Part shown: one piece after another, positions 1 to 64,000 of the stretch
Layout: each line of letters begins with the position of its first letter
Numbering within the stretch: position 1 is the stretch's first letter
NCBI GenBank assembly: GCA_026025075.1
Contig: JAPEUI010000011.1
Location: 1-64,000 of the forward strand
Reading direction: 5' to 3'
From: Vezdaea acicularis
Lineage: Eukaryota
Length of the DNA stretch: 64,000 nt
The notes under the pieces: model-generated
Databases searched by the model: none
Told to the model about the DNA's origin: nothing
What the model saw: only the letters and a program-made list of their open reading frames with translations
Position numbers and translations under genes: made by a program

Positions 1-1818
1 ACGTAACCTCTTCCTTGTAGCTTCAAAATTGTACAGCGTGCCAGCAACCGGCGTTCTTCCTATGGGCCGATCTGCAGCGCTATATAGGCGCGAATTTGGG
101 ACTCCCTCGGTGAGGCTGGGTTCACTGAACGTAGCTAATAACCGTGGGCCGACTAAATCTACCCAGGCGTCTAAGCCACCCCGAAGCAGAATAGGATCTC
201 TTTGCAGTCGCTTCTTGTAGCTGTAGTCTGTGAGACATTTGCGCAAATTCTCGAGGGCGCTACCATCCTTGAGGTCGCTCATCGCACCTGAACCAGACTG
301 GTATGAAGTTGATTTTTGATCGTAGATTACAATTAGATTATATGTATCCCGCCGGGCAAAAAGTTTTCTCTCCGAGTCAGGAGATATCTCAAGCGCCTCT
401 TCAAGTTCCTCTGCAGAAGTTCCAGGTCTTACCACAATTGGTTCTATACAGATGATCGATTGAGTCAGAATATGGCCCTCATCAAAGTCTGCGCGGTCTC
501 GGACGTCGATAACTAGGATCCGGAGGTTATGTGACCCTTTTCGAAAGTAATCATTTAATGTTTCCGCATCAATAGTCGTCTCTTCTGATAATCGAATTTG
601 AGATTTGCGATTTGGTGCAATGATTCTCGAGTTTCCTCCCATATCCAGTGTTTCATCCTGATCGACATCATCCACATTCCTTAACCACGATGTATTAGCT
701 GCCGGAGGCGGAGGATTCCCGCCAAGCTCGTTTATGTTTCTTGTGATCGGACGAGGTTGGCTGAGATTAGTAGACGGAGGAAAGGCGGTAGCTGGGCTGT
801 AAGCAGGACTCGGCGGGCGCGGCATTAGCGTCATGAGCTGCAACTCTGGATTGGCATCCGGGAGGACGGGTGCCGGCCTCGACGGGCTAGGCATAGCCCG
901 TGGGCCGTTTAATCGGGTTTGAAATGGAAGCGTACGGTCAGAAGCGGAATGATCTTGTATCGCAGCCCTGGATTCGGGAATGAAGTCTTTGGGTGAAGGC
1001 ATTCGTATGAAGCTTTGCACATTGCTTGTCTTCTCGGGTACTAAGTTTGCACCTGAACTAAGACCTCTGCTCTTTTCGAGTACGTCATTTGTGCCATCTG
1101 TTCCTCTAAGTTTCGAGAACCGCTCTGCAAGTGTGTCATAGTCTGTTTGATCCGAAGTCTTGTTATGAGGGAAGTTATTGGTTGAGAAGGATTTTCCGTG
1201 CAGATTGGGCGGTTTGGGACTGACTTTTGGTCTGCGTTTTGGAGAAGAGTTTCCATGGCGGGCCTGGGAAGCCAACTCTGAGTCTTCTTGTTTGGAGCTG
1301 TAAGCTATATCTTGAGTACTTTTGAGAGTGCTTAAAGCATCACTCTCGGAGGTATCTTTGAGACTAGGAACTGCGTTCATGGCTCGTGCTTCATCAGTCC
1401 CAGAGCCTGTCGTAGGCCCGCCAAGGATGCCGGTTTTCCGAATGTCGTTTTTGATGCGACTGAAGGTTTCCCCTTTCGAGATTATCCTTGCCCTTACATC
1501 CTGATATTGTCGCCATAGTTGCGCTTGGTCACCTTTTAATCTTGAAAAATCTTGATTTTGAGGCACCACGTTGACACAGATCTCGTACGCAACAATGTAA
1601 TCGACAAATGCGCGGTCTGGTCTTTTAAAGTCTAGAAATGCGGTTGATTGCTTTTCTCGATTGTCGCATTCTTGTATCAATATGCGTATCGGAATGTGTG
1701 CATTATAATTCTCGAGCTCGGCATGAAATCTGTCAAGTATATCGTCAAATGAAGGATATTTGGAGGTTGACTTAGACGTAGAGGGCCCATTTATAGTCGT
1801 TGTAGTTGAGACCGTCAT
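1..1818 (-). CDS. DOA4: Doa4/Ubp4-like ubiquitin C-terminal hydrolase, 5' portion including the rhodanese-like domain; runs off the left edge
   Basis: ATG at 1818 is in frame with manually translated ILVIDVRDRADFDEGHILTQSIICIEP...LLRGGLDAWVD, a rhodanese-like domain typical of the Doa4/USP8 family. The catalytic domain lies outside the window. Probably absent from the ORF track because its stop lies outside the window. Confidence 0.75.
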   Translation of the reverse strand, partial: MTVSTTTTINGPSTSKSTSKYPSFDDILDRFHAELENYNAHIPIRILIQECDNREKQSTAFLDFKRPDRAFVDYIVAYEICVNVVPQNQDFSRLKGDQAQLWRQYQDVRARIISKGETFSRIKNDIRKTGILGGPTTGSGTDEARAMNAVPSLKDTSESDALSTLKSTQDIAYSSKQEDSELASQARHGNSSPKRRPKVSPKPPNLHGKSFSTNNFPHNKTSDQTDYDTLAERFSKLRGTDGTNDVLEKSRGLSSGANLVPEKTSNVQSFIRMPSPKDFIPESRAAIQDHSASDRTLPFQTRLNGPRAMPSPSRPAPVLPDANPELQLMTLMPRPPSPAYSPATAFPPSTNLSQPRPITRNINELGGNPPPPAANTSWLRNVDDVDQDETLDMGGNSRIIAPNRKSQIRLSEETTIDAETLNDYFRKGSHNLRILVIDVRDRADFDEGHILTQSIICIEPIVVRPGTSAEELEEALEISPDSERKLFARRDTYNLIVIYDQKSTSYQSGSGAMSDLKDGSALENLRKCLTDYSYKKRLQRDPILLRGGLDAWVDLVGPRLLATFSEPSLTEGVPNSRLYSAADRPIGRTPVAGTLYNFEATRKRLR

Positions 1819-2841
1819 CTCAGATATTAGGTAGGTAGTAAGCCGAAAAACCAACCAGAACCGGTATCAACGGGTAAGGGAATTTTTCGTGGCCAGCGCT
1901 CGCGGCATTCTGGACCTAGCTCATGACTTGCCGGATCAAGAATCAAACGCTAAGTCTTTGATCAAGGATGGCGTTGAGGCTCGTTAGTCTAATGGAGGCC
2001 CTTGACTGGGCAGTGAAAGGCGTAAACACCGTAGTAAGGAATCGGATAACAAGGTGTGAATCGGAAGCCCTAAACCAGTCTGATCCGTTGGGTCTAGAAG
2101 GATATTGGCGTTGCGCTCCAATAACAAATCTGGATTGCAGAGGTAGTTGAAGTTGATTAGTCAATCACCGATATGTGAAGCATAACCAGAAATTGAGCGC
2201 TGCTTAGTGACATAGAGTACAAACGTCCGGTTTATATGTTCTGAGGTCAATAGTAACAAGTCAAGCTCAGCGGGTAGCCGTTTGGCGACGCTGACGCAGT
2301 GGCCGTTCTCAAAAAGTATCACGAGAATAGGCGAGTTGAATGCCCCAAAGCGCCACCAGTCCTAAGCCTGAAGTGATTATGCGGCTTTGTGAGGAGCTCG
2401 CTTAGCTCCGAAATACTTGTTATATCAGGCTCTCGATTATTGGAAGAAAAGCGCAAATGAGCATCAAGAGCTGCTCACTGTGAGCGTCTGTTTCTGCATA
2501 TTAGATGGATCAGACGCTCTTCTAGCACCTCTAAGTTCACAACGGAATTTGGCTAACGAAGGATTTTTGCAAGACCATACCAAAGACACTCTGTTGTAAT
2601 AGCCTACTGGAGGCTAATGCTCTAGGCGCGAGCCTACACTTGCTTAAGTGGCTGCGTCACGCAGCGCAGCAGTGACTTGACGAAGGCCGATCTCCACAGT
2701 AATTCACAGTCTGCATTTATTGTTCCTCACTGACCCAACCTCGGCCTCTCGCTCATACAACCTATTCTAAGTCTACAGCTCTTGAGATCTTGATTTGGCA
2801 TCTTGGGCCTTAATACTACAGCTGTCGAGTACCATCAAACC

Positions 2842-5017
2842 ATGGCGAGTTGGTTCGCCTCTAACTCTGCGCTTGATGAGCAGATCGAGCGCGCCACCTC
2901 CTCAAGCTTGTAGGAACCCCGCTACTGGTTCTCATCATAGACTGACTATCTCTGAAGGGAAGATTTGGCTTTAAATCTTGAGGTCTCGGATGTGATACGC
3001 TCAAAAAGTGTACAGCCCAAGGAAGCTATGAAATCTTTGAAGCGGCGTGTAGGCAACAAGAACCCAAACGTACAAATAGCTGCTCTGAAAGTAAGGAATA
3101 GAGAGAGACACTCCAAGACTAAGCGGCTGATATCATATTCATTTAGCTCACAGATACGTGCGTCAAGAATGGCGGCTCCCATTTTGTCGTCGAAATCGCC
3201 TCTCGGGAATTCATGGACAATCTTGTGTCTCTGTTAAAGGCCTATGGCGCCGCGGCTATTAATGAGGACGTCAAATTAAAGATATTAGAGCTCATACAAG
3301 CCTGGGCTTCGGCAACAGAAGGACGGACAGATCTTTCCTATATCTCTGAGACATATTGGAGGCTGCAACAAGAAGGCTTTCGTTTTCCACCAAAAGTAGA
3401 TCTGGCAAGTAGTATGCTAGATAGTAGTGCTGTAAGATTCTTTCAACCTTGGGAGATGTGCTCAGCTTACAACGATCTGTTTAGCCTCCAGAATGGACTG
3501 ACTCCGACGTTTGTATGCGATGTCGAACGCCTTTCAGCTTTACCAATAGGAAACATCACTGTCGTAATTGTGGAAATGTCTTTGACGGTGCATGCTCAAG
3601 CAAAACATTGCCACTACCACATCTCGGGATCATTCAGCCTGTTCGCGTAGATGACGGATGCTATGCAAAATTGACTGATAGATCGAGAAGTGGATCAGTA
3701 TCAGTTGAGCGGGCTGGAAGTCGAGCGCTTCATCCTCATAGACATCGCACGTCCTCGCAACTACAGCCTCGGGAAGCACGGGTGGATAGAACCTATGACG
3801 ATGACCTGAAAAGAGCGCTAGAGATGAGCTTAGAAGAAGCTAAGGGTAATTCTAGGGCTGGATACGTTCCCCAGTCGCAACTTCAATCACATCACTCCAA
3901 GCCTTCAGCGAACGGGACTCCAGCTGGAGCCACTTCGGAAATCCAAGAAGATGAAGAAGATTTGGAACTAAAGGCTGCAATTGCAGCCTCTCTACAAGAC
4001 ATGGAGGAGCAAAAGAAGAAGCACGCGGAGACGTTAAAGCAACAGTCTACGGAGGCAACGAACGGCCCAGCACAGCCTGGTGGACTTCTCTCAAAGAACG
4101 ACTACGAGCTGACGCCTGTTGAAGCGGAGAACATCAATCTGTTCTCGACATTAGTTGATCGTCTCCAAAATCAGCCCCCGGGCACAATTCTTAGAGAGCC
4201 TCAAATTCAGGAACTATATGAGAGCATAGGGACATTGCGGCCAAAGCTTGCTCGAACGTATGGCGAAACGATGAGCAAGCACGATGCTCTTCTCGATCTC
4301 CATGCTAAGCTCTCTACTGTTGTTCGGTACTATGACCGTATGTTAGAAGAACGCTTGTCCAATACCTACAACCCTCCTACAATGGGTGGCTACAACCCAC
4401 GCCGACAGATACAGCCCCCAGCCTCAAATGTATATCCAAACATATCTTCAACAAACCCAAGTGCGCAATCAGGTGCAGAAATATTCCATGCCGCCCCAAG
4501 TGCTCTGATGGGTGCCGAGAGCTACTACACTGGTCCTACAACCCCTGCAGCAGTTGAATATACTCGATCCGAGTCAACTTACAATAACTATCCTCCCCAG
4601 TCGCCCCAGTTGCAAGCCAACCAAGCCTCTCGCAACCGTGTTCAGGCTTCACCCGCTGATCCTTATCATCAAAAGCATGACAATTATCCCGCGCCACGGG
4701 GTACAAATCCTCAAACATTCCCCCATTCACCCACTCTATCTCAGGCGACGCAGCATCGAGCAGGAGCAAGACCATATCAGCAGACACCATCACAGCAGTA
4801 TTTACCTATACAGCAACCTCAAACAATTTATTCCCAGCCTGGTCAGCCTCAGGAGCCTCAATTCCCACAGCGAGCCCTTGACACTCAACAGCAGTGGTCA
4901 CAGCCACCACATGCTGCTCCTTACTCACCGCAGCCAGTATACACTCAGGAGTCTTTCCCACGGGCCCCTCAAAATAATCTGCAGCCCAAGGTAGAAGAAA
5001 GCCTGATTGATTTATAA
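2842..5017 (+). CDS. VPS27: ESCRT-0 subunit Vps27 (VHS-FYVE-UIM-UIM-GAT, P/Q-rich tail)
   Basis: Spliced model with introns 2910-2957, 3091-3146 and 3432-3484. VHS: MASWF...[24 protein letters not shown]...RKHHCRNCG. Two UIMs: [13 protein letters not shown] and [14 protein letters not shown]-terminal clathrin box LIDL. Confidence 0.95.
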
Positions 5018-5552
5018 CGTTTTCCTTGGTGGAGGACGATTGCTTAATTGATGTAACACTATTAGTAATCAGAGTCGCAATTACGACAATACGCATTTGT
5101 GGAAGGCACGGCGCAAACACTATCTTCGTCTTTTTGATGGGGCCCATTTCCTGGGGAAGGTTATATAGGTTGAATTGTTCAAAGCGCTGCAATGTGGCGT
5201 AGAATTTGTAGGCGGTAAGGCGGAGCTGAAGCGCCTTTGAGGGCCTAGCGGACTAAGAAAGTGACATAACTTAGCATCGCGCGAGAACATCGAAGGATTT
5301 GGACTCGATGCAAGTAGATACTGAAGTTATAGATTTTCCTCGCTTTTCTCTTGTGATTATTTTAGGTTCATCATGATTCTAAGAAGACGGGGGGGGGCGA
5401 AATAAGCGCTATAAGCACGGCACAAACGCGTAGTGGGGCGCGGTTCAAAGATGTAGATAGAACAAGTGCTCATTTGAGCATGAACCTCAACTATTTCTCT
5501 AAATCTTGGGGTGCCGACTCACTACAGATACGGATTTAGCGCATATATCTAC

Positions 5553-8141
5553 GATGGCCCGGCATCGATTAATTAGGAATCTTGACTTATCAGAGGAGCT
5601 TGACGATTACGATGGTTATGACGAGTACGATGATTATGACGATTACGACGATGTAAAACCCATTGTGGCCCCAGAAAAGAAAACAGTTAAAAGATTGCCT
5701 GCAATTAAGAGTATTCAAGGTGAGCCCGAACATTTCTCAAGTCATCAAGCCGCCTCGACTTCATTTCCGCTACCATTTTTTGGGTGCCCGTACGTCGGTG
5801 AGTTCCTCCTACGATCTAGATTTATTCAATACACTATGTATTGACTGTATTCTACTCTTCAGATAGATCAAAGCCAGCCTCTATTTTGCGAACCTACCAG
5901 ACGGTTGTGGACTCTCCACGGCTGGTAGAAAACTTCTTTCACGATACACCCTGGTTGAACATACCTTCTCATCGGCGGGGCGAGATCCTCATAGACCCTC
6001 TTTACCCTAAGGGGAAACTATTGGGAGGCGCTTCCAAGCAACCCAGTGATGGCAAGATATCCAAGCTTGCGGCTCTCGCGGCTGCCAGGAGGAGAAAGGA
6101 GGAGGAGAAAAAGAAGGCAGTCTCTCGAGAAATGACTGAAGCTTCACAGAAGGATTCAAATGCTCTGGTTGACCCTGCGCTAAGAGTTGAAGGACTCCAT
6201 GTCTCTGAAAATCCAAGGAAGCAAGGACTTGATGCCTTAGCCTCCAACAACACTACCTCCTTCAGCCAACGACCTGGAAGGAGACTGAAGAATCTGAGAA
6301 CGGAAATGTCGCAGCCGCCACCAGAGCCTGAGGCAGAAGCGGACGGAACGGCTCATAAGTTCGAAGAGAAGGAGGAAAGCTCAAATGAAGCTCCAATCTC
6401 ACAGCAACTTCAAGCGGCCCCATCCTCGTTCGCAATGACAGCCCTTGGCACTAGATCTAGCCCTTTCGCTTCTCAAAGTCGAGGCGGCAGCTTTACGATG
6501 CAATATGCACCTTCTAGATCAATTACTGAACCGTTCACATTCCTAGGCCCCAGTCCAGACGACGTTGTCAAAGCGGCAAAAAATTCCACAGGTGCAAATA
6601 TTGCTCGAAGATGACCGGGTCCCCTTACTGACAAGGGTTAGCCAAGAAAGCTATCTCGGCATCATCTAAACCTGTGGGTCGTAACGATACAATCGCTCCC
6701 GTTACGACTGGCTTGAGGGATTTGGCGGTACCTCAGTCGTCAGCCCCGAAATATAAAGGCATCGACGTCCTGGCACAGTATAAAAAGTCAAACATGAAGA
6801 GATCGGCCAACTTTGTTGTTATTGGTGAGTCTACAGAGGCAGCAAAAGAGAACCTACCCCTTTACCAATATACTGAACTCAGTGCAGGACATGTCGACGC
6901 TGGCAAAAGTACACTGATGGGCCGTCTCTTGTTAGATCTTGGCGTCGTCGACCAGAGAACTATAGAGAAATACCGAAAACAGGCCCAGGAAATTGGTAAA
7001 TCTTCTTTTGCGCTTGCGTGGGTGTTAGACCAGGGCAGCGAAGAGCGCAATCGAGGTGTTACCATAGATATCGCTACAAACAAATTCGAAACAGAGAACG
7101 CCATTTTCACCATTTTAGATGCTCCAGGACATCAAGACTTTATACCGAACATGATTGCAGGAGCAAGCCAAGCGGATTTTGCTGTGCTCGTTATTGACGG
7201 GAGCCCTAACAGCTTTGAGTCCGGCCTTCGTGGGCAAACCAAGGAGCATGTTCTGCTAGTCAGGAGTATTGGAGTTAAACGTTTAATTGTAGCAATCAAT
7301 AAGCTTGATACTGTAAGCGAGCTTATCAGCAAGAACATCATATGCTAACCATCTTTAGGTAAATTGGTCGAAGGCCCGATTTGAGGAGATTACCACGCAG
7401 ATGTCTGCTTTCCTGACACCGGCGGGATTTGTACCTAAGAATGTAACTTTCATTCCCTGCTCTGGACTTTTTGGTGATAACATCACCCGTCAGTCCATGC
7501 ATGAAGCGGCAGCTTGGTACAAGGGTCCAACTTTGATTCAGGAGCTCGAAAAATCCGAGCCAGTAATGAAGGATATGAAGAAACCTTTCCGGGTCACCAT
7601 TGTAGACGTTTTTCGTGGTGGTATAACAAACCCTCTTTCCATCTCCGGTCGTTTATCCGTAGGCACTCTGCAAGTCGGCGACAATGTCATGGCAATGCCG
7701 AGTGGCGAGGTGGCGGACATTCGAGAAATTGACGTCGATGGAGCGTCTGCAGACTGGGCTGTCGCAGGGCAGAATGTCATACTTCACCTTCAGAACATCG
7801 ATCCCGTTTTCCTCAAAAGCGGAGATGTTCTCTGCGATCCAAGGGCCCCTATTGGGACGGTCAGCTCCTTTACGGCAAAGATACTTGCCTTTGAACATGT
7901 GACACCGATGCAGATTAACGTACACCGAGGGAGACTGGACAAGCCTGGAAGGATAGTACAGCTTATTGCAACACTGGACAAGGGTAGTGGCGCAGTTGTA
8001 AAGAAAAAGCCAAGGATTATACAGCCTGGAAACTTGGCAAGAGTATGGGTGGAGCTTGACTCTCCCGTACCGCTAGAGGCACCTGACCAAGTGATTCTTA
8101 GGGCAGAAGGGACGACAGTGGCTGCAGGGCTGCTGGAGTAG
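5553..8141 (+). CDS. HBS1: Hbs1/Ski7 translational GTPase (eEF1A/eRF3 family), probably alternatively spliced
   Basis: Introns 5720-5862, 6592-6641, 6825-6887 and 7313-7358. G1 [18 protein letters not shown]3 DAPGH, G4 NKLD, then EF-Tu domains II/III. Exon 5863-6591 carries Ski7-like [15 protein letters not shown] and [10 protein letters not shown] motifs. Confidence 0.9.
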
Positions 8142-8899
8142 GACAGGATATAGAACAAGATTTATATCGGCTAGATTCTAATACTAAACACACCCCTCGT
8201 CGAGGTTATAGTAGCATATGGTACTATCACATGTATCTACATGGCGGGCCTAGCCCTGAGGATTCTAACAAAGAGAGTCAACTCTTTAAAAGGCTATTTA
8301 AAGAAAGCTCAAGATATAACTTCAGACACGGTCTTCTGATCAACGTGCACAGCGATTCGAGCTGGATTGAGGCTCCATATCGTTGTTGATCATTTGTAAT
8401 CGTCGCTTTATGAGCAACATCATTGATCCGATCAACAATGCGCATGAACTTTGGGCCAGGCGCTCTCAATAAACTCAAGCTTTCAACAAGTAGAGTGGCC
8501 GCATCAGAGTACGCCTGTCCCCTGACGGGAGACAGAAGCGCAGATAAGTTAGGCGCATCGATTGTGGCGGTCGCAAAAATAAGCTCAACGTGGAGGGTTG
8601 GGTCATGATTGGTCGAATCCGTAGTTGCCAGATTTCCCCCCTGCGCCCGCCAAAAAAAAAGGCCACCTTGACGGAACACAGTGTTCGCTTCAAGTGGCAC
8701 TCAAAAGACCATCAACGCCCTTTCTCTCCTTAACCCCTCTACTCTCTCCTACTTCTACGCCCACCTAACTTCAACCTTCACTCTCTTCCCTTCTACCCGT
8801 TCAGTCTGCGAGAGACTCGTCGCAGTCCTAACTTCTACTGCTTTTCTTGATCACTAGCATCCTGCTTTCTCTGATCGGACTCTTTACGGCACTGCCATC

Positions 8900-11170
8900 A
8901 TGTCGCGGCGTTCGAGGACGGGTGGCTCGTCCCAAGCGACATGGACCACCCTTCTATATCTTCTAGTTGTATTTATTGCCCCATTGGCCCTTCTACAGAC
9001 TGCGCGCGCCGAGGATCAGCAACCGCTACAAGAAAGTCACGATTATGGCACCGGTAAGTCTTCAATGTCCCCAATAGTCCCGCACGGGCCATCTGTATAT
9101 TCCCTTTCTTGTTTTCCTTTTGGCAGCCCTTTTAGCACAACTCGAGACTTACAGGCTGACAAATTTCACCCAGTCATTGGCATTGATTTGGGCACAACCT
9201 ATTCTTGTGTGGGTGTGATGCAAAAGGGCAAGGTTGAAATATTAGTCAATGATCAAGGTCATCGGATAACGCCTTCATATGTGGCTTTCACTGATGAAGA
9301 ACGACTTGTTGGAGATGCTGCAAAGAATCAAGCAGCCGCTAACCCGGTTCGAACAATATTTGACATCAAGTGAGCACTTCCAATTCCCTGTTTCGTACCT
9401 ATCGACCTTGACTAATACGTTCTTTAAGGCGGCTGATTGGTCGTAAATTTTCCGACAAAGATGTCCAGGCTGATATGAAGCATTTCCCTTTCAAAGTCGT
9501 GGAGAAGCAGGGCAAGCCTACCATCAATGTTGACGTTAAGGGTGCCGCGACAAACTTCACTCCTGAGGAGATATCTGCCATGATACTTGGAAAGATGAAG
9601 GAGATCGCCGAGGGCTACCTGGGCAAGAAAGTCACTAATGCCGTCGTTACTGTACCCGCATACTTCAACGACAACCAGCGACAAGCCACCAAGGACGCAG
9701 GAATCATTGCTGGTCTCAATGTTCTCCGGGTTGTTAATGAGCCCACTGCCGCAGCAATTGCCTATGGTCTGGACAAGACTAAAGGCGAGCGCCAAATCAT
9801 CGTCTATGATCTTGGTGGTGGTACTTTCGACGTGTCTCTGCTCTCTATCGACAGCGGTGTTTTCGAGGTACTAGCGACTGCGGGTGATACGCATTTGGGA
9901 GGAGAGGATTTTGATCAGCGGGTTATCAACTATTTCGCCAAACAATACAGTAAAAAGAATAATGTCGATGTCACCAAAGATCTGAAATCGATGGGTAAGC
10001 TGAAGCGCGAAGTTGAGAAAGCGAAGCGTACGCTATCCTCCCAAATGTCTACTCGGATCGAAATTGAGGCCTTCCACAACGGCAACGACTTCTCTGAGAC
10101 TTTGACTCGGGCAAAGTTCGAGGAGCTCAACAACGATCTCTTCAAGAAGACTCTCAAACCTGTCGAGCAAGTTCTCAAGGATGCCAAAGTCAAAAAGAGC
10201 GAGATCGACGACATTGTTCTCGTTGGTGGCTCTACTCGTATTCCAAAGGTTCAAGCCCTCCTAGAAGAATATTTCGGTGGCAAGAAGGCTAGCAAGGGCA
10301 TTAATCCAGATGAGGCGGTAGCATACGGTGCAGCCGTCCAAGCCGGTGTTCTTTCTGGTGAGGAGGGTACCGACGAGATCGTCCTCATGGATGTCAACCC
10401 ATTGACATTGGGTATCGAGACTACTGGTGGTGTAATGACAAAGCTGATCGGCCGTGGTACACCCATCCCGACTCGCAAATCGCAGATCTTTTCTACTGCC
10501 GCCGACAACCAGCCAGTTGTTCTCATTCAAGTTTTCGAGGGTGAACGAACCATGACCAAAGATAACAATCTGCTCGGCAAATTCGAACTTACTGGTATAC
10601 CTCCTGCGCCCCGTGGTGTCCCCCAAATCGAAGTTTCCTTTGAGCTCGATGCCAACGGTATCCTCAAGGTCAGCGCTGGCGACAAGGGAACAGGCCGATC
10701 CGAGACTATCACGATTACTAACGACAAGGGCCGTCTCACTCAAGAGGAAATTGACCGCATGGTTGCAGATGCTGAAAAGTTTGCCGAGGAGGACAAGGCT
10801 ACTCGCGAGAGAATTGAAGCTCGCAACGGACTTGAGAATTACGCTTTCAGCCTGAAGAACCAGGTCAATGATGATGACGGTCTAGGTGGAAAGATCGACG
10901 ATGAGGACAAGGAAACAGTGAGTTGTCCAAATGCTTGAATAGCTACAGCGTCCTTCTGCTAACTTCCATCTTCAGCTTATCGACGCGGTCAAGGAAACAC
11001 AAGAATGGCTCGAAGAGAATGCCGGCACCGCTACAGCAGAAGACTTCGAAGAGCAGAAGGAGAAGCTCTCAAACGTTGCGTATCCTATCACAAGCAAGCT
11101 TTACGAAGGTGCCGGACCCGGAGGTGCGGAAGAGGATGAAGACTTTGAGTCGACGCATGACGAGCTATAG
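8900..11170 (+). CDS. KAR2: ER Hsp70 chaperone BiP/Kar2
   Basis: Signal peptide; [17 protein letters not shown] and [11 protein letters not shown] signatures; introns 9054-9173, 9370-9428 and 10918-10975; ends in HDEL-stop. Confidence 0.98.
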
Positions 11171-11705
11171 AGGAGTGTGTTATATACGAAGTACGAAGTG
11201 GCCCATGCATAACAACGGTGTAATTTGATTTTGACTATTATATGCGAGGCCTTTAAGCTGAGCTCGCATCTTGTCTCTTCTAGTAGCAACGTAGACTCTT
11301 GAAGCGAGATCCATTCGATGTATTCATGACTCATTTTGCTATTGATGACTTTTGACCATTAAAAAAGATTCAATTAGTTCCATATATGGGTAGAGGATCC
11401 AGTCGAACGACAACCTATGCATCTTGGGGACAATCAAGTAGCAATTGCTGCACTGGGAGTGGGGATCAACCCCTGAGGAAGTCTAGAATGAGCCACTTCG
11501 CATGGAAACTCTTGCGTCATACTCAGATCCCTCGCTGAGGGGTCATTAGCGAAGATCAGTACTCGTACCCGCATCTTGATATATAACAAGAGCATGCCAT
11601 AAGATTTAAACATTAGCATATACCTCAAAGACTTCTATCACGATCGTAGTCATCACCATACTTCACCCAAGCTCATAATTCATACACGCAGCCAACCCAT
11701 CCACC

Positions 11706-12002
11706 ATGGATACTCTGAAAAATGCCGCCTCCTCCCTCGTTCCCAACAGCGAACAAGGAAGCACTCCGCAGGACAATCAACAAGGCGGCGAAAGTCTAGT
11801 CGACGGGCTCAAAGACCAAGTGACGAGGGTGACTAGCGGAGAGACGAAGTCGACACAGAACATAGATGACCTTGCGAAGGAGACTGGCTTGACAAGCGGA
11901 CAGCACAGTAAGGACCAGGACGAGCGATTGGGGGATGAGCATGTTAGCGATTTCCTGAGGGAAAAAGTCCAGACGACGGGTGGGAAGGAGACGGTTTCAT
12001 AG
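11706..12002 (+). CDS. Small hydrophilic hypothetical protein (98 aa)
   Basis: Single ORF with good start context (CCACCATGG), TATATAA at about 11580 and a CA-rich leader. Composition is hydrophilin-like. No family recognised. Confidence 0.55.
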   Translation: MDTLKNAASSLVPNSEQGSTPQDNQQGGESLVDGLKDQVTRVTSGETKSTQNIDDLAKETGLTSGQHSKDQDERLGDEHVSDFLREKVQTTGGKETVS

Positions 12003-12930
12003 TCTAACGGTAGACAACTGATGAAGTGCGAGAGGTTGCACGGATTGTGAGATACGGCTCCGGAGTACGTCTGAGTCGGGTCTTGCATGAGCTGTAGGAC
12101 TATAAATTATTGAGGGCGATAGATATCAAGTTGTGCATCTGTCAAACTTGACATGCTGTGAAATAATCGGTTCATACCGTCGAAATTGCTGCCCTCCTAA
12201 GATCTCGGGCATGAATACATCCAAGTCCTGCCTCATTGCAATTTCGATTCTTCCGAGGGGACATTTCATGCGTGAAATTTCCTAAGCCAAGCATGCGTGA
12301 ATATATTTAGTTATTGTGAACTGGTTGTTAACAATCAGCAGCTTTAGCTCACTTGGGAGAGCGCCAGACTGAAGTTCACTTCAGTTTACACACTCTGTGC
12401 GGTATCTGGAGGTACTGTGTTCGATCCACAGAAGCTGCAATTTCTTTTCTTTTTGCGTTCATTTTGTCAATCATGAAAGATTTATTTGACCGTGGCATGA
12501 CGTGCCAACGGTTTGTTGGGAAGGGTTTTGCTCTTTTGTGATGGGATTTCCGTGATCACCCCATTCTGACTCTAAAGAAGGTCTGACTACCTGCCAAATC
12601 TCTTTTGTGAGTGAGCTAAATGAGAAAGTATTTATGCTGATTCTCGAGATCAGTCGATTCACTCTCAATTGATGCCCCTTACAATATGAAATGGATTAAA
12701 TGCCCAAACCCCAATGAATTGAATGAATTGACCGCCAGCTTAGAAATTCCATACCGCGCTTTCCTATTCAAGTCCTGGCCTAGCCGCAGCTTCCCCAACC
12801 AGATTACCTATTGATGAACCCCATCAGAACAATGGTCGTTGTCTTTCCCTTGCTAACTTCTTCTGGTCTATTCGTAAGATCATATCTTCCACCATAGCTT
12901 ACTTTTTGCAAACTAAGCTCATCTCTCCTC

Positions 12931-14058
12931 ATGAATCCATCTACTATATCACGAGCTACCCAACTGGCACAGGATAAATCTCGCATTCCTTCGGCAGGCT
13001 TCATAGACTATATTCGCACGATGGAACCATTAGGTCAAAGGGAGGATATCAACCGTCCGGAAATAGATTGGCGACAGCATCCTCGATGGAAACCTCTCAC
13101 CGAGTCGACGAGCAAGACCTCCCTAGCTGATTTTCTTGTGCCGGAGAGGTCTCGTACTCCGTCCCCATGGGCTCTTACGCCGACACCGGAATCACCACCG
13201 GAATCGTTTGTGCACCGCCGACGACGTAAGGAGTATGTTGTACGCCCCCCAGTGTTTCAGCTTCAGAAGACCTCCCTTGGGTCTACGACCATTCACAGGA
13301 TTGAGAATGATATACCCATTAGAACCTCCGAGCACAGCCAAGAGCAGAACTATAGTCGTCCTCTTCGTTCATCAAAGCTTGATCTAGAGGATTGGGAAGT
13401 GGCCTCCTCGTCGCACTTGAAGGGCATGTTAATCTTATGATCATGCATTCCCTGTTCTAATTGGCTCGAAGGTGTCACTAGTGTTCAAGTCTCACCGAGC
13501 AAGAATTCGTCGGATACGAGCACGACAAAAGGTAGTGGTGACACAGTCATTCCTTCAAGCGACAAATTCCAAGGAGTTATGAAGGGCACCATCGTTGTAT
13601 GGATAGGTGAAACCGTGACCAAAGAAGACAAAAGCTGTGATGTCAGATTTGGCGACGCTTTCCAGATCATCAAGATAGGCAGATATGGGCGAGCACTATG
13701 CAAAGACCTATCTAAACGGACTCTCAAGACTGAGCTGGACCGACAACCTAGCTGGAGGCTGAAGCTCAAGAAATCCATGAGCAAGCTCCGCTTGAGCGAA
13801 TCGAAGAGCGGGAATGAAAGTGATGCTGGGAAACACGCCGTCAAGCCGTTGGTCGTCAGCAAGATGCGCGAACGCAGCGTAGGATTGCCTTTAAGCCTTA
13901 CGACACCGTTGTGGAATCTGGGTTCATTTTGCGCAGAGCATGACGTGAAAGCGGAAGGGGTAAGTTCCCCAAGCGCTATCTGGATTCATAGGCTAACAGC
14001 CACACGCAGTACAGAAAGCCAAGCTAGGAGCAACTTTATTGTATTACTAGAAACATGA
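12931..14058 (+). CDS. Hypothetical protein, possibly with a degenerate interrupted SH3-like segment; exon structure uncertain
   Basis: Two consecutive same-strand ORFs (12931-13440 and 13579-14058) with an intron-like gap (CTAAT...AG, about 13425-13480). The segment DVRFGDAFQIIKI...GRALC...LPL loosely resembles SH3. Confidence 0.35.
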
Positions 14059-14231
14059 GACTATGCAAGCCACTTGAGCCAAAGCAAAACGCATCTTGTC
14101 CCCTCATGAGCCCCGAAAGATGAGAAACCCGACCTGATAAGTTCAGCCAAGATCCATTATGAAGCATACATTCATACTTCTCACCTATGTGTACATACAC
14201 GTGCTTCTTCTAACGTGCCCGCGCCCCTTTC

Positions 14232-15041
14232 CTACAAGATGAAAGCGAGGAAGCCCATGACACCAGCAAGAGCACCTGAGATGGGGACGAAGCCTGCAGC
14301 ACCACCAGTGAACGCTGACACCTCCTGAGCGTTGACATTTGCAGTAGTTGAAGCTGCAAAGCCCTGAGCGCTGACTTCAGAGCCATTGGCCGCAGCACTT
14401 GCAAACGGAGCACTGGCGATGGTGACGGGCACACCCTGGGGCGTGACTAATTGCTCAGACGCCAGAGATGCCGGCGCTAGGCTGGAACCTTGAGCAGAAA
14501 CCGGTGCCACAGCGGAGCCCTGGGCAGAGGCCACAACCACAGGTGAGCCTTGAGCGGTGACGGAAGCAGCTGCTGCGATAGGAGTAGATGTGGCGATGCA
14601 GACGGTACAGATGGTAAGGGTGGCAGTAGTAGGGGTAGAGTAACCGCATTCAGTGCTGCAGGCTTGAACAGTGACAGTAAAACCCTGGGGTACAACGGGC
14701 ACGACGGGAGCGCCAGTACCGCTTGCCGTGATCGTGTAAGTCTGGGTCGATTTGCCAGTAGGGCAGAAGGTCTCGTAGGCAGTAACGTAGGTCGTTGTGT
14801 AGGAAGTGATGTCTTGGGCTTGAGCGCTCTCGGTGCAGGTGGGACAGACGGTGATTATATCAGTGCTCGTGATAGTGCTTTCGCACGCTGTGGCGGTGCT
14901 GCAGTCGCTGTAGTACTCCGTAGTGGTATAGGAGGATGTGCTGGACGCAGGACTGACCGATGCGGTGTCAGAAGAGGTTGTAGTGTCCTGGGCATATGCC
15001 CGAACGGCAAGTAAAGCGGATGCCAAGATAGCGGCTTTCAT
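14232..15041 (-). CDS. GPI-anchored Ser/Thr-rich cell-wall protein
   Basis: Signal peptide MKAAILASALLAVRAYA, Thr/Cys-rich core (TAYETFCPTG), AQGS repeats, and C-terminal FTGGA plus a hydrophobic GPI-type tail. Confidence 0.85.
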   Translation of the reverse strand: MKAAILASALLAVRAYAQDTTTSSDTASVSPASSTSSYTTTEYYSDCSTATACESTITSTDIITVCPTCTESAQAQDITSYTTTYVTAYETFCPTGKSTQTYTITASGTGAPVVPVVPQGFTVTVQACSTECGYSTPTTATLTICTVCIATSTPIAAAASVTAQGSPVVVASAQGSAVAPVSAQGSSLAPASLASEQLVTPQGVPVTIASAPFASAAANGSEVSAQGFAASTTANVNAQEVSAFTGGAAGFVPISGALAGVMGFLAFIL

Positions 15042-16276
15042 TTTGACTATGGTAAACGGTGGTATGAAATGGGATGTAAACGGTATGATGATTGTGATGC
15101 AAGACGAGATGCTGCAAAGAGTGACTGGAAGACGAGTCTTCTGGAGCAAATGAATAGGAAAATATTTGGCTTCGTGGAGAGAATCAAAGAGACTGAATGA
15201 TGATTGAGACGGAAATCATCCGTATTCTTATATTGGTACTGCAGTGCCACATTCTTAACGCAAATTACGCGTCTAAAGATTGACTTGGAAGCAAACAAAT
15301 AACAAGATACCTTGCTGATGCGATGTTCATTAATGCTAGAATAGGGAATGTACTTATGGAATGTGAGGATGCGAGGAGCGGAATACACTTGGATCAACAT
15401 GGCAAACCAACAGATTCGGGTTCCAGGGACTGAAGGGCAGTATCCACCCTGTGAGGGCGCACCATCATACCGCCCCCTTACTTGAGCACGAGTCGATTGA
15501 AATCGCCTCTCTCCACCTCATGGTCGATTGCCTCATGACTCTGGTCGTTGAACGAAGTCATTCAAAGGGCTGCAAGTAGTGTATAGAGGAATTTGCTGTC
15601 TATCATACTTCGAAATGTAACCCCAAAATTTCGACACTTCCCGTCCATCACCCCAATTTAATGGAATAACACGGAGAGGAAGCTTCCTGAAGGGTGATCT
15701 CCATCTCCAGAGCCACTCACTCAATTAAGAGTAATGGCAACTCAACGCGCTACGGAGGCAAACAAGCGGTGGTCGTGGCTGGCCCTGTTAACTTTTTGAT
15801 GTTGAGAGAAACGGAGGACGAGCCCGGACTGCAACTTATACCCACGAGATTTTTTGAGAGTCATGTGACCCCACGATAAAGTCTGCCGGTTTGACGTTTA
15901 TCCGGCGCATAATCAAGCGAGGCCAGAGATGCGATTTGAGAAAGCGATCTTGAGCATGTTCTTTAATAACAACTTAAATCCACGCCGCCATTAAGCGCTT
16001 TCCAGATTAAAGTTCGCTTCAGATCCGTCCGAGTGATTTGGTTTCCATCCCGTTACTTCATGTCCGTTCTAGTCAACTCGTCTCTGAGACAGAGAACCGA
16101 GATTGTTCCATCCAAGGATGGGATTTTGCTGCTTGAGCCACATATTGATCAATGCTCTGTGCGTACGACTGCCAATTTCATGCCCCGTGAAATGAAGGAA
16201 ATCTTTACGTTTAAAACCCTTTAGGCGTTTTCTGTTTCTTCACTTAGCGTATGCGCAAGATACCCACTCTCTCGAG

Positions 16277-17077
16277 ATGCGTCTACATTTCCTCTATCTT
16301 GTTATATTCTCTTTCGTACAATTACCAGCGACGGCTAAAAACCCTTTCATGGTATTATGCTGGGATTATCCATTGCTGCCTACAGAGACGTCCGGCGAGC
16401 TTGCAATTGATCCGCGCGAAAAGGGCAACACGTATTGGGCCTGCGTAGAGACACCTGATCTACCTACCGGCGGCTGCGTCTGCACAATTGATGGCCTGCT
16501 CGAATGCCACCCACGGGGGTTTAGGCCCGCATTAGTCGGCACTGCATATAAGAGTATTTGCGAACAGAAATGTGCATGTTATCCAAGGAAAGACGATTGG
16601 GCTAGGAATGCAGAGAGGATGAAGAGGGCAGCCGATCGACTACGGGGTGTAAGTGGGAGGGTAAAGACATCATGGACCAGCAGGGCCAGGAAAGGTTCGT
16701 CGAGCAAAGACTTAGGAACCAGCGATGGTACGACTTCGAGAAGGAATTGCGCTTGGGGCGCCGAATGTTCTTCGACGCTAGATTGTACAAGAAAAGGGGC
16801 GACTTGCGGGGATTGGATATGTGGAGCGCAGCAAGTCGGATCAGGCCGAACAAGAAGCAACCAAGGTACAAGTTTAGGCTTAGGCTCTGGCCTATACACC
16901 GAGTCAGCCACGTTCCTCGGTGGCTGTATGCCGAATATGTTGAGGAAACGGGATGAGATAGCTACACCGTGTGCCTGTAATGCGACGTACGTCTCACACA
17001 CTTGCTGCCTTGCTGGAAATGGAATTGTACATGAGGGTCCAGAAGCAAAGCTAGGATGGTTGGTGGATCAAGGATGA
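16277..17077 (+). CDS. Secreted cysteine-rich protein (266 aa, 18 Cys)
   Basis: Hydrophobic signal peptide, three Cys clusters, dibasic KR sites, and C-terminal CACNATYVSHTCC...GIVHE.PEAKLG.L. Confidence 0.8.
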   Translation: MRLHFLYLVIFSFVQLPATAKNPFMVLCWDYPLLPTETSGELAIDPREKGNTYWACVETPDLPTGGCVCTIDGLLECHPRGFRPALVGTAYKSICEQKCACYPRKDDWARNAERMKRAADRLRGVSGRVKTSWTSRARKGSSSKDLGTSDGTTSRRNCAWGAECSSTLDCTRKGATCGDWICGAQQVGSGRTRSNQGTSLGLGSGLYTESATFLGGCMPNMLRKRDEIATPCACNATYVSHTCCLAGNGIVHEGPEAKLGWLVDQG

Positions 17078-17254
17078 TGCGTCGAATTACGTTCTTGACT
17101 GATTGACTGAACATTATATTATTGATAGTCACTTTCATCTAGAAAGTAATGCTCTATGATGCCTTTACAAAAGTACTCCTTGCCTTACCCTTTACTATGC
17201 AAACTCAGAACGTTGAATTCCCTTTATGCTCCAATCTCTGGCGTTGAAGCAAGC

Positions 17255-18826
17255 CTACGCTGAAGTCCAACCTGTAGTCCGTGAACACTCTAATTGTGCT
17301 CTTTGGAATGCTCCCGCAAAAATCTCTTGCATAGCATGATAATGGAATAGGATACCACCTAGTACAGCAAGGTGCCACAAGTTATGGCTACCCCCAATAT
17401 AGTCGAACCCACCAGGCCACCATCGCTCTGGTATCTGACTTGCGTAGACAATGGCGCCGCACAGGTAGATAGCGACGCTTTTCATGATAGGGGCATAGAA
17501 GTAGTAGGACCATTCTGGCCCACGGGTGATGTTGAGCTGAAACACGGGTAGGAGGCCCGTCGCGCCGAGCATGCAATAGAACGCTACTCGTGCCCAGCTC
17601 ATATCGGCCCGGTTAAATGTAGGGTACCACGGGAGAATAACGCCGCCAATACCAAGAGCACCGGTCATTATAATATACGACCATTGGCTTACCGGCTCAC
17701 AGTAGAACGCGGTGTACTCTATCGTCATGATAGAAGCCGCGATCAGCAGCGAAATGCCTGTGTAATCTACACAAGCAAAACGTTCCATGAGGGTTTGTTC
17801 GGCGATACTATTCATAGTATGCCACATGGTGCTGCAGACCAGGCATTTGCATGCTGCGAAGAAGAATACTGCGGCTATAAAAATGTCCGTTTTGGTACTG
17901 AGCGAGAAGTTGACGCTCATAGGATAGAAGTAGAAGGCGATGGCCAAGACAATCATCAGCCCGATGGCGTGTGACCAAATATTGACCAGCTCGTTGGATA
18001 TGCTAACTACCGATCGTACGCAGTCGATTTTCGTTTCGGAGAAGCGGTAGCCTTTTATTATATGAGGATTCACGCGCCAAGGGTGCGGGAGGTCTTCATA
18101 TTTGATGAGTCCATGTTCCCTTGCACGTTGTATGGCACTCTCGATGCTCTCCCGAAGCTGATGTTTTGCTCTTCGTGCGCGATCGATGCCTTCGTCGACT
18201 ACTTCGCGAGCCTTTCCCAGGCCTTCGTCGACCCGTCGCTTGCCCTGACCCACGAGCCCTTCGGCCATGCTCCCGAAACTGGTATCTCTCATTGACTGAG
18301 CTTTGGCTTCAAAGTCAATCAACAAGTCCTCCATCATCTTGATGCCAACATGCACCTTCTGATCTAATGTGTCCCGAGTTGCTAAGACTTCATTATATCG
18401 ACTCTCGAGGGTTTCCACTAGGACCTTAGCCCTTCGCCTCCCAGCGCCGATAAGTTCGTCGGAAGCCTGCGAACACGATTCTCGAACCGCATAAAGCGTT
18501 GAATACGCACGCGACACGCCAGCGTCCAAGTTGAAGCTGCCCAGCGACTCCTGAAAGTCTAGACGGCGACCAAGCTCGGAAAGGAATAAGTCGACCTATT
18601 TGCATAAGTCGAGGAACGGATTGTTCAACGCCATGGGCGTGCTTACTTTGAGAAGGATAGTATCATCATCCCAATGACCAGAAGACGTCCTCCTAATATG
18701 GTACGACGAGTGTCGGCGCTTTCGTCTCTTCTGAGCAGGTCCACCGCCGATATCGCTTCCAGAGGTCGCTCCTAATGTAGCCTCCTCATACGACTCAACC
18801 GTCAGCGAGGTATGGGCGCATGCCAT
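17255..18826 (-). CDS. PAQR/HlyIII (IZH family, Izh3-like) membrane protein
   Basis: Intron 18646-18596. Motifs NELVNIWSH, STMWH, DYTGISLLI, PERWWPGGFDYIGGSHNLWH; about seven hydrophobic segments after a long coiled N-terminus. Confidence 0.92.
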
Positions 18827-19437
18827 CGTTGTTTGATGGAGGAGACTTTGTAGGCAGAGGTGGCTTAACAAGCTTAGGCTTAGTTCATCTGATGAGTGTC
18901 CATACGGTTGTAAAGTCGTCGATATCTCGATGATTAGGAATGGAGTTGGCGGGGCCACCAGGCTTTAGGTAGGGTCGGATGAATTAAGCAAGTGGAGAGA
19001 AGCGTTCAATGCGCAATCGATCTTGCATGTGTGAATACGTGTTGGGGCTGCTGGTGACGAGGGGCGAATCCGGGGCCGCAGATGGGGCACATGAAGAAGT
19101 GCACATGAATTACCCGATGCGGCATGCGACAGGGGTGACTTTCATCAAGTCCATTTCCGACTAGTGCCAGCTTCAGTGTAACCATCACTTGAAGATGGCA
19201 TTGAATATATGACACAGTGTCAGTCGGAGCCATTGGCGACATGATATAGGAACAGATGATAAAGAGGCAGTTTCATTCGTTATCTTTTTTACAAGCTCTC
19301 GGAGTTTTCTGCGCCCTTTGACTGGTGATCTGGGGTCCCTGAATTGCATACTCGCTTAAGGCCAAAGCCTCCGGAATCTTCCATATGCTCATGAGATAAA
19401 AACGTACGATATAACATCACCTTTTTCACCAGCAATC

Positions 19438-20192
19438 ATGACAATCGGCGATATTGTCACGGATCCTTTCCTCCAATCTCTATTGATAACATCAGAGAGA
19501 ACACGCCAACAATGCAACGTTCTGGTGGATCTTATTGAATCCAACTCGTTAGAGCTGGACCAGACGCCGTCGGAAGCGGTCCTACTAGAGATCTCTAGAC
19601 AGCAAAAAAACCTTCATTCTCATCTTGCTCAACTTCGTGGGTTAAATCGAGAGGCTGTCCTCGGTGTCCGACAAACAAAGCAAGCCACTACCGAGGCGCG
19701 CCAAGAGGTAGACAAACTACATTTACAGCTCCAAAACCTCTATTACGAACAGAAACATCTAAGAGGGGAGATCGCCGCCTGTGAGGCATATGAGTACGTC
19801 GACGCTATACATATGATCAATAGTATTGCTGCATGCTGATCCAATTGGTCTTAGCCACAAGTACCAGCAACTACCTCTCATTTCTACGGAAGAATTTATC
19901 CAGATGTTTCCAGAGCATAAAGATGCTGACGAGGATACCTTGATGAGAGCGCGCATTACACATGAGTATACAGAGCGAGATGCTCTTGAACAAGAGAGAC
20001 AAGGGCTATTGAAGAAAAAGCAGGAACTCATTGCAGATAATAAAAAACGAAGAGATGACCTAGCAAACCTAGATCAAGACCTTGAAAAATTCATCGATGT
20101 ATGCAGTACGCGTATCTGGCACATACCATACGACTTGCTAACTATGACAGGCTGCCAAACCAATACAGAAAACTTTCCAAAAAGAGTACTAA
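19438..20192 (+). CDS. THO complex subunit 5 / Fms-interacting-protein domain protein
   Basis: Introns 19794-19854 and 20099-20150. Coiled-coil motif EVDKLHLQLQNLYYEQKHLRGEIAAC...LPLISTEEF...MRARITHE. Confidence 0.85.
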
Positions 20193-20387
20193 AATCGTAT
20201 TATGACTCTGAACTCAGTAATTCATCTAGTGCACGACAGGAGCGTGGCTCGAGGATGATTTCTCAGCTCAATATACCGTCGTACGATCTCACATTATGCC
20301 TCTATTCTGAGCTCTTGAGTCTTCACTGTTCGAGCTGGTATATACACAAGATGATTGTGGTACCAAGACCTCCAGGATAAAGGGACT

Positions 20388-21291
20388 TCACGCGAGATGC
20401 TTATTGAACCAAGCAATTCCTTGCTTTTCCGCATCATCCATGGCTTTCTTATCCTTCTCGCTGCTAAAATCACCTCTGATAGCAAAGCCATGGACTTGAT
20501 CCTCGTACACCGTAACTTCGGAGTCCAGGCCTGGCTTATTGGACAAAATATCCTTGATCTTCTTAACCGAATCGTTATCTAACAGACTGTCCTTGTCTCC
20601 TACTGCTAGGGCAACGGGTTTCGTTACGGGGTCAATGTCAGCGGGAACCTCCAGAAGTCCTGGATGGCAGGAGAATGCGGCGTCAGCACCACCAGAGCCC
20701 TCGTGGGCATGTGCCTCCAATATTGCGTATCTGCCACCCCAACAGAACCCAATCACTCCAATCTTTCCGGTCCCTGGAATTTTTCGCACATGATCAATGA
20801 ATTTGTCAAGCAGGGGCTTGACTGTACTCTGGGGATGCTTAAGCAACCAAGGCGGTAGGGTAGTTCCGACAGTAGCCGTATTCTTTGTTTTATCTATGAG
20901 GCTGAGTTGTTCTCGCTTCTTCAAGGGGGGTTCGACGCTCTGAAGGAACTCAATTGGAAGTGAATCGCCTTGGTGGAGGTCGGGAATATAGACGTACAGG
21001 CCACCCTTAGCATATTGGTCTGCCAAAAGGCGAGCATTAACGAATTCATAGCCGAATACTGTAGACGGACATGATAAGCAACCAGCCGTCTCCAAGCAGG
21101 TATTATGGCTTCAATCGGGATGCTTGGGACTCACTATCGGTGATGTAGATGAGGGTCTTCGCCTTCGATTTGTTTTCCGGCTCAGAGATATATGTTGGGA
21201 GATCGCCAATAGTCTCGACCTTGCCAACCGGTTTACCTTCCTGGAGTTTACCAGAAAGGCAGCAAGATGATAATCCTGAGTGAGTCGACAT
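20388..21291 (-). CDS. Dienelactone hydrolase family alpha/beta hydrolase
   Basis: Intron 21134-21059. N-terminal CC, DIFG, nucleophile motif GFCWGG, Asp (GDKD) and His (VHGFAIRG). Confidence 0.92.
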
Positions 21292-22958
21292 TTTCCTTTT
21301 TATGTTTGGAATTAGGAGAACTCAAACGTTTGATAAAGAGATGCGGAGAAATTTATAACCGGGACCTCCGATTAAGATGCGGGGAGGATCACTGAATGAG
21401 CGGGGACCTAATCACGTGTTGGAGAGATGGCAATTGAGAACCTTGGCGTATTTTACTAATGGGAATGTTATCTCGTCATTCCTTCCGACTCGTCAGGACC
21501 CTGATGGTTGATCGATTGCTTGCCCTCCATGTGATGCCCCTTCCTCCTCAGAACACTAAGATGACGACGGCTCCACTGGGTGTCGTCAACCCATAGCTTA
21601 GCCTGCCTGTAACTTGCGCTAGATACACATCACGTGATCTTCTATCGATAAGACCGTGGGGTAACGCTGAGGCACGGCAAGTTATTCATCTGCATAATTA
21701 CTGGAGTTTGGCATGCTTGCTTTTATTCTGTGTGGCGCCTTTGCCTATACCCCGTAGAGACTAGTCTGGCCGCCGGCTCGTCTGTCCACATATCAGCCCG
21801 AGAAACGACGTCATCAGCCACGTTTGTAAAGAAGACTGCAGCTTCGGCATTAATTTACGGATGAATAGACGCATCTCATGAACTTCATGACGATCATGTG
21901 CGATGCTGATCTAGACTCGAGGACGACGTGCACGGGCGTACTTTGCAGGGAGGGCCATTGCCCTGCCAGCACCTGCTTGGAGCACAACATGGCCAATGCT
22001 TCATGTTGGAAAGTATCCGAAAGTTCTCTTTCGGGCGGGACCCTGAATTCAAAACGTCTGAAACGCCCGATTTACTTCAGTTAGGTCTCAAGGAGCTGAT
22101 ACGGAGGTAGAAATGTTGGAAAGCGAGACCTATAGATCGTCTTTGTCCATCACACTCGGCTTCGTACGTGTTAGGCCTGCCGAAGTAAAGTAGGATTGGA
22201 CATGATGCAGTGATTTGAGATTGTTACGGGTTGTCTTTAGGAATCGTGGTCGCAGATTGGCGGTCAACTCAGAATGGCAGGTCCATCGAAGCGGCCTCTC
22301 GGATGCACACTTGCCGATCAGGCCAATCAGCGCCAATGACATCGGTGCCCAACGCCTGACGCGCCACACAAAAAAGGCAACTATCGTCAGACTGCTAAGG
22401 TAACGATACACATCAGCTTCGTCCACTTTCCGCTGCGGCTGAACTTGAAGCCAATTGAGATGTGCCACAACCATACTCTCATCCGACTGATGCCTTACCC
22501 GACTCATTGTCCATAGCAAACTTAAATCCGTGCCGTTTCTGGGCGTAATGGGCTTGTTTAGGGCTATTGGCCTGCATTAAACTAACTGTCTGGCGTCATC
22601 AGATTGGGGTATTGAGATGAGAAGGGTCCATAAGAACTTGACTCCCTCCTGGATAATATCTAAAGCCTACACTCTTGGAATCGAACACTTCAGAATAAGA
22701 GCTACTGAAAGAGAAGTTACTATTTTGTGTACGAGAACCTAAATTTAGTTGTTCGGACTTAAGTGGTAAGCCCCTTCTCAGGAGGTTTCTTACTTTTTCT
22801 ATCACCGGATTGCCTTGCGGCCGTGGAGGTAGAGATCACTCCACAGTTCAATCTATCCCCGGAAAAGGAGACTAAGCAGAAGGTGCCGATTTGTCTTGAC
22901 ATTGACTAGGAGCTGGATATCCTGCCACTTACATATTGGTAAATATTTCCCGGAAATT

Positions 22959-24164
22959 ATGTCATCTATACGGCTTACTAGGGACTTGACCGCCCCTCCC
23001 GCTATCTTCCGAACCGATCGTAGGCCAATTGTACCTCTCGGCCCTTCGCTCCGCCCAGTCCCCAGGTCAGGATATTCTTCCGGAACATGAATCCTCTTTC
23101 TTAAGTTGGATTCTCCTCAAAGATGCTAACCATTCCAAAGTGCAGCACAATTTCCTACCACTGCCCCTGTTGCTCCAACTCGCAGCGCCTCTTTGGATCT
23201 TGGGCACGAGCCTCGAAATCGGTATGGCCCTTCCAAGTATCGAGGAGGCTATCGCTAAGCTTTAAGCTCTGAAATCATTCCTCCATTACGTGCTTTGCAA
23301 ACTTTGCCATCGGCATCTACCAACATGGCACGCGCTATGACAGCATACCAACCGCAGGCCTTCGCGCCATACTCCGACCCTTATTACAGCCGTCGCAGTT
23401 CTAGTTCAGTCTCTAGTGACTATGGTCCAATCGGATATCAGTACCCTGCGAACCAACCCTCTCCGGTATGGGACAGTAGGCCAACTCGCGTCTCGCCTGA
23501 GAGATATGCATATGAACAAGATTATGATCCAATGGACTATGGCCAAGACGTTTCTGGACAGCGTTCCTCCTCTATTGTACAAACAAAAACCCACAGTCAA
23601 AGGCGTCCCTCTAACAGGGATGAGTTCGATGGACCAACTCAATTGTTGAATCTGCCACCTCCCGAGAAGATTGCTCGTCAGGATAGTGAGCTTCCCCGCT
23701 TACCAACTAATTTATACGTTCCGGAACAGGATGATATCCTCTCTAAAGTCAATGACTGCCTCTCAGGATGTGCTTTCGATTTTGTTGCAAAGTATCAATT
23801 TCCTATACCCAAGGAGTCCGATAAGAGGCCAGTAGAAGTACCAGGTGATCGTGAATGGACAGAGTGGGTTTTCCTTCTCAAAAGACTGGCCACTAAGAGA
23901 CGCATTCCGGCTCGAGTTTTATATAATGGACAGATAAAGCAGCTCGTGACAGTACTTGAGAATTCGCTCGAGATGCGTCATGCTGCAAAACACCAGTCAC
24001 GTCCTGTCAAGGATGATAGAAACGTACTACAGCTCATTTCTGCCGGGATCCAAGTCGCTAAAATACTAAAAGATGCAATTGCCATGGAATATTTAGATCG
24101 ATTATATGTTAGTACAGAAAGGCTAATCCAAAGCCGAAAGAACCTCAATGGATACTCGACGTAA
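22959..24164 (+). CDS. Conserved-looking fungal hypothetical protein
   Basis: Phase-consistent model with exons 22959-23065, 23141-23221 and 23267-24164 (GT-AG introns with branch sites). Ordered C-terminal domain FDFVAKYQFPIP...REWTEWVFLLKRLATKRRIP...LQLISAGIQVAKILKDA. Confidence 0.75.
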
Positions 24165-25218
24165 GTCTGGCGAGGCTGACGGGATGAGCTTCTACATCTC
24201 AAAAGGACATCTCCTTTGAGGGCGGACATGCTCTCTGGATTGATGGCCACAGGATGTCCGGACAGGGTTCTCAGATTGGCTCTTCCTCATTTAAACAGGA
24301 TTTTATGATTTCCCCTCGGAAGTTGATTGCTTTATGACCATTACATACGTTCACGGACTGATAGCCACCCTGGCTTATTGGACTTTTTTGGATTGGACAG
24401 TACGTTCTTCCCCAAGTGAAGAATGGCTCGCTCGGAAAAGCGTTATTTTTCGTAAGATCAACCGGGCCAACGGACTTCTTTTTAAAACCCCCATCCCCAC
24501 TTTTGGATCTGGAGTGGCCAAATTACCTCACTTTCCGCTTCAATGAGAGAACGAATTTTCTGGACGTTACTTTTTCAGCCTTTGAATGAAGCATGTCATT
24601 CCACGGGAGGCTTTGTCATTCTGGGGGGGTTTTCCAGAGATCATTCAGCGGATCTACTGAGTTCTCCCATGTGTGTTTGGTGGATTTTTTACTATGTTTT
24701 CCTCGTCTCTCTCTTTCATTCACAAAACTAGCCCCTGGAGTCTACACTGCGACAGATTTTAAAAGGCAATTTATTATTTACCCTACTCTCTCTTGAGTTG
24801 CAATTCCCGACAGTGATAGGTTCCGAGAACCCCTTTTGCATCTTCGTCTCCCAGCATATTGCTACGCCCGTAGTCAAAGCCTGCCAAAGTATAAACCCAA
24901 CGCCCCGTGAGATGTCTCAAATTTACCTGCCGCCTGGAGTTTTGTATCTCCAACGCTCTGTCCCACAACAATCGTGCTCAAGCGCCAATCGTGCATTACC
25001 CGTTCCCCAAACCTTCCCGCTCAACCTCATACTCATCCAAGACTCTACCCCAACCCGCCCCTCTCAGCCTCAGCCTCGTCCCACCGGAAAAGAGAACGCC
25101 CAACCCAGCCCCCTGAACCTTGTCCCCCGACCATGTATACAGCCTCCCCTGCCCCTGCCGAGCCTCATCCCTTAAACCCAACCCTCACCACCACCCCCAC
25201 CACCAGCACCAACACCGC

Positions 25219-26453
25219 CTACCCAATAAGCACGATCCCAATATAAACCCAGCCATCCACGTAGCCCGCCCAGCGGCTGACTTCCTCGACAGGTGCGCCC
25301 AGGGGGAGTACGGCGCCGTGCAGGACGGCGCGGGCGAGGACCTCGTGGCGGCGGGAGGGGAAGAGGGAGGGGAGGAGGGCGTGCAGGGTTGTTCCCACTG
25401 TTTGGAGGGCGGGGGCGTGGGTTGGTTCGCGTGTGTTTTGGGTGAGGTAAGGGGGGATTAAGGAGTGGATTACGCGGAGGGAGGGAGGGGGGTTGGGAGG
25501 CTTGGAGGCGGAGCGGGTGGGGGAAGTTGTTAGGGCGCGGGAGATGCTTGAGGGAGGAGGTGAGGGGCTGGAGGAGGTCGGGAGGTAGATCTTTATCGGG
25601 ATGTGGCGCGTTGAGACGCCTGGCCGGTTGAGGAGGCGGGTGGAGATTGGGGAGAAGGATTGGAAGTCGTCTGGAAGGCGGGAGGGATGTTGTTAGCTTG
25701 TGCGTCGGGCGTGTGGGATACGTTTGCGGGTTGGGTAGAGGGAGGGAAGGGGAATAGCTCTGACAGAGAATGAATTGGGGGCCTTACGCTCCTGCACCGC
25801 CCGCCATAGCTGATCCGAGTCCTCCTTCGAAAGCGTCATCATGCCGTTCGCATTACCATAACGCACGGTATCTGCCTGCTCACACGAGGGGCGTCGTCAG
25901 CAACTCATGCAGCTCTCGCTCCGTCTTGCCCATGCGCCTGGAAAGGCCGCAAGCAAGCGGGATGAGGGGATGGGGGCGGAGGTGTAGATATGTACCGTAC
26001 CTCCTTGACGGCATTGACGAAGGCGTCTCTGAGCACCAATCCCGCCTCGTCGAGCCGGACCAGCCTATCATCCGGCCAGTCCCCGAAGCGCACTTCCAGC
26101 TTCCACGGGCGTCCGCCCTCCGCCCCATCGGTCCCGTCCCCGCCTTCTTCCCTCCCCTTTCCCACGTTCCCGGAGAAGAGGTCGTACAGCAATCCAACCG
26201 GCAGTTGCCACTTCAGTGGAACGCCCTCGGCTGCGAACCAGCCCGTATGCGGGGGGGTAGTGTCGGGATCGATGAGGGAGGTGCGGAAGAAGGCGTGGAG
26301 TTGTGGGAGGAGGAAGGGGAGGTAGGACAGTCGTGGGAATTGGATGAGGAAGGGTAGGGTTTGGTCGTAAGCGCGGGAGGAGAGCGGATAGAGCGTTATG
26401 TGTAGGGGTAGCGTGCCGGAGAAGGTCAGGGCGCGGATGGCGGGGAGGGCCAT
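25219..26453 (-). CDS. ATG5: Autophagy protein Atg5
   Basis: Introns 26000-25876 and 25787-25671. Motifs PRLSYLPFLL, GVPLKWQLPVGLLYD, PWKL, FVNAVKE|AD (Atg12-acceptor Lys), RHIPIKIYLP, LHGAVLPL...YVDGWVYI. Confidence 0.93.
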
Positions 26454-26874
26454 GCTGCTGAGGGTGGGCGCGCGGTGGGTGCTGGATGGTAGAGGGTTGA
26501 GGGGGTTAGTGCTTCATGGGGAGGTGCGCGAAAAGGGATGAGAGGTGAGATGAGAAGGCATTTCGGGTATTAGGCCGTCGAGGGCGAACGGGTGGAGAAA
26601 ATATATGAATCGAAAGCTCCTCAGCTCGATATCAAAGGGTGCATCAGAGCACCTATTCCCCGCCGTACAAAATTAGGCAAACCCAGTACGTTGACCATCC
26701 CCCACCAAAAAAGCGCACCTCAACACCCTTTTCCCCGCCCCCAATCCCAACTCCCATAACGAACCCAACACCATATCTCACCCCCCACGTATTAGTCACG
26801 GGGAAAACAAAGGCATGGTTTGATTTTCGTGGGCTTGATTCACTCCCGGTAGTTGCAGTCAGTTAATATTTTTT

Positions 26875-26930
26875 GGGACGCAGAATCTCAAGCTCACGTG
26901 CGGTCACGTGGATGGGGACTTTTTGCGTTC
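26875..26930 (-). promoter_or_regulatory. Composite motif copy AACGCAAAAA-N9-CACGTG-N4-CACGTG...CGTCCC
   Basis: Read directly on the minus strand; same spacing as the copies at 39.6-39.95 kb. Function is inferred only. Confidence 0.55.
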
Positions 26931-27517
26931 GGTTCATCGGTCTGGCGAACAGCGGGGGGAAAAATAAGGGGAACAAGTCGTTGACTTGGGGCATGCGTTC
27001 AGCCTTCAGCTTCAATTGAGTTGTCACAAGCTTCTTACTTCCGCTTGCCTTTTCTATTGTGTACAGCATCCTTGCTCTCACTTTTCAAGTGTTAATTTCA
27101 AGGCTTCTCTGAACTAAAGCGCGAGATGGTGAGAAGGGAGCGCGGATCAGGGGCGCTCGCTGCCTTTGAAAAAGACGCGTTAGCACGTAAGGTTACTCGT
27201 AGTCCAGAATGAATGATTCACAGAGATTGTTGAGTAGGACGATGACATTGAGTAAACTTTATTTATCGAGTGATCAAATCTAGCTACAATGGACAATTGT
27301 CTCAAACCAACAAGCCAGCAGCGCCTGAACCCTTGTCGCACTCGCAATGGTAGCAGAGAACGAACTTTCCCCGTCTCCCACCCACCATCTCGCGCCACGC
27401 AAAGCAGCAGTAGCGCCAGAAACCAAGAAAAAATTGGGGTATTAAGCAGTGACACAATATACACAAGAAGCGAACAGCGCCGCAAACGAGTAAAGGAAAA
27501 CCGTTCTATATCCAAGT

Positions 27518-29740
27518 TTAGATCATGCTTCCATTCACACTGATCTCGAAGCCATCGCCCTTCTGCTTCAGGGCCTTGGCGAGCATGAGCTCGCGCATCC
27601 AGTCGATGCGCTCGTCACGGCTCTTGACAGCAAAGTGATGCGTCTTGCCCGTTGCGGCGTGCTGGATACCGCGCTTGTCTGCAGCGGTGGGGATGAGCTG
27701 GAAAGCGAACGCGCCCTCATCGCCCTCCTTCTTCTTGCTACCGAGCTTCATCTGCTTGAAAGCGGCAGAGAGCTTGTTTGAGGCGATAGAAGAGCAGGCC
27801 ACGGCGAATTCGTCAACGTTGATGCTTTCGAGCTCTTCCTTTGTCAGGTGGTCTTTGTGCATGGCCAGCTCAGTGCCCTTTAGGCGGAAATGGTGCTCTT
27901 GCCATTCGTGGCGGAGCATCTTCGTCTTACGCTTCTTCATGTAGCCGGCGTGGTTGTATTCGCTGACGATGGGGGTGCGGCTGTCTTGGGTGGCGCCCTC
28001 CTGAGGGACTTCCCAAACGTCATCTTCATCAACTTTGCTGATGGTGAAGCTGGGGCGTGGACCGATGGGGGACATGCCAGAGAGACGGGAGGCGGGGCGG
28101 GAAAGCGTGGTGGAACCACGGCGGTAGCGCATGTCTGGTGGGACGGATTGGGAGGCATCGCGAGCGACGGGACCGGGGGAGACTGCCGTGGTGGGGACGT
28201 CCATTTCAGATGCAGGGGTGCCACGTCTAAAAGTTCCAGGAACTAGAGGGCGGTTGGGAGAGAAGAAGTTGTTGTTGCCATTCCACGGTGATTGGGCGGT
28301 CACGCACGGCGAGAAAGCCTCTGGTGATTTGAAGGTACGGCTAGGTTGAGCGGCGCTTGCAGACCTTTGGAGGAGGTTCGAGGATGGGGTCTGACCAGGG
28401 ATAGTGAGTTTTGGTAGCGATTGTAGAGTCCGAGGCTGCACATGTTGCTCCGGGAACATTTCCAAGCCCTGGGGAGAGAGATGGTCGATGTCCTGGCCCT
28501 GGCAATGTTGCAGGTCGAGGAATTGCTTAACATTCTCTTGAGGATCGCGAGATTGTAACGCTTTCAGGCTCTCTTCTTCCAAGGCGAACTCGGGAGTTTG
28601 GCCGGGCCCGAGGACGTCGGAAGAGGCCACGACTGAGGGTACGACCTCGCTGATGGGTCGTAGAGCTGGAGCCGTCAGGGTGTTGCCCGGGTTTCCAGCG
28701 AGGAAGATCATGCCACCAGCCCCAGGGCTGATCGGCCATTCAGTAGCAATCAGGTTCCTCTGCCTCTGCTGTCGTCGGTATTTGGCGCAGTTCTCGCCTT
28801 TGGCGCATTTGTGGGGTTTGGGGATGAGCTCCTCAATGCCCACGATGGAGACCGAGTCGATTGGCGAGATGACCCTGTCATCTGTCAACGGATTCTTTCG
28901 AACCTTGCGGCTGCTCTTCTTCTTCTTGAGCTCCGGGCGCCTCTCCTCATCCGAGTCGCAGTCTCCCACACGACGGAAGTCTTTGCTGCTGTCGCTGCTG
29001 GGCCGGCTTTCGATTGGGCTGCCGTCGGGGCTGCCGCGAAGATTGCATATCTCGGTCCACACCTTGCGACGTTTTCCAAACGACTTGATGTCCAGTTCTT
29101 TGAGGTCGTCAAACTTGAGGTCCACCAACACTGCGCCAGATATATCATTCGCTTCAAACTTGTCCACCACATTTCTATCGAACCCACTCTCGTACATCCA
29201 TCGAGCGACCTCCTGCGGCGACCACATTTGAATTTCGCCTGGGTCTAGCTGTGTGACCTGCTCCCTGAAGCTACCGTAATTTGGGTTTGCTGGGTTTGCC
29301 GAGTTGAGAAGATTCTCAGCGGCGGCGATGTCTGGAGTCTCTTTTGGGGTGATGGGCGACATCGTCAGGTGGAAGCTGTAGTCCTGTCCATCCTGAGACG
29401 CTCTGAAAAGGTGCGGCCCCACTGGTCCTTCTACTGGCCGACGTTCGATGTTGAAGTCGAAGGCCGAGAACTCGTTTTGGGGAGTCCTCAGATCACCGTA
29501 CGACGATAATGTGGTAGCATCGTCGCTCTTTCGACCCTCCTTGAGCACAGTCAGTATCTCCCGCGCCTTGCAGTACTCCCTCTGACAACCTACCGACTCT
29601 ATGCTTATTCTAGGCGATTCATCGCCATCGCTTAGCTCGCAATCTAGATCGTATATTTCTGTTGCTGTAGACATCGGCCGAGGCGCCAGCGCCTTTGGGT
29701 CGAGAAGGGATCCATATATACTTGTGGATCTCTGGAACAT
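27518..29740 (-). CDS. SAM and PH domain protein (Boi-related, no SH3 seen)
   Basis: SAM: WSPQEVARWM...FEANDISGAVLVDLKFDDLKELDIKSFGKRRKVWTEI. C-terminal PH: HAGYMKKRK...WQEHHFRLKG...HHFAVKSRDERIDWMREL. Probable 54-nt intron at 29593-29540. Confidence 0.9.
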   Translation of the reverse strand: MFQRSTSIYGSLLDPKALAPRPMSTATEIYDLDCELSDGDESPRISIESVGCQREYCKAREILTVLKEGRKSDDATTLSSYGDLRTPQNEFSAFDFNIERRPVEGPVGPHLFRASQDGQDYSFHLTMSPITPKETPDIAAAENLLNSANPANPNYGSFREQVTQLDPGEIQMWSPQEVARWMYESGFDRNVVDKFEANDISGAVLVDLKFDDLKELDIKSFGKRRKVWTEICNLRGSPDGSPIESRPSSDSSKDFRRVGDCDSDEERRPELKKKKSSRKVRKNPLTDDRVISPIDSVSIVGIEELIPKPHKCAKGENCAKYRRQQRQRNLIATEWPISPGAGGMIFLAGNPGNTLTAPALRPISEVVPSVVASSDVLGPGQTPEFALEEESLKALQSRDPQENVKQFLDLQHCQGQDIDHLSPQGLEMFPEQHVQPRTLQSLPKLTIPGQTPSSNLLQRSASAAQPSRTFKSPEAFSPCVTAQSPWNGNNNFFSPNRPLVPGTFRRGTPASEMDVPTTAVSPGPVARDASQSVPPDMRYRRGSTTLSRPASRLSGMSPIGPRPSFTISKVDEDDVWEVPQEGATQDSRTPIVSEYNHAGYMKKRKTKMLRHEWQEHHFRLKGTELAMHKDHLTKEELESINVDEFAVACSSIASNKLSAAFKQMKLGSKKKEGDEGAFAFQLIPTAADKRGIQHAATGKTHHFAVKSRDERIDWMRELMLAKALKQKGDGFEISVNGSMI

Positions 29741-32700
29741 CTCTAGCCCCGGATAGAGGGGACTGATAGGTGTGGAAGACTGTATAGGGGGTTAAAAGTT
29801 GATCTGTGGGCGTGGTGAGGCATCGCCAACGTACCATAGTTATAGACAAAAAAGGACTTAGGATAATATAAACGCTGGATGGATCGCGTTCGCTATGCCA
29901 CGCAATGCAAGGTACCGTCGCCGGTATAGATGGTCTAATGAAATATGAAAGGGATAACGATAGGCTTCATGTTCAGCACGATTGGGAGACTTAAAGGGAG
30001 GCCGCATATGAGGGCGCTTCGAGGGAGTTATGTATCGTGATAGCGGCGAAGGTCCCGCAGCCCAGCGTGGGGCCGGCAGCGGCCATGCCCCTCGGATGCA
30101 TCTCAGCACGCAACGGCACGCATCGCGAGCCGGGGTGATCGCGGAGGCGAGGGTACGAAGAAAGCACACGGTGCAGGCAAAGGATTGGTAGCTTTTCGAT
30201 AGCCCGGGTGTCTCTGGTGATGGGCAATTGGGTTGGGTGGGCGAAGAGGTTGGCGAGATGCAGGTTGTGACGGCGGTGGTCGAGGTGCATAAGTTTGCAC
30301 AGTTGTGCACCACTCACGTCGCGCGAGCGGCTTGGGCTTTAAGCGCCCGCTCAGGCGAGCGCGACGGAACGTGCGCTGACTGGCCATCGTCCACGGGAAT
30401 CAATGCATTACTCTCCTCGCTATGCCGAGCTAGGCAATGGAGCATAATTTCCCAAATTTGTTTCCATTTTTACATTTCGCCCGCGAGCCGTTGCGACTGT
30501 GGGCAATCCCGTCATCACGCATTCCCATCCCGCTCTGGCCTCCACCGGCCCGGCCGCGGTCTGTCAATCTTGCCGCCTCTGCTCGTCCCTCGCTTCTGAG
30601 CAAGATGGCAAACGGCCCCGCAGATGGAACCCTTCGACGCGTGCTATCGGGAATTGGCCGTCGCTCAACCAGGGTTACCATGTGCCTCCGTTGCCACACG
30701 GGAAAGGCCAGCGGCGGATCTTTGCTTACGATATTGATTTCTGGATGACCGCCAATCATCGCGTATCTGATCCGGAATAATGTTGGGCCAAATCCAATCG
30801 GCATCTCTTTCGCCGTCGATGTCACTGTTCAAGCTGAGGTCGACAAATGGCATCGTGCTCTTTACGGGCAGTCGCCTGAGGCCTGCACAGAGATGCTCGG
30901 TCACTTGACCGGGCCGCGACGGTTCTGGTAAGTACCAATATCCCAACGACGAATACCGCACGAGTACATTGCCGCACTCGGGGCTGGCGGGGGATATACG
31001 AGTTCCGCCACCGTTCAGCTGTCGCTTTCCATGCTACACGACATGGACGAGTGGCCGTCGCGGAGTCATGTCTCGGCGCCGGAATCCGACGGACGGTCCG
31101 CTCCCTCCGCTCCCGCCCAAGTTTGGCTCGTCGGGCCTGCTCGAATGGGATCATAGCCAGACCTCACGATCCTGTAGGGCCGAATCGGGTAGCCATCACG
31201 ATCTAGACTTGTCATTCGCTTCTTTATCGGTTTTCTGACAGCTGACCCGTCAACATAACGGCTTTGATTTTGGTTCGGGAGCTCAGATGCGTGTCTCACC
31301 TATTCGAGTAGCTGTTGCTTTCAAAGGGGGGGTGTGCTTTGACAACATCTCGAGGTGGGAGCATGTGTAAGGTGATGGGAGGTGCATCGGACTTGGCTGT
31401 GCATCCTGGCCTACCATCATCCACATCGCGCCTTGGATGTACGCCGTGTGCACATGGCACAATATCGACATGGATCTCTGCCTTCTATCGATCATCGCCA
31501 ATCGCAATTAGTCTTGAGATTCGGTAGACACCGTCTCCTACACGGCATGGCTTCCATGCCGTACGTTACTCAAACGAGCAGTACACGGATCCAGCCATGA
31601 TATCTCGTGGCCCTATATCATTTCGTAAAAAATCTCACGAGACCTTGCAGATCCTTCCATCGACTCTTTACCCGTCTGATCCTTGGGCGTCCATCGGAGG
31701 CAGGCGATCTGTCGTATCAAGATTTCAATAATCAAGCATTCATCCAGGGTAAACTCTTCGAAGCGCACGGACTCAAAACACTGAGGGAAGGGGTTCTAGT
31801 CTCCTCTCCTCTCACATGACTTTCACTTCATGCGGGAAACCCTGTTGGTCGACAAGCATCCTGAAGGGCTTTTCCGGATCGAGCAAAGACGGTATCGCAA
31901 AGGGGGGGGCGGGTTAAGCAGTTCCCGTTGCCGTATGATGTCGTTGATAGGGTTTTAGCAGGGACCATATGGCGAGCTGTTCGAGTCGAATCAAGTGCCG
32001 GCGTCCAAGCTTCATGAATGATCGACCGGCATCCTTCCCAGACATTGGCGAAAAGCTTCTCGACCCAACGAAATCCAAAGGTTAGTCATCGCGGAAACGA
32101 TTGGCTTTTGTTGAGCAGGGCTCAAATCAGGAATGTAATATGCGCACATGGCCATGATCCAATCCTTCGCGGAAGAGTGTCCACGATGGAGTCTGCCTCG
32201 GACTCGCACTCAAGCTAAATCCCCGATCATGAGGTGCTTTCAGGAATTTCGCAAAAGAGAACAGGGTCCATGCGTGCGGCATGGACCAGGGAAGGAGCGG
32301 TGCTCGTCTGAAAATCGGGCTTCACCGCCCTCATTGAACGGCAATAAACGGCAAAACAGATTGAGACGCGGCCTTGACTCGATCAACTGGCTCTCTTGCT
32401 ACCGCAGACTTTGGTCGCAGGCGAAGTCCGTGGCGAGCTGCGCCGTCGCAAAGCTACGCTTGGAACCTCTCGTGGACTCCCTCGTGATGTATTCGCCCAG
32501 CGGAAACAGGATCATCGAGTACTTCCGCGTCAGCTCTGCGGACGACTGGCGACGGTTAAAGCTGGCCGCCAACCAGTCAGATGACACGCGAGGGGCTGTG
32601 GGAAAATGTCGCGCGGTCACCTGCTCCCGGGATTTTGCCCCAGCTCGAGACTTCTCGTCAAGACGTCTTTTGCCATCTCGGCGTTCGACTTGGGGCGCAA

Positions 32701-34916
32701 GGCCGTCTCAAGGCGAAAGCTTTATAGCTTTGTTGATTGCGTAGCCAGCCGCAGACTACCTAATCTATCGAGAGATCAGAAGTGTGCTCAGATATCTGAT
32801 GGCGTGCATGACGGGGGGCAAAGGCCAGGCAGGTTTCATACCCATCGAATTAGCCCACATTCGCGGCGGGGATTTCTTCCTGATCGGGTTGAATTAGTTC
32901 CAGATATTATTAGCAAAGATAAGAGTCGGCATAGACGGACTTCCGGAACAGAGGAATTAGCGGTCATGCGGCGTGGGGAAGGGATCTCCCTTCGCAAGCA
33001 CGTTAAATGGCGTAAACGGCACAAAAGGGCATTAATTAGTGGTCTTTTTTTGGGTCAGGACGGGGAAGCATGGTTCTGTTCGCTTGAGGGCCCCCTGTCC
33101 GAGCTTCGAGAGCAGCCCCTAGCAGGGGCCAGCTTCCCTGGTCGGAACCAACCACGGCCCGAGATGCAGGTCTTGGCATCACATATCAAGCACGCTTGCA
33201 TGACGCGCACACCCACTCACGACATCGAAGTCCCTGCTCGCCGCGATTCTCATCCTGCACACCTCGCTCGCATCTGGCCTCGCGACCCTGACCCGGCTCC
33301 GCTTCCTTCGCTATCGATTATCGTGTTAAATTAGCATCCCGGCTCATCAGTCACGCCTATCGCCCCTCAATTGGCCGTTTCCGGCAATATTCAATTTCCC
33401 GCTCGCGAGCGGACGACGACCCCTCATTCGCCCCTGCGCTCGCTGCAGCGACCGGGTTTTTGCTCAACCACGCTCTCCACGCTGAGACCGGCGGGGGCAC
33501 GCGAGGCGAGGCATTTTGCTAGGCCTTCTGTCTCCGATGCCGGGAATGCCGTATTGAGGAGCGGCGTTGTCTTTCCCTTAAACGGACACGGACTGGAACA
33601 AGCTTGGGCCCCGAGTCGCAGCCGCATTGGCCGACGAGAGATTGAGCCGACGAAAGCCTTTTCCTTTCGTGTGCCCCAACGGTCTCGAGAGTTCAAGACC
33701 GGTATTCGCGATAGGATCAAACCTGCTCAGTCTAGAGGGTCGCAGCTGGGATGAGCCGGTGTGGTGGGAGGGCGAAGGAAGAAGAGAGCTTGCGCATCGC
33801 AGCTGATCGCGCAGGAAACGAAAGAGTCGGCGTGCGGACGCTGCTGCAAGTCAGTCTTCGCGGATGTGGTTCCCTCGGGAGCTAGGGGGGCTGGTCGGTC
33901 AAGGTCGATGTCGACGTTGACGGTAGCTCCATCGCCATCACGTCGCATCGCGTCGCAACACCGAAGCTGTCAGGAAGCTTGCGAGAAGCTCATTTCCCGT
34001 TTCTGTGCGATGCAAGGGTCCGCTCCGCACTCGCTCGGAGCATTCCCGGCCTGGCTCGAGTCATCGGCCTGCGTGGCGTGCGACCACCCTCGCTTCGTTC
34101 GCTTCGACTTCCACCTAGGACTGCATCGAGACGATCGAGGGGAGGGGAGGGAGAGCCGAGGGAGGATGGGCAGCACGGGCAGCATGGGCCGCACGGAACC
34201 TGCTCTTTTCTTAGAGAGCGAGGTAGGGTTGACCGCAAAAAGAGGGCGGGCCGTGACTTGCGGCGTGACCCCGGCCGGCGAGCTGGTCTGCTTCTGCGTT
34301 AGCGGCTGCTATCCTGGTTCGCATCTTCGCGCCTGCAAAAATAACCTTCGCGACCGGTGGCTGGCCGACTCGACCGACCCCTGCACGGACGGTGGTGGGA
34401 AGCAGGCCCGCGATAGGCCGGGGCGTCGCTGCCAAATACAGCGGCCAGCACGCGGAAGGTGCCCCCTCATCTCCCACCACGCCCGATGCGGAAACGTCGC
34501 ATGGAGGACCGGGGGTGCGACAGGGGTCCAAGAACACGCACAGGGGGGGGCCACACAGAAATAGATCCTGGCTTCTAGTGCGCATACGCTATGCACGGTT
34601 CCCGCTCTCGCCAAAGGGTGGGTGGGCGTGAGCTCTGGAACTATTCATAAATAAGGTCCCACCTCCAGCTTCACGATGCTTCCATCCAGACTCCAGGCGT
34701 TCGACTTTGCACCATTCCTCTTCACCCCATTCTCCCTCCTCTCTACAATATCATCGTCCGCTGGTCAGGCCTTGATATCCTCTCTTGTAATTAACGATCC
34801 TCCTTTTCTACTTCATCGTCGCCGCCTCGCCTCCTCGCTTACACCGCGAGTCCGTCGGACCTGTCAATACTCTCGACCCCCGACACCCCCCCCGAACCCC
34901 CACAACACCATACAAA

Positions 34917-36929
34917 ATGTCTCAACCAGCGCTGGCATCAATCCACAGCGCCTCCGCCGCGGCCTCGACAATAGCGGCGCCGAAGACGTCGTCGCCAGGC
35001 GCGAAATCGAGCTCGAAGATGCACCGGAGGTCGCGATCGGGCTGCTTTACCTGCCGACTGCGGAGGAAGAAGTGCGACGAGGGCAAGCCGGCGTGCAAGG
35101 CGTGCAAGCATCTGGGTCTACAGTGCGAATACAAGCGGCCGATGTGGTGGAGCAACAACGAGCAGCGAAGGAACCAGAAGGAGCGGATCAAGACCATCAT
35201 CAAGCGGACGAAGCTGACGGAGAAGACGGCGCAGGTGAATGCCGGGATGGACGATGCGCCGGATCTGTCATACTCACTGCCAACCTCCGACACATACTCC
35301 GACTCGATGGACCGAACAAGATCGGTGTCGGTCGACTCACAGTTTTCGTTGGAGTACGATTTCAATCATGGGCCGGGGTTGGATAGCTTTGGGAACTTTG
35401 CGGCACCGATCAATCCCGCGCAGTTCGGTGGATATCCGGCTTACTCGCCATACGAGGTGGACATCAAGACCGAACGCCAAACATTCGTCAATGAGATCCC
35501 GACCAGGAGAGATTCGTCGATATCCACCTTCAGCACATTCCAACCGCCACCAACATTAGCGTCGTTTCCGGCGGAAGCTTGGGCACAGGACGGCTATTTC
35601 GACAGCCGGAGGACGTCGATGAGCACGGCGGAGGAGGGGCTGGACTTCAACTTTTTCGATTTCGCGCATGGGCAGACGGGCAACCAACAGCACGCCGAGA
35701 TCCACGTCGACGAGTGCGACCGGAAACTACTGGACCACTTCATCGCCAACGTCCTGCGACTGATCTTCCCGATCCTCGAGGTGAACCAGCACGGGTCGGC
35801 GCGGTCCGAGGTGATCCTCCCCGCGCTCGAGTCCAACAAGTGCTATCTGCACTGCTGCCTGAGCATCTCCGCGCTGCACCTCAAGGCCACGCAGGGACTG
35901 TCGGGCGAGCAGATCGACAGCGACATCATGAAGCACCGGTATGCCACCATCACCGAGCTCTGCGACGCCCTCAACCGCGACACCGACCACCTCCAGATCC
36001 TCGAGGCCACGCTCGGCATGATCTTCTTCCAATGCTCGGTCGGCCGCTCGGACGACTGCCTACCCGACATCCCATGGCACCAACACTTCCAAGCGGCGAC
36101 CTCACTCGTCCACAAGCTCGACCTCCCGCGCACCCTCACGGCCTCCGCCAACTCGGGCCACTTCCAACCACCCTTCAACATGACGCTCGCATCCTGGATC
36201 GACATCCTCGGCGCGACGATGGTCTGCCGCGCCCCGCAGTTCGCCGACACCTATCGCGAGCTGCACCTGGCGGGCAAGCTCTCCGGGCTCAGCGAGCTGA
36301 TGGGCTGCGACGACCGCGTCATGTACCTCATCTCGGAGATTGCCTGCCTCGACAGCCTCAAGCAGCAAGGCACCATCGACGACCTCACGCTGTGCTCGCA
36401 CATCCACGGGCTCGCCGAGCAGATCGCCCTCCTCGAAGCGGCGTCCAGCTGCGAGTCCGCCGTCGCCTACCCCTACTCCCACACCGGCGCCCTCCGGCCC
36501 AAGCAGCTCGCCAAGAACATGACCGCCGTCTTCCGCCTCGCCGCCCGCATCTACCTCTGCAGCCTGGTCCCCGGCTTCGACGCGCACTCCGCCTCCATCG
36601 TCGACCTCGTCGACAAGCTCGCCGATACCCTCCAATTCATCCCCCACGGCCCCGACGGCTTCGACCGCAGCCTCGTCTGGCCGCTCCTGATCGCCGGCGC
36701 CGTCGCCACGCCCGCCTCGCTCTTCCGCCGCGTCTTCGCCGAACGCTCCGTCGCGCTCGGCGAGCACGCCGAGTTCGGCAGCTTCGGCCGCATGGCCCGC
36801 CTGCTTCAGGAAGTATGGCGGTTGGCCGACAACAATACCAACAGCGCCGCCGACAAGGCGGCAGGCAGACCCGGCGTCCACTGGCGGGACGTCATGCAAG
36901 AAAAGGGCTGGGACTTCCTGTTGATCTAG
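34917..36929 (+). CDS. pro1: Zn(II)2Cys6 developmental transcription factor of the Pro1/ADV-1/NosA/RosA family
   Basis: HRRSRSGCFTCRLRRKKCDEGKPACKACKHLGLQCEYKRPMWW, YEVDIKTERQ.FVNEIPTRRDSSISTF, C-terminal fungal TF domain ending HWRDVM...WDFLLI. Single uninterrupted ORF. Confidence 0.92.
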   Translation: MSQPALASIHSASAAASTIAAPKTSSPGAKSSSKMHRRSRSGCFTCRLRRKKCDEGKPACKACKHLGLQCEYKRPMWWSNNEQRRNQKERIKTIIKRTKLTEKTAQVNAGMDDAPDLSYSLPTSDTYSDSMDRTRSVSVDSQFSLEYDFNHGPGLDSFGNFAAPINPAQFGGYPAYSPYEVDIKTERQTFVNEIPTRRDSSISTFSTFQPPPTLASFPAEAWAQDGYFDSRRTSMSTAEEGLDFNFFDFAHGQTGNQQHAEIHVDECDRKLLDHFIANVLRLIFPILEVNQHGSARSEVILPALESNKCYLHCCLSISALHLKATQGLSGEQIDSDIMKHRYATITELCDALNRDTDHLQILEATLGMIFFQCSVGRSDDCLPDIPWHQHFQAATSLVHKLDLPRTLTASANSGHFQPPFNMTLASWIDILGATMVCRAPQFADTYRELHLAGKLSGLSELMGCDDRVMYLISEIACLDSLKQQGTIDDLTLCSHIHGLAEQIALLEAASSCESAVAYPYSHTGALRPKQLAKNMTAVFRLAARIYLCSLVPGFDAHSASIVDLVDKLADTLQFIPHGPDGFDRSLVWPLLIAGAVATPASLFRRVFAERSVALGEHAEFGSFGRMARLLQEVWRLADNNTNSAADKAAGRPGVHWRDVMQEKGWDFLLI

Positions 36930-39610
36930 GAATCTTTTCTCTCTCCCTGAATTGCATCACGAGTCTCCTATCACTTTCCTTTTTACAACATTAGATCGAC
37001 TTGATCGACATCAAATCTTGGCTATACCCACTTCCTACTATCTACTACTATCTACTATACTATCATTTACAAAACGCATAGCGAGGTTGGGACGGGTTTC
37101 CTGGCATTGCATCATCATCATCATCAATGGCTTGTTCCTACTGCTTACTACTAGCTACTTTTCCTTATTACCTTGCCGGGGAAATATGTAGGGGCGGGGG
37201 TTATATATCAGCGATTTACTACCCAAATACGAATCCCCTTACCAACTCATCAAACCTTTCTCTCCATCATCAATCTATCTATCTCTCTTCCTTATCCATC
37301 TCTTCAGCAGCAGCAGCAGCGCGCGGGAAGGGGGGCATTTCTCGGCAGGAACATCGAAATCCAGGCGTTTTTTTTCAGGGCCAGATATCAGGACAAATCT
37401 CTTTCTCTTTTCTCTCAAAGTCCGCCTCGTCTCCTTAGAATCAAGCTCCCCCTTTTCCCGCTCTATTTATCTCTCTCTTTTTCCTTACCTGTTCAATGGC
37501 TCGCGAATGGGTGGGAGTCTACTTGCTTGCTTCAGAGGAGGAGAAGGAGGGGGGAATCTAGCATTGCCCCCCCTCCCCCCCCCCAAAGGGGGCCGCTGCT
37601 AGTCAGACTGTGTATAGATGCCTAAACCATAAAAAACCATTTCCACCTACCTACTCTTCCTTCCGTCCGTTTTCTGCACGCTATGACGCCTGTGACGACG
37701 ATGTGAATATCCCTCCCCCATTCCAAACCCCAAGATCTGCACTCCCGTCCCTTGCCCGGCGCGTAAATTCCTGGCGTTCTCAACCCTCCCGAATGGAAGA
37801 CCAGGGGAAGACCAGGGGAGGGCGGCTACATAAAACGCCTGGCGCGTAGGGGTGGGAGCTGGCGGTTAGCGGGTGAGGGGGGGGAGGGGTGTGGAAATTA
37901 TTTTCATGACGGCTTTTTTTCTTTCGGTTTCTTCGGAGTTTCATTCTCTGTTGTGCAGAATGCGGGTTGGAAAGGGAGCGGAGCGGGGGGTTGGGTGATG
38001 AGAAGAGCCGTGGTGATGACGGGCCGAATTAACGATCGTGCAATCAGCGACAATTACTACCCATCCATGGCGTATAACTATACCACGCCAAGAACACAAT
38101 TCCTCTGCATGCCCAGGATATCGTGGTGCGGACACCGCTGAGCTTGCTGATGGGTTGTTGGACGCGGGACGGGGCGGGGGGATGGCGGGGATGTGCGGGG
38201 GGGGTAAGATGTGGGAGACGTGGACTCGACTTTTTGACTGCATCGCATCGCATTGGGGAGCTGGGGAAGCTGGGGGCTGGATGAAATTCTGTTTGCGTCC
38301 GTGCGCGCGCTGTTTTTTCTAGTAGCTAGCATACATACATGTACTTCATTCCGAGAGGAATAGGGGCATTTTCCGCGAGGTATCGGCGGCAAAGCGGGGG
38401 TTAGGATAGATGGTTCTACTACTGCCGACGCGGGGCACGCACGCAGCTGAATAGTATTCATCCGCGGTGTCCGCTTATTCTTCATGCCGGTAGTTAGGCC
38501 TAGTGAGTATATCCCGGGTTTCCTTCGAGGAACAGATTGCACGCGGTGGCGGATCGGAGCGGAGCGGGACGAGGTAGCGGCGGCAATGCTGGTTGCAAGG
38601 CGTGTTGGAGGCGAGAGCCGCGGTTGCATATCAGGTCTCTGCTGGTTGTTGCGCCAGCTGAGCGAGGGTTTTCGCTGCATATGCAGCGCGCGCCGAGAAG
38701 GGATATACGGCTGGTATCGGCGGCAGATACGCCTTGTGAAGGCCGCTGTGTTGGTGGCTTCCGCGTAGTGGATGTAGTTTTGTACCGCGGGGTTGCGCTA
38801 CACTTTGAGAGCATTCCCGTTCTGTTCGTGGGTGCATAAGCTCGTCCGAAAAGAGTGATTTCGCCAGAAAGTTAGCAGTTCTGCCTCATGCGATGATCTG
38901 TTGGGTCCAGCGGTCTGTCTTCAGATGAGCAGCTGATCCCACAGATACTGTACGAGTGCGGCGCGAGAGTTGCGCTATCAGCGTCTAGGCCCCACATCGC
39001 GATACCCAAGGCCTTCCTGCGCTTGCCCGCTTCGAAGTATTCGTGCACTAGTGCTCCGTAGTAGTGATTTTTGTTCTGCAGGCCCATATTCAGCTGACGG
39101 CTCGGATGGCATGCGTGTTGGTTGCCGCCGTTATCGCGGGGGGTTCATTTGTAGAGCGAGGGGCAGAGGATGGTTCTATCCCGACCCGCTTTTCGCGCAT
39201 GGCGGTGGCCTTTTCAGCTGGGATGGGACGGATGCAGACGCTGGGAGCGGAAGGGGCCTTGGGATCGGGCGGCTGCGGTTCATGCAGTGTTGTAGGTGGT
39301 AAGGCTTTTTGTTGGATGCGGTCAAGATATTGCGGGTCTTCCGCTTCCCGCTGCGGCCGCAGTTGAGGCCATCAAGTCTACCTGCGCCAAGACAGGATCC
39401 ATGGGGATTTCGTCAGAACCTCGACGATGGCACAACGATACTCTGAGGGCGGGGCGTTTCTTGCAAGCCTATCAGCCAGAGCTTACGATCTTGATGCCTT
39501 GGGGAAATGCTGATTTGAAGTTTGTATTACTTTCGACCTTCGGCGGCTAAGCGGCCATGCCCCTGTCACAAATCAAAAAATCTCGTAACCAATTCCAGCG
39601 CTCTCTTGAG

Positions 39611-39947
39611 AACGCAACGCAAAAACCACCTCCTCACGTGATTTACCTCTTTTTCACGTGACTTTCAACTTTCCGCATCACGACCCTCTCCTCAACGAAC
39701 AGCGTGGGGCCCCTCCGATCCATAATGCCCTCATCTCGACAATTACTAACGCAACGCAGAAACCTCAGCCCCACGTGCTTTCTCCCTTATATCCCGTGAT
39801 CTGCCACTTTCTACGTTGCGGGCGCCCTGCGGGACTGCCTGACGTCCTCGTAGCCCCAAACCCCCAACGTTTGGGGCTACGTTTTTCATGCAACGCAAAA
39901 AGGTCGATATCATGTGATATCACGTGATGCTTTCAATTTTCCGTCCC
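39611..39947 (+). repeat. Three degenerate tandem units (137 and 139 bp spacing) of GCAACGCARAAA-N9-CAYGTG followed by a second CACGTG-like box
   Basis: GCAACGCA at 39614, 39751 and 39890, each followed at identical spacing by CACGTG or CATGTG. The sequence between units is unrelated. Confidence 0.7.
39849..39886 (+). other. Perfect 13-bp hairpin with 7-nt loop followed by TTTTT
   Basis: CGTAGCCCCAAAC-ccccaac-GTTTGGGGCTACG-TTTTT. Confidence 0.7.
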
Positions 39948-40019
39948 GACGAGTGGTTAAGGCGTTAGACTGGTATAGATGTTACCTGATTGGCCACAAA
40001 ATTCGATATAAATTGAGAG
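39943..40019 (+). pseudogene. Decayed tRNA-like relic (Ser/Leu-type D-arm)
   Basis: GTCCCGA-CGAGTGGTTAAGGCG-TTAGA-CT matches a tRNA 5' half missing TGGC. TTCGA lies at 40002. The 3' stems do not pair. Confidence 0.35.
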
Positions 40020-40221
40020 GTTATCGGACTAGCAATCGCAGGCAGAATGCCCCAGAACCTTTGCGATATTCATAAGCTCCGGCTTGTGAAGGTACATTAA
40101 GCGCTTAGGGATGACTGCCCGTTTGTAGAATCAAGAGTCCGTATGCAGCGGGAGGAGTATGAAGTCATGAGGCTGATAATTTTCCTGTTCGCGAAAAACC
40201 GAAATTTGCAAAAAGTGAAGA

Positions 40222-43012
40222 ATGTCTACTCGGCCGGCCTTTCAAACGACATTCGAGCCTGAGAGGGTAATTCAGCCTATATATACAGGTGGAGGCGTTG
40301 CGCTTGACAGAAATGGTCAAATTCTCGCGACTTGCCTAGGTGAGGATGTTGTTTTAACAGACTTGCACAATGGAGAGCAACTAGCTAGAGTAGAGGGAGT
40401 AAGTGACAGTTGCAGCGCTCTCTAGGCTAAGAATTAAAGGCTGACATTCTGGTTGCGCTCTAGGATGGGGAGAGCGTCACGGCACTGTCTCGTAAGGAGA
40501 GCTTCACGATCGTCGTGCGCTCACTACTAACCCAATGCTAGTTTCACCCTCCGCGTCGCACTTGATCGTCTGTTCGCGTTCTCTGTCGATGAGAATATAT
40601 GCCCTCAAGCCTTCTCCCACAGCAGACTCGTCAATAAATATAGAACTCCTTCGGTCTCTCAAACCGCATAGCACACCCGTCGTCACTCTTACAACTGATC
40701 ATACTGGGACCCTTCTTGCGACAGGAGGGGCTGATGGCCAGATTAGAGTCTGGGATATACGAGGGGGTTATGCGACGCATACGTTCAGGGGACAAGGTGG
40801 CGTTATATCGGCTTTGCACTTCTTTGAGGTTCAGATTCTCGAAAGCGACATAGCGCAGTCGAAGAAGGGGGCCAAGAAAAGAAGGAAGTCTCAACCAGAG
40901 GAGATTGAGATAATAGTTGATGGCGACAGGCCCAAACAGCAATCGACCCACGGCTTTAGACTTGCTTCCGGTGTTGAAGATGGGAAGGTGTACATATGGG
41001 ACCTCGTTCAGCGCAAACGTGTGGCGACTTTGGAATCTCACGTCTCAGTGGTGCGCTCTTTGGATTTCTCGACTTCTGAGAACGCGTTGGTATCTGCAAG
41101 CCGAGACAAGACAGTTATTGTTTGGGATGCAAGGAGCTGGAAAACCAGACGAGTCATTCCTGTTTTCGAGAGCGTAGAAGCCACGGGTTTTCTACAGAGC
41201 GGGAGTGTAATCTATACAGGTGGGGAGAACGGTAGGTTACGATTATGGGAGACCGCCGATGGACGAGAGATTACTGAAGAGCAGGAAGTCAGAAGCGAGG
41301 GTGAAGGCATCGTTGACATGATATACCACGAAGGCCTCTCTTTCATCCTGACGGTACAAGGAGACCAATCTTTAGTGTTACATGCTCTGGAATCCCTCTC
41401 GACTTTCTCTAAAGGCCAAAATCTACCGCCATTGCCGGAAGTTAGTCGAATCTCTGGGACTCATGACGAAATTATCGATCTTGTATATGCTGGCCAGGAT
41501 CATTCGTACATGGCGCTGGCGACTAATTCGGAAAGTGTACGTATCATCTCTCTAGCTACAACTCCATCAAACCCGACAACAGACTCAACAGAGGGCACGT
41601 ACTTCGGCGCAGACGTTGGACTCTTACGAGGTCACCAGGACATTGTTATTTGCCTCGACACCGACTGGTCAGGCCAATGGATTGCAACCGGCGCAAAAGA
41701 CAACACTGCGAGACTCTGGCATATCAAATCCACAGGCTCCTCATTTACCTGTCACTGTACATTCACCGGCCACGCAGAATCTCTAGGCGCGATCTCTCTG
41801 CCTAAAATACGGCCCACAGATATACAGTCCGACCCTACAGCCGTGGAGCCACCCCCATATCTTCTGACAGGCTCACAAGATCGGACCATCAAAAAATGGG
41901 TCATCCCGCCCCTTTCTAATCCCTCCAAGTCTGCTGCTCGTGCCCTTTACACTCGTAAAGCACACGACAAAGACATTAACAGCATAGCTATCCACCCCAC
42001 ACAGCCGCTCTTTGCCTCCGCCTCCCAAGATCGAACCGCCAAGATCTATTCAACGGAGAATGGCGAAGTGCAGGGCATTCTAAAAGGCCATCGTAGGGGC
42101 GTATGGTCCATCGAATTTGCCCCCAATTCAATCGGCAACATTCCCGGCATTCCGTCTGCCCGCGGCTTCGTTGCTACAGGCAGCGGCGACAAGACCCTCA
42201 AGATCTGGTCCCTTCATGACTATAGCTGCGTACGAACGTTTGAAGGCCACACCTCCTCTGTCCTCAAGGCTCTCTGGCTCCCTTCATCAAACTCCGTCCC
42301 GCGACTAGCATCGTCTGGTGGCGACGGCTTGGTGAAGATCTGGGACGCTTCTGAAGGCGAATGTCTGGCTACGTTAGACAACCACACTGACCGCGTCTGG
42401 GCGTTGGCAGTGCACCCATCCGACACTGGCGTGCTGGTATCCGGCGCTGCAGACGCGGTGATCACCTTCTGGCGCGACACCTCATCCGAGACCGCCGCGA
42501 AAGCAGCCGCCAAGGAGGAAGAATTCATCGAGCAGGACCAAGCGCTCCAGAACTACATGCGTGCATCTGACTACCGCTCAGCAATCACCTTAGCGCTACA
42601 GCTCGAGCAGCCCGGAAGGCTCCTCAAGATCTTCCAGGACGTCCTCAACGCGCCGAAAGAAGAGGGGAGTCTCAGCGGCGTCAGAGCTGTCGACGAAGTC
42701 CTCGCACACCTCAGCGACTCGCAACTCCTAAAGCTCTTAAAGCGCTGTCGAGACTGGAATACCAACGCGCGCGCTGTGAATGTCGCGCAAAGGATCCTGG
42801 CTTGTCTCATCCGGATGTATCCCTCTGAAAGGCTTACGCGCTTGAGGGGCGTGAGAGAGGTGTTCAAGGGCTTGGAGTCGTACACGGAGCGCCATTTGCG
42901 CAGAGTCGAGGGGCTGTTGGAGGAGAGCTGGATCGTGGAATACACCCTGGGAGAAATGGATGGGCTGAATCTTGGCAGAGGAGAGGGAGCTGGGTTGATT
43001 ATGGAGAGGTAG
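40222..43012 (+). CDS. UTP13: U3 snoRNP / SSU processome WD40 protein Utp13
   Basis: N-terminus TTFEPERVIQPIYTGG; introns 40399-40463 and 40492-40541 flanking a 28-nt exon; many WD repeats (HDKDIN, GHRRGVWS); C-terminal Utp13 domain EQDQALQNY...RDWNTNAR...YTERH. Confidence 0.93.
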
Positions 43013-43265
43013 GGGAGTGTTGATAAGAGGAAATAGTATATACGAGTGTGATTCCCGATTGTTTTTCGCATGGAATAGCCTGCACTGGTACTCAGAAAAA
43101 ATGGAAGCTGGGTGGCAAGTGCGGCACGACGCGAAATGGCGTCACGAAAAGACGTTGATCAATGAGTAATGTAGGCTTAAGGGGAACTATGCAATCTTTC
43201 TCTGGACTTCATAAACGCTAAAAGCACAAGTGAATGAATACAACGAAAGACATCCCCACAGCTCT

Positions 43266-46200
43266 CTACCGTCCAAACTCCAGATTCGGGATGACGACCG
43301 GTCCATACTTGGTCGTCACTGCTCCGTACGCGCCCTCACCCTGGACCATGAAATCTACTGCCAAGCTGAGCATGCCCTTCCCGCTCCGACCGCCGCCTTC
43401 AACGCCATACATGGCGCCGTTCATATCCGGGTCGAAGGCGACGCAGGCGACGTAGTTTCTGCGCGGACAAAGCTTCTTCAGTTCACGTGGACGGCCGTCG
43501 GGCTCGAGGCCGAAGACTTCCATCATGTCTTCTTTGGTGTCCGAGGGAGCGTTTGTGGACTTGTGCCCGTTGGCGGGGATGTAGAGGGGTTTGTTGTTGT
43601 GGAGCATTTTCAGAGTCCAGCCAGGAGGCGGGGAGGCTCCGACGATGGAGGAGGAGATGATCTGGTACATGGTCTTGTGATCGGAGGGGTGGGCCGGGTC
43701 ATGCAGGAGGCCGGCACCGCAGGATCCGACGTCTGTGGGAACATGGTTAGCGGATCTTTTCAAATATAGGATTTATTCGAAGTGTGGAGACTTACCACCA
43801 GAGAAGAAAGTCATGCGGATGCTCTTCTGGTGCGAGATTCCTTGCAAGGTGCGGATGAGGTATGTGCGTTCGAGATCCTTGGAGTCGTGCGTCCAGGAGT
43901 CGCGGATTTCGTCTGCAATCTCGATATCACCGAAGGGGTTGAGGATACTGCTAAGTGCACCCGTCTTACCAACCGCCCTCTTTGCAGTGGTGAAGCCCTC
44001 AGCTACAGCAGCCTTAGCGCCAAAGACGCCAGCAGCCGAACTGGTGGCCTTGCCCAATAGGTTGTAAGCACCTGTCACGGCTTTCTTGCCCGTTGCAACG
44101 GTCTGTGTCAAGCTTTCCATGGCTTCAAGGCGTGGGTAGACGAGTGGGACACTGATCATCCAAATACAATGCTGAACGCTTGGCGGGAGGGTTGCCACCT
44201 TTGGGAATATACCTTGATACGTCGGTCCAGCCATAACTTGATGAGGGTTCCGTTCTGAGCGGCAGTCAGGCCCAATGACAACTAGCGCTGGGCCAAGGTA
44301 CTTGACAAAGTGCCAGCCGGTACCGGTGATGGTGAAGAGATCCCTGTCATCGCTGACATTCCGGAGGATCTCGAGAGTAGTGTGATGCTGGAAAAGGAGA
44401 TACATCTCTATGCCGATGCGCCCGATGTTCTTAAACATGTGAGAGAATTGCATATACTCCGGATAGGAGCCGAATCCGGCAAAACTATGATCCAGTCAGT
44501 ATCAGTCAACGAGTCATAACCGAAAATACCTACATGTCATGGTCATCAATTTGTAGGACATGCGGGATCTGTGCAAACGCCTCTCTGATCTGCGGTTGGT
44601 CGAAATGACTGGTGTAATAATGGAAATATGCATGGTTGACATCTTCATCGTGCTTGGCTGTCCAAGGGGCGTTTTTCCTGTTCTCTTTGCCGCTTGTAGC
44701 AAGCCACTGCTTTAATAGAGGAATATCTTTCCACATTCGATCTGCATAAATCTGATCACCGAGACCAAGTTGCGTGTGAAACCCACCACATTGGATGTGT
44801 TTCTCCATGATGTCCTTCCACATCAAGCTGATGCCGCCAACATTCTCTCGCTGCGTTGCACTCACGGTGAGAGCAAAGTCATTGCCTGAATGGGCGATGA
44901 ACCGCCAGCCACTCTCATATCGGCCAGCGACTAGGAACTCATATCGAGTGCATCCTAGATGGGATGTAATAGCATAGGTCCACTTGGCGCTTCCCGCCTC
45001 CTCCATCTGTAGGTCAACATCATAGCGATAAAATACCCATCTCTGATGAGTAAAGATCGGATTCGCTTTGAGTTGTCGTGCTGCATATGTCATTAGCGAG
45101 ATGAACGAAGTAAGGGGCAGATAACTCACGATTCGGGGAAAGGTCAACGCTCTGATGAATATGGATCGTGGGAGGTTGAGGAGCGTCAGTAACAAGCATG
45201 ATTGAGCCTAACCACAACCCTCGCTCCATATCCATGTTGGTGTATCTGAGATAAGGCCCGAAATAGACACCATTGGTGGGAGCAACTTTGTACATATCCA
45301 CTCCGCTACTTGGTGGGGGTCCACTAATGCCTGCAGCCGTGGGTGTTGCTGCGCTCATACTCATGCTCATGACGCTGGGCGCGTAACCCGGGGTTCCCGG
45401 CGGGGCAAATCCTGGTGTCATGGGGGAGGCAAGCCCATGCTTTCCAAACATGCTCAAGCCTGGTGAAGCCAAAGGATGAGCAGAAAACACGCTTCCTACA
45501 GGTGATGTAGGCTCGTTCATATTGTTTGGTAGCGGTCCTTTTGGAAATTCCCATTGGGTGGACTGCGTTGGAAGGTGAATGTAGTAGTACTGACCCGAAT
45601 TCTGGTCCAGATGCGCGATCCAACCCTCTGGTAGCGGAGGAGGGGAACTGGGTCCTGCGCCTCCAGCTGGTGGTGCAACTGCAGTCTGTTGGATTGGGTC
45701 GCCAGAGTTCTTGCCTGGCTGCGGAGACTGAACTTGATGAGCGGGGTCGTTGGCAAAGGCTGGATGACTCTGGTTTTGACTGGCATCATGGGGTGCAGCA
45801 CCAGCGACAGCCGCGCCAACAGCGGCTCCCGCCGCAGCTCCCCCTGCGCCGGCCACAGCAGCGCCTCCTATAGCCCCTGGGCCAGCACCATGCTTCTCAT
45901 TTGGATACCCCGTACTAGTGGTAGGCGCGCCAACACTATCATAAGCAGGAGGCGGGGAGCTTGTCAGTTGCATACGCTGAAAGTCTTGTTCGAGTGCATT
46001 TTGTGCTGAGCCCGCTCGAGGGGGGCCGCCAGGTCGAGGAGCCTGGGGCGTTGGCTGTTGAACGGGGGGCGACGCACTAGAATCCACCTCGTTGGGCCCT
46101 TGATAGACCGTGGGTGGCCCATACGGCTGACTTCCTGGCTGTTCAGTTGGTGTCCATGGCCGGCGAGGTGGTGCTTGCTGGGACGCTGTATTCTGTGGGG

Positions 46201-47068
46201 GTGGTCGTCCGCCATATTGATTTGCCCTGTGGGCTGCAGCAGCACCCTGAGCCTGCAGGCTTGTCAAAGTTGCGGCGCCTGCGATACCTGCAGCTGCATA
46301 ACGCGCTTCGATATCTGCTGCTGGCCCAGCGTCGTTGTTGTCAGTAGCTGGAGTCTCAGGAGGTGGTGGGGAGCCTCTTGTCGCCTTTGTCGTTGCCGTC
46401 GAGTCGAACCGGCCGATAGTGGGCTTAGGGGCAGCCAAGCCGCCGTTAGAGGCGCCAGGAGCGGCAGGAGATGCAGCAGAGCCAGGAGCCCCAGGAGGGG
46501 GCCAATATTGTTGGTGAAACTCAGGAAATGGATTCACGTCGGGGGGGGCGGGTCGAGAGCCGCTTCCCTGAGTAGGCGGTTGCTGACCTGCAGCACGCTG
46601 TGGTGGCTTTGCAAAAAGCCCCTCTCCATCTGTTATATCCTGCCCCGGCGAGTCTGGAAGAGGCTTTGGAACAACGTTCCCCCGTCTCTCTGCCAATTTC
46701 ACCGGTTTCTGTTCACCGATCGGACTGAAGCCTTCAGCTGCCAACGGGCTCGTCGCCTGCTGCCGCTCATTGTTCTGACCTGGTGGATGGTATGGTTTAT
46801 AGGAGGAGGCGCTGCTACCGGAGTTCTGAGTCTTGACGGTCGGCCGGTCGTTAGGATATGGGAGAGGGTTCGGAGAGCTCGTAGAGCCGGGGGGGAGAGG
46901 GAAATTCGAAGGTATGCTCGAGCCATCCAGGCGATCTCCACCCGCAGGAGAAGCCCCGCCCAACTTGCTGATGCGCAAAGGCTCCACTGTGGGGGTTTCT
47001 GGCTCTGTCGATGGCTTACTGAGGAACATCTCCTCCTCTGGCCGACCTTGACGGCCGACTCCGACCAT
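43266..47068 (-). CDS. Pro-rich WW-domain protein with a C-terminal PhoD-like domain
   Basis: Introns 45129-45081, 44533-44485 and 43795-43733. WW: PLPEGWIAHLDQNSGQYYYIHLPTQSTQWEFP. PhoD-like GLGDQIYAD, DDHD, DCRSER and SGDV. Confidence 0.85.
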
Positions 47069-48239
47069 CTTGGCGACTTAGAGAGGAGGCCGGATATCGC
47101 TGTTTTCTGGATCTAGCGCGACGGCGGTTTGACAGAGATCCAGAAGATGGTCTTGTCAGAGAGTCAGAAGTCTTGAAACGGTTGGTAGATGAGATCAGAG
47201 TAAGCAGTAGGTGAGGGGGAATCTCCCGACGGTACGACCGCAATGGACTTGGTCGCAAGAAAGGCCGAGAGGTCGGGGATTTAAAGGCGGGATTCTTCAG
47301 AGCTCGATACTCCTGTTCTACAGACTATTGACCTAAAGCTGGGCAGGCGCGAAGGACATCTCGATGAACTAGAAGTCCGGCTCGAATCGCGATTTCCCGT
47401 GGGCGACTCATCTGTGCCTGGGCCACGCGCGCTGTGATTGGAAGTGGAAGCGCTGGCCACCGACCACCACCATGGAAAGCGCAAGCTCCACGCGGGCGGG
47501 CGCCCTCCTCGGCCGCGGTCTGGGAGGACTGCCGCGTATGCGGCGCCGTTTGATTGCTGCTAATTATTGATCAGAGCCCTCTTAGGACGTTCTTTCATCC
47601 CGCATATCGCCCGCTCCTGACCAAGCTCCCTTTTCTTTTGCGGGTTAAGGCCGTAAAGCCTCTCTAACGGCGCCGCTTACGGCCCTCCCCACGATCTTGG
47701 CTCGCGGGTGTTCTGCAGTAGGAGGCGGCGGTAAACTTGCCAAGCATTTACCCCTGCCCCACGTCCACTCCCTTGGCCGCGGGCCGGCAGACTTTGTGCT
47801 ATTTGCAGCTGAGCCTTGCAGAGAGCAGGGCAGCATATTGTTATGAATACGGACTATATGTTGGTACGACATGCAGGGGAATACTTCGTGCATCTCGTGA
47901 AGATAAGGCTGGGCTGCACCTTCTCTTCTACGGCGCAGCTAGCCAACCTGCAGCTACTGGATATAGCAGCGGCTGGGCCCATGTTTCTCAGCCTCGACCG
48001 AGGTTCAAATGAGCTCAGCCTGCCCCCACGATATCCGTCCAATATCCTTCCTTTCAATCTTCAATTCCCTAGATATAAGTACCAGTGCCACCGACTGATA
48101 CTTCTTTCTCTTGTTCTATCTGCCACATCCTTCTTTCTCAACTCGCGTTCACCAGCACGAGGGTTTTCATTTGTGCCGAAGTGCGATTTGAAACTAGTTG
48201 GGGTTTGAAATCTTAGATCTTAGCATTCCAACTTCCGTC

Positions 48240-49850
48240 ATGAACTACCCACCGCCTCCCCCACAGCAGCAGATGCAGAGTCCCCCACCTGCCTATGCTC
48301 AAACGGCCCCAGTCCAACACGACGAGCGTTTAGCATACGGAAACGATTACCAGCAGTACCCTTCTCAGCCGGTACCGAACTCATACCACAATGCCAATCC
48401 CACACCACAGCCGCACGAGGCACAAAAATATGAGAATCCACCTATTCCCAGTGCGTATGGAAATCCTAGCCCCTTCCTAGGGCAGCAGTCCGTTCCTCCA
48501 GAGCAATCAATGCTACCACCGCCCCAGTATCAACAGCCTCAGACGCAATCCATTGACCAAAATTACGGCGGCATTGACGAGAAGATGGCGATGATGAAAC
48601 TATCTGCGATGGGAATGAGCCAGCCCGGCGTACAGGTTCATTCATACGCACAACCGCCGGAAATTGCTGGAGCTGGAGCAAGCCCGGCTTTCAATCAGCC
48701 CCAACAGCCTCCCAAAATGGGCGATGAGCAGAAAACGAGCAAGACGAAGCGGTTTTTAGGAGACACATTAGTTGGCCGCTTCGCCCGCGCAAGCGTTGCG
48801 ACTGCGAGCTCTACTCTCAAGATGCCTGCATCTTTGTCACCGTGGGGAGACAACAACCCTGTCACGCTCCCCAATGTTCGATATCGTGATGCTGTACTCT
48901 TCACGACGTTCGCCTTTGTAGGCGGTGATCTAGTTACAGGCGTTTCTGACGCTGCCACAGGCCTCTTGGGCGCTGACAGTTTCGTAGCCGAGATAATTAG
49001 TTCAGGAGCAGGAGTTATTGTCGGCAGTACTATAATCAAATACGGGGTATTCCAGATCGTGGAAGGTCTGATCGATGAAGGTATCCTGGAACATCTGATA
49101 CCAGAGGAGCAGAAGATAATCCAGACCACGAGCGTCAAGACGATGCAATGTGCTATTAAGCACAAGCTTATGGGTGTTGACGCAGACATCCGACTTGTAG
49201 GAGTCTACGACGCCAAGAACTTTTTTGCGTGCGAAAAAGGCTGGTTTTGCCCATATCTCTTTGCTTCGGCAAGGAGACCTATCATACCCCGGAAACATGA
49301 TTTTGCGATTGCCCAGTGCTTTGGGCCGTTCCTGGGAGCAGATTACGCACTCGCCCACAAGCTCCTCGCTGAAACCGAGACCTGCCTTGCGCTCTGCGAC
49401 CCCGACCCAACTCACGACATCGGGTGCAATCGACTAATAGTCCTCTTCCTTGGTATTTCCCCTTACCGCGGCGGAAAAGACGTATGGTCGTCCTCGCGGC
49501 GTCCGTCCGAGGGTTTACTACTCTTCCACCTCCTGAACGGCTGTCCTGCTCTTGTCTTACCTGTCAACAAACAAGCCCCGCTTCTTGCTTGGTCGCCGTG
49601 GACACTCTTGCAGATGTGGTCCGGGCAGCCATACGACGCGGGGTTACAACATAGTGAGCTTTGCGAATACTTGGACACGCTGGTAGAGCTTGGGAAGTGC
49701 TACGACGTTGTCCAGAGCCGATATGAGGACGTACTGGCTAGGTGCATGAGTTTGGTTATTAACGGTGCCATGAACACGAAATACGTCAATCCAGAGGTTC
49801 TGAAGAAGGTGGATCCGGAAAGGGCCGGGATTGTCATGTTTAGGTATTGA
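48240..49850 (+). CDS. Hypothetical protein (536 aa) with Q/P-rich N-terminus, hydrophobic Gly-rich middle and globular C-terminus
   Basis: Long intronless ORF, TATAA at about 48074 and a CT-rich leader. No family recognised. Confidence 0.8.
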   Translation: MNYPPPPPQQQMQSPPPAYAQTAPVQHDERLAYGNDYQQYPSQPVPNSYHNANPTPQPHEAQKYENPPIPSAYGNPSPFLGQQSVPPEQSMLPPPQYQQPQTQSIDQNYGGIDEKMAMMKLSAMGMSQPGVQVHSYAQPPEIAGAGASPAFNQPQQPPKMGDEQKTSKTKRFLGDTLVGRFARASVATASSTLKMPASLSPWGDNNPVTLPNVRYRDAVLFTTFAFVGGDLVTGVSDAATGLLGADSFVAEIISSGAGVIVGSTIIKYGVFQIVEGLIDEGILEHLIPEEQKIIQTTSVKTMQCAIKHKLMGVDADIRLVGVYDAKNFFACEKGWFCPYLFASARRPIIPRKHDFAIAQCFGPFLGADYALAHKLLAETETCLALCDPDPTHDIGCNRLIVLFLGISPYRGGKDVWSSSRRPSEGLLLFHLLNGCPALVLPVNKQAPLLAWSPWTLLQMWSGQPYDAGLQHSELCEYLDTLVELGKCYDVVQSRYEDVLARCMSLVINGAMNTKYVNPEVLKKVDPERAGIVMFRY

Positions 49851-50184
49851 GTTGGGAATGATGGGACATGGGCTAGATGGCGATTGGGCGTTACGATGGT
49901 TGGATCATAGAGGTACACTATCAAGTGCAGTATAATAGAGGAAATAGAATAAAATCTCAGGGGATCAGGTGCTCAGAACTTGACACAAAAACCGGGAAGC
50001 TCATGTGTAGTGAAATCGCGGAGAGAGGAGCCTACGGTGGCGGCCGTTACCCTGCTCACCAAGCCAGAACGATGGGAGACAGGATTGATCATCCTCAAGG
50101 TATCTTCAGCTTCACACCGTCGATAGTGAAAACTAGACCTCATGAACTAATACGGATGAGCAATGCGGTTCCGGAGGTGCCAAA

Positions 50185-50214
50185 AACGCGACGCAAAAGT
50201 GGAAGTTTCACGTG
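50185..50214 (+). promoter_or_regulatory. Composite motif copy AACGCGACGCAAAAG-N9-CACGTG between convergent genes
   Basis: Read directly; same ACGC-to-CACGTG distance (14 nt) as the other four copies. Confidence 0.45.
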
Positions 50215-50415
50215 CTTGCACCTTATTCGTAGGAGAAAGGCATAGGGTGCCCTGTTCCGCTCTGCTCACGTGCTTGGTTGCGTTGGTGATAGAGAGAATA
50301 GGGATGCACAGAGAAATATTGAGTACACCGAAGGAGCAATCAAAATGATCACCTCTATTGACCCAGACCGTTCTATCTGCCATTCTAATGCTCCTTCTCA
50401 GTCCCCTCCCCATTC

Positions 50416-51064
50416 CTACTTCCCCACCTTCGCCTTTGCGTCCTTAAACGCCGCGCTCGCCTTATCCGTAATCTTCGACGCCCCGACCTCAATCTTCTCT
50501 CCCGCCTCCTCAAGCTTCTGCTTCGCCTCCAACTGCTTTTCCCGCCCTCCCCAGTTCCAGTATTGCAGATATCTGTAGCCCTGCGTGAGCTGCGCGCTCT
50601 CGTTCAGGAAGTGGCACAGGAACAAAAGGTAGTTCTGCGGCGTGACGGCCATGCTGTACCGCATGAATGTCGCCGAGTACACGACGAGCGCGGCAGTCAT
50701 TTTGCCGGAGATGCTAGAGTGGAAGGGTGGTTAGCTTTGGAAGGTGGGGGTTTGAAGGGCACGAGAGGACGGGAGGAATGGGAAAATTACATTTCGGGGT
50801 CTTTCTGGGTATCCATTATCGCCGCGATGGGGATACCGAAGTTAGATACGGGGCCCCAGAAGTCTGCAAGAGTTGTCTATCAGCTAGGATCTTGAAAAAT
50901 AACGGATGAAGCTGTGAGTCAGGCCGATTTGCTTGCTTAGAATATGTTGGGCACGACGAGTTACGGAATGGGGAATTGGCGCAATACTTACGCGTCGAGG
51001 TGACATAATTCAAGACCGGATGTGACCGTAGCTTTGCGTTCAATGCTGATACAGCGGCGGCCAT
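50416..51064 (-). CDS. MPC1: Mitochondrial pyruvate carrier 1
   Basis: Three exons: [20 protein letters not shown]...ISGKMTAALVVYSATFMRYSMAVTPQNYLLFLCH. Confidence 0.95.
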
Positions 51065-51388
51065 GGTGGGCAGAGTTCAATTCCAGTTGTTGAAGAGGTT
51101 GTTCCGAAACCGCAAGAGGTCATTAGAGACCTCACCGGAATTAAGCGGTGATGTAAGGTGTCACGTGCGCAAACTTTTAACCCCGTTGAGTAGACAAAAG
51201 CCTAGAAGATGTCATGAATTGCGTCTGTATTTTTGATTTCAGTTTATTTGTTTAGTAAAGAACAACAGCTGCAGCTATTTCACAGCGCAACGCTTTTCAG
51301 ATGCTCCAAAAGCTTCTCCATAACGCCTTTGCCTGAGTTCTCGACCATGCTTTATGAAAGACGTGACCACCACCCGTACCACGACCTT

Positions 51389-52335
51389 TCACCGTCCACC
51401 AAATCCAGGAGGAGCGCCTCTTCCGCCCGGTGGAGCTTGAAACCCTTGAGGAGGTTGGAAGCCAGCTGAGATTTCATTAGTCATGTTACAATCATCAAAT
51501 ATGTGGAGGGCCTTACGAGGGGCGCCAGGGAAGCCAGGTGGTCCGCCAGGAAAGCCTATAAGAATGTTTAGTATTACTTCCGTTGTGTGCGACTGTGAAG
51601 ATGCTCTGACCTTGCCCTCGCCCTGGGAATCCTGGAGGCGCACCGCCAGGTGGAAAGCCACCTGGGAACCCGCCAGGGAAACCTGGAGGCGGCGCAGCTC
51701 CACCAACACCACCTACTGGCCCTGTAAGTCCAACGGGCAAGCCCCGGCCAGCAGGCCTTGCCAATCCCGGCCCAGGCGCCATAGCGGCTGCCGCCCCTCC
51801 CGGAGCACTTGTGCCTAAACGAGCTGATGGGTCTGATGGAGGAGGAGACTCGACTGAGAGGGAGATGATGTTTGTGCCGCGAACAATCGTAAGACCAAGT
51901 GTGCGCTTTTCTTCAGCCTCGACAAGAGGGGGGGCAGTTGCACCAGGAGCTGTTGCAGCCTTCGCTGGCTTACGCTTGACGCGTCGGAACTCCTCTGTGT
52001 CCGCGAGGACAAGGTTCATGTGCTGTAACGCGAATATCAGCACGGGAATTTTGAAATTTAAGAGGCCTTCAGCAACTGGATGCTTTTACCTTGTCGAAAG
52101 CGAGCATCTGCCCAGTCATCTGTCGCCCATCGTTAAGCGTGACCCTCATACGGTAGTTGATCTAGGTAGCCGTCAGTACCTCCCAAGTGATATGAACAGC
52201 ATCAAATCGTTATAACATAGGCTGTGAAGGCCGTACCAAATTTTGCTATTAAAGACTAAAGTCAGCTTAGAGCAATCTTCAAGAGCTCGAGAAAGGTTAG
52301 AGAAGTACCATCTTGCCCTGTTTATTGGCCGCCAT
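51389..52335 (-). CDS. SMB1: Spliceosomal Sm protein B
   Basis: MAANKQGKM|QNL|INYRMRVTLNDGRQMTGQMLAFDK|HMNLVLADTEEFRR...RTLGLTIVRG, then a PPGF-repeat tail. Includes a 9-nt exon at 52245-52237. Confidence 0.93.
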
Positions 52336-52628
52336 CGTCGCCAAAAAAGCGCAGAGAAGCTGCGGGAGATCTCAAAGATTGAATTCGAAGCAAAAAAGCT
52401 TCAAGCTACACTTTCGTAGCTTTATGTTTTGATATTGTGGTGTGTACAAGGTTGCTACTACTGTCAAGCTTTCTTCAATTTTCGCTTAGTCAGGCAGTAG
52501 GGTTCCTGAACTAGCGAGCCCTGTCGCTTGTGGGAAGTACAAATCGAAGTATGACCTGAGACGAGAAATACAATAAAAGGGCGATACCAACAACCACTTC
52601 CCTACGACAGACGCCGGATTCCATCAAA

Positions 52629-53332
52629 ATGGTACGTATTGATTCGATACCTGCCGTTAAGACATACCTAATGTTGTAGGCCGAGTCCGGTAGTAAAGCA
52701 AACCCCATGCGGGAGCTCCGCATCCAGAAACTCGTGCTGAATATCTCTGTCGGCGAATCCGGTGACAGACTCACAAGAGCAGCGAAGGTGCTGGAACAAT
52801 TAAGTGGTCAGACACCAGTATACAGTATGTCTAAATTCTCTGTGTCTTTACAGGACCTCTCACTTGCCCAACGTTAACCCAATATCACCTTTAGGCAAAG
52901 CACGCTACACCGTCCGAACATTTGGTATCCGTCGTAACGAAAAGATCGCCGTGCACGTCACTGTCAGGGGTCCAAAGGCGGAGGAGATTCTAGAGCGTGG
53001 CCTCAAAGTCAAGGAATACGAGCTAAAGAAGAGAAATTTCTCCGAGACAGGAAACTTCGGGTTTGGGATCAGCGAACACATCGATCTTGGGATCAAATAT
53101 GACCCAGGTATTGGTATCTACGGAATGGACTTCTATTGCTGCATGTAAGCTTATCATTGCCCGTAATAACAATGATGGTGAGCCCCTTTGCTGATGGTTG
53201 AGCAGGACCCGCCCAGGCGAACGCGTTGCCAAGCGCCGACGATGCAAGTCTAAAATTGGGGCGTCGCACAAGATTAACCAGACTGAGACTATCAAATGGT
53301 TTAAGAATCGGTTCGAGGGCATTGTGCGGTAG
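52629..53332 (+). CDS. RPL11: 60S ribosomal protein L11 (uL5)
   Basis: ATG-only first coding exon, then [34 protein letters not shown]...[17 protein letters not shown]...GIYGMDF. Three introns. Confidence 0.97.
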
Positions 53333-53647
53333 AAGGTTGGGCCAGGGGTCTGGAGAGTAGGGTTGGCAAAAAGGAAAAGTATCACGTCAACATAACCACC
53401 CATTGACTGCTGGGGAATATGCTATCACAATTGCAGATCCTGTTGCCTTGAACCATCTCCTGTATCATGCGAAGAATGAAAGTGTGAAGAGGTTAATGCA
53501 AGTCTAATGAAGCCTCTAGTCCCTATATATACGGATCGCCCTTCAGTCTGATCTAACCTTCAGATCCTAGCATGCAGTTGACCGAAATACCCATTGCCTT
53601 CCTTACGCCGACCAATGCGTCTTTGCCGATCCAGGAGAAGTATCTGC

Positions 53648-54103
53648 TTATGTTCTAGGTCCATCCGCTCCATGAACCCAATTGTTCCACATCTTCGAGA
53701 TAAAGCCCGGCTAGGTCAAAGAAGAGTTAGATCAGCCACATTTCTTCCGACTGAACAAGCAGCTAGTCACTGACCTCTGGTCTCTGGTCACTAATGGTAT
53801 TCTGGAACCTCTGACTGTCAACCCCGTGCTATAATCATGTCAGTCTTCTCTCCCTTGCCATTGCGGACTACGAGAAACCCTCACTTGTGGTCGGTCCTTT
53901 GCTAGGCCGCTACCAGTGGTGTGGTGCCCATTAGAGCCTGTCCTGGCATACGCATCTTCAATCCCCTGAGCGGCTGCGGGTTTGAATAAGCTAGCTAAGA
54001 AGCCTGGAGGCTGCGAGGCTTTGGCGTTTGTGGAAGTAGATACAGCGGTCTGCTGGCTCAGAGCGTTGCTCGGGGCTGTCTTCTGCGTGCTTTCTCTTGA
54101 CAT
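53648..54103 (-). CDS. Small hydrophilic protein (111 aa) ending PGFISKMWNNWVHG
   Basis: Exons 54103-53885, 53828-53775 and 53710-53648, all phase 0 with GT-AG ends and branch-like sites. Confidence 0.65.
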
Positions 54104-54879
54104 GATTTCGACTGGAATGTAGCTTGAAAATGAAGTTCTTTGGGCTGGTCGACTGAGGTTTGGTGTATTTCCAAGACACGAAGTTGTTGGGGCAGTGATT
54201 ATTTTTGTAGCTTCAATTTTCTCAGGTTGTAATCGATACCGAATTTGAATGGAACAAAGAGACTAATTTCATGGTGTGTGGACTGACCTGGTTGTCTGAA
54301 GACATCATGACGTAAATAGCACTCGTCATAGGGCAAAGTGCAAGGGGCGACGTTTGGCCTTACCCGATGCGCTGCAGGGAAAGGATCCACATGGCACGTC
54401 CCTTTGCAAATATCTACGTATTATTCTGGAGGAGTGCTCTTGCTTAATTCACTTATTGGTAAGTATCGGCTCTAGACGCATCGTGGTGATCATTGGTCAT
54501 TCAAATATGCATATGCTGCCCATCGATTCTCGACTTTTCTCACAAGAGGAACTAAGTCAGGCACTTCGAATATCGATGACTGAGAATTCTACTTGGTTAA
54601 AATACCGTAGCTCGTCATAACATGGAGCCCTGCAATTCCTTATGCTATTTGAGTCGAAAGGAGCAAGAATACAGATGTATGGTACGGTCCAGTAGTAAGA
54701 GAATATATGTCACTTCATTAGTGAATGCATTCGTAACATTCACGAGCCCTTCGCCTAGCATCCGCAATCGCCCGGCCTGAAAGCCCCATTCCAAACTCCC
54801 ACGCTATGAATAATGCCTCCCTCATCCGATGTCTTCTCACCTCTCATCTGAAGAGAGCAAGTCCTCCTGTACAGTCTTC

Positions 54880-55206
54880 TTATTTTCCATCCCCCTTCGT
54901 GAAGTTATGCCACATCTGCCCAATGAAGCCAGCCTGAGGCTTCTGCTCCGCAAAGCTCGATCTCCGGGCCGCAGCGGTGATATCCGTGCTGTTCCGCTTC
55001 TGGTTCATGAGACCGTTGAAGAGACCTGCATTGCCAGCTGCTGATGACTAGAGTGCAGATATTTACAGTGAATAATGCTTTCAAATGAAGGAAAAGATGA
55101 GGGAGTAAGAGAGGATCCATAGGAAACATACACGTCTTCGATTGCCTTCCGCTCCTCCCGCAGCTCCAGCGGAGGCGGGTTCCATCGGTTTTCCCGAGCT
55201 CGACAT
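54880..55206 (-). CDS. Small CON-8-like (conidiation-specific protein 8-like) protein, 80 aa
   Basis: Exons 55206-55132 and 55047-54880. Sequence RRRSS...LFNGLMNQKRNSTD...ARRSSFAEQKPQAGFIGQMWHNFTKG. The family name is from recollection. Confidence 0.7.
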
Positions 55207-56008
55207 TATTCTCAATTTCCCTTGATTCTGTAGGTCTAGCTCTCGTAAGATGTAATCGTGATGGCTCGACTCGATGGACGTTTCAAGATACTCGATCAAA
55301 ATTTAGACGTCGTTTAATGATTTCAGAAAATGGAAGTTGGGGAACGGAGGAAGGGTACCATTTTTAAGCATCGGATGTGCTGGATAATAAAGTCGTCGTA
55401 CGGCAGCCGAGTGACTTCACCACAACCCCGCAAACAAAGCCAAGCTAGGCAGGGGCGCTATCACATGCCTTCCCACGGCTTCCCTTTGCACGCTATCGAC
55501 TAATACGACCAGCGTATGCGGAATGCACCAGTGTACGACTTAGCAACGATGTTTGCTTCCCGAAACCACGCTCCCAGATCGGCGAATGAGCGTTGTTTGT
55601 CGTTCGGGAGATGGGCAGTCTGATGGAGGGGCACAGAGGCATGTTAATGGCCCTGCAGGAGCTAAGCAACATTCGGACCTGTCCGATTCGCGAGATCGGG
55701 CCCGCCTGATGGAACTGTTCCTGCTATCGCCATTTGCTATCATAACGCTTCGGGAAGGGGAGTGCTATGCAGTTGTAGGGAATGGTGACGTACGCTAGTT
55801 GAGGGCATGCGGCTTTATCTCAAAATGCCACGCTAGATCAGACCTTATTCTTCTCTCTCGGCTAGGGTAGAGGCGGCGATGACGTTTGCTGAATTGGTGA
55901 TTCGCCCTGCTGATCACGTAGCAAGGTGCCGTAGGGCATGATACAGTTGCACGGAATGAAAGCTGCATATTCTATCTAATACTAGGTCTAGGATAGTATG
56001 ACATGGCA

Positions 56009-59000
56009 TTAAGCATCGGCGGCCTTGGCGATTTTGCAGATAAGATCAGAACCGTCCACGGAATCGCCTTCCTTAACCTGCAAATTGGCAATAGTTCCAG
56101 CGTGAGGAGCGCTTATGACCATTTCCTGAACGGACGCATTAGTATGGATTACGAGTGGGGTGACTAATGGATACTCACCATCTTCATAGCGCTCAGAACA
56201 GCGACTGGATCGCCCTTCTTGACCTCACTGCCGTCATGGACCCGCACCTCGACAACGACCCCAGACATTGGAGCTCCCACCTGGCTCGAGTCACTGCTAT
56301 CAGCCTTGGGGCGGCTCTGATTGCTCACTGCCGCCTTTTTATCATCCACTGTGACTTGCCGGACCTCTCCATTGATCTCGTAGAATACTTCACGCTGTCC
56401 AGTCGTATCTGAAAGGGGGCCAATGGCAAGTAGCTTCAGGATTAGCATTTTGCCCTTCTCGAGCTCGACGTTAAACTCCTCATTGATTTCTGGTTTTGCC
56501 AAGAAGTATTTCGTTGGAAGTACGCTCAAGTCGCCGTATTTAGCAATGAACTTCTGGTATTCATCAAACACCTTGGGATACATCGCGTAGCTTGCGACAT
56601 CGCACTCAGTAACGTTGCCGTACTTCTCTAAGATGTCCTTCTTGATCTGCTCGAGATTCAGTGGCTCTAAGTATAGGCCTGGCCGCTTGTCGAGCTTTCT
56701 GCGATTACGCAGAGCTTTCGAGCGCAGTGGCTCGGGGAACCCGCCGTATGGCTGACCCATAAGCCCTTCGAAGAACTCCAAAACAGAGCCGGGGAAGTCC
56801 AGCTCGCCAGCTTTCTTCTGGACATCATCATAGCTAAGCTTGTTAGATACCATGAATTGCGCAAGATCTCCAACAACTTTGGATGTTGGCGTCACCTTGA
56901 CGATATCACCAAGCAGGGCATTGGCCTGTTCGTAAGCTTTCTTAGTCTCTGCCCATTGGGTACCAAGACCCAATTGTGAAGCCTGGAAGATCAAGTTGGT
57001 CAATTGACCACCGGGAATTTCGTGCTCGTAGACCTCCGGATCAGGCCCTGTCAGTCCAGCCTCGAAAGGAGAGTAGAGCAAACGTAGCTGAGCCCAATAG
57101 CTATCAATAGCGCGAACCTGAGGACCATAGAGACCGGGGTCATATGGACCGCCTTGAAGCGTTGCGAGCACAGCTCCAACACTTGGCTGCGAGGTCATAC
57201 CAGACATACTATCGGTAGCTGTGTCGACGGCATCAGCGCCAGCTGCAGCACAAGCTGCCATAGATGCGACACCAGTGCCAGCTGAGTCGTGAGTATGGAC
57301 ATGAATAGGAAGGTCTGGATACTTCTTCCGAATGCTGCCCACCAGCAACGTCGCTGCAGGAGGCTTCAACACACCAGCCATGTCCTTGATACCAAGTACA
57401 TGCGTTCCTGCCTTGACTATCTTATCTACTAGGCCCATATAATACTCAAGGTTGTACTTCTTATGCGGATTGAGCATGTCCCCGCTATAGCAGACAGTTG
57501 CCTCCACTACACCACCAGCTTTTTGTACGGCCTTTATACCTACCTCTAGCTGATCGAAGTCGTTGAGGGCGTCGAAAATTCGGAAGATATCTACGCCATT
57601 TTTCTTTGCTTGCTCACAGAAGTGATAAATGGCGTTGTCTGGCAGTCTATACGAGGTTAGTACCCATTACGGTTCGCCCTAATCGGTCTACGTACGAAGA
57701 GTATGCCACTCCATTTGCCCCGCGAAGAAGCATCTGGAAGGGAATGTTAGGAACCAGCTTCCTCATCTTTCGGAGCCTCTCCCATGGATCCTCATAGAGA
57801 AACCTCATCGCTACATCAAACGTCGCCCCACCCCAACATTCCAAACTATAAGCATTGCTATAGGCGTAACTAGTCTCCTTCGCAATATTGAGAAGATCTA
57901 CCGTTCGGACCCTTGTAGCAAGGAGCGACTGATGTGCATCTCGCCAGGTTGTATCCATAAGAAGGCAACCTTTATAGTTGCGGACAGCTTTCGCAAAAGC
58001 CGCCGGTCCTTCTTTGACAAGGATGTTGCGCCATCCAATTTTGCAGGGTTCGGAGACGTAAATAGTGTTACCGTCCCTATCTTGAAGATCGGGCAAAATG
58101 ATCTCAGTCTTGAGCTTTGGCTCACCAATCTGCCCCTTGATACTGCTCCCATTCACGGCAAGGTCACCCAAGTAGGCTAGGAGCTTCTGAGCTCGGTTTT
58201 GGCTGCCTACTAGATCGAACAATGATGGGCTAGATGCTGTCAGCCAGTTTCTGTCATTTGCACTAATATCACTCACGTATCATCAATAAACGTTGTCCAG
58301 CAATTTCCTTCTATGAAGACCGGATGCGTGAGCAAAGATGCCAAGAAGGGTATGTTTGTCTTCACGCCACGAATGCGGAATTCCACGAGGGCACGAAGCA
58401 TCTTCCGTCGAGCGATCTCGTAAGTCGAGCCATGACAGGTGCATTTGACCAACATGGAATCGTAATGCGGAGTGATGATCGCGCCTGCGAACCCATTCCC
58501 AGCGTCCAGGCGAACACCATTACCACCAGCGGACCTATAAACCTCGATCTTGCCCGTGTCAGGAGAGAAACCGTGAGCAGGGTCTTCTGTGGTTATTCTG
58601 CACTGAATGGCGAACCCGCGGATAGATATACGGTCCTGGGTTAAGCCCAGTTGTTCCAAGGTGGCGCCAGCAGCGATCTGAATCTGTGCGGCGATAATAT
58701 CAATACCAGTGATTTCTTCTGTAATAGTATGTTCGACCTGACTGTGGAGGTTTTAGTAGAATATTCCAGCCACTACTGTCAAAAGATGAATCTTACATTC
58801 TAGGATTGATCTCAATGAAATAGTAGCGATTTTCTTGGTCAACCAAGAACTCAGCAGTTCCCGCATTACGATAATTGACTGACTTGGCCAGCCTGACAGC
58901 ATCTGCGAGAATAGCATCGCGTGTCTTCTTAGGGAGTTCCTTTGCAGGCGCCACTTCAACGACCTTTTGATGCCGTCGCTGCACACTGCAATCTCTTTCA

Positions 59001-60392
59001 TACAAATGGACCACATTGCCGTGGTTATCTCCCAAGAGCTGGACTTCGATATGTTTCGGTCTGTCCAAGAATCGCTCTATGAAAACGGTGCCATTTCCAA
59101 AGGCGGATTTAGCTTCCGATGTAGCTCTTTCGAATGCATCTTGAAGAGTAGCCTGCTCTCGTACAACCCGCATTCCACGGCCTCCACCACCAAATGCGGC
59201 TTTGATGATAATCGGAAACCCGTACTTGTCTGTAAATTCCTTCGCATCTTCAAACTTCTCAACTGGGCCTTCCGTCCCTGGCACTACTGGCACCTTATTC
59301 TTCATAGCCAGATTTCGGGCTGAGACCTTATCACCAAGAGAGTCAATTACTTCAGGTTTTGGCCCGATAAACTGTATGTGTATATGTTAGCTAATTTCAT
59401 TCCACCCTTTCTCATGCAACAATGCTTCTACATACGATAAGGCCAGCCTTTTCTACACTCCTTGCAAACGCTGCATTCTCTGACAAAAATCCATACCCTG
59501 ATCTTGTCAGTATGCTTGCTTTCTGTCTGAAAAGCCTAGACAAAGGCCGCTTACCAGGATGGATCATGTTAACATCGTGTTGCAGAGCGATCTTGATGAT
59601 CTCGTCCCCAGCGAGATACGCTGCTACTGGAGTATACTGCCCCCTTCTCCCAATAACGTAGGCCTCATCGGCTTCTAAATACAATTGCCATGTCAGCATC
59701 CAGCTTCCACTACTTTGATGTAAGGAGGCCTACTTTGCCGATGCATGCTAAGTCTGTCCTCATAACTGTACTTTGGGTCAACTGGTGCACGGGACCATAG
59801 ATCCAGATAGAGCTACCTAAACACTGCTACCGTATGGAGCGATAGCTCATGGGCCTGGCCAAACTGCTGTCAGCACTGACAACAGATATCGAACAGTTAA
59901 ACGAAATAGGATAAGCCAGGCTCCCAGCTTTCCAATTGCAATTTTGATGGGTATCTCAAAATGTAGAGCCGCGAAGACTGACCGTTCTAAAGATCTACAA
60001 AGTTACAGCTTTCATCAGTAATCACAATTTCTGCATCGGATGTCATGGCTCATACTCGGATCGCTGTGGAACCGGTGAGTACTTCCAATGGCTAGAAGCA
60101 GAGGGGCGAGACTCACGGATTTCTCCTCTGTTTGCCACTATATCGTCCCAATGATATAGGTAATTAGCTTTTGTCCTCAATAGAGCTTGCAAGGAGCTCT
60201 CTGGAGCTTTGGCGCATGCCTCCAAAGCTCCAGAGCATTGCCGGCTGATTGCGGTTGAAACACACCCAGGATCTTTTTGTACTGCATGACAGTTGAATTC
60301 GCACGTAATCGATGCACAGTACGTGCCCGAGTGGTCGATTCCGTGGAATCCATCCCCTCCTCGAATACCTCGCTATAAGCGTTGGCCGCCAT
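56009..60392 (-). CDS. PYC1: Pyruvate carboxylase
   Basis: BC domain [37 protein letters not shown]; CT domain DTTWRDAHQSL, IKDMAG, HVHTHD; biotinyl AMKM. Multiple introns. Confidence 0.98.
60199..60235. repeat. Perfect 14-bp inverted repeat inside PYC intron 1
   Basis: CTCTGGAGCTTTGG-cgcatgcct-CCAAAGCTCCAGAG. Confidence 0.75.
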
Positions 60393-61464
60393 GTTGAGAG
60401 CTTCAACAGCCGACCGTCTGACCGCGGGGAACTTCTGATATTACCGATACTGTCCACAGGTGCAGAAGATGGTACCAAAGCTGATTGAAGATATCCCCAG
60501 GTCGAGCTGTGCGAGGAGGAGTTACTCTGTATCAATTGAGTCCGCAAGTGACGCTTTGGGGCAGGTTCGGATGAACAAATATCATCCGCGGGGTGATTGT
60601 TTGTTGCATGGAAGGTGGGGCGGTCTGCAGAAAAGCAAAGAGCTGGGAGCTAACAAAGCTCGCCCAGGTTCGCGACGAGGAGAAGGGGCCCCCCAGCTCA
60701 ATCACCCCACTAAGATATGCACGTACGGATTTTTATTCCCTCGTGCGCAGACACATTTTTGTTCTCCAGTCGAGGGTTGAGCTCAGTCAGATCACTCCGT
60801 CAGATCCTGCGACTGCCATCCCATATGGTGACCCTCCGAGCGTCCGTGCCGTGGCCAGCCGAGATGCTGGTTCACAACTAAGTAGCACAATGCCAGCTAT
60901 TACGGGCTTGGGCATCAGAGTCCGCTCTTAGAAAAAAGCCTGGAATGCGCTGGACAGATTCTTGGTCGAGTGTGAGGGTGCGTCATGGCAACGCAATCCC
61001 TTATCAAAAGCAATTGTTGACCAACGCGATTTACGATGGCGCTAAATTGATAACCCCCAAAGAAGTTTCCAGGTTCATACATAGCGGTGAAATAGACCTC
61101 GCAAAAACGAATAACAAATCACTTCATCTAGCCATGCCGTCTACCTCTCGTTTCGTAGGTCACATGCGGGACAAACTTGGAACATTTGAAATGATTACAG
61201 CCATGTAAATACAGATGGAGAATGTGGTGAATAGGTGCTTGCAACGCTTAAGAGCAATACATATTTTCGCTCCTTCTAGAGCAACTAGAGGTATACAGAG
61301 GGTCCGTCGAGACGAATGATTTCAGGAGTGAACATATCAAAGGAATTTGACAATATGATTTACCATTGGGGAGCACCGTGATGCTACTAATCCCCATTCC
61401 ACCTCGATGCCGCTAATGCTCTGCGATCCCACCGTTACGCCTCCCCCCTTCCTTTCACAATCCA

Positions 61465-64000
61465 TTAATACGTACGGAAGCCGGTAGGTTGCGGGGCTAT
61501 CCCATTCGGTTGCATATAAGGCTGCGGAGATGGTGCACTTGCAGGACCTTGGGTTAGCATGAGACGAGAGCCGCCCAAGATTGGTGTGCTATCTTCATCC
61601 TTCTGCTGTGAGGCCTCGCGTGCCTTGCGTTCTTCATTATCTTTTTGCAGCGTCTGAATGGTTGCGACTTGCTGGCCCATCAAGTTGATCAAAAATGGCT
61701 TGATACAAGGTTAGCCGTCAAACAAGGATCCGGGAAGTTGATTGCTTTATGCTCACCATCGTGAAGTCCGTCAGACCGTGGCGCCAGGATATTTCCATGA
61801 CCACATCAAGCCTAATGAGATCGTAGCAAGCATATAGCATACCAACATAGCACTCGCGGCTGCCAATATCAACAAACTGTAGTTAAAGGTCAGCTTTTTG
61901 TTCCCTTAGAAGAATGGTACAAGACATACGTAGCGTAGAAGGTCTTCTACCACGTCGGTTTTCCCTGAAGTCGCAGCAGTTTCAATAGCATCCTTGAAGA
62001 GTTTATCTTGCTTGGATAAGGCAATTGATTTCTCCCAACGTTTGTTCTTGCGATAGATGCTCGCAGCAATCTGGCGGAAGAAGACAAGCTCATGGCGTTC
62101 CAATCTTTGAGCAAGCTCCATAGCATCATAGTTATCAAAGTTTTCAACGCTGTGCCTTAGTGTCTTATAGTCCTCCTCTTCGATCAGAAGATCGTTAATG
62201 GCGCTGTTGACGCTCCTCTTGTTCTGCGGTTGTACATTGAGAAGGAATGGCTTTATCAAGGGGATGTTATCGGATTTCTCAAAGAGCTTGACTACTCGGT
62301 TAACGTCGATTCTAGGAGTAAGAGCCTGAAGAAGGTCTGTGATGAGTGATGGCTGCTCCTGTAGATAGAAGTTGAGAGCACGATAATAGATTTCCAGATT
62401 AGCAACTTTGACAATGATATCTTTGAATGAGTGGTGTTCCCAGGCATCCGCTGCGCGTTCCATCATAGCTAGCGCAGCGTTATCCCACTCCTCATAGTGG
62501 CAGTAAGAGAACACAAGTTCGGGCCACAGGTGTGCTACTTCGCATGCTCGTACCATCATCGGGATGTTAAGGCGGTTGGCGAAGAGCTTAAGATGTTCCA
62601 TGACGCGCTCAGGATGGTATTTCGACAGCGCGACTCCCAAAGCAGTGAACATGGCCTTGTGAGCTCGTTCCAGTCCCAAGCCAGCTTCAAGAAGCGCAAT
62701 AAGCTCGTCGAAATATCCGTTCCTCTCATACTGCCTTACAAGGTCTTGCAACTCTTCGGCGTGTACGATGAGGTTGAGACCGCAAATTTGAGCTAGTCGG
62801 AACTCTTTCTGCGCGACACAAGCCTCATTGACTTGCTTCCAGACTTTGATACTATTCGCCTTCCGAGCACACTCAACAGCAGCCTGGTACTCCTCGAGGT
62901 GGACCAAGGTAGTTGCAAGCTTGGCCCAATTTGATATGCTAGTAAAGAAGATTTTCGCTGCTTGGTGAAAGCCCTCCTCATATGCTTTATCACCAGAAAC
63001 CTCGATGTCAGCCACATTAGTTGATTGCAAGAAATTCTCAAGTTCGCTGAGTTGGTCTGTACGAGCATAGCAGAAAGCTAAAGCTGTATCTATCGCCGGC
63101 TCGCGCTGGGTCTTTCGTGCCATCTTGAGGAAGCGAATTAAGTCTTCATCTTTGCCGGCATGAGTCGCGCTTTCGATGACCTCGTCATAGTTGCTTGGAT
63201 CCCCGGCCTTGATGTAAGAGTCTATTCCGTCGGTAATACGAAGTCCATCGAGCTGGGCCTTGCCCACTCTGCTCCAAACCTGAGGAAGCTCCACGCGCTC
63301 AGCGTACTCTTGCGCACGATCGATACTAACGATATGCTCAATGAGAGTATTTGCAGCTTCGGCATGAGAGTCAATCTTCTTATATACCTCGAATGCCTCC
63401 TCAAATAATCCAACTTCTATGCAAATATTGGCAATATCTGGTGCATTATAATTTGACAGCCTGTGGATATAGTCCATGACACGTCCTTTATCAGATTTGG
63501 TTGCTGTGAGAATGAGGAGATTTTGGAGATTCTCATTTTCGCTAAAGAGAGAAGGCTCCAAGACGATCTTCTCGAGTAATTCAATGAGTTCCGAAGGCAA
63601 ATCAGCGGCGAGAAAGGATGCTACAGCTATAGAGACCTTATCTGGATCAGTAGATTCAGGTACGGCTGTCGAAATTACTTGGTCGACCAAAGAACGGCGG
63701 TGATCATTGTTGGGGCTGAGGACGAAAGCCCAAAGCTCGCGGTCTGCTCTCTCTAAGAGATATCGAGCTTGGTCCCTGTACATGGCATTCTCATTGGTAA
63801 TATTGACAAGCTCGAGATCATTTTGACCTTTCCGATAACAGATAAAGGCAAGGTTAGGGTCCCGCTTTTCACAGTACTTTCCAACGATCAAAGAGTCATA
63901 CTGATCGTTCTCTTTAAGGAATCTCTCCGGATCGTTATTGCTATCGATGTATATTTTCGCAAGAGCATTGTAGACGGCTTGTTGTTGGTTGCCGCTTGCA
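61465..64000 (-). CDS. CHC1: Clathrin heavy chain, 3' portion
   Basis: VGKYCEKRDP, NLQNLLILTA, AQICGLNLIVHAEEL, LGLERAH, HELVFFRQIAA, trimerisation region and QPTGF tail. Two 3' introns. Confidence 0.97.

What the first reader, a model, noticed from the sequence alone, without database searches (positions are those of the whole stretch)
26875..50214. Recurrent fixed-geometry element ACGCARAA-N10-CAYGTG (five copies), near strand-skew switches
Seen: copies at 26905-26929 (minus), 39614, 39751, 39890 (plus) and 50191 (plus). All have exactly 14 nt between ACGC and the box, while the spacer sequence differs. Four have a second CACGTG-like box 4-15 nt further on. The 50.2-kb copy lies between convergent 3' ends, so it is not a simple promoter. 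By eye, the plus strand turns from G-rich to C-rich near each cluster (about 26.65, 39.55 and 50.35 kb). Established: CACGTG is the bHLH/Cbf1 (CDEI-type) site, CG-capped A-tracts exclude nucleosomes, and yeast replication origins show skew inversions. Inference: a composite protein-binding element, possibly a sequence-defined replication origin, recombination hotspot or boundary. I know of no description of this arrangement.
Basis: partly seen in the sequence, partly recalled or inferred. Interest (0 to 1): 0.75.

Follow-up and report, generated by a model that had tools for sequence, protein, structure and literature searches.

The report
Paired E-box promoter element, fixed partner box
A filamentous fungus carries, in three gaps between genes, a rigidly spaced pair of short DNA boxes, one of them the well-known fungal promoter motif CACGTG, that most likely bind cooperating gene regulators and do not mark a DNA replication start.

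Summary
The motif is real. ACGCARAA-N10-CAYGTG occurs 5 times, against 0.00 expected, and 5 of the window's 11 ACGCARAA boxes are coupled to an E-box at exactly N10.

It is more structured than reported. Four of the five copies are one arm of a head-to-head dyad: outer box, N10 (N9 in one arm), E-box, 4 to 15 nt, E-box, N10, mirrored outer box. E-box centres lie 10, 10, 20 and 21 bp apart. The outer box extends to about 13 nt, CGCAACGCARAAA.

The window is from a Pezizomycotina fungus. Three dyads lie 303-574 bp upstream of UTP13 and one lies 450 bp upstream of ATG5. The fifth copy lies between convergent 3' ends.

E-box flanks are of the TCACGTG type (9 of 10). This is the type footprinted in Aspergillus promoters.

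Best reading: a cooperative regulator-binding composite that acts as an upstream activating or nucleosome-free-region element. The partner protein is unknown; its box resembles both a forkhead-like GACGCA site and an Ndt80 site.

The skew switches exist only at scales of 500 bp or less and vanish at 2 kb, so nothing supports a replication origin.

Generality could not be tested: no genome or RNA data were available, and the metagenome scan gave a null result.

The parts
26878..26900 (+). Left arm of the ATG5-upstream dyad: ACGCAGAA, N9, CACGTG. This is the only arm with 9 rather than 10 nt.
26905..26928 (-). Right arm of the ATG5-upstream dyad: canonical ACGCAAAA-N10-CACGTG. The two E-boxes are 10 bp apart centre to centre.
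39617..39640 (+). Dyad 1, left arm (canonical), preceded by a second ACGCA pentamer.
39655..39678 (-). Dyad 1, right arm, degenerate (ATGCGGAA, 2 mismatches). E-box centres are 20 bp apart.
39754..39777 (+). Dyad 2, left arm (canonical, ACGCAGAA).
39793..39816 (-). Dyad 2, right arm, degenerate (ACGTAGAA with CACGGG, 2 mismatches). The extended outer boxes of the two arms form a 13-nt, 92% complementary inverted repeat (39750-39762 and 39808-39820). E-box centres are 21 bp apart.
   Evidence: pair I2.
39893..39916 (+). Dyad 3, left arm (canonical outer box, CATGTG E-box).
39921..39944 (-). Dyad 3, right arm (ACGGAAAA, 1 mismatch). E-box centres are 10 bp apart.
   Evidence: pair I4.
50191..50214 (+). 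Single canonical arm between convergent 3' ends. Its outer box GACGCAAAA fits both GACGCA and gNCRCAAAW.
50267..50272 (.). Second TCACGTG box, 52 nt beyond the first. A TTGCGT follows it after 5 nt, which is not the canonical geometry.
40222..43012 (+). UTP13 (ribosome biogenesis). Dyad centres lie 574, 437 and 303 bp upstream of its ATG.
   Evidence: Pfam Utp13 and WD40. Residues 1-65 of exon 1 align to residues 1-65 of Utp13 chain 5oql_J, E 4e-15.
25222..26453 (-). ATG5 (autophagy). The dyad centre lies 450 bp upstream of its ATG.
   Evidence: Pfam ATG5_UblA and ATG5_UblB. The N-terminus aligns to 4gdk_B from residue 12 to residue 13.
48198..49850 (+). Conserved gene of unknown function. Its stop lies 341 bp before the 50.2-kb arm.
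   Evidence: 301 homologues, all named 'hypothetical'. No Pfam family.
50416..51064 (-). Mitochondrial pyruvate carrier gene. Its stop lies 144 bp beyond the second E-box.
   Evidence: Pfam MPC.

Best explanation
The element is a cis-regulatory composite in intergenic DNA of a Pezizomycotina fungus. It joins a Cbf1-type E-box (TCACGTG, bound by a bHLH-zipper dimer) to a partner box of about 13 nt (CGCAACGCARAAA) held exactly 10 nt away.

The spacer is free in sequence but fixed in length. The two boxes are therefore most likely read together, either by two proteins that touch each other or by one protein with two DNA-reading parts.

Arms are usually placed head to head with the E-boxes inside. 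The E-box centres then lie one or two helical turns apart (10, 10, 20, 21 bp). This would put both bHLH dimers on the same face of the helix and would allow a higher-order assembly.

I infer that such assemblies act as upstream activating or nucleosome-free-region-forming sites. In that role they would resemble general regulatory factor sites, which occur at promoters and sometimes between convergent genes.

What is shown: the geometry, the statistics, the intergenic and upstream positions, and the E-box flank type. What is inferred: which proteins bind, that they bind cooperatively, and the effect on chromatin and transcription.
For: - Coupling: 5 copies against 0.00 expected, with 0 of 100 shuffles giving any match.
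- Outer box: ACGCARAA occurs 11 times against 3.97 expected (0 of 100 shuffles reach 11). Six of the 11 stand 9-10 nt from an E-box, so the uncoupled remainder of 5 is at the chance level.
- E-box: the total count is at chance (13 against 11.6), but 8 of the 13 lie in the three clusters.
- Mirrored arms: allowing 2 mismatches adds 3 matches (8 in all against 1.30 expected). All 3 are the mirrored arms directly beside canonical arms.
- Phasing: E-box centres are 10, 10, 20 and 21 bp apart (coordinates).
- Not copies by descent: the three UTP13 units align only at the boxes. Tandem Repeats Finder finds no repeat of about 138 bp. The arms are not complementary outside the boxes.
- Positions: dyads lie 303-574 bp upstream of the UTP13 ATG and 450 bp upstream of the ATG5 ATG.
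- Flanks: 9 of 10 element E-boxes have T at position -4 on at least one side (binomial P 0.0036).
- Aspergillus niger: TCACGTGATC is a top ATAC-seq footprint motif and drove a reporter, and the 5' T is said to exclude Pho4-type factors (passages).
- Other filamentous fungi: CACGTG peaks about 70 bp upstream of transcription starts in Aspergillus nidulans (passages). It is the second most conserved promoter motif in Fusarium (passages).
- Yeasts: CACGTG/Cbf1 is proposed as an ancestral nucleosome-depleting general factor (passages).
Against: - Only one 64-kb window with three loci could be examined. No whole genome is held. No RNA run was listed.
- No binding, accessibility or transcription-start data exist for this organism.
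- The neighbouring genes (UTP13, ATG5, and a convergent pair) share no obvious regulon.
- One copy is not upstream of any recognised gene.
- The RPL11 and SmB promoters in the window lack the element, although E-boxes are linked to ribosomal genes in Aspergillus and Fusarium.
- The mirrored arms are degenerate (1-2 mismatches), and one arm has N9.
- The outer box fits no known site cleanly. Two of the 6 strong boxes read GACGCA and 4 read AACGCA. Four of 6 contain CRCAAA and 2 do not.
- The main text and Table S7 of the A. niger footprint study list no ACGCAA-like motif. The main text of the Fusarium motif catalogue lists none either. The partner box may therefore be lineage-specific.
- The metagenome scan showed no N10 peak: 7 of 122 matches.
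Confidence: 0.62

Rival explanations
1. Sequence-defined replication origin. Initiator proteins would bind the composite, and the skew switches would mark divergent forks.
For: Local G-to-C switches rank 1st, 3rd and 6th in the window within about 300 bp of the three clusters. One copy lies between convergent genes, a common place for origins in yeasts (recalled).
Against: The switches disappear at 1-2 kb. With 2-kb windows, 37%, 6% and 49% of positions show at least as large a change. Equal or stronger local switches occur without the element at 43175, 25700 and 8625. The offset between switch and element is inconsistent: about 280 bp and 90 bp to the left of the first arm at 26.9 and 39.6 kb, and about 55-110 bp to the right of the boxes at 50.2 kb. 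The largest skews are properties of gene bodies (ATG5 +0.27, zinc-cluster gene -0.15). There is no AT-rich unwinding stretch; GC is 0.46-0.52 in the six 250-bp bins nearest each cluster. From recall, no sequence-defined origin is known in filamentous ascomycetes.
Confidence: 0.04
2. Upstream element of one specific regulon, not a general promoter organiser. Two versions are possible. One is a growth and ribosome-synthesis programme with an Fhl1-like forkhead on the outer box. The other is a starvation programme with an Ndt80-family factor (of the VIB-1 or XprG type).
For: The canonical Fhl1 core is GACGCA (passages), and the Ndt80 site is gNCRCAAAW (passages). The 50.2-kb box GACGCAAAA fits both. 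UTP13 is a ribosome-biogenesis gene and carries three dyads. ATG5 is a starvation-response gene. E-box targets in A. niger and Fusarium are enriched for ribosome genes.
Against: UTP13 and ATG5 would be expected to respond in opposite directions to nutrients (established knowledge, not tested here). RPL11 in the same window lacks the element. Four of the 6 strong boxes read AACGCA, not GACGCA, and 2 of 6 break the CAAA core. One copy has no gene downstream.
Confidence: 0.2
3. Phosphate-starvation element bound by the Pho4 orthologue (NUC-1 or PalcA) on CACGTG.
For: CACGTG is the Pho4 core, and Fusarium authors matched their CACGTG motif to Pho4. A PhoD-type phosphatase gene lies in the window at 43269-47077.
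Against: 9 of 10 element E-boxes carry the 5' T that is reported to block Pho4-type binding. The phosphatase gene's own upstream region (47.1-48.2 kb) has no E-box. UTP13 and ATG5 are not phosphate genes.
Confidence: 0.05
4. Remnant of a small mobile element or a duplicated segment, so that the boxes are shared by descent rather than kept for binding.
For: The elements have an inverted-repeat layout of 51-63 bp. Three units are spaced 137 and 139 bp apart upstream of UTP13.
Against: Spacers differ completely between copies and between the two arms of one copy. The units align only at the boxes. There is no 138-bp tandem repeat. The 26.9-kb and 50.2-kb regions hold no inverted repeat of 10 nt or more.
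Confidence: 0.03

Closest known systems
The TCACGTGA(TC) promoter E-box of filamentous ascomycetes (A. niger ATAC-seq footprints, PMC8419926; A. nidulans CACGTG at about -70 from transcription starts, PMC4046813; Fusarium motif M2, PMC2853525). Passages read.
   Same: Same core and same 5' T flank. Unit 3 and the stand-alone box at 21631 even read ATCACGTGAT. Same upstream, intergenic position.
   Different: Those studies describe a single box. Their main texts, and Table S7 of the A. niger study, mention no partner box at fixed distance and no dyads. Other supplements were not read. The binding protein is uncharacterised there too.
Cbf1 sites of yeasts: CDEI (RTCACRTG) and Cbf1 as a general regulatory factor (PMC2897762, passages). 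Also the Cbf1-Met4-Met28 complex, which reads an extra short motif beside the E-box (recalled, not checked).
   Same: An E-box with a T flank. A proposed role in keeping DNA free of nucleosomes. Precedent for cofactors that add a second sequence requirement next to the E-box.
   Different: The yeast cofactor motif is directly adjacent, not 10 nt away, and is a different sequence. No Cbf1 orthologue of this fungus could be examined.
Forkhead-like (FHL) sites GACGC/GACGCA of Fhl1, FOXN1 and FOXN3 (PMC10287902 passages; search listings).
   Same: The outer box contains ACGCA in all 6 strong copies, and GACGCA in 2 of them.
   Different: Four of the 6 copies have A, not G or C, before ACGCA. The invariant AA(A) tail and the tandem ACGCA-ACGCA are not part of the FHL motif. 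No pairing with an E-box is described.
Middle sporulation element gNCRCAAAW bound by Ndt80 (PMC1326232, passages).
   Same: CGCAAA(A) in 4 of the 6 strong outer boxes fits CRCAAA(W).
   Different: The two ACGCAGAA copies and all three degenerate arms break the CAAA core. No E-box partnership is known.
Rigid-geometry fungal sites: the Candida albicans Tbf1 palindrome TTAGGGN6CCCTAA (PMC2834713, passage), and the Aspergillus CCAAT-complex/HapX bipartite site with an 11-12 bp offset (recalled, not checked).
   Same: Fixed spacing or a palindromic layout of two short boxes, read by a protein assembly at promoters.
   Different: Different boxes and proteins. Neither involves an E-box.

Membership tests
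Cbf1-type E-box (RTCACRTG / TCACGTGA) | CACGTG (or CAYGTG) core | tested here: met
   8 CACGTG, 1 CATGTG and 1 CCCGTG (= CACGGG on the other strand) in the elements.
Cbf1-type E-box (RTCACRTG / TCACGTGA) | T at position -4, which distinguishes it from Pho4-type sites | tested here: met
   9 of 10 boxes have it on at least one side and 4 have it on both (P 0.0036). The rule itself is cited.
Cbf1-type E-box (RTCACRTG / TCACGTGA) | Bound by a Cbf1-like bHLH-zipper protein | not testable with these tools
   No genome, protein or binding data for this organism.
Cbf1-type E-box (RTCACRTG / TCACGTGA) | Position about 70 bp upstream of transcription starts (A. nidulans) | not testable with these tools
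   No RNA run was listed. Only distances to ATG codons are known: 303-574 bp and 450 bp.
FHL forkhead site | GACGC(A) core | tested here: inconclusive
   GACGCA in 2 of 6 strong boxes and AACGCA in 4 of 6. The degenerate arms read ATGCGG, ACGTAG and ACGGAA. Core taken.
Ndt80 middle sporulation element | CRCAAA core within gNCRCAAAW | tested here: inconclusive
   Present in 4 of 6 strong boxes. Absent from 2 strong boxes and all 3 degenerate arms. Consensus taken.
MBF/SBF cell-cycle boxes (ACGCGT, CRCGAAA; consensus recalled) | CGCG or CRCGAAA core | tested here: not met
   None of the 9 outer boxes contains it. Only the pentamer upstream of the 50.2-kb box reads ACGCG.
Replication origin | Strand-skew inversion that persists over kilobases | tested here: not met
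   Present at 250-500 bp only and gone at 2 kb.
Replication origin | AT-rich, easily unwound stretch beside the initiator site | tested here: not met
   GC is 0.46-0.52 in the six 250-bp bins nearest each cluster.
Replication origin | ORC/MCM binding and initiation | not testable with these tools
   This needs ChIP, nascent-strand mapping or plasmid-maintenance assays.
Miniature inverted-repeat mobile element | Arms complementary along their length, with copies related by descent | tested here: not met
   Complementarity is limited to the boxes, and spacers are unrelated.

The most novel reading that the evidence does not exclude
The dyads may be the sites of a so far undescribed, lineage-specific promoter-organising assembly. 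Two TCACGTG-bound bHLH dimers would sit on one face of the helix, each locked to a partner protein on a 13-nt CGCAACGCARAAA box exactly 10 nt away. The assembly would open bidirectional nucleosome-free regions wherever it sits, including between convergent genes. There it would start antisense or non-coding transcripts, or act as a boundary. In this reading the local G-to-C switches are the footprint of divergent transcription from these sites. The partner box would give a handle on the still unidentified factor behind the most common promoter motif of filamentous ascomycetes.
Probability: 0.13. Interest if true: 0.7.

Novelty: new variant of a known kind. Interest (0 to 1): 0.4.

Why it matters
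CACGTG is among the most enriched and conserved promoter motifs in Aspergillus and Fusarium. The A. niger authors nevertheless state that the bHLH factors behind it are poorly characterised.

A partner box at a rigid distance, arranged in helically phased dyads, would be a concrete piece of cis-regulatory grammar. It makes sharp predictions. Changing the spacing should abolish function. Two proteins should bind cooperatively, or one protein should have two DNA-reading modules. Such predictions could help identify the proteins involved.

If the element recurs genome-wide at the density seen here (5 copies in 64 kb), it would be a major feature of promoter architecture in a little-studied fungal lineage. 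If it is confined to a few loci, it is an ordinary composite enhancer.

Tried and rejected
- **RNA evidence:** no RNA holder was listed for 40201-50200 (one search was a length slip).
- **Viral control scan:** The 17 share no further feature, so I treat this as noise.
- **Metagenome scan requiring two E-boxes:** The spacing distribution is flat, with N10 in 7 of 122. None of the 7 shows a mirrored outer box. Two of them (L157, L158) have no long ORFs and could not be placed.
- **Earlier findings of this scan:** nothing for this genome or its relatives, and nothing relevant by keywords.
- **Non-coding RNA genes beside the sites:** no tRNA. No Rfam hit at gathering score. At E up to 1 over 26000-51500, only a weak mir-483 match at 37536.
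- **Tandem duplication or mobile-element origin:** rejected.
- **A gene on the far side of the 39.6-kb cluster:** no Pfam family at E up to 1e-5 and no ORF above the codon-score cut-off in 36.93-40.22 kb.
- **Pfam six-frame annotation:** I passed 260 of the 327 ORFs of 70 aa or more, plus one 65-aa ORF. The 67 left out overlap genes already identified.
- **Literature strings:** searches for ACGCAAAA, for CACGTG with GACGCA, and for 11-nt forms of the extended box returned primer-type hits only among those listed (20 of 795, 15 of 746 and 12 of 67).
- **Other papers:** the search for Cbf1, CACGTG and Pezizomycotina gave one unrelated paper. The snoRNA/RP paper and the SsNdt80b paper gave no usable motif.
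- **Supplements:** A. niger supplement 13 holds no sequences.


Full report
**1. The observation**

The pattern ACGCARAA-N10-CAYGTG matches five times. The sites are 26905-26928 on the minus strand, and 39617, 39754, 39893 and 50191 on the plus strand. None of 100 dinucleotide-preserving shuffles of the window gave any match.

The window holds only 11 ACGCARAA boxes on both strands, against 3.97 expected, and 0 of 100 shuffles reach 11. Five of the 11 are followed by CAYGTG at exactly 10 nt. A sixth, at 26878, is followed at 9 nt. The remaining five are at the chance level, and at least two of them lie inside coding sequence (41772 in UTP13, 49223 in the 550-aa gene).

Scanning spacings 0 to 40 gave more than one hit only at N10 (5 hits) and N20 (2 hits). 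The hits at N9, N19, N20 and N30 are side products of second E-boxes or of the mirrored arm.

CACGTG itself is not over-represented (13 against 11.6 expected). However, 8 of the 13 copies lie in the three clusters.

**2. The element is a dyad**

Allowing two mismatches gave 8 matches against 1.30 expected. The three extra matches are mirrored arms on the minus strand, directly beside the three canonical plus-strand arms upstream of UTP13: 39655-39678, 39793-39816 and 39921-39944. At 26.9 kb the mirrored arm is the N9 copy at 26878.

Four of the five copies are therefore one arm of this structure: outer box, N10, E-box, 4-15 nt, E-box, N10, mirrored outer box. The dyads span 51, 62, 63 and 52 bp.

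In all four dyads the E-boxes are inside and the outer boxes outside. The E-box centres are 10, 10, 20 and 21 bp apart, which is one or two helical turns. With four cases this is suggestive only.

The fifth copy, at 50.2 kb, has a second TCACGTG 52 nt away. A TTGCGT follows that box at a different distance.

The outer box is longer than eight bases. Across the three UTP13 units, GCAACGCA-AAA is invariant. In unit 2 the extended boxes of the two arms form a 13-nt, 92% complementary inverted repeat (pair I2). Four of the six strong arms carry a second ACGCR pentamer directly upstream.

Outside the boxes the units do not align. There is no 138-bp tandem repeat. The arms are not complementary. The boxes are therefore kept as boxes and are not inherited as parts of a repeat.

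**3. Context**

The window is fungal. Pfam finds a Zn2Cys6 regulator with the fungal-specific transcription factor domain, UTP13, a WW-PhoD phosphatase and a SAM/PH protein.

Six-frame scans add Vps27, an eEF1A-like GTPase, Hsp70, an HlyIII-family protein, Thoc5, a dienelactone hydrolase, ATG5, MPC, SmB, RPL11, pyruvate carboxylase and clathrin heavy chain.

The 550-aa protein next to the 50.2-kb site has 301 homologues, all unnamed. The closest named ones come from Geoglossomycetes (52-54% identity) and from Dothideomycetes and lichen-forming fungi (about 56-65% over part of the protein). The organism is therefore a Pezizomycotina with no close sequenced relative in that database.

The UTP13 start codon at 40222 is supported: exon 1 aligns residue for residue with residues 1-65 of Utp13 chain 5oql_J. 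The ATG5 start at 26453 fits human ATG5 from residue 12 to residue 13.

The three dyad centres lie 574, 437 and 303 bp upstream of UTP13. The 26.9-kb dyad lies 450 bp upstream of ATG5, in the 1,064-bp gap that also takes the 3' end of the SAM/PH gene.

The 50.2-kb arm lies 341 bp beyond the stop of the 550-aa gene, and its second E-box lies 144 bp beyond the stop of MPC.

No ORF in 36.93-40.22 kb has a Pfam family at E up to 1e-5 or passes a codon-usage score trained on the window's genes. Whether the UTP13 cluster is also a divergent promoter is therefore open.

No tRNA or Rfam family lies beside any site.

**4. Skew**

With 250-bp windows, the G-to-C switches at 26600, 50325 and 39525 rank 1st, 3rd and 6th among independent switches in the window.

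The switches fade quickly, however. With 2-kb windows the changes are 0.05, 0.14 and 0.02, and 37%, 6% and 49% of all positions do at least as well.

Switches of similar size occur without the element at 43175, 25700, 8625, 34650 and 30375.

The position of the switch relative to the element also varies: about 280 and 90 bp to the left of the first arm at two sites, and about 55-110 bp to the right of the boxes at the third.

The strongest skews belong to gene bodies (ATG5 +0.27 on the plus strand, the zinc-cluster gene -0.15). The coding strand is C-rich in 11 of 18 genes.

At 50.3 kb the C-rich patch is in part the antisense of the Lys/Gly/Ala-rich C-terminus of MPC.

I read the switches as short-range composition of flanking genes and of pyrimidine tracts near promoters. 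Divergent transcription from the sites may contribute, but that is inference. Nothing here resembles a replication-scale inversion.

**5. What binds**

Nine of the ten element E-boxes have T at -4 on at least one side, and four have it on both (P 0.0036).

In A. niger, TCACGTGATC is among the top ATAC-seq footprint motifs. Its targets are enriched for ribosome and translation genes, and a footprint containing it drove a reporter. The authors note that the 5' T excludes Pho4-type factors, and that the responsible bHLH proteins are uncharacterised (passages).

In A. nidulans, CACGTG is one of three top promoter motifs. It peaks about 70 bp upstream of transcription starts and co-occurs in A. fumigatus orthologous promoters (passages).

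In Fusarium it is the second most conserved promoter motif and is enriched at ribosomal protein genes (passages).

In budding yeasts, CACGTG is nucleosome-depleted in most species that diverged before the whole-genome duplication, and Cbf1 is proposed as an ancestral general regulatory factor (passages).

The E-box half is thus a known kind of site.

The outer box is not. It contains the forkhead-like core (GACGCA for Fhl1) in 2 of 6 strong copies, while 4 read AACGCA. It contains the Ndt80 core CRCAAA in 4 of 6. It never contains a CGCG cell-cycle core.

A Neurospora preprint reports about 500 promoters with joint Mbp1-, Fkh2-, Tye7- and Rfx1-like signals (passages). That could be a blurred view of a similar composite, but this is speculation.

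No ACGCAA-like motif appears in the main texts of the Fusarium and A. niger catalogues, nor in A. niger Table S7. Other supplements were not read.

String searches for the box returned only primer-type hits among the papers listed.

**6. Mechanism proposed**

A bHLH-zipper dimer sits on TCACGTG. A partner contacts it from a box exactly 10 nt away. The spacer is free in sequence and fixed in length, which is the signature of protein-protein contact or of a protein with two DNA-reading modules.

Two such units are set head to head, one or two helical turns apart. This may allow a tetramer-like assembly.

The assembly would hold the DNA open and serve as an upstream activating site. It could perhaps work in both directions, which would also explain a copy between convergent genes.

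Geometry, statistics and position are shown. Everything about proteins and chromatin is inferred.

**7. Limits**

The evidence is one window and three loci.

- No genome is held.
- No RNA run was listed.
The viral control showed 17 of 118 at N10, with no shared features.
- Neither scan informs on fungi, and orthologous upstream regions could not be fetched afterwards.

**8. Verdict**

This is a real, highly non-random composite, richer than first described. Half of it is a well-known fungal promoter motif. The rigid partnership and the dyad layout appear to be undescribed in what I could search. It is most likely a promoter or nucleosome-free-region element and not an origin. I rate it a new variant of a known kind, of moderate interest.

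Noticed in passing
window 39849-39881 (+), T-run to 39886: A perfect 13-bp stem (CGTAGCCCCAAAC / GTTTGGGGCTACG) with a 7-nt loop, followed by TTTTT, lies between dyads 2 and 3. The 96-nt stretch folds at -38.8 kcal/mol, z -3.7, and 0 of 200 shuffles fold as well. It looks like a terminator or Pol III stop. Its meaning in a fungal promoter is unknown.
   Followed up: partly
window 39948-39975 (+): Directly after dyad 3 lies a stretch (GAGTGGTTAAGGCGTTAGACTG) that resembles, from recall only, the D-arm and anticodon stem of a tRNA-Ser gene. ARAGORN and Rfam call no tRNA here. It may be a tRNA fragment.
   Followed up: partly
window 36930-40221: A stretch of 3.3 kb upstream of UTP13 has no Pfam-bearing ORF (E up to 1e-5) and no ORF with gene-like codon usage. 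It is G-rich on the plus strand from 37 kb onwards (2-kb skew +0.07 to +0.09 for 37-40 kb). It could hold a non-coding RNA or a very atypical minus-strand gene.
   Followed up: partly
window about 24000-48000: A GC-rich domain (0.52-0.62 in most 2-kb windows, dipping to about 0.50 near 40-42 kb) is flanked by DNA mostly at 0.46-0.50 GC (one peak of 0.525 at 13-15 kb). The edges are gradual and do not coincide with the elements.
   Followed up: no
window 39540-39550 (+): TCGGCGGCTAA matches, from recall, the yeast URS1 (Ume6) consensus. It lies 67 bp before dyad 1. A match of this length could be chance in 64 kb.
   Followed up: no
window 39588-39592 and 39991-39995: CCAAT boxes (one on each strand) flank the three-dyad cluster. 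CCAAT-complex sites are common in Aspergillus promoters.
   Followed up: no
window 21413, 21631, 51162: Stand-alone TCACGTG boxes without an outer box lie in other gaps between genes. The box at 21631 reads ATCACGTGATC, which is the A. niger footprint consensus. The box at 51162 lies about 100 bp upstream of the MPC start.
   Followed up: partly
window 43269-47077 (-): A WW domain and a complete PhoD_2 phosphatase domain appear to belong to one long gene of several exons.
   Followed up: no
window 9427-10881 (-): ORFs antisense to the Hsp70 gene match Pfam PF10712, 'NAD-specific glutamate dehydrogenase'. From recall, this family is a known artefact of antisense Hsp70 translation and not a gene.
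   Followed up: no
L001-L118 (viral contigs): In the viral control scan, spacing N10 was the commonest of the 13 spacings (17 of 118; P 0.009 uncorrected). The 17 sites share nothing else. Probably noise.
   Followed up: yes
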